Part shown: in pieces, positions 1 through 40,508 of the stretch | Layout: every line of letters starts with the position of its first letter | Numbering within the stretch: the stretch's first letter is position 1 | Source of the DNA: a virus | Lineage: Duplodnaviria; Caudoviricetes | Strand: one strand, 5' to 3' | Length of the DNA stretch: 40,508 nucleotides | IMG/VR virus record: IMGVR_UViG_3300017700_000577 | Span: 1-40,508 of that record | The notes under the pieces: model-generated | What the model saw: only the letters and a program-made list of their open reading frames with translations | Told to the model about the DNA's origin: nothing | The model's database searches: none | Program-made: the position numbers and the translations under genes

Positions 1-123
1 CGCGGCTCAAGACACATACCGCCGAATAGACCGGGCGAGCTGGTTCCCCGTCGTCGGCGGGACCACGCTGCCCTTGGCCTTGTGACCTGGGCACCACCGC
101 TCTTCAGCAGGGTCGGCGCAGAA
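1..123. repeat. Terminal direct repeat, left copy (circular assembly overlap)
   Basis: Bases 1-123 are identical to 40386-40508 and lie inside a coding region (gcrA 3' end). Implies a circular or permuted genome of ~40,385 bp. Confidence 0.95.
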
Positions 124-558
124 CAGTTGGTCCGCCATGTCGCGAGGCTCAGGGCCTACAGGCCAGCGACATTGGCACGGGCCGATCTGGAGCAGGGTCT
201 TGGGGTTGGCTGACAGGGGTTCCGAAGGCCGGATGTAGGCAGGCTTCTCGGCGACGGACTTGACGAGCTTTTCCTGCTTGGGCCGGGGCTCTTTCTTCGG
301 GCGCGGGGTGTAGGGTTTGCGGCCCGGGGTTTCGCCTCCGTAGGCTTTGTTTGTCCTCGGGGCGGAGGCTTCCCGGCGGACGCTTGCCTTCGGTCCAGCC
401 GCGCCGATCCGGTGCATGCGTCCGATGCAAGAATTTCGGGACATCGTGACCCCGAACTCCCGACCGATGGCGACGGAGACCTCTGCGGCGGACCTGCCGG
501 CCAGCCACAGACCTTTGGCGAAGTTGGTAAGCTCATCAGACCACTTTGTAGCGCCCAT
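7..558 (-). CDS. gcrA: GcrA cell-cycle regulator homologue
   Basis: N-terminal W..E....LW..G.SA.E....IG....SRN.CIGRMHR HTH and C-terminal TLLQ....CRWPVG...FC....WCPGH motif typical of GcrA. Start at ATG 558 with GGGAGG RBS. Confidence 0.88.
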   Translation of the reverse strand: MGATKWSDELTNFAKGLWLAGRSAAEVSVAIGREFGVTMSRNSCIGRMHRIGAAGPKASVRREASAPRTNKAYGGETPGRKPYTPRPKKEPRPKQEKLVKSVAEKPAYIRPSEPLSANPKTLLQIGPCQCRWPVGPEPRDMADQLFCADPAEERWCPGHKAKGSVVPPTTGNQLARSIRRYVS

Positions 559-911
559 TAGGATTCCTCCCGGAGTTGCCCTGAGGCGACGCCTTCGGCG
601 CTGGTCAACGGGCACGCCGCTACGGCGGAAAGAAGCTCGCGGCGGATATCGCTCGTAAGCCACTTGCTGTGGTGGTATCGGCGATGATCTTTCTCGTACC
701 GATGCTCGGCATGGCGGGAGCCGCTTAGAGCCCACATCATGTCGCGTTTGACGATGCGCTTCAGGCCCGGATTGCGGTCGCGCGCCTTCCAGCCTTCACG
801 GAAGGCAGCGGAAAGATCGGCTTCAGTGAAGCGCGCCCCCTCCAGCTTGACGCCTGCGTCCGTGTGTCGCCCATGTAGCGACACGCTGGGATCAGCTCCG
901 GGATGAATCAT
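558..911 (-). CDS. Hypothetical protein bracketed by inverted cassette-boundary elements
   Basis: ORF with GGAGGAG RBS; stop overlaps the gcrA start; both ends encoded by repeat elements. Confidence 0.6.
   Translation of the reverse strand: MIHPGADPSVSLHGRHTDAGVKLEGARFTEADLSAAFREGWKARDRNPGLKRIVKRDMMWALSGSRHAEHRYEKDHRRYHHSKWLTSDIRRELLSAVAACPLTSAEGVASGQLREES
563..614 (+). repeat. Dispersed hairpin boundary element (right end of gene 558-911)
   Basis: ATTCCTCCCGGAGTTGCCC followed by hairpin CGCC-TTC-GGCG and closing GGGCA. Confidence 0.8.
838..908 (-). repeat. Dispersed hairpin boundary element (left end of gene 558-911)
   Basis: Minus strand ATTCATCCCGGAGCTGATCCC, then hairpin GTGTCGC-TACATGG-GCGACAC. 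37/43 nt identical to 8334-8376. Confidence 0.8.
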
Positions 912-1077
912 CTTCTCCTCCAATTACATTAGGGTTGTCACCAGCCTTGATGGCGGCTTCGACGCGCTCCTCTAGGTCTCCCGACCAGAACTTGTCAGCC
1001 CGCCAATCGCGAACATCTTTCAAAACCTGAAGCATCATTTCAAACGCTACGGCTCTCTTGCTGCCTTTCATGGTCAT
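892..1077 (-). CDS. Hypothetical protein
   Basis: Coupled ORF in the leftward operon; ends with helix LEERVEAAIKA typical of small phage proteins. Confidence 0.55.
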   Translation of the reverse strand: MTMKGSKRAVAFEMMLQVLKDVRDWRADKFWSGDLEERVEAAIKAGDNPNVIGGEDDSSRS

Positions 1078-1574
1078 CGTGTCTCCAGTCCTTCAGCAGC
1101 CAGCGCCAGAATCTGCCGCGCTACGCCGTCGTCCATCAGCCAGAAGACGCCATCGGGGCCTTCCACGCAGAGGATTTCGCTTCCAGCCTTGAGTGTCAGC
1201 AGGCTTTTCAGACCGGGGACGCGCTCAAGGCTTTTCACCTCAATTTTCAGCCGCATGTCGCCAAGGCGTGCGACAATATCCGTATCAAACCCCTTCTCCG
1301 AGTTGCGCGATGCGGTGGCGCCGGAGCCTGCCGTTTGCTGGGCAAGAAGGCCCGAACCCGTCAGCATCCGAACAGCCCGCTTCTCGCCGCGATCACCCTT
1401 CTTGCGGGTGGCCTCTATGGTCTTGAAGCCAACGCCTCCAAATGCCGGTTTAGCAGGCGGAGGAGGCGTGCAGCCGCAGACCTTGACCCGGCGCTTGCTC
1501 GGCCCCTTCCAACGGAACATCTCGCGACATTCGTCGCAGATTTCGGGGAAGACGCTTTCGCCTACGGAGGTCAT
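1074..1574 (-). CDS. Holliday junction resolvase-like PD-(D/E)XK nuclease with N-terminal Cys cluster
   Basis: KGDRGEKRAVRML...DIVA...IEVK motif; CDEC/CGC at the N-terminus; start taken at the ATG overlapping the upstream stop. Confidence 0.7.
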   Translation of the reverse strand: MTSVGESVFPEICDECREMFRWKGPSKRRVKVCGCTPPPPAKPAFGGVGFKTIEATRKKGDRGEKRAVRMLTGSGLLAQQTAGSGATASRNSEKGFDTDIVARLGDMRLKIEVKSLERVPGLKSLLTLKAGSEILCVEGPDGVFWLMDDGVARQILALAAEGLETR

Positions 1575-1843
1575 TGAGCAGGCGTTCCAGCGAGGCCACA
1601 GAAGCCTTTCGCGGAGTTCGCGTAAGTCAGGCTGCCATCCGTGTGCCGGAGGGGATCGGACGCCGGATGCGTCTCTCGCCACGCCATGCATCCTGATCCG
1701 AGGCAAATGGACATTTTGTTGACGTCGAAGCGATTAGCCGACGCTATGGCAACGGGGCTCTTGCGTCCACTCATCTCCTCATCAATCGACACCATCTGGC
1801 GCGCGAACGGGCACCACTTCGTCTTGGCTTCGTCCTCGGTCAT
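1571..1843 (-). CDS. Cys-rich hypothetical phage protein
   Basis: MTEDEAKTKWCPF...C.GS.CMAWR...GFCGLAG pattern, a recurrent small phage family. Confidence 0.65.
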   Translation of the reverse strand: MTEDEAKTKWCPFARQMVSIDEEMSGRKSPVAIASANRFDVNKMSICLGSGCMAWRETHPASDPLRHTDGSLTYANSAKGFCGLAGTPAQ

Positions 1844-1850
1844 CTTCTTT

Positions 1851-1893
1851 CCAGTGCAAAAACAGGTTGCGGGGTCGTGGTCCCGGGATGAGC
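1851..1893 (-). repeat. Dispersed boundary element
   Basis: Minus strand GCTCATCCCGGGACCACG...TTTTTGCACTGG between a stop codon and the next start; resembles 34941-34988. Confidence 0.65.
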
Positions 1894-2069
1894 TACTTGC
1901 CTAGTTCCTGACGAAGCTGGGCATGGGTAATCTCCGCCAGCTTCATACGGGCCTGCCCTAGCCTGCGGTCGTCGTTGTCGTATTCAGCTTCACGAACAGC
2001 CTTCATGGCTTCGGCGCGCTGGTGGCGGATCGAGGGTGTGGGACGATTGAACCAAGGCCAACCGAACAT
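1893..2069 (-). CDS. Small hypothetical protein (58 aa, MFGWPWFNRP...)
   Basis: Read manually; ATG overlaps the upstream TGA; below the ORF-track cutoff. Confidence 0.55.
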   Translation of the reverse strand: MFGWPWFNRPTPSIRHQRAEAMKAVREAEYDNDDRRLGQARMKLAEITHAQLRQELGK

Positions 2070-2380
2070 CACGCATCCTCCCTGACAGGCTCAGTGATGG
2101 GGCGCTTGATAGGCCTCAAGAGGGAGGGAAGGAAATCCTCACGAGGACGGTGAATCAGCCTGAACTCACAAGCAGCGCAGCGAACCGCAGAATATGGCTC
2201 GTCCGGATCTCCGACCAACACGAGCCCAGCCCCGGGATCGTTGCACTCCGCGCAGGGTTCGCAGCCTCCCTCGATACGGCAGACGCGGCGAATCGAGCCC
2301 CTCCCCACAGCGGGAAGATCCAAGTAGGCGTCGATGTCCCGGACGGCTTCTACGAAATCCCCAGGTCCGATATCGCTCAT
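2069..2380 (-). CDS. Hypothetical protein
   Basis: Coupled ORF with CxxC motifs; MSDIGPGDFVEAV start. Confidence 0.6.
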   Translation of the reverse strand: MSDIGPGDFVEAVRDIDAYLDLPAVGRGSIRRVCRIEGGCEPCAECNDPGAGLVLVGDPDEPYSAVRCAACEFRLIHRPREDFLPSLLRPIKRPITEPVREDA

Positions 2381-2565
2381 CCCTTCACCCTCCGCGCCTC
2401 TAGCGCTTCCATAGATAGCTTGACGACCTCCGGTATCTCGCGTTTCCCTGTCGCGTATCGCCAGATGGTCACACGGTCGATGCCAAGGACTCCGGCCAGC
2501 TCGGTTTTCCAGCCATGACGCCCGTAGAGGCGCTTGCCGGCGGTCTCGAAATCAGAAGCTTTCAT
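2377..2565 (-). CDS. Small XRE/Cro-like HTH DNA-binding protein
   Basis: W.TELAGVLGIDRVTIWRYATGKREIP helix-turn-helix; first gene of the leftward operon. Confidence 0.75.
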   Translation of the reverse strand: MKASDFETAGKRLYGRHGWKTELAGVLGIDRVTIWRYATGKREIPEVVKLSMEALEARRVKG

Positions 2566-2629
2566 GTGATGAAGACTACACGAAACGATTAGGGCTGCAA
2601 TCTTTTTGTTCCGGTCCGTAATTTCCGCG

Positions 2630-2657
2630 TTGACACCAGAAACGTATGCGGTAGGTT
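2630..2657 (+). promoter_or_regulatory. Putative sigma70 promoter of the rightward early operon
   Basis: TTGACA-N16-TAGGTT in the divergent intergenic gap, followed by GGAGAG RBS and ATG 2682. Confidence 0.55.
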
Positions 2658-2681
2658 GGGATCAACAAACGGAGAGACCAG

Positions 2682-2924
2682 ATGCAACTCCTTCCCGACA
2701 CCCCGGCCTTCGAACAGTTCCTGACCGACAACCTCGGCAGCGACTACGAAGACGCCGCCAAGGAAGACCTTCTCGCCGACATGCACAGCTGCATGATCTG
2801 CGGGCACCTGTTCACCTCGGCTCAGGATTTTGAGCCTGACGCGCGGGACGTGTTCGGCGAATGGGTGTGCAACGATTGCGATGCTCTGGGCTCGCATGAT
2901 CCTGTTGGAAAGGATGGGTTCTGA
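2682..2924 (+). CDS. Small zinc-ribbon protein
   Basis: CMIC...CNDC; good RBS. Confidence 0.65.
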   Translation: MQLLPDTPAFEQFLTDNLGSDYEDAAKEDLLADMHSCMICGHLFTSAQDFEPDARDVFGEWVCNDCDALGSHDPVGKDGF

Positions 2925-3088
2925 TGACCTTCCCCCGCGACCACGACACCGATCAGAGCTTTTGCCCCGAGTGCGGCGAGCCCTGCGACACTGGCCCGAG
3001 CGTTGAGGCCTTCGAAGAGCTTGGCGAGGTTATGTGCGGAGACTGTGCCTCTGCCGCCCTCGCTGGGAAGAAGCTGGAGGGGGTTTAG
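2924..3088 (+). CDS. Small zinc-ribbon protein (54 aa)
   Basis: Read manually: CPEC...CGDC; coupled to both neighbours. Confidence 0.6.
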   Translation: MTFPRDHDTDQSFCPECGEPCDTGPSVEAFEELGEVMCGDCASAALAGKKLEGV

Positions 3089-3409
3089 ATGGCCTCCCGG
3101 AAGCTTTCACAGACGGCCGGTGTCAAGCCGAGACTGACAACGGCGCGCCTCCGCATCCTGACCGCCGCTATGGCCTCGCCGTTGGGCGTGGTGACGCGAC
3201 CGTACATGACGGGTTTTGAGCGCGTCGCTTGGGATCGCAACGCCAGAACGCTCTGCGATGCCGGGTGGCTCACAGAGTACGTCCATGGCGGCTTTGAGGT
3301 CACGGCCGCCGGTCGGGCCTCTGCCATGGAGCGCCACCAAGCGGATGCTGTCCGTGAGGGTGACCTTGAAGTCGGCGCGGGCGTCGCTTGTCGGGACCCC
3401 CTGCAATGA
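3089..3409 (+). CDS. Winged-helix-like hypothetical protein
   Basis: L.DAGWL......FEVTAAGR wHTH-like C-terminal motif; GGAGGGG RBS. Confidence 0.6.
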   Translation: MASRKLSQTAGVKPRLTTARLRILTAAMASPLGVVTRPYMTGFERVAWDRNARTLCDAGWLTEYVHGGFEVTAAGRASAMERHQADAVREGDLEVGAGVACRDPLQ

Positions 3410-3494
3410 TCCGCTTCCTCACCACCCCTAACCGTTGGGCCTCTGCCCTTGTGACGGTTGCTCTTCTTGCTGCTGCTGGAATGGGAATTGTGAA

Positions 3495-3866
3495 ATGAGT
3501 AGTGACGCGCCGTCCCCTACCCAAGAACACAAGACGCATGCGGATATACTAACCGCCGCTGCTGATCTGCTGGAGAAGCCGGGCGCTTGGACGCAGGGAT
3601 GCTTTGCTCGCGACCAGAGCGGCAAGCCATCCGCTCCAAGAGATCCAGACGCGGTCTGCTACTGCATGGCCGGCGCGATCTACAGCATCGTGGGCACGAA
3701 CAGCCGGGGCGACGCGCTCATTGACGTCTTGAGCACGAGGGCGCGCCGACAGGGTTTTCGCCACATCGCGCACTGGAACGACAAGGAGAACCGCACTCAA
3801 GCCGAAGTCGTCTCCGCTCTCCGCGCTGCTGCTGACCTCGCCCGCACCGAACAGGTGAAGGGATGA
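3495..3866 (+). CDS. Conserved phage hypothetical protein (DUF6197-like)
   Basis: L.AAADLLE...WTQG...YC.AGAI...WND...RTQAEVV.AL pattern. Confidence 0.65.
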   Translation: MSSDAPSPTQEHKTHADILTAAADLLEKPGAWTQGCFARDQSGKPSAPRDPDAVCYCMAGAIYSIVGTNSRGDALIDVLSTRARRQGFRHIAHWNDKENRTQAEVVSALRAAADLARTEQVKG

Positions 3867-4108
3867 GTTCGTCCCAGACTATCCCGTCTTCGGGCTCTAC
3901 GAGCGCCGACCCGACAAGCAGCCTCCTACTGGTCTCCCCCGTAGTCTCTGCTCTGGCCTATACGATCACAGCAGAGGCCCGGCGGGTTGATCTGGCGGCT
4001 AACGCCCGGAGCATGACGCCAGCCGTCAGGGAGCATCTTCGGAAGGATCTGGAGAAGCTCATCCAGGCTGCGCTTACCCTCATGGACGAGGTGAGCGGCG
4101 ATGCCTGA
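3863..4108 (+). CDS. Hypothetical protein
   Basis: ATGA-coupled ORF; N-terminus encoded by a boundary element. Confidence 0.55.
   Translation: MSSSQTIPSSGSTSADPTSSLLLVSPVVSALAYTITAEARRVDLAANARSMTPAVREHLRKDLEKLIQAALTLMDEVSGDA
3867..3915 (+). repeat. Dispersed boundary element at a gene start
   Basis: GTTCGTCCCAGACTATCCCGTCT then hairpin TCGG-GCTC-TAC-GAGC-G-CCGA. Confidence 0.7.
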
Positions 4109-4283
4109 CCCTCTCCTCTGGATGGGCAGGGTTCACCAGCCTTGGGACCTCCCAAAGCTCAGGCGTGATCGGGAGTGGTACGAGAGGCTTTCCAAGTCTC
4201 CCGATCAGGTCGTTGGAAACATGTACGCCGAATGGACGGAGCGTCTGTCGGCTGTGATCGAACAAACGGAGAAGATGCAGTGA
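4101..4283 (+). CDS. Hypothetical protein
   Basis: Coupled ORF directly upstream of the ERF gene. Confidence 0.5.
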   Translation: MPDPLLWMGRVHQPWDLPKLRRDREWYERLSKSPDQVVGNMYAEWTERLSAVIEQTEKMQ

Positions 4284-5011
4284 CCGCCACCGTTCCCAGT
4301 GTTTACAAGACGATTGCTGCCGTCATGGCGGATATCGCCAAGGAGGGGATCGCCAAGGACTCCCGCAACCAGCAACAGGGCTATAACTTCCGAGGCATCG
4401 ACTCCGTTTATAATGCCCTGGCTCCGATCCTGTCCCGTCACGGCCTGATGATGCTCCCTCGCGTGCTGGCCCGTGAGGTGGTCGAGCGCGCGACCAAAAG
4501 CGGCGGGGTTCTGTTTTACGTCACCGTTGACGTGGAATTCACGCTGGTCTGTTCGGAAGACGGGTCGGCGCACGTGATCAAGACCTACGGCGAGGCTATG
4601 GACAGCGGCGACAAGGCCACCAATAAGGCCATGAGCGCGGCCTACAAGTATGCGGCCATGCAGGCCTTCTGCATCCCCACTGAGGGCGACAATGACCCTG
4701 ACGCCACCACGCACGAGGTGGTCGCCAGTCGCGGTCCTGATGTCTCTGGGGGCGGTCCTGACTGGTGGGGCTGCTCGACGCCCGGCATGAGCGCCAGCGC
4801 CGCCAAGAAGGAAGGGCTGGGCGAGAAGTTCGATGAATGGCGCACCGAGATTGCCGCCCTGACTGCCGGCGCTGAATGGAGACAATGGTGCAAGGACCAC
4901 AACGAAGAGATCGCCAAGCTGCCGAAGTCGTGGCGGGTGATCCTTCGCGAGGAAGCGGAGGCGATGGCGGTGGAGCTGGGCGTGGACCTGACCAACCGCC
5001 GGAGCGAATAG
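4280..5011 (+). CDS. erf: ERF-family single-strand annealing protein
   Basis: IAKD..N.QQGYNFRGID...GEAMDSGDKATNKAMSAAYKYA..Q.F.IP..D.DPD motif; GTG start overlapping the upstream stop. Confidence 0.85.
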   Translation: MTATVPSVYKTIAAVMADIAKEGIAKDSRNQQQGYNFRGIDSVYNALAPILSRHGLMMLPRVLAREVVERATKSGGVLFYVTVDVEFTLVCSEDGSAHVIKTYGEAMDSGDKATNKAMSAAYKYAAMQAFCIPTEGDNDPDATTHEVVASRGPDVSGGGPDWWGCSTPGMSASAAKKEGLGEKFDEWRTEIAALTAGAEWRQWCKDHNEEIAKLPKSWRVILREEAEAMAVELGVDLTNRRSE

Positions 5012-5138
5012 ACACACCCCAGGTCATAGCAGCCCGTGCTTTCTGCAAAGCCATTCTGCGAGAGTTCCCGGGTACGACTTTAACCGTAGTAGAAGCGAAG
5101 GAGCGGCGGGGTCCTAACAAGCCCCGCCTGTTCGCCAA

Positions 5139-5471
5139 GTGACAATCGAGATTCCAGACTCCCACGTTCAACGCGCCTTCGATGTGCTGCGTTCGGGGGA
5201 GCACGCGCAGGCCCGCGCCGCGTATGAGTTCTCCGAAAAGCAGTTGAAGGTTGTTCTCGCCAAGGAAGAACTGGCCTGCGACGCTAAGACGGTTGGCGAG
5301 CGTCAGGCCTACGCGCTGGCGTCGGAGGCCTACGAGAAGGCTATGGCAGATCACCGGCTAGTCGCCGAGTCCTACTATCACTGGAAGGATAGGCGCGATG
5401 CGGCGTCGGCGATTTTGGATGCGTGGCGAACCTTGAGGAGCGATGAGAGGGCGTTGGGGAAAGTGGGTTGA
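5139..5471 (+). CDS. Helical hypothetical protein of the recombination module
   Basis: Coiled-coil ORF ending in I.DAWRT..S..R, commonly found next to phage annealases. Confidence 0.6.
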   Translation: MTIEIPDSHVQRAFDVLRSGEHAQARAAYEFSEKQLKVVLAKEELACDAKTVGERQAYALASEAYEKAMADHRLVAESYYHWKDRRDAASAILDAWRTLRSDERALGKVG

Positions 5472-5495
5472 CGTAGCGATGTTGCGGGGATAGCT
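5468..5495 (+). promoter_or_regulatory. Putative internal sigma70 promoter
   Basis: TTGACG followed 16 nt later by TAGCTT in an intergenic gap, before GGAGAG RBS and ATG 5524. Confidence 0.45.
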
Positions 5496-5523
5496 TCGTT
5501 ATGACAATTGCTGGAGAGAGCAG

Positions 5524-5856
5524 ATGACCACTTTTACTCCCGGGCCTTGGATTGAGTTGGACACGGAATCATCCGTCGATCTTGCTGGCGTCTCGGGCTG
5601 GCAGGATATCGGCGTAGAAGGTGGGAACGTAGTCGCCATCGCGGTAGGCTTTGCCGCGCCCTACTGGCACGAGAAGAGTCTAAAGGCCAACGCCAGCCTC
5701 ATTTCCGCCGCCCCTGATCTGTTGGAGGCGCTGAAGGAAGCGGTTGAAGACCTTGAGGCGACCCTGCGCTGGCGCGGCGAAGGATGGGAGTGCACCGAGG
5801 ACGAACTGCTCGGCAACGCCCGCGCCGCCATCGCCAAGGCGGAGGATCGGCAATGA
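5524..5856 (+). CDS. Conserved phage hypothetical protein (TPGPW/ANA.LI.AAPDLLEAL family)
   Basis: Characteristic TPGPW and ANASLISAAPDLLEAL motifs. Confidence 0.75.
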   Translation: MTTFTPGPWIELDTESSVDLAGVSGWQDIGVEGGNVVAIAVGFAAPYWHEKSLKANASLISAAPDLLEALKEAVEDLEATLRWRGEGWECTEDELLGNARAAIAKAEDRQ

Positions 5857-6161
5857 CCTACACCTCCCCCACCCGCGCCGAAGCCGCAGAACAAACCCGC
5901 CAGCGCCTTCTCCGCGCCGCTCGTGCCGAGTTCCTCGCTAAAGGATGGCGGGGATCTACGGTTCGCTCAATCGCTCGCAGGGCCGGGCATTCAACAGGTG
6001 CGTTCTTCGCTCACTTCACGGGGAAGGACGATGCCTGGGAACAGGCTACGGGGTTCCTGACGCCTGATCAGTGGGCCAAAGATGTGCTCAAGACCCTGTC
6101 CGATGGGAACGAAGTGACCAAGACGGGCAACTCCGGGATGAACAAAGAGGCATTCAAATGA
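5853..6161 (+). CDS. TetR-family HTH-only protein
   Basis: TRQRLLRAARAEFLAKGW..STVRSIARRAG.STGAFFAHF.GKD; lacks a ligand-binding domain. Confidence 0.8.
   Translation: MTYTSPTRAEAAEQTRQRLLRAARAEFLAKGWRGSTVRSIARRAGHSTGAFFAHFTGKDDAWEQATGFLTPDQWAKDVLKTLSDGNEVTKTGNSGMNKEAFK
6094..6143 (-). repeat. Dispersed boundary element at the end of the TetR gene
   Basis: Reverse complement GTTCATCCCGGAGTTGCCCGTCTTGGTCACTTCGTTCCCATCGG. First 23 nt identical to 9718-9740; similar to 34054-34104. Confidence 0.85.
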
Positions 6162-6991
6162 ATACTCAAACCCTTCCTAATACTAGGGAAGCCGTGGCTC
6201 GGTTGAACGAGCTGTGTCTCGGCACCGCTGTTGCGGCCCGTTGGGGCGAGTCGTCGGCCTATCTTTCGTGCGAGCGGCACGATGTGGAGACCGCCCTCCT
6301 TGCCTATGGAGAGTTGGTTGAGGCGGTGGCGTCCGCTGCCGATCAACTGGACGCTGCTGCGAATGCGCTCAACGATCGAAGGGCATACGAATCCGCTGAA
6401 GATTGCGAAATCCACGCCCGTGTCGCCCGCTCCCTCCTCCTCCGTCTTAATGGGGATGTAGGGGTCAGCCCGGAGTCGCCCGTCTCGCCCAAGAGCGAAT
6501 GCACGCCCAGCACTTCGGTGGAGATAGACCGGGAAGACGCAGCGGCCATCGTCCACGAGGCCATGCGTTGGGCGGTCCAATGCGCGCCTGATAAGAACCC
6601 GCCCTTCTGGGTCGATGGGGGCAATTCCTTCGTCCAAGACCGCGCTCGCAGGGCTGTGGCCGCCATCTTCGATCTGTCCAGCGCAGAACTGACCGCTCAG
6701 GGCGTGGTCCCGGGACGACCTAATCCCTCCCCCAAGAGCGAATGTGAAGGCGGCTCTCCGGTGGAGGGGCGAGACACCACGCGGCTGGACGCTAGCGACC
6801 TGACCGACGACGAGCTTCGGGCCGAACAAGGCCGCGTCGAGAAGCTTTGGGACAGCATGTTCGAGTCCGACGAAGACGGCGAAGTCTTCGAGGGTCGCGG
6901 CGGCTCTCCGGGCGAATGGATGCAGGAGCGCATGGACGAGATCGCCACCGAACAGGCGCGCCGCAGCCTCCCTACCGGAGAATCCCAATGA
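6158..6991 (+). CDS. Mosaic hypothetical protein (three modules joined at repeat elements)
   Basis: Coupled ORF with SPKSEC repeated twice at internal boundary elements. Confidence 0.6.
   Translation: MNTQTLPNTREAVARLNELCLGTAVAARWGESSAYLSCERHDVETALLAYGELVEAVASAADQLDAAANALNDRRAYESAEDCEIHARVARSLLLRLNGDVGVSPESPVSPKSECTPSTSVEIDREDAAAIVHEAMRWAVQCAPDKNPPFWVDGGNSFVQDRARRAVAAIFDLSSAELTAQGVVPGRPNPSPKSECEGGSPVEGRDTTRLDASDLTDDELRAEQGRVEKLWDSMFESDEDGEVFEGRGGSPGEWMQERMDEIATEQARRSLPTGESQ
6463..6501 (+). repeat. Intragenic boundary element
   Basis: GGTCAGCCCGGAGTCGCCCGTCT then hairpin TCGC-CCAAGA-GCGA. Confidence 0.65.
6674..6720 (-). repeat. Intragenic boundary element (inverted partner of 6463)
   Basis: Reverse complement GGTCGTCCCGGGACCACGCCCTGAG; shares TCCCGGGACCACG with the 1851-1893 copy and GCCCTGAG with the 563 copy. 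Confidence 0.6.
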
Positions 6992-7926
6992 CCCCTTCCC
7001 AACCTCTCAACACCGAATGCCAGCCCGGCGGGGCGGTGGATGACCGACGCTGCCCGTTCTGCGGCGGCCCCGGCAAGTTGATCTCGACCATGGGAGAATG
7101 GGTCGGGGTGGGGAACGGCCCGCGCGGCGGGGCGTATGGCCCAGAAAGGCGTCGCATCGTTTGCTCGGCCCTCTATGAGACCCCGTCACGGGCGTGCCCT
7201 GAGGGGCGCATCTGCGACACTGAAGTGGAAGCCTGGGCGGCGTGGAATACTCGCGCCCCCACGATCACCCCTCCGGTGGAAGGCCGCGAGGACATCGAGC
7301 GCGCGGCCTATAAGCGAGGCTGGAGCGACCGCGAGGCGGACATCCTGGAACGCGCCGATGCGATGGGTCTCCCCACCCCTCCGGTGGAAGGGTGGCGGGA
7401 GGCGGTGGCCAAGCTGCGCAAGATCGCCGCCGAAGCAAAGTCGCTGGCCGCCGACCTGAACGCGAAGCCCGACGGGGCGAAGTTCGTCGATCCCGGCATC
7501 ATGCGCATGGCCTACGCCATGGGTGCGAAGTGCGACCACTTTCTTGAGGCCGCCACCATCGTTGAAGCCGCCCTCGCCCTTCCCGCCCCCGCCGTTCAGC
7601 CGGAGGGGTGGCCTGACGCTCGCGCGGTGATCGACATCTGGGCGAACTATCACGGCATCCAGGTCAGCCCGCACCATCGGAACTGCCTGGTTACGGACCT
7701 GAACCTCGCTCTCGCCTCCCCCGACGTTCAGCGTCAAGAGGAGGGGGAAGGCCGAGACGCGGCGCGATACCGCTACCTCCGCGACCGCGATGCTGGACCG
7801 GACGGAGCGCCGCCACCAAGCGGCCTGTTCATCGGTCGCGTCCCTGAGAACCTGATCCTCACCGGCGAGGACGCCGACAGGGCAATAGATCTCGCCCTCC
7901 CCGCCGCTCCGGGAGCCAGAGGATGA
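6988..7926 (+). CDS. Lar-like (restriction alleviation) zinc-finger mosaic protein
   Basis: CPFCGG...C...C...EA.AAWNTR N-terminal domain; C-terminal DAARYRYLR...DRAID module. Confidence 0.65.
   Translation: MTPSQPLNTECQPGGAVDDRRCPFCGGPGKLISTMGEWVGVGNGPRGGAYGPERRRIVCSALYETPSRACPEGRICDTEVEAWAAWNTRAPTITPPVEGREDIERAAYKRGWSDREADILERADAMGLPTPPVEGWREAVAKLRKIAAEAKSLAADLNAKPDGAKFVDPGIMRMAYAMGAKCDHFLEAATIVEAALALPAPAVQPEGWPDARAVIDIWANYHGIQVSPHHRNCLVTDLNLALASPDVQRQEEGEGRDAARYRYLRDRDAGPDGAPPPSGLFIGRVPENLILTGEDADRAIDLALPAAPGARG
7266..7391 (+). repeat. 18-bp direct repeat CACCCCTCCGGTGGAAGG (7266-7283, 7374-7391)
   Basis: Exact copies 108 bp apart, in frame (TPPVEG). Confidence 0.85.
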
Positions 7927-8066
7927 GCGGGGCCTGCACCTGCGGTCTTCCGCGCGCGTGGCCGTGGCTGTCTTGTGGCCGCACGTCTTGCAGCATGACG
8001 CCGTTCATCCTCGCGCAACGATCCGCTGCTCGCGCACGCCGCGCCACCAAGGGAGCCGGGCAATGA
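7923..8066 (+). CDS. Small Cys-rich hypothetical protein (47 aa)
   Basis: Read manually; ATGA overlaps at both ends. Confidence 0.45.
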   Translation: MSGACTCGLPRAWPWLSCGRTSCSMTPFILAQRSAARARRATKGAGQ

Positions 8067-8305
8067 CGGACCTCAAGCCCTCTCCGCTAGCAGCACGGCT
8101 AGCCGCGTTCATAGATGCCGCTCAGAGGGTCTTCGACGCTGAGTACAAGTACGCCGCCGAGCGTGATCGTGGTGCGAACACGACGCGAGACGAAGCGGAC
8201 AGGACCTACGCGCTCCTCATGCTCGACTGGTCGCCCCAACGAGTGCGGCGGCTCCGCAAGGATGTCCTCGCCGCCCTTCCTCTACCTGAGACAGAGGGGG
8301 GATAG
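8063..8305 (+). CDS. Hypothetical protein
   Basis: Start MTDLKP with GGGAG RBS; coupled. Confidence 0.55.
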   Translation: MTDLKPSPLAARLAAFIDAAQRVFDAEYKYAAERDRGANTTRDEADRTYALLMLDWSPQRVRRLRKDVLAALPLPETEGG

Positions 8306-8376
8306 ATGGCATCCGTTGATTCACGCGCACTGGCGCTACAAGGGCGCCACACGGACGTAGACGCCAAGCTGGAAGG
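8306..8376 (+). repeat. Boundary element (left end of the Mom-like cassette)
   Basis: Homologous to 838-908; hairpin TGGCGC/GCGCCA. Confidence 0.75.
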
Positions 8377-8889
8377 CGCCGACCCTTTCACGACGGCCCC
8401 CTGTGGTGGCTCACCAAGGACGGCGACCGCTCCTGCCTCGCCCTCTACCGGCGCCACTACTCGTCGCGGAAGTCTCGGGGAACCTCCAGTCAGTTCGTCG
8501 GCCCCGGCGAGACCATCGTCTTGCGAACCGGGCCAGCAGACGCTGTTTTCGTCTGGCGCAACTTCATCGACGACAGTGGCCAAGATGGCGTCTGCTGCTC
8601 GCTCTTCCGCAACGAGGGGCCGCGCCTATCGTCCCTCCTTATCCGACAGGCTGACGCGGTCGCTGATCACGTCTGGCCTGGTCTGCGGCATTACACCTTC
8701 GTCGATCCGTCAGCTGTCCGGTCAGCCAATCCGGGTGCTTGCTTTCGACACGCTGGCTGGCGGCGATGCGGCCTCACACGGGGAGGGCTGATCGTGTTCG
8801 AGCGCACCACTCCAGAACCCCCGACGGCGATGACCAGCAGCGAAGCTGTCGCCGCACATCTAGCTCCGGGAACTCCTCAAAATGACTGA
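8306..8889 (+). CDS. Mom/GNAT-like putative DNA-modifying protein; ATG and body lie in different frames
   Basis: Frame containing 8401-8889 reads WWLTKDGD...LYRRHYS...YTFVDP..VRS.NPG.CF..AGW, resembling Mom-like phage acyltransferases. The only ATG with an RBS (8306) is one frame off. Confidence 0.55.
8828..8875 (-). repeat. Boundary element (right end of the Mom-like cassette)
   Basis: Reverse complement GAGTTCCCGGAGCTAGATGTGCGGCGACAGCTTCGCTGCTGGTCATCG; homologous to 563-614. Confidence 0.75.
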
Positions 8890-9157
8890 TCGCCCCAACC
8901 CAGACACCCTGTCGTTGGTAGAGAGGCTGAAGTCGCGAGCGGCGTATGATCGCCTCCACTATCCGCCGGCCGACCCGCTCTACATGGAAGCAGCCCAAGC
9001 CCTCCTATCCGCTGAGAAGAGAGAAGCGGAGTTGCTGGCGGCGATGAAGGAACTCGACGCAGTTCTTGGCGAAACACCCATGCCCGACTGTGCGGCCATG
9101 AACCGACTGATCGCAGCTCGCGCCAAGGCCCGCTCTCTCTCAGGAGAAGGAACATGA
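8882..9157 (+). CDS. Hypothetical protein
   Basis: LVERL...EAAQAL coiled-coil small phage protein; coupled. Confidence 0.6.
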   Translation: MTDRPNPDTLSLVERLKSRAAYDRLHYPPADPLYMEAAQALLSAEKREAELLAAMKELDAVLGETPMPDCAAMNRLIAARAKARSLSGEGT

Positions 9158-9429
9158 ACAGGTCCCGGAGTTGCCCAGCGGACGGCAAGCTCGACCCGAC
9201 AGGCTGGAGGAGCATAGAAAGCGCGCCGACAGACGGCACACCTATTGTCGCCGTGGGTCGATGGCCCGACGCTAGAGTGGGCTTCCCCCGTCACGTCCAC
9301 TGGTTGGCCGGAAATTGGCGAGAGCCTGGACGGGGCCTAGGGCCTGCGCTGGTGTGCTGGGCGTGGCATCCGCGAGACGAAACTTGGCCTTCCGAAGGCT
9401 GGACTCCCCCTCCCGAGGCAAAGCCATGA
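9154..9429 (+). CDS. DUF551-like small phage protein
   Basis: W.SIESAP.DGT motif; AGGAGAAGG RBS. Confidence 0.65.
   Translation: MNRSRSCPADGKLDPTGWRSIESAPTDGTPIVAVGRWPDARVGFPRHVHWLAGNWREPGRGLGPALVCWAWHPRDETWPSEGWTPPPEAKP
9159..9207 (+). repeat. Boundary element at a gene start
   Basis: GGTCCCGGAGTTGCCC immediately after the ATG. Confidence 0.65.
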
Positions 9430-9707
9430 TGGTTTCGGTAGAAGACGCGGCCTCCGAAATCGGCATCGACGAAGGCGTCCTTAGAGACAACGCCGTGCTT
9501 GGGGGCGCGCCCAAGGGTTACGGCCCGTTCCGACGTGTCGAAGGCTCATGCTTCCGCATCATGATCGATATGGAAGACGCCGTCCTCTGGGATGCCGCCG
9601 GGCGACCGATTGCGTCGAGTGCCTACCGCGATCCTCCTCGGGACCCGAAGCGCACGCAACGATCCCTCATAGCCCGCCTATTCTCCCGTCCCGAGGCAAG
9701 GCCATGA
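9426..9707 (+). CDS. Hypothetical protein, possible excisionase-like HTH
   Basis: MVSVEDAASEIGID N-terminus resembles MerR/xis-type HTH; flanked by a 19-bp direct repeat. Confidence 0.45.
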   Translation: MMVSVEDAASEIGIDEGVLRDNAVLGGAPKGYGPFRRVEGSCFRIMIDMEDAVLWDAAGRPIASSAYRDPPRDPKRTQRSLIARLFSRPEARP

Positions 9708-9717
9708 GCAGGGTTTA

Positions 9718-9766
9718 GTTCATCCCGGAGTTGCCCGTCTCTGTCGTTTCACTCCAGACTGAGATG
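9718..9766 (+). repeat. Boundary element upstream of the tRNA
   Basis: GTTCATCCCGGAGTTGCCCGTCTCTGTCGTTTCACTCCAGACTGAGATG; outer CATC...GATG inverted ends. Confidence 0.85.
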
Positions 9767-9834
9767 AGGTATAAGAAGGCGTCGCGAGAGAGTCCGTATC
9801 AAGTCGGCTTGCGGCGCATTTAGAGATCGTTAGT

Positions 9835-9910
9835 GCGGTGGTAGCTCAACAGGATAGAGCGCCCGTTTCCTAAATGGGATATTCAGGTTCGAGTCCTGAC
9901 CAGTGCGCCA
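9835..9910 (+). tRNA. tRNA-Arg (anticodon CCT)
   Basis: Cloverleaf: D arm GCTC/GAGC with A20, anticodon stem CCCGT/ATGGG with loop TTCCTAA, T arm TCAGG-TTCGAGT-CCTGA, encoded CCA. One G:G mismatch in the acceptor stem. Confidence 0.88.
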
Positions 9911-9911
9911 G

Positions 9912-10124
9912 CTACTTCTTCCCGGCCTCAGCCAGCTTGGCCACCACCCGCGCATAATCCGCGTCGTTGATCGCCTGAAGCTCCGAGAGCATGGCCTGCA
10001 AAGCCTCTTCATCATCCGATGATAGAGCAGCCTTCGCATCCGACAGGACTTCCATCCCCGTCTTCACCCACTGAACACCCTGAGTCACCAGAGCCAGCGC
10101 ACGTTCGATTTCAGCGGCGGTCAT
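9912..10124 (-). CDS. Small helical protein at the end of the lysis cassette
   Basis: Last gene of the late arm; ATGA-coupled to the lipoprotein gene. Confidence 0.65.
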   Translation of the reverse strand: MTAAEIERALALVTQGVQWVKTGMEVLSDAKAALSSDDEEALQAMLSELQAINDADYARVVAKLAEAGKK

Positions 10125-10459
10125 AGGATCAACGTCCCGATGTTGGCGAGAAGGGCAATCGCGAGGTCAGCGTTCGTCTTGGCCCCGGAAGCGTCCGAAA
10201 TCGCATAGGCAGCGCGAGCCTTCAGGAGATAGCTGCGGGCCTGAGCGAGATACAGCGAAGCCTTGTCGGCGTCAGATCCCCTCAAGGTCCCCGCATCCAC
10301 CGCAGCCTCTACAGACAGCAGAGCTCCCCGGAAGGCGGATTCCGCGACGTACAGCGCCTTTTCGTCGGCTGTGGGGCTGACTGCCGTCGAGACCGTGGAA
10401 CAGGCCCCCAGGCTCACAGGAGCGAGGCAGAGGGCTAGGGCGATGGCCAGGGGTTTCAT
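10121..10459 (-). CDS. Lipoprotein (spanin-like lysis accessory)
   Basis: Signal peptide with lipobox LGAC; position in the lysis cassette. Confidence 0.65.
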   Translation of the reverse strand: MKPLAIALALCLAPVSLGACSTVSTAVSPTADEKALYVAESAFRGALLSVEAAVDAGTLRGSDADKASLYLAQARSYLLKARAAYAISDASGAKTNADLAIALLANIGTLIL

Positions 10460-10797
10460 TGCTTCTCCAATACCGTGACGTTTTCGCCCTCGACAGCGAC
10501 ATCCGGCGGCCCTTGGTTGGTCGCGACAATCGCCGCCGTCTCGACCATTTTACGCGTCACTTCGGCCTGCTCTCGGCGCTGATCCTGCGCGCCCTTGGTG
10601 GCCTGGAAGTATCGCCCGAACGTGTCTTTCACGATGCCGATAAGCGCGCCGAGCATGAGCATGGCGTACTTTTCATTCTCCGCCGGGACCATCTGAAAGA
10701 CAACCACGCAGGCGAGGAAGGAAAACAGCATCAGGCTTCCCACCGCCAGAATGGCCTCCACCTCAGGTGGGTGCGTCCATGACCGGTGCGCCGTCAT
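10456..10797 (-). CDS. Putative holin (2 TM helices)
   Basis: Two hydrophobic segments, VP.EN...A.LMLGAL......YF pattern, charged C-terminus. Confidence 0.55.
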   Translation of the reverse strand: MTAHRSWTHPPEVEAILAVGSLMLFSFLACVVVFQMVPAENEKYAMLMLGALIGIVKDTFGRYFQATKGAQDQRREQAEVTRKMVETAAIVATNQGPPDVAVEGENVTVLEKQ

Positions 10798-11057
10798 CTC
10801 TGGACCGCCTCTACGCGCATCTCAATCCGGCCCAGCGTGGCCTTCATGGACTCAGTGCGCTCGTCCAGAACCGCTACCTGAGCCTTGGTCTCGTCAAGGC
10901 CTGCCGTAGCCGCCTCGATGTTGTTGATGCGCGTGTCGGACTTGGCGTTGGTGGCCGACTGAAACAGCATGGCCGCAACGACTGTCGCGATGAACGGCAG
11001 GTTGATCGTAAATTCAAGCGTAAGTGGCGTGGTCTTCACAGCTTCACCGTTTGCCAT
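10794..11057 (-). CDS. Single-TM coiled-coil membrane protein (holin/antiholin-like)
   Basis: One TM segment followed by a heptad coil (VAVLDERTESMKATLGRIE). Confidence 0.55.
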   Translation of the reverse strand: MANGEAVKTTPLTLEFTINLPFIATVVAAMLFQSATNAKSDTRINNIEAATAGLDETKAQVAVLDERTESMKATLGRIEMRVEAVQR

Positions 11058-11524
11058 GCCGCCCCCCGTGCCAGCTCGTGAACGCGCGGAGTCCTCTTCC
11101 GCTCCAGAACAAACGCAACAATACCGGCGACAGTCCCTAGCGTCTGTCGGCCACCATACACACCAATGGTAGCAATTTGCGCCGCGAATAGAACCCCGAT
11201 AGCCGCGTCATATAGCGCCCCGACATCCACGCCCCTCGCGTAGAAAACCCAGAACGCCGTGTGGCAAAGGATGGAGAACGCGCTCAGAAGGCCCACGAAC
11301 CCGGCCCACGGCGCATAGGCCTTGCGGGACATCAGGATCATCGCCAGAAACCCGAAAAGGTCTATCGCCGGATAAAGCGCGTAGCCGTTCATCTGCGGGT
11401 CCAGAACCGGGGCGGCGAACGTCCCCAGCCACATGACACACAGCAGGACAGACCATCTCAACGCTACCGGATGGGCAGCGCAGAGGAGCAGCAGAGCCGA
11501 CAATGCGACTCCGTAGATGGTCAT
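11036..11524 (-). CDS. Polytopic membrane protein (~5 TM)
   Basis: Multiple hydrophobic segments. Confidence 0.7.
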   Translation of the reverse strand: MTIYGVALSALLLLCAAHPVALRWSVLLCVMWLGTFAAPVLDPQMNGYALYPAIDLFGFLAMILMSRKAYAPWAGFVGLLSAFSILCHTAFWVFYARGVDVGALYDAAIGVLFAAQIATIGVYGGRQTLGTVAGIVAFVLERKRTPRVHELARGAAWQTVKL

Positions 11525-11616
11525 TTCTTCTTGGGGGCCGGCTTGGCAGGCGCACGGCTGGGCGCACTGTTCTTCACCGGGGGCTTCGGGGGCCTGGAGG
11601 GTCCGCCACCAACCAT
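11521..11616 (-). CDS. 31-aa Pro/Lys-rich peptide (MVGGGPSRPPKPPVKNSAPSRAPAKPAPKKK)
   Basis: Read manually; AGGAG RBS; stop overlaps the ATG of the membrane-protein gene. Confidence 0.6.
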   Translation of the reverse strand: MVGGGPSRPPKPPVKNSAPSRAPAKPAPKKK

Positions 11617-11625
11617 GATCTTCTC

Positions 11626-13962
11626 CTAAACGATCTCGACCCAGACAGTCGATGTTTCCGCCACAGCCACACCGGCGCTGTCCGTGGCAAGCACGTTGAC
11701 GCCGGTTCCGACCACCCTTGTACCCTGAAGATAACCTCTCGTCCCACCCGCGACATCGCGATTAAGTCGGAAACGGTCAGAGGCCAGCATGGCAGGGAAG
11801 CTGAACGTCGCGCCCCCCGTGCCCACGGAGCCGAGCGTGACCACCCCCCCTTTGACGTGAGGGCCACGCGAAGCAACCTGCTGGAACACGCGCACACGCG
11901 TCGTACTCGCCACATCCACAGCCGGAACGCCAGCGTTGACGACGGTGATGCGCAGGGTGTTGGCGGCCTGGTAGGCGGCAAGGGTGATGCTGACGTTGGC
12001 CGGAAGGCTGTCCGCTACAGCCGTTACCTTGTCGTATTGATTGATGCCGGGGCACGTCACATCGACAAACGCCGTACCACCGCCCCCGGCGACGTTGCCC
12101 CAGTTGAGCGCGAAGGAGCCCTCATAGGTGTTGCCTTCGACACGGGTCCGGTCCGTCGTGCGGCCATAGCTGGTGGAGGCGTGCCAGTTGGCCCCGACCC
12201 TCACAGCCTCACCGACAATGCCGATGACGTGGCGGTTATTGGCGTAGATGCCCCCACCGGTCGAGACGCTCGACTGATAGACCGTCACCCCCGTTGACGA
12301 CATGTCGAAGACGTTGTCCTCGATGACGAACAGCGGATTGGTATCCCCCACCGCGACCATAGCCTGATCGGGGGAGCTGCCGCCCGGGGTATGGGAGACG
12401 TTGGTGAAATGACAGCCCCGAAGGGTGATGCCGGTGTATCGCGCTCCCAGAGCTGTCAGGGCGCTTTTGGCGCTGTTCTCAAACGTGACATTGGTAAAAG
12501 TGATGTTGCTCAGGTCAGCGGTCGCGGTGACGAGGTAGTTATCCCCATCGCGGAAACGACCGTCCGTGAAACTGATGTTGGCCCTCACGCCCGGGAACAG
12601 CATCGCCGTCCCCTCATCAGCCGTCACGTCGAATGACGAGAACAGCGAGTTTTCAGGCGGGTTGTAGAAGCCCACGAGGTTGCCGGCCCCGCTGTCCAGA
12701 GGGCGCCCGAATTGGTAGGCGACGGAGAAATCCGACATCTGGACGTTGGTAATCACCCAGGACCCGGTCGATTCCCCAATCGCCGCGCCGTCCCAGTAGA
12801 ACATGCGTCCGCCATTGCGCGTGCTCTTGACCTGATCCACCGTGTGAACGCCGGTAGCGCCATCCCATTTGACCGTACACCAGCCGAGAAGGTCAGCGAC
12901 GACATTGGTAAACGTCGTGTTCTCGGAGCCCGTGAACTGCGCTCCGGTGTTGGCGCAATTGTAGATCTGCCCGTTGCGGATCACCGCGTTCTTGTTGGTG
13001 TTGGTCGGCGTGGCGGAGATCGGCCAGCACGCCATGTTGATGATGTGATTTCCGTAGTAGGTCGTGTTCAGCATGCCCTCGGCATACCAGTCCTCCACCA
13101 CGCAGTTGTCGCCGCCATAGACCGTGAACAACGACGCGTAGAAGTCCTTGACCCTGTCGCCCCGGCTCGTGACGTTGTCGCAGCGCAGGGTCTTGATCGC
13201 GTGATACTTCGTCCTCACGGCGCTGTTGTTGAGCGACAGGACGGACTCGGTGAAGTCGTAGATCTGGATTGCCGCATCCCCGAAGTTCAGGGACGTGTTT
13301 CCCGGCAGCGTGTTGAGATAGTTGCCGTCGATGGAAAGCCCGTTGATTTCACAGGTCGTGCCGCCGGTCAGCGTGATCAGGATGGGGCTACCCCCAGCCA
13401 TGCCCTTGATCGTGCCCCCACGGCCAAACCAGCGCACGGGAAGACCCGTCGCCGTCACCGCAGCGTTGTTGCTCAGGAAGGTCCCGGCGGGCATCCCGAC
13501 CGTCGCCCCGATGCCCAGGGCAGCGAGGAACGTGTTCTGGATCGCAACCGTGTCGTCGGTGGCGTCGTCGCCCATCGCGCCGAGCTGATAGAAGTTGATC
13601 TCCTCCCCGGAGATTGACCACCAGCCGCCATTTGCCGGGCTCGTGCTGCCATCCGGGAGGAAGCGGTCCAGTGACCGGATTTTCCCCGGATGCGTCGGCT
13701 CGCTCGTCACCCGAACGAAGGTGGCGGGAGACTTGTCCGTCGTGGCCGAGAAGGCGTTGACGGTGATCGACTGACTTCCCGCCGACACTACCGCAGCCTC
13801 TACCGCGTCCCACGTGCCGAAGGCTCCACCGCCGACATAGGACCGAACATCTCCAGCAGGCACCTTTTTAAGGGGGCCTGTGGAGATGGGATAAATCGCC
13901 AACAGGTCCGTGTCCGCGATCTCGGTTGCGGCCTGAAGCTGGGGATAGGTTTTGCTGGCCAT
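11626..13962 (-). CDS. Tailspike / receptor-binding protein with pectate-lyase-like beta-helix
   Basis: GA.GDD.TDDT.AIQ motif followed by Asn/Thr/Gly-rich beta-helix repeats. Confidence 0.85.
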   Translation of the reverse strand: MASKTYPQLQAATEIADTDLLAIYPISTGPLKKVPAGDVRSYVGGGAFGTWDAVEAAVVSAGSQSITVNAFSATTDKSPATFVRVTSEPTHPGKIRSLDRFLPDGSTSPANGGWWSISGEEINFYQLGAMGDDATDDTVAIQNTFLAALGIGATVGMPAGTFLSNNAAVTATGLPVRWFGRGGTIKGMAGGSPILITLTGGTTCEINGLSIDGNYLNTLPGNTSLNFGDAAIQIYDFTESVLSLNNSAVRTKYHAIKTLRCDNVTSRGDRVKDFYASLFTVYGGDNCVVEDWYAEGMLNTTYYGNHIINMACWPISATPTNTNKNAVIRNGQIYNCANTGAQFTGSENTTFTNVVADLLGWCTVKWDGATGVHTVDQVKSTRNGGRMFYWDGAAIGESTGSWVITNVQMSDFSVAYQFGRPLDSGAGNLVGFYNPPENSLFSSFDVTADEGTAMLFPGVRANISFTDGRFRDGDNYLVTATADLSNITFTNVTFENSAKSALTALGARYTGITLRGCHFTNVSHTPGGSSPDQAMVAVGDTNPLFVIEDNVFDMSSTGVTVYQSSVSTGGGIYANNRHVIGIVGEAVRVGANWHASTSYGRTTDRTRVEGNTYEGSFALNWGNVAGGGGTAFVDVTCPGINQYDKVTAVADSLPANVSITLAAYQAANTLRITVVNAGVPAVDVASTTRVRVFQQVASRGPHVKGGVVTLGSVGTGGATFSFPAMLASDRFRLNRDVAGGTRGYLQGTRVVGTGVNVLATDSAGVAVAETSTVWVEIV

Positions 13963-13963
13963 G

Positions 13964-14473
13964 TTACCCTAGCGCCTGGTCAAAAGCTGACGTGATGGTC
14001 GCGCTGCCAGCCGTAACCCGAACGCTGAAATAGTACCCAACAGGCAGGAAGAAGGAGCAGGGCGACATAGCGGTATTGTTCACCGCCAGACCGACGACAA
14101 GTGCGCCAGTCAGACTGTTGTTGAACCTTCCGACCGCCGTTCCCGTGCCTCCAGCGACAGCATTGGTCGGGCCAACGACGATCTCAGCCGTGTTGGTCGT
14201 GCCGCCTGAGAGTGACAGGGCCGCATTCGAGGAGAGGTTTACCGTCACCAGCGCGGGCTTGGCGGAAGTCGTCGCCTGATAGGCCGTCGAGAGAGAGAGC
14301 GTGCGCGAGACCGGCACGCCAATAGTCAGCGAAGGAACGGTCTGGGCCGCATGGACGTGGTCGGCCCGGGAGCCGTCAGAGGAAACACCTGCTGTTGCAG
14401 CGCCCGCCGGTTGTGGCGTCGCGTCCGAAGGTCGCATCCCCGGCGGCGTCCCGAACTGAGAGGCATAAGGCAT
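13964..14473 (-). CDS. Tail-fibre-associated structural protein
   Basis: SRADHVH motif seen in tail fibres; beta-rich C-terminus. Confidence 0.6.
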   Translation of the reverse strand: MPYASQFGTPPGMRPSDATPQPAGAATAGVSSDGSRADHVHAAQTVPSLTIGVPVSRTLSLSTAYQATTSAKPALVTVNLSSNAALSLSGGTTNTAEIVVGPTNAVAGGTGTAVGRFNNSLTGALVVGLAVNNTAMSPCSFFLPVGYYFSVRVTAGSATITSAFDQALG

Positions 14474-14727
14474 TAGAAGCTCTCCGCGTAGGAGACCACG
14501 GAACTGCCTGAAGCTGTAACGCCGTAGATCGCCTCCGAGCCCTGCCAGTTGAACGGCGTTCCCCTTACGCCCAGCATCAGAAGGCCCGTCGTGGGGGTAA
14601 CGGTAGAGCCGCCCAGCCACACGTCCACGGTTCCGCACTGGACACCGCCAACGAAGTTGCGGGACCGGGCTGCAACGATCAGCGTGGGAACGTTGGTGAC
14701 GGTGACTTGTCCAGTCTCAACGCTCAT
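14473..14727 (-). CDS. Small beta-rich structural protein
   Basis: Coupled ORF in the tail region. Confidence 0.6.
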   Translation of the reverse strand: MSVETGQVTVTNVPTLIVAARSRNFVGGVQCGTVDVWLGGSTVTPTTGLLMLGVRGTPFNWQGSEAIYGVTASGSSVVSYAESF

Positions 14728-14728
14728 T

Positions 14729-15484
14729 CTAGGCCCCAGTCCACCCTTGGGCGTTCACCCAAACTCCGCCGGTCACAGAGGCCGTCAGGGTGGCGACTTC
14801 CATCAGGGTGTTGGCCGTGCCCCGCAGAGGAGTGCCGAACTTGATCATCTTTTGACCCGCAGCGGTCGGGAGTTTGGTGCGATAGAGAACCGTCCCACCA
14901 GCGCCGTCGCGGATGACAAATTCCGTAGCCGCGCCGAGCGTGTCCCAGTCGATAGTGATGGATTGGATGTAGTTGCGGATCGACGCGCCCGCAGCCGTCT
15001 TGATCGTTACCGCCGTGGTGGTGTTGACGATGCCGAGCGTAGCAGCGGCGTAGCTCCAGAAGGCCGTGGTGAGGGCCGGCTGGACAGCCTGAGCGTTGGC
15101 GTCACCCCGAATCCGGTCGAAACTCGCGCCGTTGTAGGCGTAGCCGATACTCCGGGTGGCAAGCCCCGCGTTGGAGTTGCCGTTGGACAGGGCGTCAGCG
15201 TTGGGGGCCGCGATCTGCGCGCCCACCGTGGAATCCGTCGAGAACAGCGAAACCGCGAGATTGGCTCGCGTGTCGAAGTTCATCGGCCCTTGCTGAAGGT
15301 TGGTCAGCGTTGGGCGGGTGGTGAGGTACTGCGCGGCGACGAGGGTGGAACTGGTCGCGGTCGGAGCGCCAGGAACCACCGGGGCGGTAGATCCGCCGGT
15401 TCCCGAAGCAGTGAACAGCGGATTGGACGCGTCCTGCCCTAGCGGGGTCTGGTTGTCAGTCTTGACGAGGATCGTATTGGCCAT
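14729..15484 (-). CDS. Virion structural protein (Thr/Ala-rich)
   Basis: Composition and position in the tail region. Confidence 0.6.
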   Translation of the reverse strand: MANTILVKTDNQTPLGQDASNPLFTASGTGGSTAPVVPGAPTATSSTLVAAQYLTTRPTLTNLQQGPMNFDTRANLAVSLFSTDSTVGAQIAAPNADALSNGNSNAGLATRSIGYAYNGASFDRIRGDANAQAVQPALTTAFWSYAAATLGIVNTTTAVTIKTAAGASIRNYIQSITIDWDTLGAATEFVIRDGAGGTVLYRTKLPTAAGQKMIKFGTPLRGTANTLMEVATLTASVTGGVWVNAQGWTGA

Positions 15485-15582
15485 GAGATCACCGGTTGAA
15501 GGTCGCTTTGACGCTTCGTCGGTGGCCCCGCCCGGGTCCGGCTTGCGTCTGGAGAATGCTCTATTTTCGAGCGATGAACAAG

Positions 15583-15933
15583 TTAGACGCGTTCGTATTC
15601 ATAGGAGGCGATGGGAGATCTGGTTGTGAGACCCGTTCCCACATCGGTTACATCGCAGGCGAGCGTAGCCGAGGAGACCCCAAGCGGAGCCCCTGTTACG
15701 TTGATTGAGGTTGTCGCCGAGGTCGCCGCCGAAAAGCCCCATGAGCCCCCGCCCACGGTTCCCGTAACGACCCACTGATAGCTATAGAGCCCGGTTCCGC
15801 CCGTCGCCGTGGCTGTGTTGGCCGGGGTGAAGGTGTAGTTGGTGGTGGTGTTTGTTTCCGCATCCACGGTGACGGTGAGGCTGACCACGAGGCGCCCCGT
15901 TGTCGTCATCATGACGTTTAGGGCTCCGCTCAT
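15583..15933 (-). CDS. Tail protein with Ig-like fold features
   Basis: TGGTG.YSYQW motif; ATGA-coupled to the tail fibre gene. Confidence 0.6.
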   Translation of the reverse strand: MSGALNVMMTTTGRLVVSLTVTVDAETNTTTNYTFTPANTATATGGTGLYSYQWVVTGTVGGGSWGFSAATSATTSINVTGAPLGVSSATLACDVTDVGTGLTTRSPIASYEYERV

Positions 15934-17024
15934 GAGAGCCCCGCGCCGGAAATCCACCACTCCGTAGCCGTCTTCTTCTGGATGGTGCAGAAGGCCGGGC
16001 CGGTCAGGGTCCTTGATCCAGTGAGATTGGCCGGAACCCACCGCAGGGTATCCGTCGTGATGGTGATGGTCAGAACCTGTCCTGCCGCGACCGAAAACTG
16101 AACGATGCTCCCAATGGGGAAAGCAATCGACGCATTGGCCGGAATGGCTGTGATTGAGGTGGTAGTGAAATACAGGTCTTTCCCCGTATCCGACATCACG
16201 ACGTTATAGTTTCCGCTCCGCAGGTTCTGGGGCGTCCCCAGGTAGCCTACGGCGTTCGTTGCGGGCGTGGCCGCAGGCGTCAGGTTCGCGCCCGCAGAGA
16301 AGGTCGCCAGAGCCGTCGCGGTCGCTGTGGAGTTGATGGTCAGGGTATCCGACGAGGCGTTGCCAATCGTCAGGTTGCCCGTAAACGACGGGTTGCCGTT
16401 GAACGTAACCGTTCCGTTGAATGTCACCGCATCCGCGAATGTGGAGATCGCGTTGACTGTCAGCGTATCGGCATTGCTGGAGCCGAGAGTGGCGTTATCG
16501 GTAACGGACAGAGAGCCCGTGGTAACGCCAGTGAAGGTCAGGCCCGCCGCCGTGAAGGTCGCCGACAAGACCCCTCCCGCAGCAACACCGATGCTCCCTG
16601 CTGAGATCAGATAGAACCCCGTGTCCAGATCACTTGCGAAGGCGATCCCCGGCGTTGCCAGAAGGCCGTCCGCCAGCCGCACGACTCCCGGGACCGTTAC
16701 ACCCGTCGAGGTGAACAGCGCCGATTGCACCCCGCCCGCCGTGACCGCTGCCTGATTGGTCGTCGGGAAATACATCCCCGTATCCAGATCGCCGGTCGAG
16801 GCGTAGGAGGCCAGAGCCACCGTTCCCGCCGCAGCCGAAGTCCCCGCCGCGAACGGAATACGCGCGATGATCGGGGTAAGGCCATCCGTCGCAATGGAGT
16901 TGGTGAGGGCCGTGGAAATGTCGGCCAGTTGGGCGTTGTAGTCCGTGCTCGAAAGCGTCGTGCCCGGAACAGCCGGATTCCACGACGAAGCCGGAGCGGT
17001 GTAGGTTCCACCAGAGCGGGGCAT
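15930..17024 (-). CDS. Tail fibre protein
   Basis: MPR.GG.Y..P N-terminal anchor, repeated F..D.DTG.Y units, C-terminal FPIG...WWISG domain. Confidence 0.75.
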   Translation of the reverse strand: MPRSGGTYTAPASSWNPAVPGTTLSSTDYNAQLADISTALTNSIATDGLTPIIARIPFAAGTSAAAGTVALASYASTGDLDTGMYFPTTNQAAVTAGGVQSALFTSTGVTVPGVVRLADGLLATPGIAFASDLDTGFYLISAGSIGVAAGGVLSATFTAAGLTFTGVTTGSLSVTDNATLGSSNADTLTVNAISTFADAVTFNGTVTFNGNPSFTGNLTIGNASSDTLTINSTATATALATFSAGANLTPAATPATNAVGYLGTPQNLRSGNYNVVMSDTGKDLYFTTTSITAIPANASIAFPIGSIVQFSVAAGQVLTITITTDTLRWVPANLTGSRTLTGPAFCTIQKKTATEWWISGAGLS

Positions 17025-19222
17025 CAGTTGCCCTCCCTTCCTTGAAGGGCAGCAGCCAGAGCGCCCGTGACTGTGTTGTGTTGACGCGCCTTGGCCGCGA
17101 AAGCCATCGCAAGCTCAGGGTCGCTCATCAGGATATCGGAAATGCGATTTGCGTTCCTCCCGAGCTGGAAGCGTTCAAGTTCCTCGCCGATCTTACGGAA
17201 GGTTGCGGGGCCGGAGGCAATCGCCTTCGTCGCCTCACCAGCCGCCCCGGCGGAACCTAGCGTGCGAAGATCTTCTGCGTTGTAAGCCGTCTTCGACCCT
17301 TGGGCCTCGCGCTTGCCGGTTGCCTCTAGCACTTGCAGAAGGTCGCTCAGTTGCTTGGCCTTGTCCCCGCCCTTGGGAAGCGCCTCGATACCTGCCAGAA
17401 GCGCGGCCCGCTGTTCGGGATTACCCGCCACCGTAGAGGCAAACTTCGCCCCGCCCCACTGGTTCGGCCCTGCCTGAAGGTTCTGGGTCGCCTCGTTGAA
17501 CACGCCCGCGAGATGCTGACGGGTCAGATCCGGGACAACCTGCGGGTTGATTTCCCCAAGGATCTGAGCCGCCTGACGAGTTTCTCCAGAAGCCCCCTCA
17601 AGAGGGTTTGCCGGATACAGACGCCCGGCTTGAGCGCGAACATCCTGCGTCCGCGCCATGCTTCCTACAGGCCCCGCCTCCAGAGGATCAAGGAACATCT
17701 GCCGACCAGAGGCCACCGTATCGCGCGCCTGCCTCCAGTCCCCCGAGAGACCAGAAGCCAGAGCATCGGCTTGCGAACGTGCGCCGCCATAGGCAGCGGC
17801 TAGCTGATTGTCTCCCGTGGGGTTCTGAGGCGTGACCCGCGAAGCTTCGGCGTTGCGGTCAAGGCGCTTTACCACCTCGTTGACCACCGAAAGATCGGCA
17901 TCGGGGCGCGTCCCCACCGCTTCATTCAGGATGGGATTGCCTCGCAGGTTCGCGAGCGACTGCTGATAGGCCGGATTGGACGCGAGTTGGGCGTATTCGG
18001 CCTCTGGGATGATCTGTCCCGCGAGGTTGTCGTAGGACGGACCCGCCTGCGCGTTGATCTGCTGACGAACGCGATCCAGACCGCCCTGCGCGGCCATCTG
18101 CGCCTCTTGCCCGATCATCGACGGGTCGGAGCGCGGTGGTGCGATCTGGTCGAAAACGTTGTTTGCAGCCTGGCTGACCTGACCGGGACGCTGCGCCATC
18201 ATCGGGGCGAAACGTTCGCCTCCCGCGCGAGTGCCTTCAACAACCCGTTGCAGCCGACCCATACCCGACGCGCCGTCCGTCACCTGTTGAACGGCTTCGG
18301 CCAGCGTCAATTGCACGCCCTGTTGGCGGGCGGTGTTCATCAGTTGGCCGGCGGCCTGCATCTGCTCAGGACTGACTTGAGCCAAGGCATCGCGAATCAT
18401 CGTCTGAGGAGGGGGCCGAATACCAGCGGCAAGCTCCGTCATACCCCCGCCCAGAAGACCACCCGCCATCCGGGCCGCGCCCTCATAAGGCTGGCCCTCG
18501 GTAAGTTGCCCCGCGCTTTCCGACATGGCTCCCGGGACAACCGCCCGACCAACCCTTGACGCCAAGCCCCCAGGTAGCGCCGCAGCGGGCGCAAACTGCC
18601 CGATAGTGCGCGCATACTCTCCCGCCGTCGTCTGAGGCTGATAATCCGCCCCAAGCGCCCGTTGGCGTTCTTGTCCAAGCTCCTGAGAATTGGGAGCATT
18701 GCGGAAGATCGCCTCCAGCGGGTTGACCAGAGAAGCGGCCTCCTGCGCCCCGATCACGGAATCAGCGATGTTGGCGAGCAACGGGTTGTTAGACCCCCGC
18801 AGCATCTCAAGCGGTCCCTGACCGCCTTTGTCGTTGGCGAAGCGCTGGGCATCGTTTCGCATCTGACCGACATCACCAACCGCGCCGAGCGCCATATCGC
18901 CGCCCTGCATGATGCCCGCACCGCCCGCCCGGGCCATATCCTCCGGCCAGTCATTCTTCTGCATGGGGTCGAAACCCATGCCGTAGGCAATCGGGGCCTG
19001 CTGTTTAACGAGCCCTTGCTGATCGACGTAGAACTGCCCCGGCTGAGCTTGATTGCCCTCCACGCCGGCTAGCGGGAAGCGCGAAGAGCCGGGCTGGGCG
19101 TTAGGCTCTAGCCCCCCAGCGGCCTGAAGCTGCTCGTAGGTCTGCTGTTGAGCCTGCGGAAGCGGCTGGCCGGTCTGGGCGTTGACCGCGAACGGGTCAT
19201 CAATCGGGATGAACTGAGGCAC
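17024..19222 (-). CDS. Internal virion / DNA ejection protein
   Basis: Large Ala/Gly/Gln-rich protein with PQT.AGEYARTIG.F motif; position after the other ejection genes. Confidence 0.7.
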   Translation of the reverse strand: MPQFIPIDDPFAVNAQTGQPLPQAQQQTYEQLQAAGGLEPNAQPGSSRFPLAGVEGNQAQPGQFYVDQQGLVKQQAPIAYGMGFDPMQKNDWPEDMARAGGAGIMQGGDMALGAVGDVGQMRNDAQRFANDKGGQGPLEMLRGSNNPLLANIADSVIGAQEAASLVNPLEAIFRNAPNSQELGQERQRALGADYQPQTTAGEYARTIGQFAPAAALPGGLASRVGRAVVPGAMSESAGQLTEGQPYEGAARMAGGLLGGGMTELAAGIRPPPQTMIRDALAQVSPEQMQAAGQLMNTARQQGVQLTLAEAVQQVTDGASGMGRLQRVVEGTRAGGERFAPMMAQRPGQVSQAANNVFDQIAPPRSDPSMIGQEAQMAAQGGLDRVRQQINAQAGPSYDNLAGQIIPEAEYAQLASNPAYQQSLANLRGNPILNEAVGTRPDADLSVVNEVVKRLDRNAEASRVTPQNPTGDNQLAAAYGGARSQADALASGLSGDWRQARDTVASGRQMFLDPLEAGPVGSMARTQDVRAQAGRLYPANPLEGASGETRQAAQILGEINPQVVPDLTRQHLAGVFNEATQNLQAGPNQWGGAKFASTVAGNPEQRAALLAGIEALPKGGDKAKQLSDLLQVLEATGKREAQGSKTAYNAEDLRTLGSAGAAGEATKAIASGPATFRKIGEELERFQLGRNANRISDILMSDPELAMAFAAKARQHNTVTGALAAALQGREGN

Positions 19223-21261
19223 TACTGCACCGCCATCCACTGTCCGCTAGCGGACTTGATTACCCATTGCCCAGAAGGGGCCTTTTGGAGCCGGGGGAAG
19301 CTTCCGGGCTTAGAGGGGTCTGCGATATAATACTGACCGTCCTGACCTCTCTGGGCGCCTTGCGGGATTCCAGAAGGTGCCGAACCACCGCCACCCCCGC
19401 CACCCCGGCCAGAAGACTGAGGAGCATTGGGAACCTCCGGGTATTGCGTGATGATGTTGCGCGGGTCGTAGCCGTAGCGGCCCGCCATGTCTTCAAACCG
19501 CTGGCGCGTCTGCTCGTAGCGATCCTGATAGACGCCGAACTGCTGTTGAGCCGTTTGGGCGAATTGCGCACGTTGCTCCGGTTGCAGACGCTCACCCGCA
19601 AGAGCCTTGTTATACATATTCTTCACGCTATCCGCGACCGATCCACTGTTCTGCGCCGTCGCGAACTCGCCTTCGCGGACAGTCGAAGAGGGGTCGAGCG
19701 TCTTCATGAAGCCGAAGATCAGGGCAATGTCGGAAACGCCGGTCCCGTCCTGAGCCGCGCGCAATACCTTCTCGTAACCATTCCGGGCTTCGGAATAGTC
19801 CTTGGTGTTGGCTTCAAACTCCTTGCGGAGCTGCTGTTCACCCGACAGTTGATTTAGCGGGCTGTTGGGGTCCTGCGTGCCCTGTTGAATAGGCGCCAGA
19901 GAACCGCCACGGCCCTCCATGCCGGCGGGCAGATTGCCAAGGCTGGTTGGCTTGCCAAGCGGATCAACCGAATACGCAGCCCCCTGCGGCCCGGCGATGC
20001 CAAGTTGCGAGCCCTCCACCGTGCGGCTCATCGCCCCCGTGGGGACCTGAGAAAGCTCGTAGGAGCCCGTTCGCTTGTCGAAGCGAGCCGGAATGCCGTT
20101 GATGGTCGCCGACCCATACTCGGGAGCAGCCGCGTACTTCATTCGCAGCTCAGTCGCGAGTTGCTCCGCCAGCCCGATGGTGCGGGGGTCGGAGGCAAGG
20201 TCGCGGATGATCTGGATTTCCTGCGGGTTTGGACCCCACGCCCCCGCGCCAGGAGGTGAAACCGGCGGGGGGGCGGACGCGGGCGGCGCAGCGGCTGGAG
20301 AGGCTGATGGAGCGCCGATGGGCTGTCCGCCCATTCCACCCTGAGACTGTGGCATAGCCTGCGGAGGCTGTCCAGCCATCGGGGCTTGAGGCTGTCCCGG
20401 CTGCGGAAACTGCTGCTGGATCTGCATTTGACCTTGCGGCGGGCCGCTGATCATCTGCGCTTGCGGTTGCGCCTGCGGAAGGCCCGACAGGATCGCTTGC
20501 GCGTAGCCACGGGTTTTCGGACCCCACAGGCGCTCATCAGGGCCGCCGTGGTAGTACATGAGGGCTTTCTGCGTATCGCCGCCGTACTTGTCCAAACCCT
20601 CTTGCAGATAGGCCTGGCCGAGCGTGCGCTGATATTCCGCCGCCTCCGGCGTGGCTCCGCGCATCAATTCCGGCTTCCACGGGACACCCGTTTTTTCAGC
20701 CATCGCCCGGGCCGTCGCCGGAAGCATCTGCGTCATGCCTTCAGCGCGGCCATAACGGGTCTGAGGACCAAGCACGCCGGCACGCCCACCGGACTCCTGC
20801 TTGATCAGGCCAGCCATCAACGCGTCCAGAGGCGGGGTTTGCGGCGCAGGCGTGGCCGCTGGGGGCGGTTGCGTCCCTCCGAGCAGCGACGCGGCCTTGA
20901 TCGGGTCAAGGCCCGTGGACGGGTTGGAAATCGGCTGCGCTTGCGGCTGATCGGGCGACGGCGTGGGAGACGATCCGGGAAGGCCTCCACCAAGAGACCC
21001 GAGGATGCGGTTCACCCGGTCGGTTTGCTCGCCCTTCAGGGCAGCGGCCAGAGCTTCGTTGTTCTTGTTCTGCCCGCGATTGAGCAGGAAGGCCGCGCCG
21101 AGCTTGGCCGCCAGCTCGCCCGGAGAGCGAATATTCGCCCCCGACGCTTGCAGACTTTGCAGCGCATCGGCGAGGTATTGGCTCTTCTGGATCTGCGCTT
21201 GCGTCGTCGGCTGGTAGCCCTTGTATTCCAGCGCAACGGGCTTCTTGATAGCCGCAGCCAT
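19222..21261 (-). CDS. Ejection protein with lytic transglycosylase (SLT) domain
   Basis: QESGG...A.G.TQMLP.TA...YL...LDKYGGD...AL..YH.GP SLT motifs; DP.S.VREGEF C-terminal motif. Confidence 0.8.
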   Translation of the reverse strand: MAAAIKKPVALEYKGYQPTTQAQIQKSQYLADALQSLQASGANIRSPGELAAKLGAAFLLNRGQNKNNEALAAALKGEQTDRVNRILGSLGGGLPGSSPTPSPDQPQAQPISNPSTGLDPIKAASLLGGTQPPPAATPAPQTPPLDALMAGLIKQESGGRAGVLGPQTRYGRAEGMTQMLPATARAMAEKTGVPWKPELMRGATPEAAEYQRTLGQAYLQEGLDKYGGDTQKALMYYHGGPDERLWGPKTRGYAQAILSGLPQAQPQAQMISGPPQGQMQIQQQFPQPGQPQAPMAGQPPQAMPQSQGGMGGQPIGAPSASPAAAPPASAPPPVSPPGAGAWGPNPQEIQIIRDLASDPRTIGLAEQLATELRMKYAAAPEYGSATINGIPARFDKRTGSYELSQVPTGAMSRTVEGSQLGIAGPQGAAYSVDPLGKPTSLGNLPAGMEGRGGSLAPIQQGTQDPNSPLNQLSGEQQLRKEFEANTKDYSEARNGYEKVLRAAQDGTGVSDIALIFGFMKTLDPSSTVREGEFATAQNSGSVADSVKNMYNKALAGERLQPEQRAQFAQTAQQQFGVYQDRYEQTRQRFEDMAGRYGYDPRNIITQYPEVPNAPQSSGRGGGGGGGSAPSGIPQGAQRGQDGQYYIADPSKPGSFPRLQKAPSGQWVIKSASGQWMAVQ

Positions 21262-22332
21262 CTAGAGCCTCCCGTAATCGACGTGCAGGATACCGTTTAC
21301 CTTGAAGACCGCCTCCGGTCGGACCTTCGCCGCTTCCTGAGCCATGACGCCCATGTGGACCTGAGGCTGGCCCTTGTAGCGGTAGGTATAGACCGGCAGT
21401 CCGTTGTCCATCGTCCCGACCTGACGGATATCTTCCTTCACGTCGATGTCCGAAGCCGTGATCGCCGCCGAGCCGAGCGAGAACAGGCCGCCCAGCATGG
21501 CCGAATTGTTCTGCGCCTTCTGCTGCGCGATGTTGTTCTGCTGCTGCACGGACAAGGCGTTGGCCCCGATAACGTCCGTGTTGGCGACCTGAGCCGGGGT
21601 GTACTGAATCCCCTGCGGACCGGAGACCTGACCATTGCTCATCAGCGCCCCGAACTGGTTCAGGGGCTGGTTCTGGATATAGGCCTGGTTGGAAAGGCCC
21701 TGTTGCGCCGCTTCGTTGGCGAACGTGCCTTGCGCCGCCCCTTGGTTGAAGCCTTGGTTTTGAGCCTGAAGCCCCGCCTGAACGGCGCTGTAAGCCGCCT
21801 GATTGTACACATCCGCCCGATCCCGCCCGAACGAATCCTGAGCGTTCACATAGGCCGCGCTGTTCTGGCTGAGACCCTGATTGGCGAGCTTGCTGTCAAG
21901 CTGACCCTGCATCCGGTTATAGGTCGGGTCCAGACGCGAGGTCGCCTGTCCGTAGGCCGCGTCCTGCGCAGCCTTCACGGTCTGGTCGTAGTTGCCTCCG
22001 ATGGAGGTTTGCAGGGTCGGGGCCTTGAGCTGATTGCCCAAGGCGGAATCCACACGCCCGATTTGTTCGTTGGCCACGCCCAGCGCCGAGTTCTGCGCCT
22101 GCGTGTACTGATTGTAGATCGCCTGTTGCTCGGGGCTGAGATTGGTCTGTTGCGTGTAGCCGCCGGGCTGCGAGGGATCGCGCACGTATTTGACGGTGCC
22201 GTCAGGGCCAGCCGTGCCGACCATGTTCAGCTTCTGAGTTTCCAGCGCCGTCTTGGAGTTGGCGGAGGCCTGCGCATTGGCGAGGGCCACCGGATCGACC
22301 TTGGGGCCGGTATCACCGCTTTTCTTGCCCAT
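21262..22332 (-). CDS. DNA pilot/ejection protein with C-terminal peptidase S74-like domain
   Basis: Gln/Asn-rich body; SD..VKEDI...Y.YRY...GVMAQE...P.AV...VDY. Confidence 0.75.
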   Translation of the reverse strand: MGKKSGDTGPKVDPVALANAQASANSKTALETQKLNMVGTAGPDGTVKYVRDPSQPGGYTQQTNLSPEQQAIYNQYTQAQNSALGVANEQIGRVDSALGNQLKAPTLQTSIGGNYDQTVKAAQDAAYGQATSRLDPTYNRMQGQLDSKLANQGLSQNSAAYVNAQDSFGRDRADVYNQAAYSAVQAGLQAQNQGFNQGAAQGTFANEAAQQGLSNQAYIQNQPLNQFGALMSNGQVSGPQGIQYTPAQVANTDVIGANALSVQQQNNIAQQKAQNNSAMLGGLFSLGSAAITASDIDVKEDIRQVGTMDNGLPVYTYRYKGQPQVHMGVMAQEAAKVRPEAVFKVNGILHVDYGRL

Positions 22333-22805
22333 CAGGCGGCCATGACGTTGTCTAGGCCCACGGACTGTCCGTAGAGCTTGTTAGCGTGCCAGTCTGTCTT
22401 GAGAAGCCCGTAGATCACCGCGTCCTTGCCCCGTCCGAATCCGTCTCGGGCTAGACCTTCCTCGCGGAACCCAAGACCTTTCAGGAACCGTCTAGGGCTG
22501 GCTCCCTTGGGTCCAGGGGACTTGCGGAGTGTCACGGCGGTTATCCGGTTGCAGTCTAGCTGTTCGAACGGAAAACTCAAGATAGACCCGATCACCGCCC
22601 GGCTGGCCCATCTCGGCGTGATCGCCGCCATCGAAACCTCTATCGAAGCAAACTCGGGTTGATGGCTATGGAAGATCACCCCGGCCACAATCCGTTCGCG
22701 ATCCACAACCCCAATAGCAGTCCCCCGAAGGCCAAGGCCTTGATACGGGAGCCTCTCCACCACCCATTGCGAGACATACTCGTCCGCTCCAACGATGAGT
22801 TTCAA
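22332..22805 (-). CDS. GNAT-fold virion assembly protein
   Basis: FPFEQL.C.RITA...GLGF.EEG..R...YGLL; usual position after the nozzle gene. Confidence 0.75.
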   Translation of the reverse strand: MKLIVGADEYVSQWVVERLPYQGLGLRGTAIGVVDRERIVAGVIFHSHQPEFASIEVSMAAITPRWASRAVIGSILSFPFEQLDCNRITAVTLRKSPGPKGASPRRFLKGLGFREEGLARDGFGRGKDAVIYGLLKTDWHANKLYGQSVGLDNVMAA

Positions 22806-24463
22806 AGCTGCCCCCCCGGCTGGAACATCACATCGAACGCGATGACCTGAATGCTTACGGTCGAAGTGCTCAAAGGCTGGATCAGGATAAGGTCGTCCGC
22901 GTCAGCGTCCCACGCGACCAGATCTTCATCATCGACCGCCAGATATACCCCGGCCCCGACTCCGGTGCTCACGCGCATCCGCACTGACCCGCAGTAGCCA
23001 ATCCCGGTCACAGAGGTCCAGTCGTTGCGGATTTCCTCCTCCGTGGGCCAGAAGCTCTCATCCCAGATCGCCTCATCCCACATGGCCTCAGGAACCGCGA
23101 TCACGGTCGGGATGGCGGTCGGGATGGCTTCCTTGTAGTCCACCAGCATTTCCAGCGCCGGGCGAACGTCCTGATCGGCCCGGATCAGAGGGCGAAGCAT
23201 GGTGAACTGCTTCAGCTTTCCCCGCTGCCCGAAGTAGTTGAACGCGGTTTTGAGGTCGCCGACGATCTCCGCGCCATTATCGGAAGCGCCCACGTCCCAT
23301 TCATAGATACCCGTCGATGACCCGAAATAGGGGCGGTCGTTGGCAATCGCCCAGCAGATCGCGGGGATGCCCGTAAACCGCGCCCATGCCCCTGTCTGGA
23401 CGTTCTGGACGTATTGATCCGCCAGCACCCCTTGAGAGGTCGGGACATTGAAGATCGCCAGCGTGCCCCGGGCGTAGAGCATTCCGGACCAGCCGAAATT
23501 CGAGCCATAGCGCGTCGTCGCCAGCGAAAACGCGTTCATGATCTTCTGCGTCACGGCTACAAGGTTGCTCTGCGCGCGGTCGAGGCTGAGCGCCTGAGAC
23601 AGCGGGAAAACCCCATCCACCGTCAAGATCGCGAGGTCCGCCCCGTACTTGAACAGCGCCCGCTTGCCCAAGGGATTGCCCAGAGCGAAAACGCCGATCA
23701 GAGACCAGTTTGTCGCGTCCGAAGGGTCTTCCCCGGCATAGACCGCCACCTCACCCTCTGTGGTGACGAACACGGCGTAATCGTCAGGCCCGTCCCCTGC
23801 GTCCAGAGACCACGTCGCCATGCAGGAGAGCCGGCCCCCCTTCTGGAACACCGGCCCCAGGTCGAGCAGTTGCGCCGTGCCCTGTATGGCGTTCACGTCG
23901 AGGAACCACACCCGCATCGACCCTTCTTCCAGCAGGAAGATGCGGCGCTTGTGGGCCATCACGTCGCTGATGGTCGTCGGGTCGAGAACGATAGGCCCCA
24001 CCGATCCGGTGATCGTCCTGTTCACATAGGCCGTGCCGTCATAGGTCACGGGGATGTTGGCCCCGTTCACCGCGAACACGAACCGCCCTGCGTCGTTGGA
24101 GAAGTTGACGTACTGCCACCGGGCGTTCCCCGCCCCACTGTAAAGCACAGTTGACCCATAGGGATTGGTGGTGTCGATGATCTCGGACCCGGCGGCTGAG
24201 TGGATCTGATCCGCCCCCGTGGTCGAGCCCCGCCAGACGATTACGGTCTCAACCGGGGACTCGGTAGGCGACCACTCCGCATAGCCCTTGCGCATCTCGA
24301 CATAGCCCGCGCGGGGGATGAAGTTGTCGAGGATCGGGGCGTTCTCGGCAGGCATCGCAGCCAGAGGGTTTTGCGCGTCCCATCCGCCTACCGGAGCGGG
24401 AATGGACCGACCGACAACCACCTGATCGCGGGAGGGATTGCGCCTTAGCGCCTGCATGACCAT
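22802..24463 (-). CDS. Tail nozzle / head-stabilisation protein (P22 gp10 / tubular B-like)
   Basis: PAPVGGWD...DNF.P N-terminus; beta-propeller-like composition; synteny. Confidence 0.7.
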   Translation of the reverse strand: MVMQALRRNPSRDQVVVGRSIPAPVGGWDAQNPLAAMPAENAPILDNFIPRAGYVEMRKGYAEWSPTESPVETVIVWRGSTTGADQIHSAAGSEIIDTTNPYGSTVLYSGAGNARWQYVNFSNDAGRFVFAVNGANIPVTYDGTAYVNRTITGSVGPIVLDPTTISDVMAHKRRIFLLEEGSMRVWFLDVNAIQGTAQLLDLGPVFQKGGRLSCMATWSLDAGDGPDDYAVFVTTEGEVAVYAGEDPSDATNWSLIGVFALGNPLGKRALFKYGADLAILTVDGVFPLSQALSLDRAQSNLVAVTQKIMNAFSLATTRYGSNFGWSGMLYARGTLAIFNVPTSQGVLADQYVQNVQTGAWARFTGIPAICWAIANDRPYFGSSTGIYEWDVGASDNGAEIVGDLKTAFNYFGQRGKLKQFTMLRPLIRADQDVRPALEMLVDYKEAIPTAIPTVIAVPEAMWDEAIWDESFWPTEEEIRNDWTSVTGIGYCGSVRMRVSTGVGAGVYLAVDDEDLVAWDADADDLILIQPLSTSTVSIQVIAFDVMFQPGGQL

Positions 24464-24696
24464 TAAACCGCCCCTTTGACCGGATGCCAAGCGCCGTCCG
24501 CATCGTCGTAAACATACGCGGTATAGGGGTCATTGCCGAGATAGGCGACGCGCAGGATCACAATCCGTCCGTTCCAGCCAAAGGCCTCGCCATCGGAAAC
24601 CGGAATCGCCGGCAGGGCATCCTCGATCTGGGGAAGCCCGACGTTGATCTGTCTGCGGGATAGCTCCCAGCTCTGCCCCTGCCGCACCCGTGTCAT
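24463..24696 (-). CDS. Small hypothetical structural protein
   Basis: Coupled between the adaptor and nozzle genes. Confidence 0.5.
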   Translation of the reverse strand: MTRVRQGQSWELSRRQINVGLPQIEDALPAIPVSDGEAFGWNGRIVILRVAYLGNDPYTAYVYDDADGAWHPVKGAV

Positions 24697-25406
24697 CAGG
24701 TCGGACCGGGGAAGTTCCCTTGCGGGATGTTGTCAAACGGCCAGTAGTAGTTGCGCCCGGAGATGTCGATTTCCGTGTTGCCGCCGTCGCGGGCCTGTAC
24801 CTGAGCCTTCTGCCGCTCATAGGTCCGCATCGCTTCGGCGTAGTCGAGCCCCTTGGCCGCCAGGAACCGCCAGCGCAGGCCGTACTGGAGCAGGTTGGCG
24901 TCCAGATACGACGTGTCCGTGTCCGCGAGGAACGTCGTCTGAGGCACGCCCAGAGCCGACAGCGCCCATTTGTTGCTGATGTACTCGTAGGCCAATTCGT
25001 GACCTACCGGAGGTGTAGGCTGGATCAGGATTTCACCGCCCTTCTGCACCCAGCCGAGGAACACGCTGGCATAGACAGGCTGGGCCTTGATCGCCTGCCA
25101 TTGCTGCGGGGTCAGCGGCCCGATCATCTGCCGCTGCCCCGTCCTGTCAAACTGCGTGTTCCCGATGAAACGGTCGATATCATCGGGAAGCCCCAGCGGC
25201 TGCTCCTCATCGGCCACAGTCGTATAGAGCCACGTCCGGTTCAGAGCTTGCCACGGGTAGGAGCGATAGAGTTCGTTGCCCTCTTCCTTGAGCAGGGCGA
25301 ACAACTGCCGAACCTGCTGGTCGGTGGAGTTCACCACCGTCAGCGGGCGCGGAATGCTGATGCTGTCCGCCATCGACTGCACAATTTCAAGGACTGTACT
25401 CGGCAT
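24696..25406 (-). CDS. Head-tail adaptor (tubular A-like)
   Basis: TVLEIVQ...WQAL...LP.D...GLRWRF..AKGLDYAE pattern; synteny. Confidence 0.7.
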   Translation of the reverse strand: MPSTVLEIVQSMADSISIPRPLTVVNSTDQQVRQLFALLKEEGNELYRSYPWQALNRTWLYTTVADEEQPLGLPDDIDRFIGNTQFDRTGQRQMIGPLTPQQWQAIKAQPVYASVFLGWVQKGGEILIQPTPPVGHELAYEYISNKWALSALGVPQTTFLADTDTSYLDANLLQYGLRWRFLAAKGLDYAEAMRTYERQKAQVQARDGGNTEIDISGRNYYWPFDNIPQGNFPGPT

Positions 25407-26014
25407 CAGGCGGCCTCTTGATCCTCTTCACGGGCCTTCGGGGGACGACCGGGGCCACGGCGGGGAGCTTCGATTTCCGACACGCGGGATGCGAGGTCGG
25501 CGTAGCGCGCTTCCATGTCCGCCAGAGCCTGTTCCGCGCGTTCGGCACGGGCATTGGCTTCGGCCAGGGGCTGAGCGCTGTTGGCGGCGGCGAGGTAGTC
25601 CTGAGCCCGCTTGCGAAGGTGCAGGCCGCCCATGCCGATGTCTTCCAGCACCGGGTCCAGCACCGAGGCCAGGTCTTCCACGGTGCGGATGTGCAGGGCT
25701 TTCAGGTTCGCCACGACGGCGGGCGTCATGCCCGGCCACTTCTCCAGAGGCAGGCCGGTCGTCGGTTCTTCCATGTTGGCCTTAAACGCCTCGTAGGAGC
25801 GCGGCCAGCGGCGTTTGTGCTCGTCGGTCACTTCCTCGCACGGAATCGAGCGGGCAGCGCCGGGGGTGATGATGCGGACGAACTCGCGATCCTCGTAGAT
25901 GTCGCGGCCCGCCTCCGTGCTCTTGAAGGCCAGATGCACCGGCTGAAGGAAGAACTCGGGAATGGCGTTGTCGGGGGTCGTCCCCTTGGGGGCGAATTGA
26001 GAGTCAGAAAGCAT
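25406..26014 (-). CDS. Conserved head-module protein with HhH-like motif
   Basis: LKALHIRTVEDLA...IGMG; typically follows the capsid genes. Confidence 0.6.
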   Translation of the reverse strand: MLSDSQFAPKGTTPDNAIPEFFLQPVHLAFKSTEAGRDIYEDREFVRIITPGAARSIPCEEVTDEHKRRWPRSYEAFKANMEEPTTGLPLEKWPGMTPAVVANLKALHIRTVEDLASVLDPVLEDIGMGGLHLRKRAQDYLAAANSAQPLAEANARAERAEQALADMEARYADLASRVSEIEAPRRGPGRPPKAREEDQEAA

Positions 26015-26030
26015 TCTGTGGCTCCAGTCG

Positions 26031-26064
26031 GAAGAGAACGGGGAGAGCGTGATTGCCCTCCCCG
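26031..26064 (-). terminator. Putative intrinsic terminator after the capsid/decoration genes
   Basis: Minus strand CGGGGAGGGC-AATCAC-GCTCTCCCCG then TTCTCTT. Confidence 0.55.
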
Positions 26065-26070
26065 CCTAGG

Positions 26071-26817
26071 CTAGTTCGTGACGCCGACGACCGGGCGCAT
26101 GACGTTGGCCGTAATGACCCCCGTCTGCGTGATCGTCTGGGCGGTGTTGGTCGCGGTCGAGACCACGTCCACCTGAATCCAGTTGCCGAGGAAGTTATTG
26201 GAGTTGGTTCCGTAGGCAACCACCTTGGCCGACGCGCCCACGCCCGTACCCGCCAGCGAAGCGCCGACCGAAACGTCATTGAGGCTCGACACGTTGGTCA
26301 GCGTGAAGCTGTTCAGCGTGTTGTCGGCGGTGAAGGTCTGCGAGGCCACCATCAGGGCGATGGGGACAACAGCCTTGGTCGTGCCGGTCGGGGTGTTGGT
26401 GAAGTTCAGCAGCCCGCCGGTCGCGGTGGTTTCCGCCAGAGCGTTAGCGACGCCGGTGAACTGGACGCCCACGTGACCGCTGATCTGGAGGAAGATGTAG
26501 TAGGTGCCCGCAGCGACCGAGGCCTGAGACACGTTGCCGAAGCCCACCGAAACACCCCGAGGGCTGTTGGCGGTGGTGATCAGCGTGGCGACCCAGTTGC
26601 GGTCGATGACGTAGGCCTGCCCATTGGCAAGCGTGGTCGTGCCGGCCAGAACCAGCGTGCAGAACACCCATTCGCCACCGTCGCCAGTGACCATGGTGCC
26701 CGGCTTGAACTGCGGTTGCGGGGAACCATTGCTGGTCACACCCGCCGCAGCCTGCGGACCGTAGAGAGTCGTCGGCGAAGCGCCGAGTTCGTCCCAAGTG
26801 ACTTTAGAGAGAGCCAT
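26071..26817 (-). CDS. Capsid decoration/cement protein
   Basis: Directly after the major capsid gene; F.PGT...G..GEWVF motif; Thr/Gly-rich. Confidence 0.65.
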   Translation of the reverse strand: MALSKVTWDELGASPTTLYGPQAAAGVTSNGSPQPQFKPGTMVTGDGGEWVFCTLVLAGTTTLANGQAYVIDRNWVATLITTANSPRGVSVGFGNVSQASVAAGTYYIFLQISGHVGVQFTGVANALAETTATGGLLNFTNTPTGTTKAVVPIALMVASQTFTADNTLNSFTLTNVSSLNDVSVGASLAGTGVGASAKVVAYGTNSNNFLGNWIQVDVVSTATNTAQTITQTGVITANVMRPVVGVTN

Positions 26818-26838
26818 GTCTTTGATTTCCTTCAGGAA

Positions 26839-27810
26839 TCAGGCACGCAAAACGCCTTGGAGCGAACCATTGGACAGGGTCATGTTACCCGCCCAGACGA
26901 TCAGCTGCACAGTGGCGTCTTGGTTGATGGACTGCACGTTCTCCAGCGGGACCATGTTGCGGTTCGCCGAGGGACGATACTTGATGTAGTCCGTGTTGAG
27001 CGCGTACATGTGGTTGACGGGGCAACCACCACCAATGCCGCCGTCGAAGACGACATCGCTGTTCATGTACTTCAGGTTGGTGAAGCCCGCCTCGCCCAAC
27101 TCGCTGTTGGTGATGCGCTGGATCGCCTGAAGCGACTGCCAGTAGAAGTTGAAGTAGTTGTTGTCCGCCAGCCACAGGTCCGGGTGGTCGTTCTGGCGCG
27201 AGGTGCGCAGATAGACCTGGTTCATGTAGTTGGTGATCGTGGTGGCCGAGACAGCGCCGCCGCCATCGGTGACGCCCGAGAACGACAGGTTGCGCCAGAA
27301 CGGCCACAGGGCGCGGTCGATGCCCCCCACGACGCCGGTTTGCGGCGAGTCAGCGACCAGCAGTTGCAGGCCCCCGATCTGCTTGCCGCTGTCGGCGGTG
27401 CCGTTGGAGTACATGTCGAGCGAGATGTTGTTCGCCATGGTCTTTTCGGCGTTCTTGATCCGGCTCGTCAGGAGCTTGATGATGGCTTCCGACCCGACGT
27501 TCTGCACGTCGCCTTCCAGACCCGAGATGCTCACCGCGACGCTCGCCTGTTTCCAGTCGAACTCGGCAGCGGTGAAAACGTCGGACGGCTGGATGTTCAC
27601 CACCTCGTAGCCCGAATAGCGGGTGTAGGTGCTGTTCTCGGCGTATTCCAGCTCCTGCACGATGGTACGACCACCAGCAGCGGTGTCGATGGAACCACGG
27701 CGCTTCATACGCATCAGAAGCGCGTTGTTCTTGCTCATGTTGTCAGCCAGCTTCCCGGTGCGGTTGCGCAGGGTCGTGGTGACGATTTCGGAAAGACCCG
27801 GAGAGGGCAT
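26839..27810 (-). CDS. Major capsid protein
   Basis: EIVTTTLRNR...ADN.SKNNALL...GG..I...LEY...Y.GY...AGNMT.SN; size and synteny. Confidence 0.88.
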   Translation of the reverse strand: MPSPGLSEIVTTTLRNRTGKLADNMSKNNALLMRMKRRGSIDTAAGGRTIVQELEYAENSTYTRYSGYEVVNIQPSDVFTAAEFDWKQASVAVSISGLEGDVQNVGSEAIIKLLTSRIKNAEKTMANNISLDMYSNGTADSGKQIGGLQLLVADSPQTGVVGGIDRALWPFWRNLSFSGVTDGGGAVSATTITNYMNQVYLRTSRQNDHPDLWLADNNYFNFYWQSLQAIQRITNSELGEAGFTNLKYMNSDVVFDGGIGGGCPVNHMYALNTDYIKYRPSANRNMVPLENVQSINQDATVQLIVWAGNMTLSNGSLQGVLRA

Positions 27811-27821
27811 CGTTTACGTCC

Positions 27822-28844
27822 TTAGATGCGGGACTCAGCGGCGGCCATTGCCGCACGAACATCATCCTCGATGGTGCTTGTGGGATTCGAAGTCGTCACG
27901 GGACTACCGTGCCCCCCCGAACCGGCGACAGACCCGCTCGCATTCTTTGCCTGGGCCGCCTTCAGCTTGATAGCTTCGGTCCGCTTCGCCTCTTCCGCCT
28001 TCGCTTGCTCTCTGAGCAGGATGGGGCGGATTTCCGGGTCTGCCCAGATCGCCTGTTCGTAGGCGGTGGCCAGATCCGTTGCCTTGCCCGATTGAAGCAG
28101 CCCGCTCATGATGGGCCGAACGTTCTCAAAGTAGAGGTTGTTCGGGTCGTTCGCGAAGGCCTCGATCTGGCTCAGCGTCTGGGCGCGTTGGGCCTGTTCC
28201 GTCTGTTGCTGAACGGCTTGGGCAACGGCTTGCTGAACGTGAGTCTGGATATTGAGCCCGGAGAAGCTGGCGGGATCGGGCTGAGCCTGCGGCTGTCCCT
28301 GCGCCTGAGCCCCGAAGGGGATTCCGTACATCTGGGCGATCTGCCGCAGCGCGTCCTGGGGATTGGTCCGCAACATCTCGTCAGCCGCGACAAGCGACCG
28401 AAGGTAGGTCGCATCGTCAGTCCCGGCCAGCGCCAGACGGTCACGGATTGGAGCTAGGACGCTCTCTACCGGCTCGTATCGCTTCAGTTGGGTCGCACGT
28501 TCCTGCAAGCCCTTGTCCATGTCCCGTTCGCGCTTGACGACCTCGGCCTGAACGACCGGATCTAGCGTCTGGAACATGGCCTTCGCACTCGCGGACCATG
28601 CGGCGGGCGGGCGGATGGACTCTTGCGGAGTTTCCGGCTGCTCTTGGGGTGTATCCTGCACCGTTTCCGGGGCCTTGGCAAACTTGCCGTCAGGGCCGCG
28701 CACGCGCTCATCCTGAGGCTCCGGCGGGGTCTCTACCGGGGCAGTCTGCGCGGGGCTGGCGACGACGCCTTCCGGCTCTTCAGCCGCCTTGAACGCAGCC
28801 GCGACGTCGGCCTCGATGTTGTCGTCTTCCTGATCAAAGGCCAT
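27822..28844 (-). CDS. Capsid scaffolding protein
   Basis: Acidic helical protein with RGPDGKFA and PP.AW motifs, immediately upstream of the capsid gene. Confidence 0.75.
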   Translation of the reverse strand: MAFDQEDDNIEADVAAAFKAAEEPEGVVASPAQTAPVETPPEPQDERVRGPDGKFAKAPETVQDTPQEQPETPQESIRPPAAWSASAKAMFQTLDPVVQAEVVKRERDMDKGLQERATQLKRYEPVESVLAPIRDRLALAGTDDATYLRSLVAADEMLRTNPQDALRQIAQMYGIPFGAQAQGQPQAQPDPASFSGLNIQTHVQQAVAQAVQQQTEQAQRAQTLSQIEAFANDPNNLYFENVRPIMSGLLQSGKATDLATAYEQAIWADPEIRPILLREQAKAEEAKRTEAIKLKAAQAKNASGSVAGSGGHGSPVTTSNPTSTIEDDVRAAMAAAESRI

Positions 28845-29134
28845 CACTTCACCCCGTAGGTGCGGACGAAGCCGAACCGGAGCGCAAGGTTGCCGCCCTC
28901 GTCCACTTCCAGCAGGGGATAGGCGGAACCCTCATCCACCGTGTGTTCCTTGATGAGGCTCTGAGCCATCCTCTTGAACGCCGGGGCCTTGGCCTTCTCA
29001 AGAGCCTTCGCGACGCCCTCGTCGTTGTTCATCCACTGCCGGCAGAACAGCTCGTACTCCGAGCGGCTCCATTGATCCTTCGACGGCGGCAGATCAACGC
29101 CGCTATCGGTTACGTGGGTGATCGTGACGTGCAT
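28844..29134 (-). CDS. Hypothetical protein
   Basis: Coupled ORF between the portal and scaffold genes. Confidence 0.55.
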   Translation of the reverse strand: MHVTITHVTDSGVDLPPSKDQWSRSEYELFCRQWMNNDEGVAKALEKAKAPAFKRMAQSLIKEHTVDEGSAYPLLEVDEGGNLALRFGFVRTYGVK

Positions 29135-29427
29135 CAGCTCAACTCCTTGATGGCGTCGGCAATGGATTGCTCGACGTTCGGGGGTTCGTATTCCGGGCGC
29201 TCCTTGATCACGGACGTATCGTTGCCCACGATCTCACAGCCGGCGGCCTTGGTGTCCGCGTAGTAGGCGCTCTTGCTGTCGTAGAGTTTGTTCGTGGCCG
29301 GGTTCCATGTCTGGTCCATGCCATCAGCCCGGATAGCCGGGCACGGGAGGTCCGAACGGGCCGGATTGGGCGCCGCGCGGGTCTTGAGGACCAATTCCCC
29401 GTCTCGCATGACGTAACGCCCCCTCAT
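29134..29427 (-). CDS. Conserved small head-module protein
   Basis: Y.SKS.Y...KA.GC.IVGND pattern following the portal gene. Confidence 0.65.
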   Translation of the reverse strand: MRGRYVMRDGELVLKTRAAPNPARSDLPCPAIRADGMDQTWNPATNKLYDSKSAYYADTKAAGCEIVGNDTSVIKERPEYEPPNVEQSIADAIKELS

Positions 29428-31484
29428 GCCGAGCCCTGCGGATCGGGGTCGTTCTGAAGAGCAAAGCCCTTCATGCGAAGCTCCGCCATGCGGTACGGCA
29501 TCTCAGCCTGCTGCATCTGGGCCTTAAGCCGCTCGATCTCCAGCGCACCGTTTTGCTTGATCTGCTCCGTCTGCATTTCCATCTGCGCGATCTGGAGCGC
29601 GTTGGGATCGCCAGCCGGGGCAGCGCCTTCCTGCTGCGGAGGCATGGCGGCAAGCTCTTGGAACGCCTTCTCGGTGATCTCTTCCATGCCCCGTCCGATA
29701 TCGAGACGGCGGACCACGTACATGAAGACCTCGCCAAGGAACGGCGCGATGGCGGGTTGGGCCGCTACAGCAGGCCCGACGCTGGCAATGGTCGTGCCCA
29801 CGATGTTCATGAACTCGATAGCCTTTGCCTGCTCCTGCTCACGGTCAGGCTCGATGGTCGAATCCGTCTCCACGTCGATGCGGAAGCAGCGGGTGGCGTT
29901 GTCTCTCAGGAGCGCCATCACTTCATCCCACGTCGGGCTTGAAGCGGCGAGCTGAAGCTCCTCGGGAATGTCAGGCTCTTGAGGCGGTTGAGGAGGCTGG
30001 CCCGGTTGAGGCTGCGACGCCATCTGAGCCTGTTGCATCAGCATCTGGATCTGCTGTTGCGCGGCCATCTTCTCTTCCATCGTGGGCATCTTCTCGCCCG
30101 TCATGGCCTCAAGGGTCTCCTTGGCGAAGAAGTTGCCAATGACCTCAGCCCCCAGACGGATGATATCCCGGGCAAACCGCTCCACTTCCTTCTGACGGTC
30201 CCTGACCCGGATGCTGCCCCATTGGGACTTCGTCTGAACCGCCTTGGCCGTCTCTCTCGGATCGCTGGCCCCCCGGATAATGTCCGACAGCCCCGTGATC
30301 TGATAGATATCCTGCATGATCTGGTCGCGGGCCTCGAAACAGGCCTTGAGCGTCCCGGCGATCATGTCGAGCGGCATCCACTCGATAATCCCCTTCATGC
30401 CGCCCTTGTCCTGAAGACCGGCCCAGTTCTCCACCGGGATCAGGCGGTTCTCATTGGTCGTGTCGAGCAGGCGCTGGACGTTGTCCTTTTCCTCCCCGGC
30501 GTACACACCGTTGAGCCTCAGGGCGTCGATCAATCGACCGATGCGCGCCGTAAGCTGGTTCAGCTCCTCGGCCTGGTCCTGATAGAGGTAGTAATCCGGC
30601 GTCGGGATCAGGCTGTCCGAAGCCAGCGTCGCGAACAGCGGACGGGGGCACGGATAGAAGTCCTTCAGCTTCAGCGGGTCGTCGCGCTCATCAAGCACCT
30701 GGGGCCAGGACTTGCTGACCCAGTAGGCCTTGCGCGTGACCTTGTCCCAGATCTCGTAGATGCTGGCCTTTTTGACGATCTCGTCGGTGTCAGGGTCCTT
30801 CTGCCTGAACCCCTTCGGAGCCCAGTCCAGCGGAACAGCCTCGCCGACCGTCTTCCCCGGAATCTCGGAGGGGTTGGTGAACCGCTTCACAAGCTCCGCC
30901 CGCGTCATGCGAACGTTGCGCCCCACCCATCGCACCTCGGGCCACGTCCTGCACGGGTTGGTCAGGAAGTCATCCCACAGGACGTGGTCGATCTTCCATT
31001 CCTCATAGGTCACGCGCTCGTACGGCGCGGCCTCGGGGTCATCTATCGGCGACTCTTCGTCGGTATCCGCGTTGCTGGCGGGCTCGACCGTCTCCATCGT
31101 CGGCTCATACCGGACCCACGCCTGACCACGGCCACACAGCAGGTAGTCCAGCCGTGCGTTCTCCATGAACAGGTCGAAGTCGTTGGCCTCTACCCCGTAG
31201 GATAGAGCCCTCTCAAGAACCTCGCCCGCAGCCTTCGCAATCGGGTCCTGATCGTTGAAGCGCCGGGTGACGACAGGCTGGGGCGGCCTCGCATAGATCG
31301 CCGGGCCGATGGTCTCCACATTGGACCACAGGATAGCGTATCGCCTGTTCGTCGGGTTGTCGTAGGAGCGATCGCGCTCGTCACGGTATCGGCGGATGAT
31401 CGCATGGCAGCGCTTCATCCACGTGGCGCAGTCCTTCTCGGATGCGTCGATCTCCGAAATCCAACGCTGCGCAGTCGTGACCAT
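29424..31484 (-). CDS. Portal protein
   Basis: ~690 aa directly after terL; ILWSNVET..P..Y, IYQITG.SDI.RG, FRIDVETDSTI. Confidence 0.88.
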   Translation of the reverse strand: MVTTAQRWISEIDASEKDCATWMKRCHAIIRRYRDERDRSYDNPTNRRYAILWSNVETIGPAIYARPPQPVVTRRFNDQDPIAKAAGEVLERALSYGVEANDFDLFMENARLDYLLCGRGQAWVRYEPTMETVEPASNADTDEESPIDDPEAAPYERVTYEEWKIDHVLWDDFLTNPCRTWPEVRWVGRNVRMTRAELVKRFTNPSEIPGKTVGEAVPLDWAPKGFRQKDPDTDEIVKKASIYEIWDKVTRKAYWVSKSWPQVLDERDDPLKLKDFYPCPRPLFATLASDSLIPTPDYYLYQDQAEELNQLTARIGRLIDALRLNGVYAGEEKDNVQRLLDTTNENRLIPVENWAGLQDKGGMKGIIEWMPLDMIAGTLKACFEARDQIMQDIYQITGLSDIIRGASDPRETAKAVQTKSQWGSIRVRDRQKEVERFARDIIRLGAEVIGNFFAKETLEAMTGEKMPTMEEKMAAQQQIQMLMQQAQMASQPQPGQPPQPPQEPDIPEELQLAASSPTWDEVMALLRDNATRCFRIDVETDSTIEPDREQEQAKAIEFMNIVGTTIASVGPAVAAQPAIAPFLGEVFMYVVRRLDIGRGMEEITEKAFQELAAMPPQQEGAAPAGDPNALQIAQMEMQTEQIKQNGALEIERLKAQMQQAEMPYRMAELRMKGFALQNDPDPQGSA

Positions 31485-31540
31485 GAACGCCCCTGAGTTG
31501 CCCGAGTTTACCAATCGGGCCGATATTGTCCATAGAGATG

Positions 31541-33109
31541 CTAAATCCTATGGGATTGGGTGGGCTTTGCCCTCGAAACAAGCTGATCGAAGGTCATTTC
31601 CGTTACACCCTTCGGAGGACCGGGCTCTTCAATCGGGGCTGACGCGATGGCGGGATGCGTCATGTCCAGCGCCCGTCCGATCAGTGAGCCGTTGTCCACG
31701 TCGTCGTCATACTTGCCGGCAGGGAAGCGCAGGTACTCGTCCAATATCGCATCGCCTTCCGGCCCTTCAGGGATGTGGACGATCCCCATAGCCGCCCTCG
31801 CCTGAAAGCCCCGCGCCCTGGTCGGCTTGTCCTGAATGCTGGGAAGCCACTCAAGACGGCAGTAGGTCTTGCGTTCGTGCATCCGGCGACGAAGGGCGGG
31901 CTCGATAGCCTTCTGGATTACGCCAGCCTCACCAAACCACGCGAACGGCTTGTGGGCGCTCATGAGGTCGATCTGCTCTTCGATCCAGCGATCAGCCGAT
32001 GCCTGCTCTCGGTAGCCTCCCGGCAGGAGCCAGACGTTCGTGTCCGAGTCGATCCCCCAGACGCGGTGAACGGTGAAGTCGCCCCCCTCTTCCGTCACGG
32101 CATAGTCGCTGGTTCCGAAACGGCGCAGCTTCCTGGGTAGTTGATCCAGAGAGTAGCGCTGGAACCACGGCAGTTTGAAGAACGTCCCCTCATCGGGGCT
32201 GGGCTTTTGCTGGTACAGGCTGGACCACGTGCGGCGGTTGCGCTTGAACGGCTCCCAATGCTCCAGCGTGAACCATCCCGGCCAAAGCGTCTCGCCGATT
32301 TGCCGCCCTAGAGGATCATCCGCACGGTCGGCGATGGCCGGCAGGCAGATCACATGCCACACGCGCCCGTCACGCCCGTTGAAGATCCCGGACTCTCCAT
32401 TCCAGTTCTCAGGAAGGATGCGCCCGGCGGGGTCGTCTTGGTGCCACCGGGTAAGGATCATGACCTGGGGCGAGCCGGGGATCAGGCGGGAGCAGAAATC
32501 ATCAATGTACGCGTCCCATGTCTTGTCGCGGATGACCTGACTCTCCGCAGCCTCGCGGCCTTTGATCGGGTCATCAAGAATACCGAGGGCTCCACGGTTG
32601 CCGGTCAGGCCCGAGAGCAGGCCACCCGCCATGTACTCTGACCCGTTGGTCAGCGCCCACTCATCCGCAGCCGCTTGGTCTGTCCGCAGGCTCACATCCA
32701 TCAGCGTGCCGAACGAACGTGACTGAATGAGCTGACGGGCTCTACGTCCCTGCTTCTTGGCGATGTCACTGGCGTAGCTGGCCAGGATCACGTTGCGCCG
32801 GGGCTTGCGGCTCATGAACCACGGAACAAACACCACATCGGCATAGGTGCTTTTCGCGCTACCCGGCGGGAGCAGCAGCATCAGGTTGGGAACCGTCCCG
32901 TTCTCGATGCCCTGTAGGTTCTTGAGGATCAGTTCGTGATGGGCTGCCAGCGTGTCCAGCCGCATGACGCTGAACTGATCTTCCTCGTTGGCGTCGCTCA
33001 GCGGGACGGTGGGGATATCCACCATGCAGGCGAAGTCACAGAGGCTCCGCTTGGCCAGCTCCCGCCGGGCCGCCAGAACATCACTCGGTCGGAACGCGGA
33101 TGCTAGCAA
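31541..33109 (-). CDS. terL: Terminase large subunit
   Basis: Walker A PPGSAKST, Walker B ILDDPIK, TRWH..D, YQQ.P, C-terminal FP.GK.DD.VD nuclease motif. Confidence 0.95.
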   Translation of the reverse strand: MLASAFRPSDVLAARRELAKRSLCDFACMVDIPTVPLSDANEEDQFSVMRLDTLAAHHELILKNLQGIENGTVPNLMLLLPPGSAKSTYADVVFVPWFMSRKPRRNVILASYASDIAKKQGRRARQLIQSRSFGTLMDVSLRTDQAAADEWALTNGSEYMAGGLLSGLTGNRGALGILDDPIKGREAAESQVIRDKTWDAYIDDFCSRLIPGSPQVMILTRWHQDDPAGRILPENWNGESGIFNGRDGRVWHVICLPAIADRADDPLGRQIGETLWPGWFTLEHWEPFKRNRRTWSSLYQQKPSPDEGTFFKLPWFQRYSLDQLPRKLRRFGTSDYAVTEEGGDFTVHRVWGIDSDTNVWLLPGGYREQASADRWIEEQIDLMSAHKPFAWFGEAGVIQKAIEPALRRRMHERKTYCRLEWLPSIQDKPTRARGFQARAAMGIVHIPEGPEGDAILDEYLRFPAGKYDDDVDNGSLIGRALDMTHPAIASAPIEEPGPPKGVTEMTFDQLVSRAKPTQSHRI

Positions 33110-33569
33110 GAGCCCTCAGCTGGTCCTCTGTGAGCGCACCCAGATCAAGGGAGGCGTTCGATTGAATCGGCGCGCCATCGGGGCCGCTGATCTCCTGGGC
33201 CTTCACGTCACGCCAGTCCGCCGCCTTACGGTTCTTCAGCCAGAAGATTGCAGCCGTGGTGTCTGGCGCGATCTTCGCACGATACGGGGCGTACACGGGA
33301 GCCGTGGCCCCGGCAGGCATGAAGATCTTCACCTCATCCTGCTCGTAGCCGATAGCCTTCTGGTACAGGCTGCGCTCTACCCGCTCATCGGCGGGAGCCT
33401 TCCCCGCTTTTAGGGCCTGACAAAACGCGGGGTGGTCATGCGACCAGCGATAGACGGTGCGAACGTCGATATCGAAAAAGTCCGCCACCTCGATATCGGT
33501 AGCGCCTAGCTTGGCAAGCTTCATGGCCTGCTCGGCGTAGATGTCCTGGTATTTGCTGGGGCGGCCCAT
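33081..33569 (-). CDS. terS: Terminase small subunit
   Basis: MGRPSKY...GATD.E.ADFF...AAIFWLKNR...WRD...GPDG.PI. Confidence 0.88.
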   Translation of the reverse strand: MGRPSKYQDIYAEQAMKLAKLGATDIEVADFFDIDVRTVYRWSHDHPAFCQALKAGKAPADERVERSLYQKAIGYEQDEVKIFMPAGATAPVYAPYRAKIAPDTTAAIFWLKNRKAADWRDVKAQEISGPDGAPIQSNASLDLGALTEDQLRALASIRVPTE

Positions 33570-33793
33570 TAGTCGTCCTTGACCGGCAGAATCTCATCCA
33601 TGCTGGCGCGACGAAACAGCCGCGAGGGCTGCAATTTGACCGTGATATCCATCTGTCTTCCTTGTCCAAGCTAGCCTTGCGCCGCAGCTCTTTGCTTAGT
33701 TGGACGGGTTGAGAATGCCAGCGTCGGGCTGGTCGGTCAAGTTAGGTCGAGCGACGGCCTGCTGTTTGTTGTTTCCCCGGGTCGGAGCGCTGG

Positions 33794-34039
33794 TCATGTG
33801 CACCCGTCACAGTGACTGCAATCGTAAACGGATAGGTCTGGGCACTCCGAAATCTGACGGTAACGCACGCGGCAAGCGCTGATAGCCTCTCGCTGCCCCT
33901 TGTACCACTTCTTGCTTGTGCAGGATCTGGCCTCTAGCCAGTTGGGGTCGGACGGGCCTGTGCGCTTTTTCTCCTTTTGGAACTTCTTGTGCTTCAGCGC
34001 CCTATCGCGCTTGAAGGAGCCGTAGAAGCTTTTAGCCAT
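33794..34039 (-). CDS. Basic Cys-containing hypothetical protein
   Basis: C..KKWY...A...Y.C.HC.G pattern; start immediately after a boundary element. Confidence 0.6.
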   Translation of the reverse strand: MAKSFYGSFKRDRALKHKKFQKEKKRTGPSDPNWLEARSCTSKKWYKGQREAISACRVRYRQISECPDLSVYDCSHCDGCT

Positions 34040-34053
34040 TTGCTGTTTCCCTT

Positions 34054-34104
34054 GTTCATCCCGGATCTAACCCGTCTTGGTCGTCTTGCTCCCATCGGGA
34101 AGGG
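34054..34104 (+). repeat. Dispersed boundary element
   Basis: GTTCATCCCGGATCTAACCCGTCTTGGTCGTCTTGCTCCCATCGGGAAGGG; collinear with the 6094-6143 copy. Confidence 0.82.
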
Positions 34105-34186
34105 CGTGGCGGGCTTCGGCATCCAGTGGGTCGGACGTCGCAGTGCGTAATCATCACTTTGGCCCCTCATGGGGACGGGCAATCCC

Positions 34187-34369
34187 TCAGAAGGCTGGCT
34201 CAGAGCGACTCGGACTAGGCCCCGCCTGGTGAAGGATATAGGTTGCTGGATCATGTCGGATGCCGGAAACGAAGACCTCCTGCTCCAGCAGGAGGCATCC
34301 GTTCTTGCTGATGCGTCGCAGGCATTCCTCGATCAGCTTTTGGTCGGATAGTTCATCCACGAGCCTCAT
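34187..34369 (-). CDS. Hypothetical protein
   Basis: ATGA-coupled ORF. Confidence 0.45.
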   Translation of the reverse strand: MRLVDELSDQKLIEECLRRISKNGCLLLEQEVFVSGIRHDPATYILHQAGPSPSRSEPAF

Positions 34370-34578
34370 GTCGATAGCGCCGGATCGTCGTCATGAGCCC
34401 ACCCCATGCGTCCGATATGCTGGCCACACGCCGCGCATCGCATAAGAGGGAAGTCGCTCACACGGTCCTCGGTAAGCGTGTAGGTCTTGTTGCGGCAAGA
34501 GGCGCAGGCAACGAAGGCCATTGCGTCATCAACCGTGTGCGGAGATTTAAACTCCAGCCTAATAACGTTGTCGTTCAT
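34366..34578 (-). CDS. Small zinc-ribbon protein
   Basis: CASC...CAAC. Confidence 0.6.
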   Translation of the reverse strand: MNDNVIRLEFKSPHTVDDAMAFVACASCRNKTYTLTEDRVSDFPLMRCAACGQHIGRMGWAHDDDPALST

Positions 34579-34663
34579 CGTTATCGCCCCTTAGCAAGTC
34601 GGTAGATGCACGCCAGAGCGAAAGCCATGATCGCCGCAGCTACGATAAACTCAAGGGCGTCGC

Positions 34664-34936
34664 TCATGCCTGTTCCTTTGCGGGTTCGTAGAGGGAGTGG
34701 AACTCGTCGTCGGTGACCGCGAACATGTTGGCCCCTTCCTTCACGAGCCATTCGCCGACATAAGCGCAGTCGTCAGTCGCAACGATGTCGAGGCACGGCT
34801 CACCCTTGGCCGTTGTGCCGTGCGCCAGCCTCCCATCCCTCAACGCCTCAACAGCCCATACAGGGTCCTCCTGCTGGTCATGGCCTCCTGTCCATTGGAA
34901 GGCTTCTATGAGTTGGGGTTTTCTTTGGTAGAGCAT
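34664..34936 (-). CDS. Conserved phage protein (Y.RKP..IEAFQW / PGDYG-like)
   Basis: YQRKP..IEAFQW...VGEWLVK...F...YE motif. Confidence 0.7.
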   Translation of the reverse strand: MLYQRKPQLIEAFQWTGGHDQQEDPVWAVEALRDGRLAHGTTAKGEPCLDIVATDDCAYVGEWLVKEGANMFAVTDDEFHSLYEPAKEQA

Positions 34937-34940
34937 TAGT

Positions 34941-34988
34941 ATTCATCCCGGGATTTGTCACTGGCGTGCGGTTTTGCACTGAAGATGG
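34941..34988 (+). repeat. Dispersed boundary element filling an intergenic gap
   Basis: ATTCATCCCGGGATTTGTCACTGGC-GTGC-GGTTTT-GCAC-TGAAGATGG. Confidence 0.7.
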
Positions 34989-35183
34989 CTAGCCGCGCTC
35001 TTCGTATTGGGTGATTATTTCCTCGATGCACTTATCGCGGCTAGCGCAATGTCCGTACATCCAGCCCGGCGACTCCCCATCAACGTCTTCGTGCTGGTAG
35101 TGCCAGTCACAGTTGCGCGTACCGATGGGCGGCGGATCGAACCAGATGCGCCACGGACCTATCGTGGTGTCGTGCGCGCTCAC
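34989..35183 (-). CDS. Small conserved phage protein (PPIG.RN.DW)
   Basis: W.I.FDPPPI..RN.DW motif; GTG start with GAGG RBS. Confidence 0.6.
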   Translation of the reverse strand: MSAHDTTIGPWRIWFDPPPIGTRNCDWHYQHEDVDGESPGWMYGHCASRDKCIEEIITQYEERG

Positions 35184-35938
35184 GGCTTTTCCTCGCAGAA
35201 AATCCCGCACTCCGGCATCTTCAGGCTCTTGAGCGCGCGTCCTTTGGCGTCGGCGGGCAGTTCGTCCAGATAGATGCGGCGGTTCTTATGGCGAACCAGC
35301 TTGGCCCCGATTCGGCGTGACTGCTCAGCCCTGGCGGCGAACACATCCGGGTCAACGGCGCGAACAAGATTCCAGTACGTCGGCGACGTGGCCTTCACAC
35401 AGCCCTTGCAGTTGGCGTTCGGGTAGCCCTGCGAATAGGACCGAGGAAGCGTTAGGCCTGCCGCTGTGATGTGGTCGAAGCAATCCTGCTTCGTCATGCC
35501 CGCATCAATGAGAACCGGCAGCACGTTGTTGCGCTCGGTCAGCGTGAACCTGTTGTGTCTCGCCGCCTCCTCAGCGGTAAAGCCTAGGACGTGCCAATCA
35601 ACGTGGACTTCCTTCTCCCAAAGCTGACGCGCCTCTTTCTTCAGCTTGATCGTGCATGGCGCGCCGAGCGGACCGCTCATAAAGGCGCGGTCATCCCATA
35701 CATCGACCGCGCTGTTGGTCGGGTAGCGCGGGTTAGATGCAAACTCGATAGGCCACCGAAGCCACTCAGACACGTCACGCAGAAAGCGGTTGTTGTCATT
35801 GTCTTCTTCGACGACCGGGTTGTTGACGATGCGCACCGTGTGCGTGCTGGCGTACTTGTCGAGCGTCAGCTTGGCCGCCATCGCGGATGCTGCGCCGCAG
35901 GAAAACCAGACGGCGATTGTTTCCTTCCTGTCGCTCAC
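35180..35938 (-). CDS. PAPS-reductase / PP-loop family protein
   Basis: WFSCGAAS, CT.KLK, GFT.EE..R, GY.NANC.GCVK and C-terminal ECGIFC. Confidence 0.75.
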   Translation of the reverse strand: MSDRKETIAVWFSCGAASAMAAKLTLDKYASTHTVRIVNNPVVEEDNDNNRFLRDVSEWLRWPIEFASNPRYPTNSAVDVWDDRAFMSGPLGAPCTIKLKKEARQLWEKEVHVDWHVLGFTAEEAARHNRFTLTERNNVLPVLIDAGMTKQDCFDHITAAGLTLPRSYSQGYPNANCKGCVKATSPTYWNLVRAVDPDVFAARAEQSRRIGAKLVRHKNRRIYLDELPADAKGRALKSLKMPECGIFCEEKP

Positions 35939-36372
35939 GCCTTCCCCTCCAGCTTATCTAGCTCTGCGACTAGGTGAGAATGGCGTTTCTTGGATTTGCG
36001 CAGCCTTTCAATCTCGGCGATTAGGCTAAACCGGAGAGAGGACACAGCTTTCTCGCTTTCCCAGGACTCATCCTCCGCACAGATCGTGTCCACGTCTTGT
36101 TGTGGGATGGGGTTTGAGCGGTAGGTGGTTGTATTTGCAGGCTTTTTGTTCGTCCCGGAGTTGCCATTCGCGAGGCTCTTGGCCTCGACTTCCACGGGCC
36201 GGCCATCTGGACCTGGGGCGTAGTTGGCCACGGTCATGGGACGATCTAGCGGGTACAGGATGTCCACACGGCTCCCCTCAGAACCTGCGTCCACAAGCTG
36301 GGTGATGCGCTCGGAGTAGGCCGCGCTGCTGTCCGCCTTCTTCCCGAACAGTTGCTTGATGAAGTTGATCAT
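35935..36372 (-). CDS. Mosaic hypothetical protein
   Basis: AGGAG RBS; internal boundary element read through in frame. Confidence 0.55.
   Translation of the reverse strand: MINFIKQLFGKKADSSAAYSERITQLVDAGSEGSRVDILYPLDRPMTVANYAPGPDGRPVEVEAKSLANGNSGTNKKPANTTTYRSNPIPQQDVDTICAEDESWESEKAVSSLRFSLIAEIERLRKSKKRHSHLVAELDKLEGKA
36148..36199 (+). repeat. Intragenic boundary element
   Basis: GTTCGTCCCGGAGTTGCC then hairpin CGAGGC-TCTTG-GCCTCG. Confidence 0.75.
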
Positions 36373-36463
36373 TGGGAAACTCCTGAAATCCAGATGGTCA
36401 GGACCAGCGCGAGGACAGAGACGACCAGGCCTCCGTTAAAGGTGTTGCGAATAAGGAACCCAA

Positions 36464-36706
36464 TCATTTGGCGCGCTCCGCAATCATGGCGTCTGCGTAC
36501 ATGTAGGCGGCTCGGCTAATCATCATGCCGCCCGTGATTTCCACCAGCACGTCAGAACGCTCTTTTCGGTCAAGTCCGGCGATCAGCGCCGTCAGAGCCG
36601 CCATGGCGAACTGATCGCGAAGGCTCTCGGGAACACCAGCTGGCGGACGAATGTGTGAGGGATCAAAAGCCGGGGCGTCGGCGCTATCGGGCATATGGCT
36701 GTTCAT
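36464..36706 (-). CDS. Conserved small phage protein (LRD.FA..A...AY..ADAM..ER family)
   Basis: SLRDQFAMAAL...AYMYADAMIAER. Confidence 0.75.
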   Translation of the reverse strand: MNSHMPDSADAPAFDPSHIRPPAGVPESLRDQFAMAALTALIAGLDRKERSDVLVEITGGMMISRAAYMYADAMIAERAK

Positions 36707-36954
36707 TTCTCGCTCTCCAGCTCAGGCCAGTGTTCTTTCATCAGGGACAGGATGGAGCGGTTGGCCCTTTTGACCCCGCCCAGCTTTACGTGCGGATACC
36801 TGTTGCCAATGGCTCCGCCCATCATCACCGGCTTGATAGGGCGAGGAACAGGGCCAAAGCGTTTGTCAGCGTACTTCGTAGGCTCGACGCGCCAGACTAT
36901 GCCGTCGATGCCGATCTCGTATTCAGGGTGGTTGTTGATGGGCTTGCGGTTCAT
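36703..36954 (-). CDS. NUMOD4-like domain protein without a nuclease domain
   Basis: KPI..HPEYEI...G.V.R ... Y.HVKL; no HNH motif follows. Confidence 0.55.
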   Translation of the reverse strand: MNRKPINNHPEYEIGIDGIVWRVEPTKYADKRFGPVPRPIKPVMMGGAIGNRYPHVKLGGVKRANRSILSLMKEHWPELESEK

Positions 36955-37504
36955 GGGATAACCATACACAGCTTGGTTATGTGTGCAAGGTTATTCGTGC
37001 GCCGTAACGCACCCTTGACGGATTTTGTGGAAGAGAGCACCTTACGTGTCGAAGGGGGCGGCTCCGCAAAAAGCCACCCCCTCCTGGCCGATCTGCACAT
37101 CGGCTGCGTAAACGCCTAACCATACTAGGCTCAGCGCAGTTCCCCGACAAGCATTTCGTTCAGGCAGGCCCTACGGCGTGCCGCTGGCGCGCCTCCGAGA
37201 ATGGCGACAGCCACCGCGCATGCGGGAATCGGAAGCCAAACGCCTACAAAATGATGCCGGCTATGAACCGGCAGAGCGGGCTGGAGGTCGGGCGCGGCTT
37301 CCACGGTCACAGAAGGCCGCCCGCCGAGCGTCGCATGAAGTGGGGAACGAAGGGGTACAGAGCGACCGCCCCGCCGGTTCGTCCGGTCTCCCTAGCGCCA
37401 GTGTCTGAAAAACTGCCGAAACCTCAAGGAATTTTCAGGCTGCTTCGGTCCTAGTGGCCGAAGTGTGCCTTCCCTCCAACCTAGTTGCCTAAGGAATTAA
37501 TCAC

Positions 37505-38044
37505 ATGGCCAACCCTGTAAGAGCCAAGGGACACCTTCTGAGGCTGTTGAACGAAATGAGCAGAGAGGCAGGGCATAGCCTGGAGGGCAAGCTGAACAGA
37601 AGGCTTGGCAAGATCCTCGGAAAGCCCGTCAGCAAGACGCAAATCTGGGTTCTGCTGGCAGAGGAATACGCGAGACGAAAAGGCATCAGCCTATCCCTCG
37701 GAAAGCCTAAAGGGCCTCGCATCAAAAAATCGGCTCGTCTGAAAATTTCGTCGTCGGATGTGTTTTACAACAGCCGTGAGTGGAGAGCCGTCCGCTTTCA
37801 GGCGCTCAAGCAGTCCGATGGATGCTGCGAGTTGTGCGGAGAATCAAAGCGGTCGCACGGGATCGTGCTGCACGTCGATCACATCAAACCGAGATCCAAA
37901 CGACCAGACCTGGCGCTTGCGCTCTCCAACCTGCAAATTCTCTGTGCCGCATGTAATCTTGGGAAGTCGAACACCGACGACACGGACTGGCGCGAGGGTG
38001 CCGCTGGTCGGTCTCTGGATAGCTTCGACTGGAGGACGCTCTAG
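37505..38044 (+). CDS. HNH endonuclease
   Basis: FY.S.EW..VR...CELCG...LHVDHIKP...NLQILC..CN.GK; AAGGA RBS; counter-oriented to its neighbours. Confidence 0.9.
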   Translation: MANPVRAKGHLLRLLNEMSREAGHSLEGKLNRRLGKILGKPVSKTQIWVLLAEEYARRKGISLSLGKPKGPRIKKSARLKISSSDVFYNSREWRAVRFQALKQSDGCCELCGESKRSHGIVLHVDHIKPRSKRPDLALALSNLQILCAACNLGKSNTDDTDWREGAAGRSLDSFDWRTL

Positions 38045-38565
38045 CCGTTCCTCAGACCACCAAGACCATTGAGCATCGCCCACATACGGAACGGCCCCTG
38101 TAGCCACTCCTGACGCGCCGCGTAGATCGGCCCGACAACCTCGTCACCGTCCAGCCGGCACTTGTCGAACCACGCCAGCGCGCGCTCATCGGGGAACTTG
38201 AGCTGGAAGGCGGCGCGCAGCTTCTCATCGGGGAACCGGCGTTCGGGAAGCGGGATCACAACCGCAGGCGTTTCGTCTTCCATCCAGTGCTCATACCGTC
38301 TCGACCGGAGCCACGGTCCTAGCCCCGGCCCGCCTGATCGCTTAAGATCGTCGTCGTTCTTCAGATAGGCCAGCAGCGCCTTCAGGAGAGCCTCGTGGCC
38401 CCCGGCGCGCTTGGCGTGGTCAGACCACAGGGGCTTTAGGATCGAGAGGCCCTCGGACCGTTTCTTCATGGTGCCGGGCAAGGCCGCCCAACCCTGAGAG
38501 AACGAACTGCGCCCCTCGAATGCCTCTTCCTTCTCTTCAGGGAAAAGCCTGACAACCTTGGTCAT
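38041..38565 (-). CDS. Hypothetical protein, possibly replication-initiator/loader related
   Basis: F...W.A.P....R...WL...RYE.W resembles C-terminal domains of phage replisome organisers; follows the DnaA_C gene. Confidence 0.45.
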   Translation of the reverse strand: MTKVVRLFPEEKEEAFEGRSSFSQGWAALPGTMKKRSEGLSILKPLWSDHAKRAGGHEALLKALLAYLKNDDDLKRSGGPGLGPWLRSRRYEHWMEDETPAVVIPLPERRFPDEKLRAAFQLKFPDERALAWFDKCRLDGDEVVGPIYAARQEWLQGPFRMWAMLNGLGGLRNG

Positions 38566-38936
38566 CCAGCCACCTGATGCGAAAGCCTCCGCTCCAGCCC
38601 CTCCATACGCTTCACGCTGTGATGCTTAAGGGGCTCTCCGGCCAAGACAGCTTCGTGCTGCCTTATGCCATTCCAAGCTGAGCTGTGGTCCCGTCCGCCG
38701 AAGAACTGGCCGATCTGATAGTAGGACAGGCGGGGCTTGCCGTCGATCTTCTGTTGCCGAAGAATCCACATCGCTTCGAACCGCGCTTCACACAGGCTCT
38801 TGCCCCGGCCCGGGCCGACTAGATCCGCCGCCCGCATCCCGTAGCGTGCCGCCACCATCTCGGTGACTTCGTGCATGGTCTGGAAGCGGGCCACGTGGCC
38901 CCAAGTGTTGCCTAGGGAGTAGGTCAAGGGTTTCAT
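38562..38936 (-). CDS. DnaA C-terminal (domain IV) HTH protein
   Basis: VA.RYG....DL.G..R.....AR.EAMW.......S..QIG.FFGGRDHSS. Confidence 0.85.
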   Translation of the reverse strand: MKPLTYSLGNTWGHVARFQTMHEVTEMVAARYGMRAADLVGPGRGKSLCEARFEAMWILRQQKIDGKPRLSYYQIGQFFGGRDHSSAWNGIRQHEAVLAGEPLKHHSVKRMEGLERRLSHQVAG

Positions 38937-39196
38937 TTGCGCCTCCGAAGTCTGGAAAGTCGGTCGTGAATGGCTGACGGATCGCGCCCCAGAGCCTCGG
39001 CAATCGTGCGGACCCGCTCACCACGGCGCAGCATCGCCAGCAGGCGCGCATCCTCGTCAGCCGTGAAGCGAAGGCCTGAGCGGTCCTCCCGCAGCCTGTG
39101 AAGGCTCTCTGTCGGAATCCTCGCGTTCCTGTCCATCACCTCCAGAGCAGCGGGGAGCCAGGTCAGGGCGGATTGGGGGGCGGGTTTGAGGTTCAT
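38933..39196 (-). CDS. Small HTH DNA-binding protein
   Basis: FT.DED.RLL.M...G.....IAEALGR...AI..RL.RL. Confidence 0.7.
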   Translation of the reverse strand: MNLKPAPQSALTWLPAALEVMDRNARIPTESLHRLREDRSGLRFTADEDARLLAMLRRGERVRTIAEALGRDPSAIHDRLSRLRRRK

Positions 39197-39870
39197 AGGT
39201 CTAGGGCCTCTTGAACGGGTTTGGGAGCGGGCTCGGCGAAAAGGCGAGGCTGGCGGTAGGCTTCCTCGATGCGGCGGCAGGCGATGTCGAAATAGGCGGG
39301 CTCGCGCTCAATGCCGATGAAGGCGCGATCAGTGAGGGCGCAGGCGACGCCTGTGGTGCCGCTTCCCATGAATGGGTCGAGGACGGTCTTGGCGTCGGGC
39401 AGAAACCCGAGGCACCATTGCATCAGCGATAAGGGCTTCTGGGTCGGGTGCTCTTTGCCCTCACTAGCCAGCTGCGCGCGGGCGTATCGGAAAGTTCTTG
39501 GCGTTTGGCTCCACGAGCACCACGCCATCTCGCTGTCGGCGTTGCTGAACTCCTGCATCTTGTCCCAGACAAGGTAGCCCCGGCTCGGCGGAAGGTCGTA
39601 GTAGTTGCCGCCCCAGATGATGCTCTTGCCCGCCAGCCCTCTCGCCACCGAAACAGCTTCAGGAAGCGTCGCTGCGTCCCACGAGTTGTCTCCGGTCCAG
39701 AGGCGGCTCTTGCCGTTCTTGCCTGACTGTTCACCAGCCCAAAGGTGGGCGATCCCATACGGCGGATCGGTCACAACCGCATCCACCTTGCCCAGCGTCG
39801 GGAGAACCTCTCTGCAATCCGCCAGTATCAGCCGACAGTCGCCGATCTGCTCTTCTCTCCACGTCGTCAT
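39193..39870 (-). CDS. Beta-class N6-adenine/N4-cytosine DNA methyltransferase
   Basis: TDPPY (motif IV) precedes HPTQKP and LDPFMGSGTTG (motif I). Confidence 0.93.
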   Translation of the reverse strand: MTTWREEQIGDCRLILADCREVLPTLGKVDAVVTDPPYGIAHLWAGEQSGKNGKSRLWTGDNSWDAATLPEAVSVARGLAGKSIIWGGNYYDLPPSRGYLVWDKMQEFSNADSEMAWCSWSQTPRTFRYARAQLASEGKEHPTQKPLSLMQWCLGFLPDAKTVLDPFMGSGTTGVACALTDRAFIGIEREPAYFDIACRRIEEAYRQPRLFAEPAPKPVQEALDL

Positions 39871-40395
39871 CTACGCCCCCCACACTACGCGGAAGGGCAG
39901 CGGGCCGTGCTTCAGCTCAAGGGCGTGGATGGCGTTGCAGGGCTTGCACAACAGCTCTAGGTCATCGACCGGACGCTCTAGCTTGGCGATCTGCCGGTTC
40001 CACTTGCTGCCGAGCCCGCGTATCTCCTTCCCGCCGCCGCCATTCTTGTGATTGATCTCGACCAACTCGGGGCGATCACAGCCGCACCGGACACAGGCGA
40101 CAACGCCACCGCCGACGACCAGCAGGGCGCGGCGGCGATAGCGCCTCTCCCACTCCGTCGAATATCCGGGCCGCTTTGCCCGCCACTCCTTGAGCTTCTC
40201 TAGGTTCCTCGCCGCCTTCGGGCGCTGGCGAACGTCCTTGAGTTTCCCACAGGTGGGGCAGGGCTCGCGCGTAGCTACACCCGCAGGCTTCCACGTCGCG
40301 TCACAGTCGCGGCACGACACAACAGGCTTGAACTTCTTGTCCCGGCAGTCTCCCAGGATGAGGCGGCAATCCCCGATGATCTCTTCGCGGCTCAA
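39871..40395 (-). CDS. HNH-like endonuclease with zinc ribbons and an MTase-derived N-terminus
   Basis: CRDC/CPTC, CVRCG...EINH.NGGG...LLC.PCN.IH; TTG start overlapping the gcrA stop across the circular junction. Confidence 0.7.
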   Translation of the reverse strand: MSREEIIGDCRLILGDCRDKKFKPVVSCRDCDATWKPAGVATREPCPTCGKLKDVRQRPKAARNLEKLKEWRAKRPGYSTEWERRYRRRALLVVGGGVVACVRCGCDRPELVEINHKNGGGGKEIRGLGSKWNRQIAKLERPVDDLELLCKPCNAIHALELKHGPLPFRVVWGA

Positions 40396-40508
40396 GACAC
40401 ATACCGCCGAATAGACCGGGCGAGCTGGTTCCCCGTCGTCGGCGGGACCACGCTGCCCTTGGCCTTGTGACCTGGGCACCACCGCTCTTCAGCAGGGTCG
40501 GCGCAGAA
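40386..40508. repeat. Terminal direct repeat, right copy
   Basis: Identical to 1-123. Confidence 0.95.

What the first reader, a model, noticed from the sequence alone, without database searches (positions are those of the whole stretch)
558..8889. Two unrelated genes carry the same left end and the same right end, with compensatory stem changes
Gene 558-911 (-) and the Mom-like gene 8306-8889 (+) have unrelated cores but homologous flanks. Left ends: CGCTACATGGGCGACACACGGACGCAGGCGTCAAGCTGGAGGG (880-838) vs CGCTACAAGGGCGCCACACGGACGTAGACGCCAAGCTGGAAGG (8334-8376), 37/43 identical, with stem TGTCGC/GCGACA changed to TGGCGC/GCGCCA. Right ends: GGCGACGCCTTCGGCGCTGGTCAACG (585-610) vs GGCGACAGCTTCGCTGCTGGTCATCG (8853-8828), 21/26 identical; four of the five differences are two compensatory pairs (CGCC-TTC-GGCG vs CAGC-TTC-GCTG). 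On the other strand the loop is C-GAA-G, a known very stable DNA mini-hairpin. The element heads at the two ends are inverted relative to each other. This is the architecture of a non-autonomous cargo-carrying element and the strongest evidence for the cassette hypothesis.
Basis: seen in the sequence. Interest (0 to 1): 0.85.

Follow-up and report, generated by a model that had tools for sequence, protein, structure and literature searches.

The report
Hairpin-ended gene cassettes in phages
Many small accessory genes of this phage and of other phages are bracketed by facing copies of one family of short hairpin-forming DNA ends, and related phages hold different genes between those ends, so the ends are likely handles by which phages swap genes, using an enzyme that has not been identified.

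Summary
The matches are real (37/43 and 21/26, with compensatory stems), and the two cores are unrelated. They belong to a larger family. The window, a complete gcrA-bearing podophage, holds about 14 copies of a 60-75-bp end: a (G)TTCATCC head, a covarying hairpin and an RBS-like tail. All lie in the small-gene regions, on both strands and in all three frames. Profile searches found 86 such ends in 20 phage or phage-like records (0 in reversed controls), with 19 facing pairs under 1 kb. Twelve cargoes compared are mutually unrelated; they include an HNH nuclease and a cytosine methyltransferase. Two pairs of related phages hold different genes at the same locus, with breakpoints inside the ends or at their outer edges. 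Against a classical MITE: no target-site duplication, no empty site, no transposase, and over half of the ends are unpaired. Best reading: non-autonomous cassettes whose ends are likely recognised as single-stranded DNA by an unknown enzyme acting in trans (0.5). Main rival: boundary repeats shuffled by ordinary phage recombination (0.35). Correction: 8306-8889 is not one ORF. Its GNAT-fold core needs a -1 slip at CCCTTTC, an arrangement shared by a subgroup of homologues.

The parts
562..909 (-). Unit A: complete cassette, 348 bp, carrying orphan gene 558-911 (117 aa); its stop overlaps the gcrA start
835..909 (-). A left end: head ATTCATCCCGGAG (909-889), hairpin 883-865, second hairpin 860-849, RBS-like tail CTGGAGGGG (845-836)
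562..610 (+). A right end, read inward: head ATTCCTCCCGGAGTTGCCC and a bulged TTC-loop (GAA on the other strand) hairpin
8307..8877 (+). Unit B: cassette of about 571 bp carrying a GNAT-fold (Mom-like) core, PHROG 24928
8307..8379 (+). B left end: second-subfamily head GGCATCCGTTG, hairpin 8331-8349, tail CTGGAAGG; also encodes the 0-frame leader from ATG 8306
8383..8389 (+). Slippery heptamer C CCT TTC; a -1 slip would join the 28-aa leader to the 166-aa core (predicted)
8828..8877 (-). B right end, degenerate head plus TTC-loop hairpin; not picked up by the profile models, added by hand from its match to A's right end
6462..6721 (+). Third facing pair in the window (259 bp), in frame inside mosaic ORF 6158-6991
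6093..6144 (-). Unpaired right-type end closing the TetR-family gene 5853-6161
3866..3932 (+). Unpaired left-type end at the start of ORF 3863-4108
9157..9216 (+). Unpaired left-type end at the start of ORF 9154-9429
9717..9769 (+). Unpaired end with a perfect head, upstream of tRNA-Arg
1840..1894 (-). Weaker end (third subtype) upstream of ORF 1571-1843
34053..34116 (+). Unpaired right-type end, 79% identical to the end at 6094-6145
34940..35000 (+). Weaker end (third subtype) upstream of ORF 34664-34936
36147..36219 (+). Unpaired end inside ORF 35935-36372, with its hairpin loop reversed (CTCTTGG)
7..558 (-). Phage gcrA (PF07750), directly downstream of unit A

Best explanation
The two genes are members of a family of small phage gene cassettes, each bounded by facing copies of a 60-75-bp hairpin-forming end, and these ends are likely recognised as folded single-stranded DNA by an unidentified enzyme acting in trans that captures and places cargo genes. 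Shown: each end is a (G)TTCATCC head, then a variable 10-15-bp spacer, then a covarying hairpin, and in left ends an RBS-like tail. Ends occur on both strands and in all three frames, sit at gene starts and gene ends in accessory regions, and bracket unrelated cargoes; related phages differ by cargo at or inside the ends. Inferred: (1) the enzyme nicks at or beside the terminal GTTC next to the hairpin, as IS91-family HUH transposases do, which would explain the lack of target duplication; (2) units survive only at gene junctions, where the ends' RBS-like words keep the operon translated; (3) once resident, near-identical ends also serve as crossover points for phage annealing proteins, so cargo is exchanged, and ends decay into unpaired halves and in-frame linkers.
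For: Family: 86 ends in 20 records (539,448 bases), 0 in reversed controls (training ends match by construction). Held-out finds: OM868079.1, whose annotated cytosine methyltransferase 21253-22083 is bounded by a left and a right end, and L180/L187 (12 of 13 hits, 0 in control). Facing pairs: 17 among 75 ends against 10.0 expected, p 0.004; 19 under 1 kb among 86 ends. DNA-level constraint: the head is read as HPG, SRS/SSQ or FIPE at gene starts and as GQLR, GNSG or APGT at gene ends. Hairpins covary: TTC type 85% of cells paired, 18 both-side changes, 0/500 shuffles, slid controls 27-47%; CAAG type 69%, 19 cells, 0/500. Hairpin z-score at a fixed offset beats both flanks, p about 0.002, n=43. 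Twelve cargoes show no mutual BLASTP hit, and five have homologues elsewhere without a bracketing pair. B's core has 80 homologous loci without ends. Allelic swaps: L118/L129 have ends 98-100% identical and unrelated cores; L130/G001 have flanks 94-96% identical and breakpoints at the outer edges of both heads. Terminal tetranucleotide GTTC in 40 of 78 scored ends, ATTC 10, GGTC 7. IS91-family elements cut at GTTC beside a subterminal palindrome and make no duplication (PMC13181058, passages). 0 of 13 window ends lie in the 23.6-kb structural block, p 1e-5.
Against: No empty site was found: none upstream of gcrA in 4 relatives, none among outside-flank matches, and no perfect-palindrome target in viral contigs. 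No enzyme: GIY-YIG 0 of 11, Y1 0 of 11 records, integrase 7 of 11 but none in the window; the Y2 search (0 of 13) rang in no control and is uninformative. 41 of 75 ends are unpaired. The two swaps are replacements at gene boundaries, where phage mosaic joints fall anyway. In L118/L129 identity runs 50 bp beyond the left head, and G002/G005 swap genes at many 35-62-bp boundary blocks unrelated to this family. IS91 ends are not inverted copies (recalled). Ends were partly picked by eye and are related by descent, so p-values are optimistic. The hairpin test against random windows is only p 0.02. The one public run shows no excision or inversion joint for A or B, but it is contigs only and probably the source.
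Confidence: 0.5

Rival explanations
1. Boundary repeats without a dedicated enzyme: the ends are shared gene-start and gene-end modules, perhaps relics of an extinct element, and unrelated genes are swapped between them by ordinary homologous or homeologous recombination (Erf-type annealing protein), as with T4-type PeSL cassettes.
For: The window encodes an Erf-like protein. The L118/L129 swap lies inside near-identical ends and identity extends outside them. Related phages swap genes at other short boundary blocks. No duplication, empty site or enzyme was found. Most ends are unpaired, and stacked or truncated ends serve as in-frame linkers. PeSL-mediated shuffling is published (PMC2839356, abstract).
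Against: It does not by itself explain why the same head appears as inverted copies at opposite ends of a gene, why stems covary while the sequence turns over, or why the L130/G001 breakpoints sit at the heads although the two left ends are different subtypes with under 10 bp in common.
Confidence: 0.35
2. A repeated RNA-level regulatory element (hairpin plus RBS for translational coupling, processing or protein binding) that was copied to many early genes and has no role in DNA movement.
For: Left ends sit in the first codons and end in an RBS-like word; right ends lie a few bases before the next ATG. Stems covary.
Against: The same head and hairpin occur in sense at gene starts and in antisense at gene ends, so the transcript would carry complementary sequences. 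Some ends lie inside ORFs or against transcription (6462, 9717, 36147). Rfam has no match.
Confidence: 0.08
3. Classical DDE-mobilised MITE with cargo, mobilised by a host IS transposase.
For: Imperfect terminal inverted repeats around 0.3-0.8-kb units without a transposase. MITEs occur in viral genomes (PMC11602168, passages).
Against: No direct repeat above expectation at any of 4 boundary offsets and 6 lengths in 13 pairs. The exact 19-bp head gave 10 hits in 185,579 species genomes, 9 judged chance and 1 on a phage-like contig. There are no near-identical copies of one unit at different sites.
Confidence: 0.05
4. Simple duplication of one gene followed by divergence of the core, or chance.
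For: A and B left ends are more alike than either is to other family members, so they share a recent end ancestor.
Against: The cores are unalignable. B has a GNAT fold and 80 homologous loci, while A has no homologue. The ends flank many other cargoes.
Confidence: 0.02

Closest known systems
IS91-family (HUH Y2) ends and their non-autonomous derivatives (IS801, IS1294)
   Same: No target-site duplication; terminal GTTC next to an imperfect subterminal palindrome (PMC13181058, passages).
   Different: IS91 ends are unequal ori and ter ends on one strand (partly recalled). Here the two ends are inverted homologues, only about half begin with GTTC, and no transposase was found.
REPINs and CGTC-tagged REPs / Ssn-related motifs (NTS, dRS3)
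   Same: Short tag followed by AT-CC and a hairpin, used as inverted doublets around genes; single-strand recognition (PMC3733652, PMC11893778, passages).
   Different: The head is not itself the palindrome; 0 of 75 ends match the published SRM pattern; no GIY-YIG or Y1 gene in 11 records; found in phages rather than as hundreds of chromosomal copies.
MITEs, including viral MITEs and cargo-bearing MITEs
   Same: Non-coding-capacity ends as imperfect inverted repeats; ORF fusion at the ends (PMC2229807, first third read; PMC11602168, passages).
   Different: No duplication, no multicopy identical units, a different single gene in almost every unit, GC-rich covarying hairpins.
PeSL regulatory cassettes of T4-type phages; lambdoid boundary sequences
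   Same: Repeated hairpin-bearing modules in phage accessory regions that mark gene swaps (PMC2839356, abstract; boundary sequences recalled).
   Different: PeSLs are promoter-terminator units in non-coding DNA. These ends are facing pairs, overlap coding sequence and carry RBS-like words.
Integron attC cassettes and pdif modules
   Same: One small gene per unit, no duplication, bulged hairpins with short C-GAA-G-type loops (attC features and pdif modules recalled; phage integrons seen only as search listing PMC9892861).
   Different: 0 of 75 ends begin GTTRRRY; two ends per gene instead of one attC; no tandem array; the head does not resemble a dif site (recalled consensus, not tested by a call).
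Mom / phage GNAT-like acetyltransferases (cargo of unit B)
   Same: Predicted GNAT fold (pLDDT 89; best PDB hit AAC(6')-Ib, E 1.1e-3, TM 0.64); nearest named Atlas clusters PF22559 and PF25680 Mom at 0.87.
   Different: No Pfam or NCBIfam hit; in this subgroup the core lacks its own start codon and needs a -1 slip.

Membership tests
MITE (DDE-mobilised) | Terminal inverted repeats | tested here: met
   Facing homologous heads in 17 pairs, p 0.004
MITE (DDE-mobilised) | Target-site duplication | tested here: not met
   None above expectation in 13 anchored pairs of 17
MITE (DDE-mobilised) | Empty-site alleles or multiple near-identical copies | tested here: inconclusive
   None found, but few close relatives were available
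MITE (DDE-mobilised) | Cognate IS with matching ends | tested here: inconclusive
   No long enzyme-like ORF between facing ends other than a methyltransferase; DDE families and host chromosomes were not searched by profile
IS91 family | GTTC/CTTG cleavage tetranucleotide beside a subterminal palindrome | tested here: inconclusive
   GTTC in 40 of 78 scored ends; hairpin 24-45 nt inside; cleavage itself untested
IS91 family | Unequal ori and ter ends | tested here: not met
   Left and right ends are inverted homologues
IS91 family | Y2 transposase | tested here: inconclusive
   0 of 13 records, but no control rang
CGTC REP / SRM-Ssn | Match to the published SRM pattern | tested here: not met
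   0 of 75 ends
CGTC REP / SRM-Ssn | Adjacent GIY-YIG ssn gene | tested here: not met
   0 of 11 records; control rang in 13 of 14
REPIN / IS200-605 | Y1 (RAYT/TnpA) gene nearby | tested here: not met
   0 of 11 phage records; control rang in 6 of 14; a host copy is not excluded
Integron cassette | attC core GTTRRRY and one site per cassette | tested here: not met
   0 of 75 ends; two facing ends per gene
PeSL cassette | Sigma-70 promoter plus terminator stem-loop | not tested
   No promoter scan was run; ends overlap coding sequence and lack a T-run by eye
Mom family (cargo B) | GNAT fold | tested here: met
   all named top PDB hits are GNAT proteins, best E 1.1e-3
Mom family (cargo B) | Profile match to Mom | tested here: inconclusive
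   No Pfam or NCBIfam hit; Atlas lead 0.87, Mom on 21% of members
Mom family (cargo B) | Adenine modification of DNA | not testable with these tools
   Needs an assay

The most novel reading that the evidence does not exclude
A phage-restricted gene-cassette system of a new type: an undescribed single-strand DNA recombinase or HUH nuclease recognises inverted GTTCATCC-hairpin ends, captures arbitrary genes between them, and formats them with start codon and RBS for insertion at operon junctions. It would be a dedicated engine of phage genome mosaicism.
Probability: 0.3. Interest if true: 0.88.

Novelty: new variant of a known kind. Interest (0 to 1): 0.7.

Why it matters
How temperate phages gain and swap small accessory genes at precise gene boundaries is a long-standing question, usually put down to rare illegitimate recombination plus selection. 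Here one definable family of DNA ends brackets unrelated genes across phages with different virion modules, with allelic swaps at the ends. That gives a concrete substrate for tests: nicking of folded ends, circle formation, and homology dependence. If a dedicated enzyme exists it would be a new gene-capture system; if not, the family is still a clear case of structured boundary modules. The side finding, a conserved -1 slip that supplies the start of a GNAT/Mom-like DNA-modification candidate, suggests a way to throttle such an enzyme.

Tried and rejected
Exact search for the A/B left end in viral contigs: 0 hits. Perfect palindrome RTTCATCCCGGGATGAAY as a possible empty target: 0 hits; that model was dropped. 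gcrA as bait for relatives in viral contigs: 11 candidates, none confirmed. Of 16 viral hits, 11 were set aside as chance. Of 10 genome hits, 9 were set aside. Of 23 metagenome hits, 12 were set aside, 2 are the window's own contig and 3 repeat viral records. Of 13 hits, 7 were set aside (G057 was fetched, scored, then dropped) and 2 were already known. Of 18 hits, 12 were set aside and 4 were known. The criterion was absence of a partner end, hairpin or profile match, partly by eye. Whole records behind 50 of the 80 GNAT-core loci: 1 has a two-mismatch head. Phage and plasmid BLAST gave only OM868079.1 and PP438432.1 as real hits. Sequencing runs: one DNA holder, probably the source, no RNA holder listed; no excision or inversion joint in its contigs. 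Host taxon look-up gave no name. Host chromosomes could not be drawn for a virus record, so an autonomous partner in the host is untested. Resemblances to the 3' end of type I-E CRISPR repeats, the alphaproteobacterial SOS box, relaxase nic sites and CsrA loops (all recalled) were considered and not pursued; Rfam found only the tRNA. Ten literature searches showed no description of this family or of the frameshift; the library lacks most subscription papers, and Figure 2 of PMC3733652 (CGTC consensus sequences) could not be seen.
Full report
Setting. The window is a complete phage genome: 123-bp direct terminal repeat, 40,385 bp unique. It has a podovirus-type structural block at about 10-33.5 kb and small-gene regions elsewhere, with gcrA, an Erf-like annealing protein, HNH genes and a methyltransferase, and no tyrosine integrase. 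gcrA points to an alphaproteobacterial host (inference); four other carriers also encode gcrA.

Observation. Both matches are exactly as reported. The left match exceeds the best self-hit of all 20 simulated genomes. The right match is significant only given its position (0 of 3000). The cores are unrelated: gene A has no homologue among 13 candidates scored, while B's core has 80 homologous viral loci and a predicted GNAT fold.

The ends are longer than reported and form a family. Pattern scans of three collections, BLAST of isolate phages and retrieval of whole carrier records gave three subfamilies sharing the terminus (G)TTCATCC. B's left head belongs to the second, GTTCATCCGTTG, and has a 24-nt near twin in G068. 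Three profile models find 86 ends in 20 records, 539,448 bases, and none in the reversed sequences. Training ends match by construction; held-out finds are the two ends that bound the annotated cytosine methyltransferase of OM868079.1 and 12 hits in L180 and L187. In the window, 0 of 13 modelled ends fall in the structural block; B's right end is a fourteenth, added by hand.

Anatomy. Read inward, each end is a head, a short spacer, and a hairpin whose arms lie about 24-31 and 36-45 nt from the terminus; left ends then finish in CTGGAG/CTGGAA, often just before the cargo start codon. The hairpin is stronger than both flanks (n=43, p about 0.002), but only p 0.02 against random windows and p 0.05 against chance heads. 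On ungapped alignments that I anchored on the loop, TTC-loop stems are 85% paired with 18 both-side changes, and CAAG-loop stems 69% with 19; each beats 500 of 500 shuffles and all slid controls. Related ends inflate these numbers. The head is translated in all three frames and occurs in sense at gene starts and in antisense at gene ends, so the constraint is on DNA, not peptide, and is hard to place on RNA alone.

Pairs and cargo. Among 75 ends, 17 facing pairs under 1.5 kb were found against 10.0 for random strands (p 0.004), leaving 41 singles; the later set has 19 pairs under 1 kb. Twelve cargo cores show no mutual BLASTP hit. Five have homologues elsewhere without a bracketing pair, and one (L130) has a homologue that also has a right end. 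Named cargoes are an HNH nuclease and a DNA methyltransferase; most are unknown. No end was found beside the 80 homologues of B's core (one weak hit, E 3.1), so B's core was captured in this lineage (inference).

Exchange. L118 and L129 share a locus: ends 98-100% identical, right flank 94%, unrelated cores; identity also runs 50 bp outside the left head. L130 and G001 share flanks at 94-96% and hold unrelated genes; the breakpoints lie at the outer edges of L130's two heads, and G001's gene starts with a second-subfamily left end and has no right end. G002 and G005 share a right end and its outer flank with different genes inside. These are replacements, not insertions into empty sites, and G002/G005 also swap genes at other short boundary blocks. 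One low-depth contig in the only public run joins A's distal left hairpin to a canonical head, in keeping with left and right ends being one family.

What was not found. No target-site duplication (13 pairs), no SRM match and no attC core (0 of 75 each). No empty site: upstream of gcrA three relatives have no end, and G068 has a left-type end running into gcrA itself, but all are too distant for a DNA comparison. No GIY-YIG or Y1 gene in 11 records; the Y2 search was uninformative. The exact head is at chance level in prokaryotic species genomes.

Mechanism. I commit to non-autonomous cassettes whose ends are recognised as folded single-stranded DNA by an enzyme supplied in trans (0.5). The basis is inverted homologous ends, covarying stems with C-GAA-G-type loops, no duplication, a terminal GTTC in 40 of 78 scored ends, and the IS91 precedent for GTTC cleavage beside a palindrome without duplication (PMC13181058, passages). 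The enzyme, the nick and any movement are inferred. The main rival, boundary repeats exchanged by ordinary phage recombination as for PeSLs (PMC2839356, abstract), explains the swaps, the singles and the missing enzyme, but not the inverted pairing (0.35). The two can hold in sequence: an enzyme creates units, and recombination then trades cargo.

The B gene. ATG 8306 opens a frame that reads to 8791; the GNAT core is in the -1 frame and has no start codon before 8521. C CCT TTC at 8383-8389 is in the right phase for a -1 slip giving a 194-aa fusion. Among 67 distinct loci (window plus homologues, after removing duplicates and short flanks), 12 of 17 without an in-frame ATG/GTG have such a heptamer and a start in the +1 frame, against 1 of 50 with an in-frame start (Fisher p 1e-8, not corrected for kinship). 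The source contig agrees with the window here. Slippage itself is untested.

Comparison and novelty. It works like a REPIN-, IS91- or MITE-type non-autonomous unit and like PeSL boundary cassettes, but it failed or left open a defining feature of each. I read passages of PMC3733652 (plus two supplements), PMC11893778, PMC11602168 and PMC13181058, the first third of PMC2229807 and the abstract of PMC2839356; ten searches showed no description of this family. Earlier notes of this scan report similar facing hairpin ends in other phages, but sequence look-ups with two of my end types found no look-alike, so they are probably other families, and they are not evidence here. Verdict: real, a new variant of a known kind, interest 0.7; if a dedicated enzyme exists, about 0.88.

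Noticed in passing
window 8306-8889; L021-L025, L038, L040, L043, L048, L065, L069, L097: A subgroup of PHROG 24928 GNAT/Mom-like genes lacks an in-frame start and has a short +1-frame leader ending in CCCTTTN: a likely conserved -1 programmed frameshift.
   Followed up: partly
window 6484-6523, 6727-6766, 7002-7041, about 7260 and 7355: Truncated left-end tails (CCCAAGAGCGAATG, CTCCGGTGGAAGG) recur as in-frame linkers inside the mosaic ORFs 6158-6991 and 6988-7926.
   Followed up: partly
G003:C1:5799-5861: A cargo-less doublet of about 60 bp: two facing heads sharing one hairpin.
   Followed up: no
L180:715-754 and L180 1-6337: Nine modelled ends in 6.3 kb of a prophage, including two left ends stacked 39 bp apart.
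   Followed up: partly
G068:C1: about 11375: A left-type end forms the first codons of that phage's gcrA and is nearly identical to the end at G068:34633.
   Followed up: partly
OM868079.1 and PP438432.1: Recorded as Synechococcus phages, but OM868079.1 carries gcrA and this end family, which suggests an alphaproteobacterial host.
   Followed up: no
L107 / G056:C44: A 41.8-kb phage-like contig with six ends lies in a genome labelled Flavipsychrobacter; probably a mis-binned phage.
   Followed up: no
G002 vs G005: Related phages share many 35-62-bp gene-tail blocks at 95-100% identity that are unrelated to this family and mark gene swaps.
   Followed up: partly
window 9835-9910: A single tRNA-Arg(CCT) lies 100 bp inside the unpaired end at 9717; the complete genome has no tyrosine integrase.
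   Followed up: no
window 38562-38936: A DnaA C-terminal-like gene is the family most widely shared among carriers (cluster in 9 records); no link to the ends was tested.
   Followed up: no

Follow-up and report, generated by a model that had tools for sequence, protein, structure and literature searches.

The window (the whole 40,508-nucleotide stretch analysed, IMG/VR record IMGVR_UViG_3300017700_000577) is a complete 40.4-kb alphaproteobacterial phage. It has no integrase, and PF00589 is without a match in the window. The copies of a short element and the genes discussed with them are as follows (bits refer to a held-out position matrix, z to folding).

558..911, minus strand: orphan gene within the pair 563+/908-; candidate cassette, 346 bp
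563..637, plus strand: element copy, antisense, 3' end of gene 558-911; inward partner of 908-; 25.3 bits
835..908, minus strand: element copy, sense, 3 nt past the ATG of gene 558-911; 25.0 bits, hairpin z -2.0
1846..1893, minus strand: element copy between two genes; 16.2 bits
3091..3140, plus strand: doubtful decayed copy, start of gene 3089-3409; <0 bits, hairpin z -2.3
3360..3401, minus strand: doubtful decayed copy, end of gene 3089-3409; <0 bits, by-eye resemblance only
3867..3935, plus strand: element copy, sense, 4 nt past the ATG of gene 3863-4108; 18.1 bits
4280..5011, plus strand: ERF single-strand annealing protein (PF04404, E 2e-22; phrog_155)
6070..6143, minus strand: element copy, antisense, C-terminal extension of TetR-type gene 5853-6161; 27.6 bits
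6463..6523, plus strand: element copy, domain junction inside gene 6158-6991; CCAAGA loop; inward partner of 6720-; 20.2 bits
6670..6720, minus strand: element copy inside gene 6158-6991, closing a 258-bp in-frame module; 20.8 bits
8303..8380, plus strand: decayed-head copy, extending gene 8306-8889 N-terminally; 84% match to the 908 copy over 49 nt
8306..8889, plus strand: widespread mobile gene (phrog_24928) between 8303+ and 8876-
8809..8876, minus strand: decayed-head copy, 3' end of gene 8306-8889; -0.5 bits, hairpin z -2.2, CTGGA tail
9158..9212, plus strand: copy with partly decayed head, 4 nt past the ATG of gene 9154-9429; 7.1 bits; tail present
9718..9760, plus strand: element copy past the last early gene, ahead of a tRNA; 29.7 bits
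34054..34104, plus strand: element copy, antisense, 15 nt upstream of gene 33794-34039; 22.3 bits
34941..34990, plus strand: element copy, antisense, 5 nt upstream of gene 34664-34936; 23.4 bits
36148..36213, plus strand: element copy, antisense, junction inside gene 35935-36372; TCTTG loop, CTGGA tail; 25.9 bits, hairpin z -1.3

The element spans roughly 60-75 bases. Its consensus is an outer flank, WWKD, followed by the head, RTTCRTCCCGGRG, a box of 6-8 nt, a variable middle that is often prone to hairpins and, in some copies, a CTGGA tail; the 908- copy carries head, hairpin and tail. Expression signals of neighboring genes can lie within it: the reverse strand of the 563..637 copy contains the ribosome-binding site of a GcrA-like gene, and the tail of the 1893- copy provides that of gene 1571-1843. 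The WKD flank, the CTGGA tail and the inward pairing of sites described below did not figure in the initial annotation.

We scored the window with a matrix covering positions -4 to +19, trained on 38 copies, all of them taken from 13 phage records other than the window. Eleven sites (563+, 908-, 1893-, 3867+, 6143-, 6463+, 6720-, 9718+, 34054+, 34941+ and 36148+) score 16.2-29.7 bits, and the best remaining place in the window reaches 10.1 bits. Places above 15 bits average 0.18 per genome, with a maximum of 1, in 60 Markov-shuffled genomes. The 16 copies first listed include 11 at 16-30 bits; the other five are decayed or weak. The copy first listed at 9159, whose correct register is 9158, scores 7.1 bits and rises to 15.3 once window copies join the training; those at 8876 (first listed as 8875), 8306, 3092 and 3400 fall below 0 bits, the last two having been assigned by resemblance and position only. 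Chance is excluded for the 11 strong sites, and 3092 and 3400 are doubtful. The bare 11-mer with two mismatches is in only mild excess (29 matches against 16.5 by chance, maximum 27). An Rfam search of the window returned one tRNA and no match at the element.

The element occurs in other phages as well, with copies in 13 records besides the window. Cross-phage statistics rest on 54 hand-picked sites in these 14 records; those beyond the window were chosen by eye from matrix and pattern matches, the sites are related to one another, and the gene calls are automatic and in some cases erroneous. We left out, before counting, a match at 21203 of G001 that is the ribosome-binding site and start of an ERF gene, two likely chance matches (G005 12625 and G014 30804) and pattern matches in core genes. 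Site 320 of G002, the orthologue of G010 56496, was omitted from the column statistics.

Heads lie within 30 nt of a start codon at 24 of the 54 sites, against 8.0 expected (maximum 17), in agreement with the original claim that copies sit at gene boundaries. Within the window, 10 of 15 sites are this close to a called start codon, and the 23.7-kb lysis, virion and terminase block contains none of the 15. Also upheld is the description of copies in both orientations and different frames: 26 are sense and 28 antisense to genes, all three frames occur, and the peptides reported (IHPG, SRSC, NSGMN and SSQTIPS) are correct. With both strands and three frames occupied, a constraint at the DNA level is supported.

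Close neighbors are opposite in direction in 16 of 23 cases. Eleven inward-facing pairs lie within 1 kb, compared to 6.3 when strands are shuffled within genomes (p=0.008), or 10 compared to 5.4 without the four weak window sites; the ratio of inward to outward pairs taken alone is 11:5 (p=0.11). Inward pairs have their heads outermost and enclose one or two genes, and the cargo is unrelated from one pair to another. Ends within one pair are more alike than ends across pairs (mean 4.1 versus 0.1, sd 5.7, 13 pairs). More than half of the 54 sites are partnerless.

The outer edge of the element is sharp. Among 25 similar copy pairs, 24 share at most 7 nt beyond the head, the exception being an orthologous pair, and the inner break in similarity varies from 19 to 46. 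The flank matches WKD at 39 of 51 sites, against 10.9 (maximum 19) when equivalent offsets from other start codons are sampled. The sharp edge and the flank preference together argue for enzymatic DNA joining at a fixed position. No target duplication was found in 13 pairs (score 31, null 33.2), whose flanks may have been exchanged since insertion, and no exact empty-versus-filled pair was found. At the inner end, the CTGGA tail is present at 15 of 54 sites (4.6 expected, maximum 12) and missing from 39.

The variable hairpin noted initially holds as a tendency only: folding z averages -0.77 over 53 sites and -0.09 in 159 control windows, but z of -1 or lower is reached by only 6 of 15 window sites, and both strands fold alike. 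RNAalifold gave zero consensus pairs, and covariation on a named stem was not significant in a poor alignment (31 of 500 shuffles). A structure-defined, attC-like site is therefore not supported by consensus structure or covariation. The reported absence of attC cores is confirmed, as a strict pattern combined with folding found one place only, at 19003-19106 in a virion gene, and nothing at the element sites. Complementarity of 11-6-11 arms is 3.5 of 11 at the best of eight spacers (null 3.03, sd 0.22, maximum 3.65), and outer-arm symmetry peaks at z 3.3 with spacer 3, no spacer being fixed. We saw no stem directly after the head, nor, over 700 position pairs, clear guide-target complementarity between the flank (-4 to -1) and the hairpin foot.

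Gene 8306-8889, whose translation likely involves a -1 frameshift at 8383-8389, has homologues without the element-derived ends, and the window's element appears in 0 of 65 other distinct contexts of this gene. In one such context (L185), the homologue is flanked by another, distinct inward pair with GTTC heads; no further copies of that kind were found in the 27.6-kb record. Direct repeats mediate the movement of this cargo in 12 of its 66 contexts, and in one phage (L256) it lies downstream of an attC-like site. A prophage homologue of TetR-type gene 5853-6161 aligns to residues 8-71 of 102, ending where the element begins. Homologues of gene 1571-1843 align from residue 1, and two other upstream regions of such homologues are without the element. 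Protein searches found no homologue of orphan gene 558-911 but itself and zero relatives of the cargo of 6463/6720. In prophage G686, a single copy is inserted N-terminally in a member of a common gene family.

Gain and loss breakpoints coincide with the element at some boundaries, but not at 12 of 14 swap points between the related phages G002 and G010. These phages share 14 short islands of 86-100% identity between unrelated genes, two of which contain the element. In this pair of phages, the same element forms the end of two unrelated HNH-type genes, and homology is lost at the inner end of that element. Because the cargo has changed inside an unchanged end, homology explains this case without a special enzyme. 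A contig of the probable source run carries a hybrid copy, joining a 6143-type head to a 908-type tail through another 19-nt middle. At an orthologous site, 17 of 40 element bases differ, compared to 6 of 98 flanking bases. The circles or inversions envisaged earlier were not seen in assembled contigs for positions 1-10000, though contigs drop rare variants; 15 matches to back-to-back head junctions in IMG/VR were not element-like, so the joined-circle form was not found.

No gene is common to all 14 element-bearing records (best, 9 of 14). We scanned 134 of 142 listed proteins near sites, omitting eight presumed packaging or virion genes, and found ordinary prophage integrases, annealases and one TnpB, with no candidate enzyme and no Y1 domain. 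Co-occurrence of the element with a recombinase or HUH gene is not supported. Nor is the special role once suggested for ERF, as annealase type varies among carriers (ERF, RecT or Rad52-type).

Beyond the phage records, the sequence collections searched contained almost no copies of the element. Scanning 185,579 species genomes for an exact 20-mer turned up 22 matches in unrelated taxa, mostly chance coding sequence; the only real one sits on a phage-like 41.8-kb contig, and none of the 22 is a parent IS with the same ends. Host genomes of two holdfast-bearing families gave matches in 0 of 262 and 2 of 401 sampled genomes (control 3). A further host-family sample gave 30 matches in 28 of 251 genomes (control 10), with at most two per genome; none of the 29 inspected resembles the element, and no parent IS with the same ends appeared in these samples. 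Host-family genomes provided one clear prophage copy, which stands alone. We rejected a host repeat family, as the sampled genomes contain no chromosomal family. Cultured phages and plasmids contained no element match, and a metagenome scan returned only two records, equal in length to G005 and G007. A head-plus-tail scan (35 matches) yielded zero new carriers, a tail scan matched a scaffold gene only, and 12 loci of portal-gene relatives held no convincing copy.

The explanation we tentatively prefer, at close to an even chance, is that, in a group of alphaproteobacterial phages, the sites bound small, non-autonomous cassettes of genes as pairs of inverted ends. A putative recombinase, presumably of host origin or from another element, would bind the head and join the cassette to new DNA at the head's outer edge, using low-specificity targets with WKD on each side. 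Cassettes landing at gene junctions with translation kept running would be retained, which would produce in-frame N- and C-terminal extensions. The enzyme might be, as a guess, a tyrosine recombinase that leaves no duplication; Tn916-type elements insert without target duplication. Settled copies could double as 20-45 bp of homology for phage annealases, ERF (4280..5011) being a candidate for such secondary swapping; exchange of cargo inside the ends would yield hybrid copies and orphan single ends. Of the initial proposal of recombination sites for cassette traffic, the boundaries, sharp edge and flank preference speak in favor, but the attC-like site is not supported and no enzyme was found. 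A bolder version, possible but unlikely, makes this the phages' own gene capture, with a putative recombinase inserting any gene or domain, in frame, between inverted GTTC-headed ends at gene junctions and so building accessory and multi-domain proteins; the head type of L185 would then belong to a wider family with lineage-specific ends.

Each copy could instead be a free selfish mini-element of 65-80 bases (MITE- or REP-like), with a strong head end and a decayed inverted CTGGA end, inserting singly either way and surviving near starts, so that pairs reflect chance, selection or composite units. The abundance of single sites, the 15 tails, the lone N-terminal insert in G686 and the sharp outer edge, which suits an element end, fit this idea. 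It is nevertheless unlikely, given the excess of inward pairs over strand-shuffled expectation, the greater likeness of paired ends, the lack of target duplication, the 39 tailless copies and the failure of sampled host-family genomes to show a high-copy family or parent IS. Alternatively, the sites might be passive boundaries, short stretches of homology that ERF, RecT or Rad52-type annealases spread and exploit without any site-specific enzyme. This would account for the two element-bearing islands among the 14 of G002/G010 and for hybrid copies, and annealases are present in element-bearing phages. For Red-beta, the minimal pairing segment is given as 23-27 bp (PMC3945230). However, flanking DNA should then travel too, yet 24 of 25 pairs lose similarity no more than 7 nt beyond the head. 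Nor does spread by homology place copies in either orientation at fresh, non-homologous positions or generate a flank preference; we judge this reading improbable.

If the head were an operator bound by a regulatory protein of phage or host, or a translation-control signal at junctions, like mycobacteriophage stoperators or start-associated sequences, its nearness to start codons and its degenerate flank, typical of protein contacts, would be in keeping. A reversed head can also serve as a ribosome-binding site or start, and the window encodes TetR-type and other HTH proteins. The near-equal sense and antisense counts, homology running 25-75 nt past the head, copies within coding domains, sites without promoter or terminator match and the lack of a regulator common to all carriers make this very improbable. 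Chance or a shared peptide linker is scarcely credible: the mild 11-mer enrichment and the mostly chance coding matches in bacterial genomes speak for it, but held-out recovery at 16-30 bits and copies on both strands and in three frames speak against it. Relaxed homologous recombination accounts for swaps, not for the first capture of single genes or domains with clean boundaries. In these phages, such boundaries are marked repeatedly, on either strand and also within genes, by a defined sequence whose edge is fixed. Should an enzyme act on the sites, they would define a new recombination system that makes few demands on its target; otherwise they still offer a plain natural example of boundary sequences traceable across phages.

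On our best reading, the element is not attC, dif, REP or PeSL. The P2 Z/fun locus, where inverted repeats flank variable genes and site-specific exchange has been proposed, is one fixed slot in enterobacterial P2-like phages, whereas the present sites occupy many positions, including inside genes. Lambdoid boundary sequences are likewise dispersed and short, and serve gene exchange between related phages. We take the element's sequence to be unlike dif and to lack the dif core. A MITE or composite IS derivative should show target duplication, which was not seen in our 13 pairs. PeSL cassettes of T4-type phages, described as promoter-plus-terminator units (PMC2839356), resemble the element as dispersed short sequences in a plastic region where related phages exchange genes. 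Copies here, however, overlap coding sequence in both orientations, and a sigma-70-type promoter and terminator scan of 1-10000 found zero promoter-like and two terminator-like places, neither at a site. GTAG/CGTC REPs are described as 20-40-bp palindromes of high chromosomal copy with an 8-9-bp stem right after the tag, the CGTC families being alphaproteobacterial (PMC3733652). Four-base tags (here GTTC/ATTC) and head-outermost dimers are shared, but our element has no stem after the head and no chromosomal family; neither "GTTC" nor "phage" occurs in the main text of that source.

Phage-borne integron attC arrays without integrase have been reported (PMC9892861) and offer a parallel in accessory genes bounded by variable, fold-prone sites whose enzyme may be absent from the phage. 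Integron cassettes have one attC site each, all in a single direction, whereas these sites face each other in both orientations, with no GTTRRRY/RYYYAAC cores and no consensus fold. The pdif modules of Acinetobacter plasmids likewise hold unrelated genes between inversely oriented sites, often alternating along an accessory region, recalling the 11 inward pairs. Their 28-bp 11-6-11 sites have palindromic inner arms and are used by XerC/XerD in trans (PMC6449649), as a recombinase in trans is proposed here; in the present sites inner-arm symmetry is weak (3.5 versus 3.03), and they are phage-borne. MPME1 and MPME2, mycobacteriophage units of ~440 bp that move between unrelated phages, are described with 6 bp added at the left end (PMC3029335, PMC4351075). 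They share with our candidate cassettes the plan of a small phage-borne unit with an ORF between inverted repeats. MPME has one fixed 123-residue ORF, whereas the cassettes proposed here would carry arbitrary cargo between 60-75-nt ends that overlap its frame, with up to 11-16 such ends in one genome.

We scored the window with a position matrix whose training set was 38 copies found in other phages, and it recovered 11 of the listed sites blind at 16-30 bits. The best place after these strong sites reached 10.1 bits with the same held-out matrix, for which the null gave a mean of 0.18 places above 15 bits. The dispersed family proposed in the initial annotation stands for these sites and thins out at its margin, where copy 9158 scores 7.1 bits and copies 8876, 8306, 3092 and 3400 fall below zero. 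Copy 8306 shares 49 nt with copy 908 at 84%. As had been claimed, the copies in the window occur on both strands and in every reading frame, all in accessory regions; the variable hairpin described with them amounts to no more than a folding tendency. Three 40-nt direct repeats also lie at domain junctions in the window (6484-6523, 6727-6766 and 7002-7041), two of them with a CCAAGA loop, and the second and third resemble headless remains of the element.

Scanning IMG/VR for the pattern, together with a single genome scan, brought up 13 more phage or prophage records with copies. Our set of 54 sites in 14 records was chosen by eye from matrix and pattern matches, and its members are related, hence not independent. 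G601, a genome flagged as unpublished, contributes solely as one of 30 matches in a host-family genome scan. The CCAAGA loop count was partly created by the search itself, and we excluded it as evidence. In the genomes searched we saw no chromosomal repeat of this family, and the cultured phages and plasmids searched gave no match to the element. A phage-like contig of 41.8 kb and 66% G+C with six copies (G014:C44, L062) lies inside a Flavipsychrobacter assembly, where it is probably mis-binned.

The window itself is a complete circular phage record with 40,385 unique bases and a 123-nt end overlap. It encodes terminase, portal, head and ejection-type proteins, ERF, HNH nucleases, a DNA methylase and a GcrA-family cell-cycle regulator (7-558; PF07750, E 1e-19); no tyrosine recombinase was found in it. 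Its one tRNA, tRNA-Arg(CCT) at 9835-9910, lies 117 nt past the 9718 head and separates the early region from the lysis genes. Because the phage carries GcrA, we take its host to be alphaproteobacterial. Prophage-like matches in a holdfast-bearing family reached via HfaB, which we infer to be the Caulobacteraceae, include an ERF at 73% and one true copy of the element.

Across the set, the consensus reads from a WWKD flank into the head RTTCRTCCCGGRG, a 6-8-nt box, a variable middle and, in some copies, a CTGGA tail (15 of 54 sites, 30-90 nt in; 4.6 expected). The outer edge is sharp: in 24 of 25 pairs of similar copies, matching ends no more than 7 nt beyond the head, while the inner break varies from position 19 to 46. 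Bases just outside the head differ from copy to copy, yet WKD is kept in 39 of 51, compared with 10.9 expected at equal offsets from other start codons, which reads as a target preference. By automatic gene calls, some of them wrong, the head lies 2-13 nt past a start in 12 of 26 sense copies and 3-63 nt ahead of the next start in 20 of 28 antisense copies. The head is therefore outermost, with the remainder pointing into a gene. Inward-facing neighbours within 1 kb number 11 against 6.3 expected (p=0.008); these pairs span 258-930 bp, with one gene, two genes or a domain between them. Target duplication was looked for at element pairs and not found.

The comparison with relatives took in two genes with copies at one or both ends:

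5853-6161, TetR-type gene, with copy 6143 (minus strand) at its end
8306-8889, phrog_24928 cargo gene, between copies 8303 (plus strand) and 8876 (minus strand)

For the TetR-type gene, the alignment with a prophage homologue ends where the element begins. Two carriers, G002 and G010, are 88% alike across long structural stretches and share 14 islands (25-139 bp, 86-100% identity) between unrelated genes. The proposal that genes are gained and lost at the element fits the TetR boundary and two of these islands; the other 12 lack it. In one of the two element-bearing islands, unrelated HNH-type genes finish in a near-identical element; in the second, 17 of the first 40 element bases differ, compared with 6 of 98 flanking bases. 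The islands are collinear at gene and domain junctions of G010 50392-61232, and all DNA between them is replaced; a TnpB (IS605 OrfB) gene, at G010 57938-59176, is found among the exchanged modules. For neighbouring recombination genes the likeness drops to 70-72%. A low-depth contig of the source run holds a hybrid copy, with a 6143-type head and a 908-type tail.

Relatives of the cargo gene at 8306-8889 number 80 in viruses and 2 on plasmids. Direct repeats of 13-69 bp flank it in 12 of 66 contexts (L187, L192, L206, L211, L215, L226, L228 and L247 among them), and an inverted pair surrounds it in one of the 65 other distinct contexts scored. This context, L185 (2687-3215; G978 24345-24873), has an inward pair with a second, GTTC head type, GTTCGGTCGCT, and WKD-type flanks around the same gene; these two were the only copies of that type found in the record. 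An attC-like site lies directly upstream of the gene in L256, and attC-like sites flank it in L246 and, by eye, in L202. The leader frame, which runs from 8306, is linked to the conserved phrog_24928 frame by a -1 slippery-type heptamer, CCCTTTC, at 8383-8389. In 9 of 66 contexts, the window included, this heptamer stands immediately before the conserved part, which suggests a candidate conserved programmed frameshift.

The element family is real, and some of its features point to ends made by an enzyme. Cassette ends that a site-specific enzyme joins to new DNA would best account for the fixed outer edge, the loose flank preference, the two orientations and the inward pairs. Insertion of single elements competes seriously with this reading, since over half of the sites have no partner. 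A recombinase acting on the element did not emerge: no gene common to all carriers was found, and near sites there were only ordinary prophage integrases and one TnpB. If joining passed through a circular intermediate, heads would come to lie back to back; no such junction was found among viral contigs. This counts for little, because viral contigs are not bound to contain circles of this kind. Cargo swapped inside unchanged ends, together with hybrid copies, may best be explained by later homologous exchange. The annealases differ among carriers (ERF, RecT or Rad52-type); for Red-beta, 23-27 bp is reported as sufficient (PMC3945230). That the element represents a new gene-capture system seems to us possible but rather doubtful.

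We found no published description of the family in the literature searched, and the repeat and MITE catalogues in the supplements of PMC3733652 and PMC11602168 could include one. On the defining tests of each, the element departs from attC sites, REP sequences, PeSLs, MPMEs and dif modules. In working, MPMEs and dif modules come closest to it, the likeness being a gene between inverted ends with the enzyme supplied in trans.
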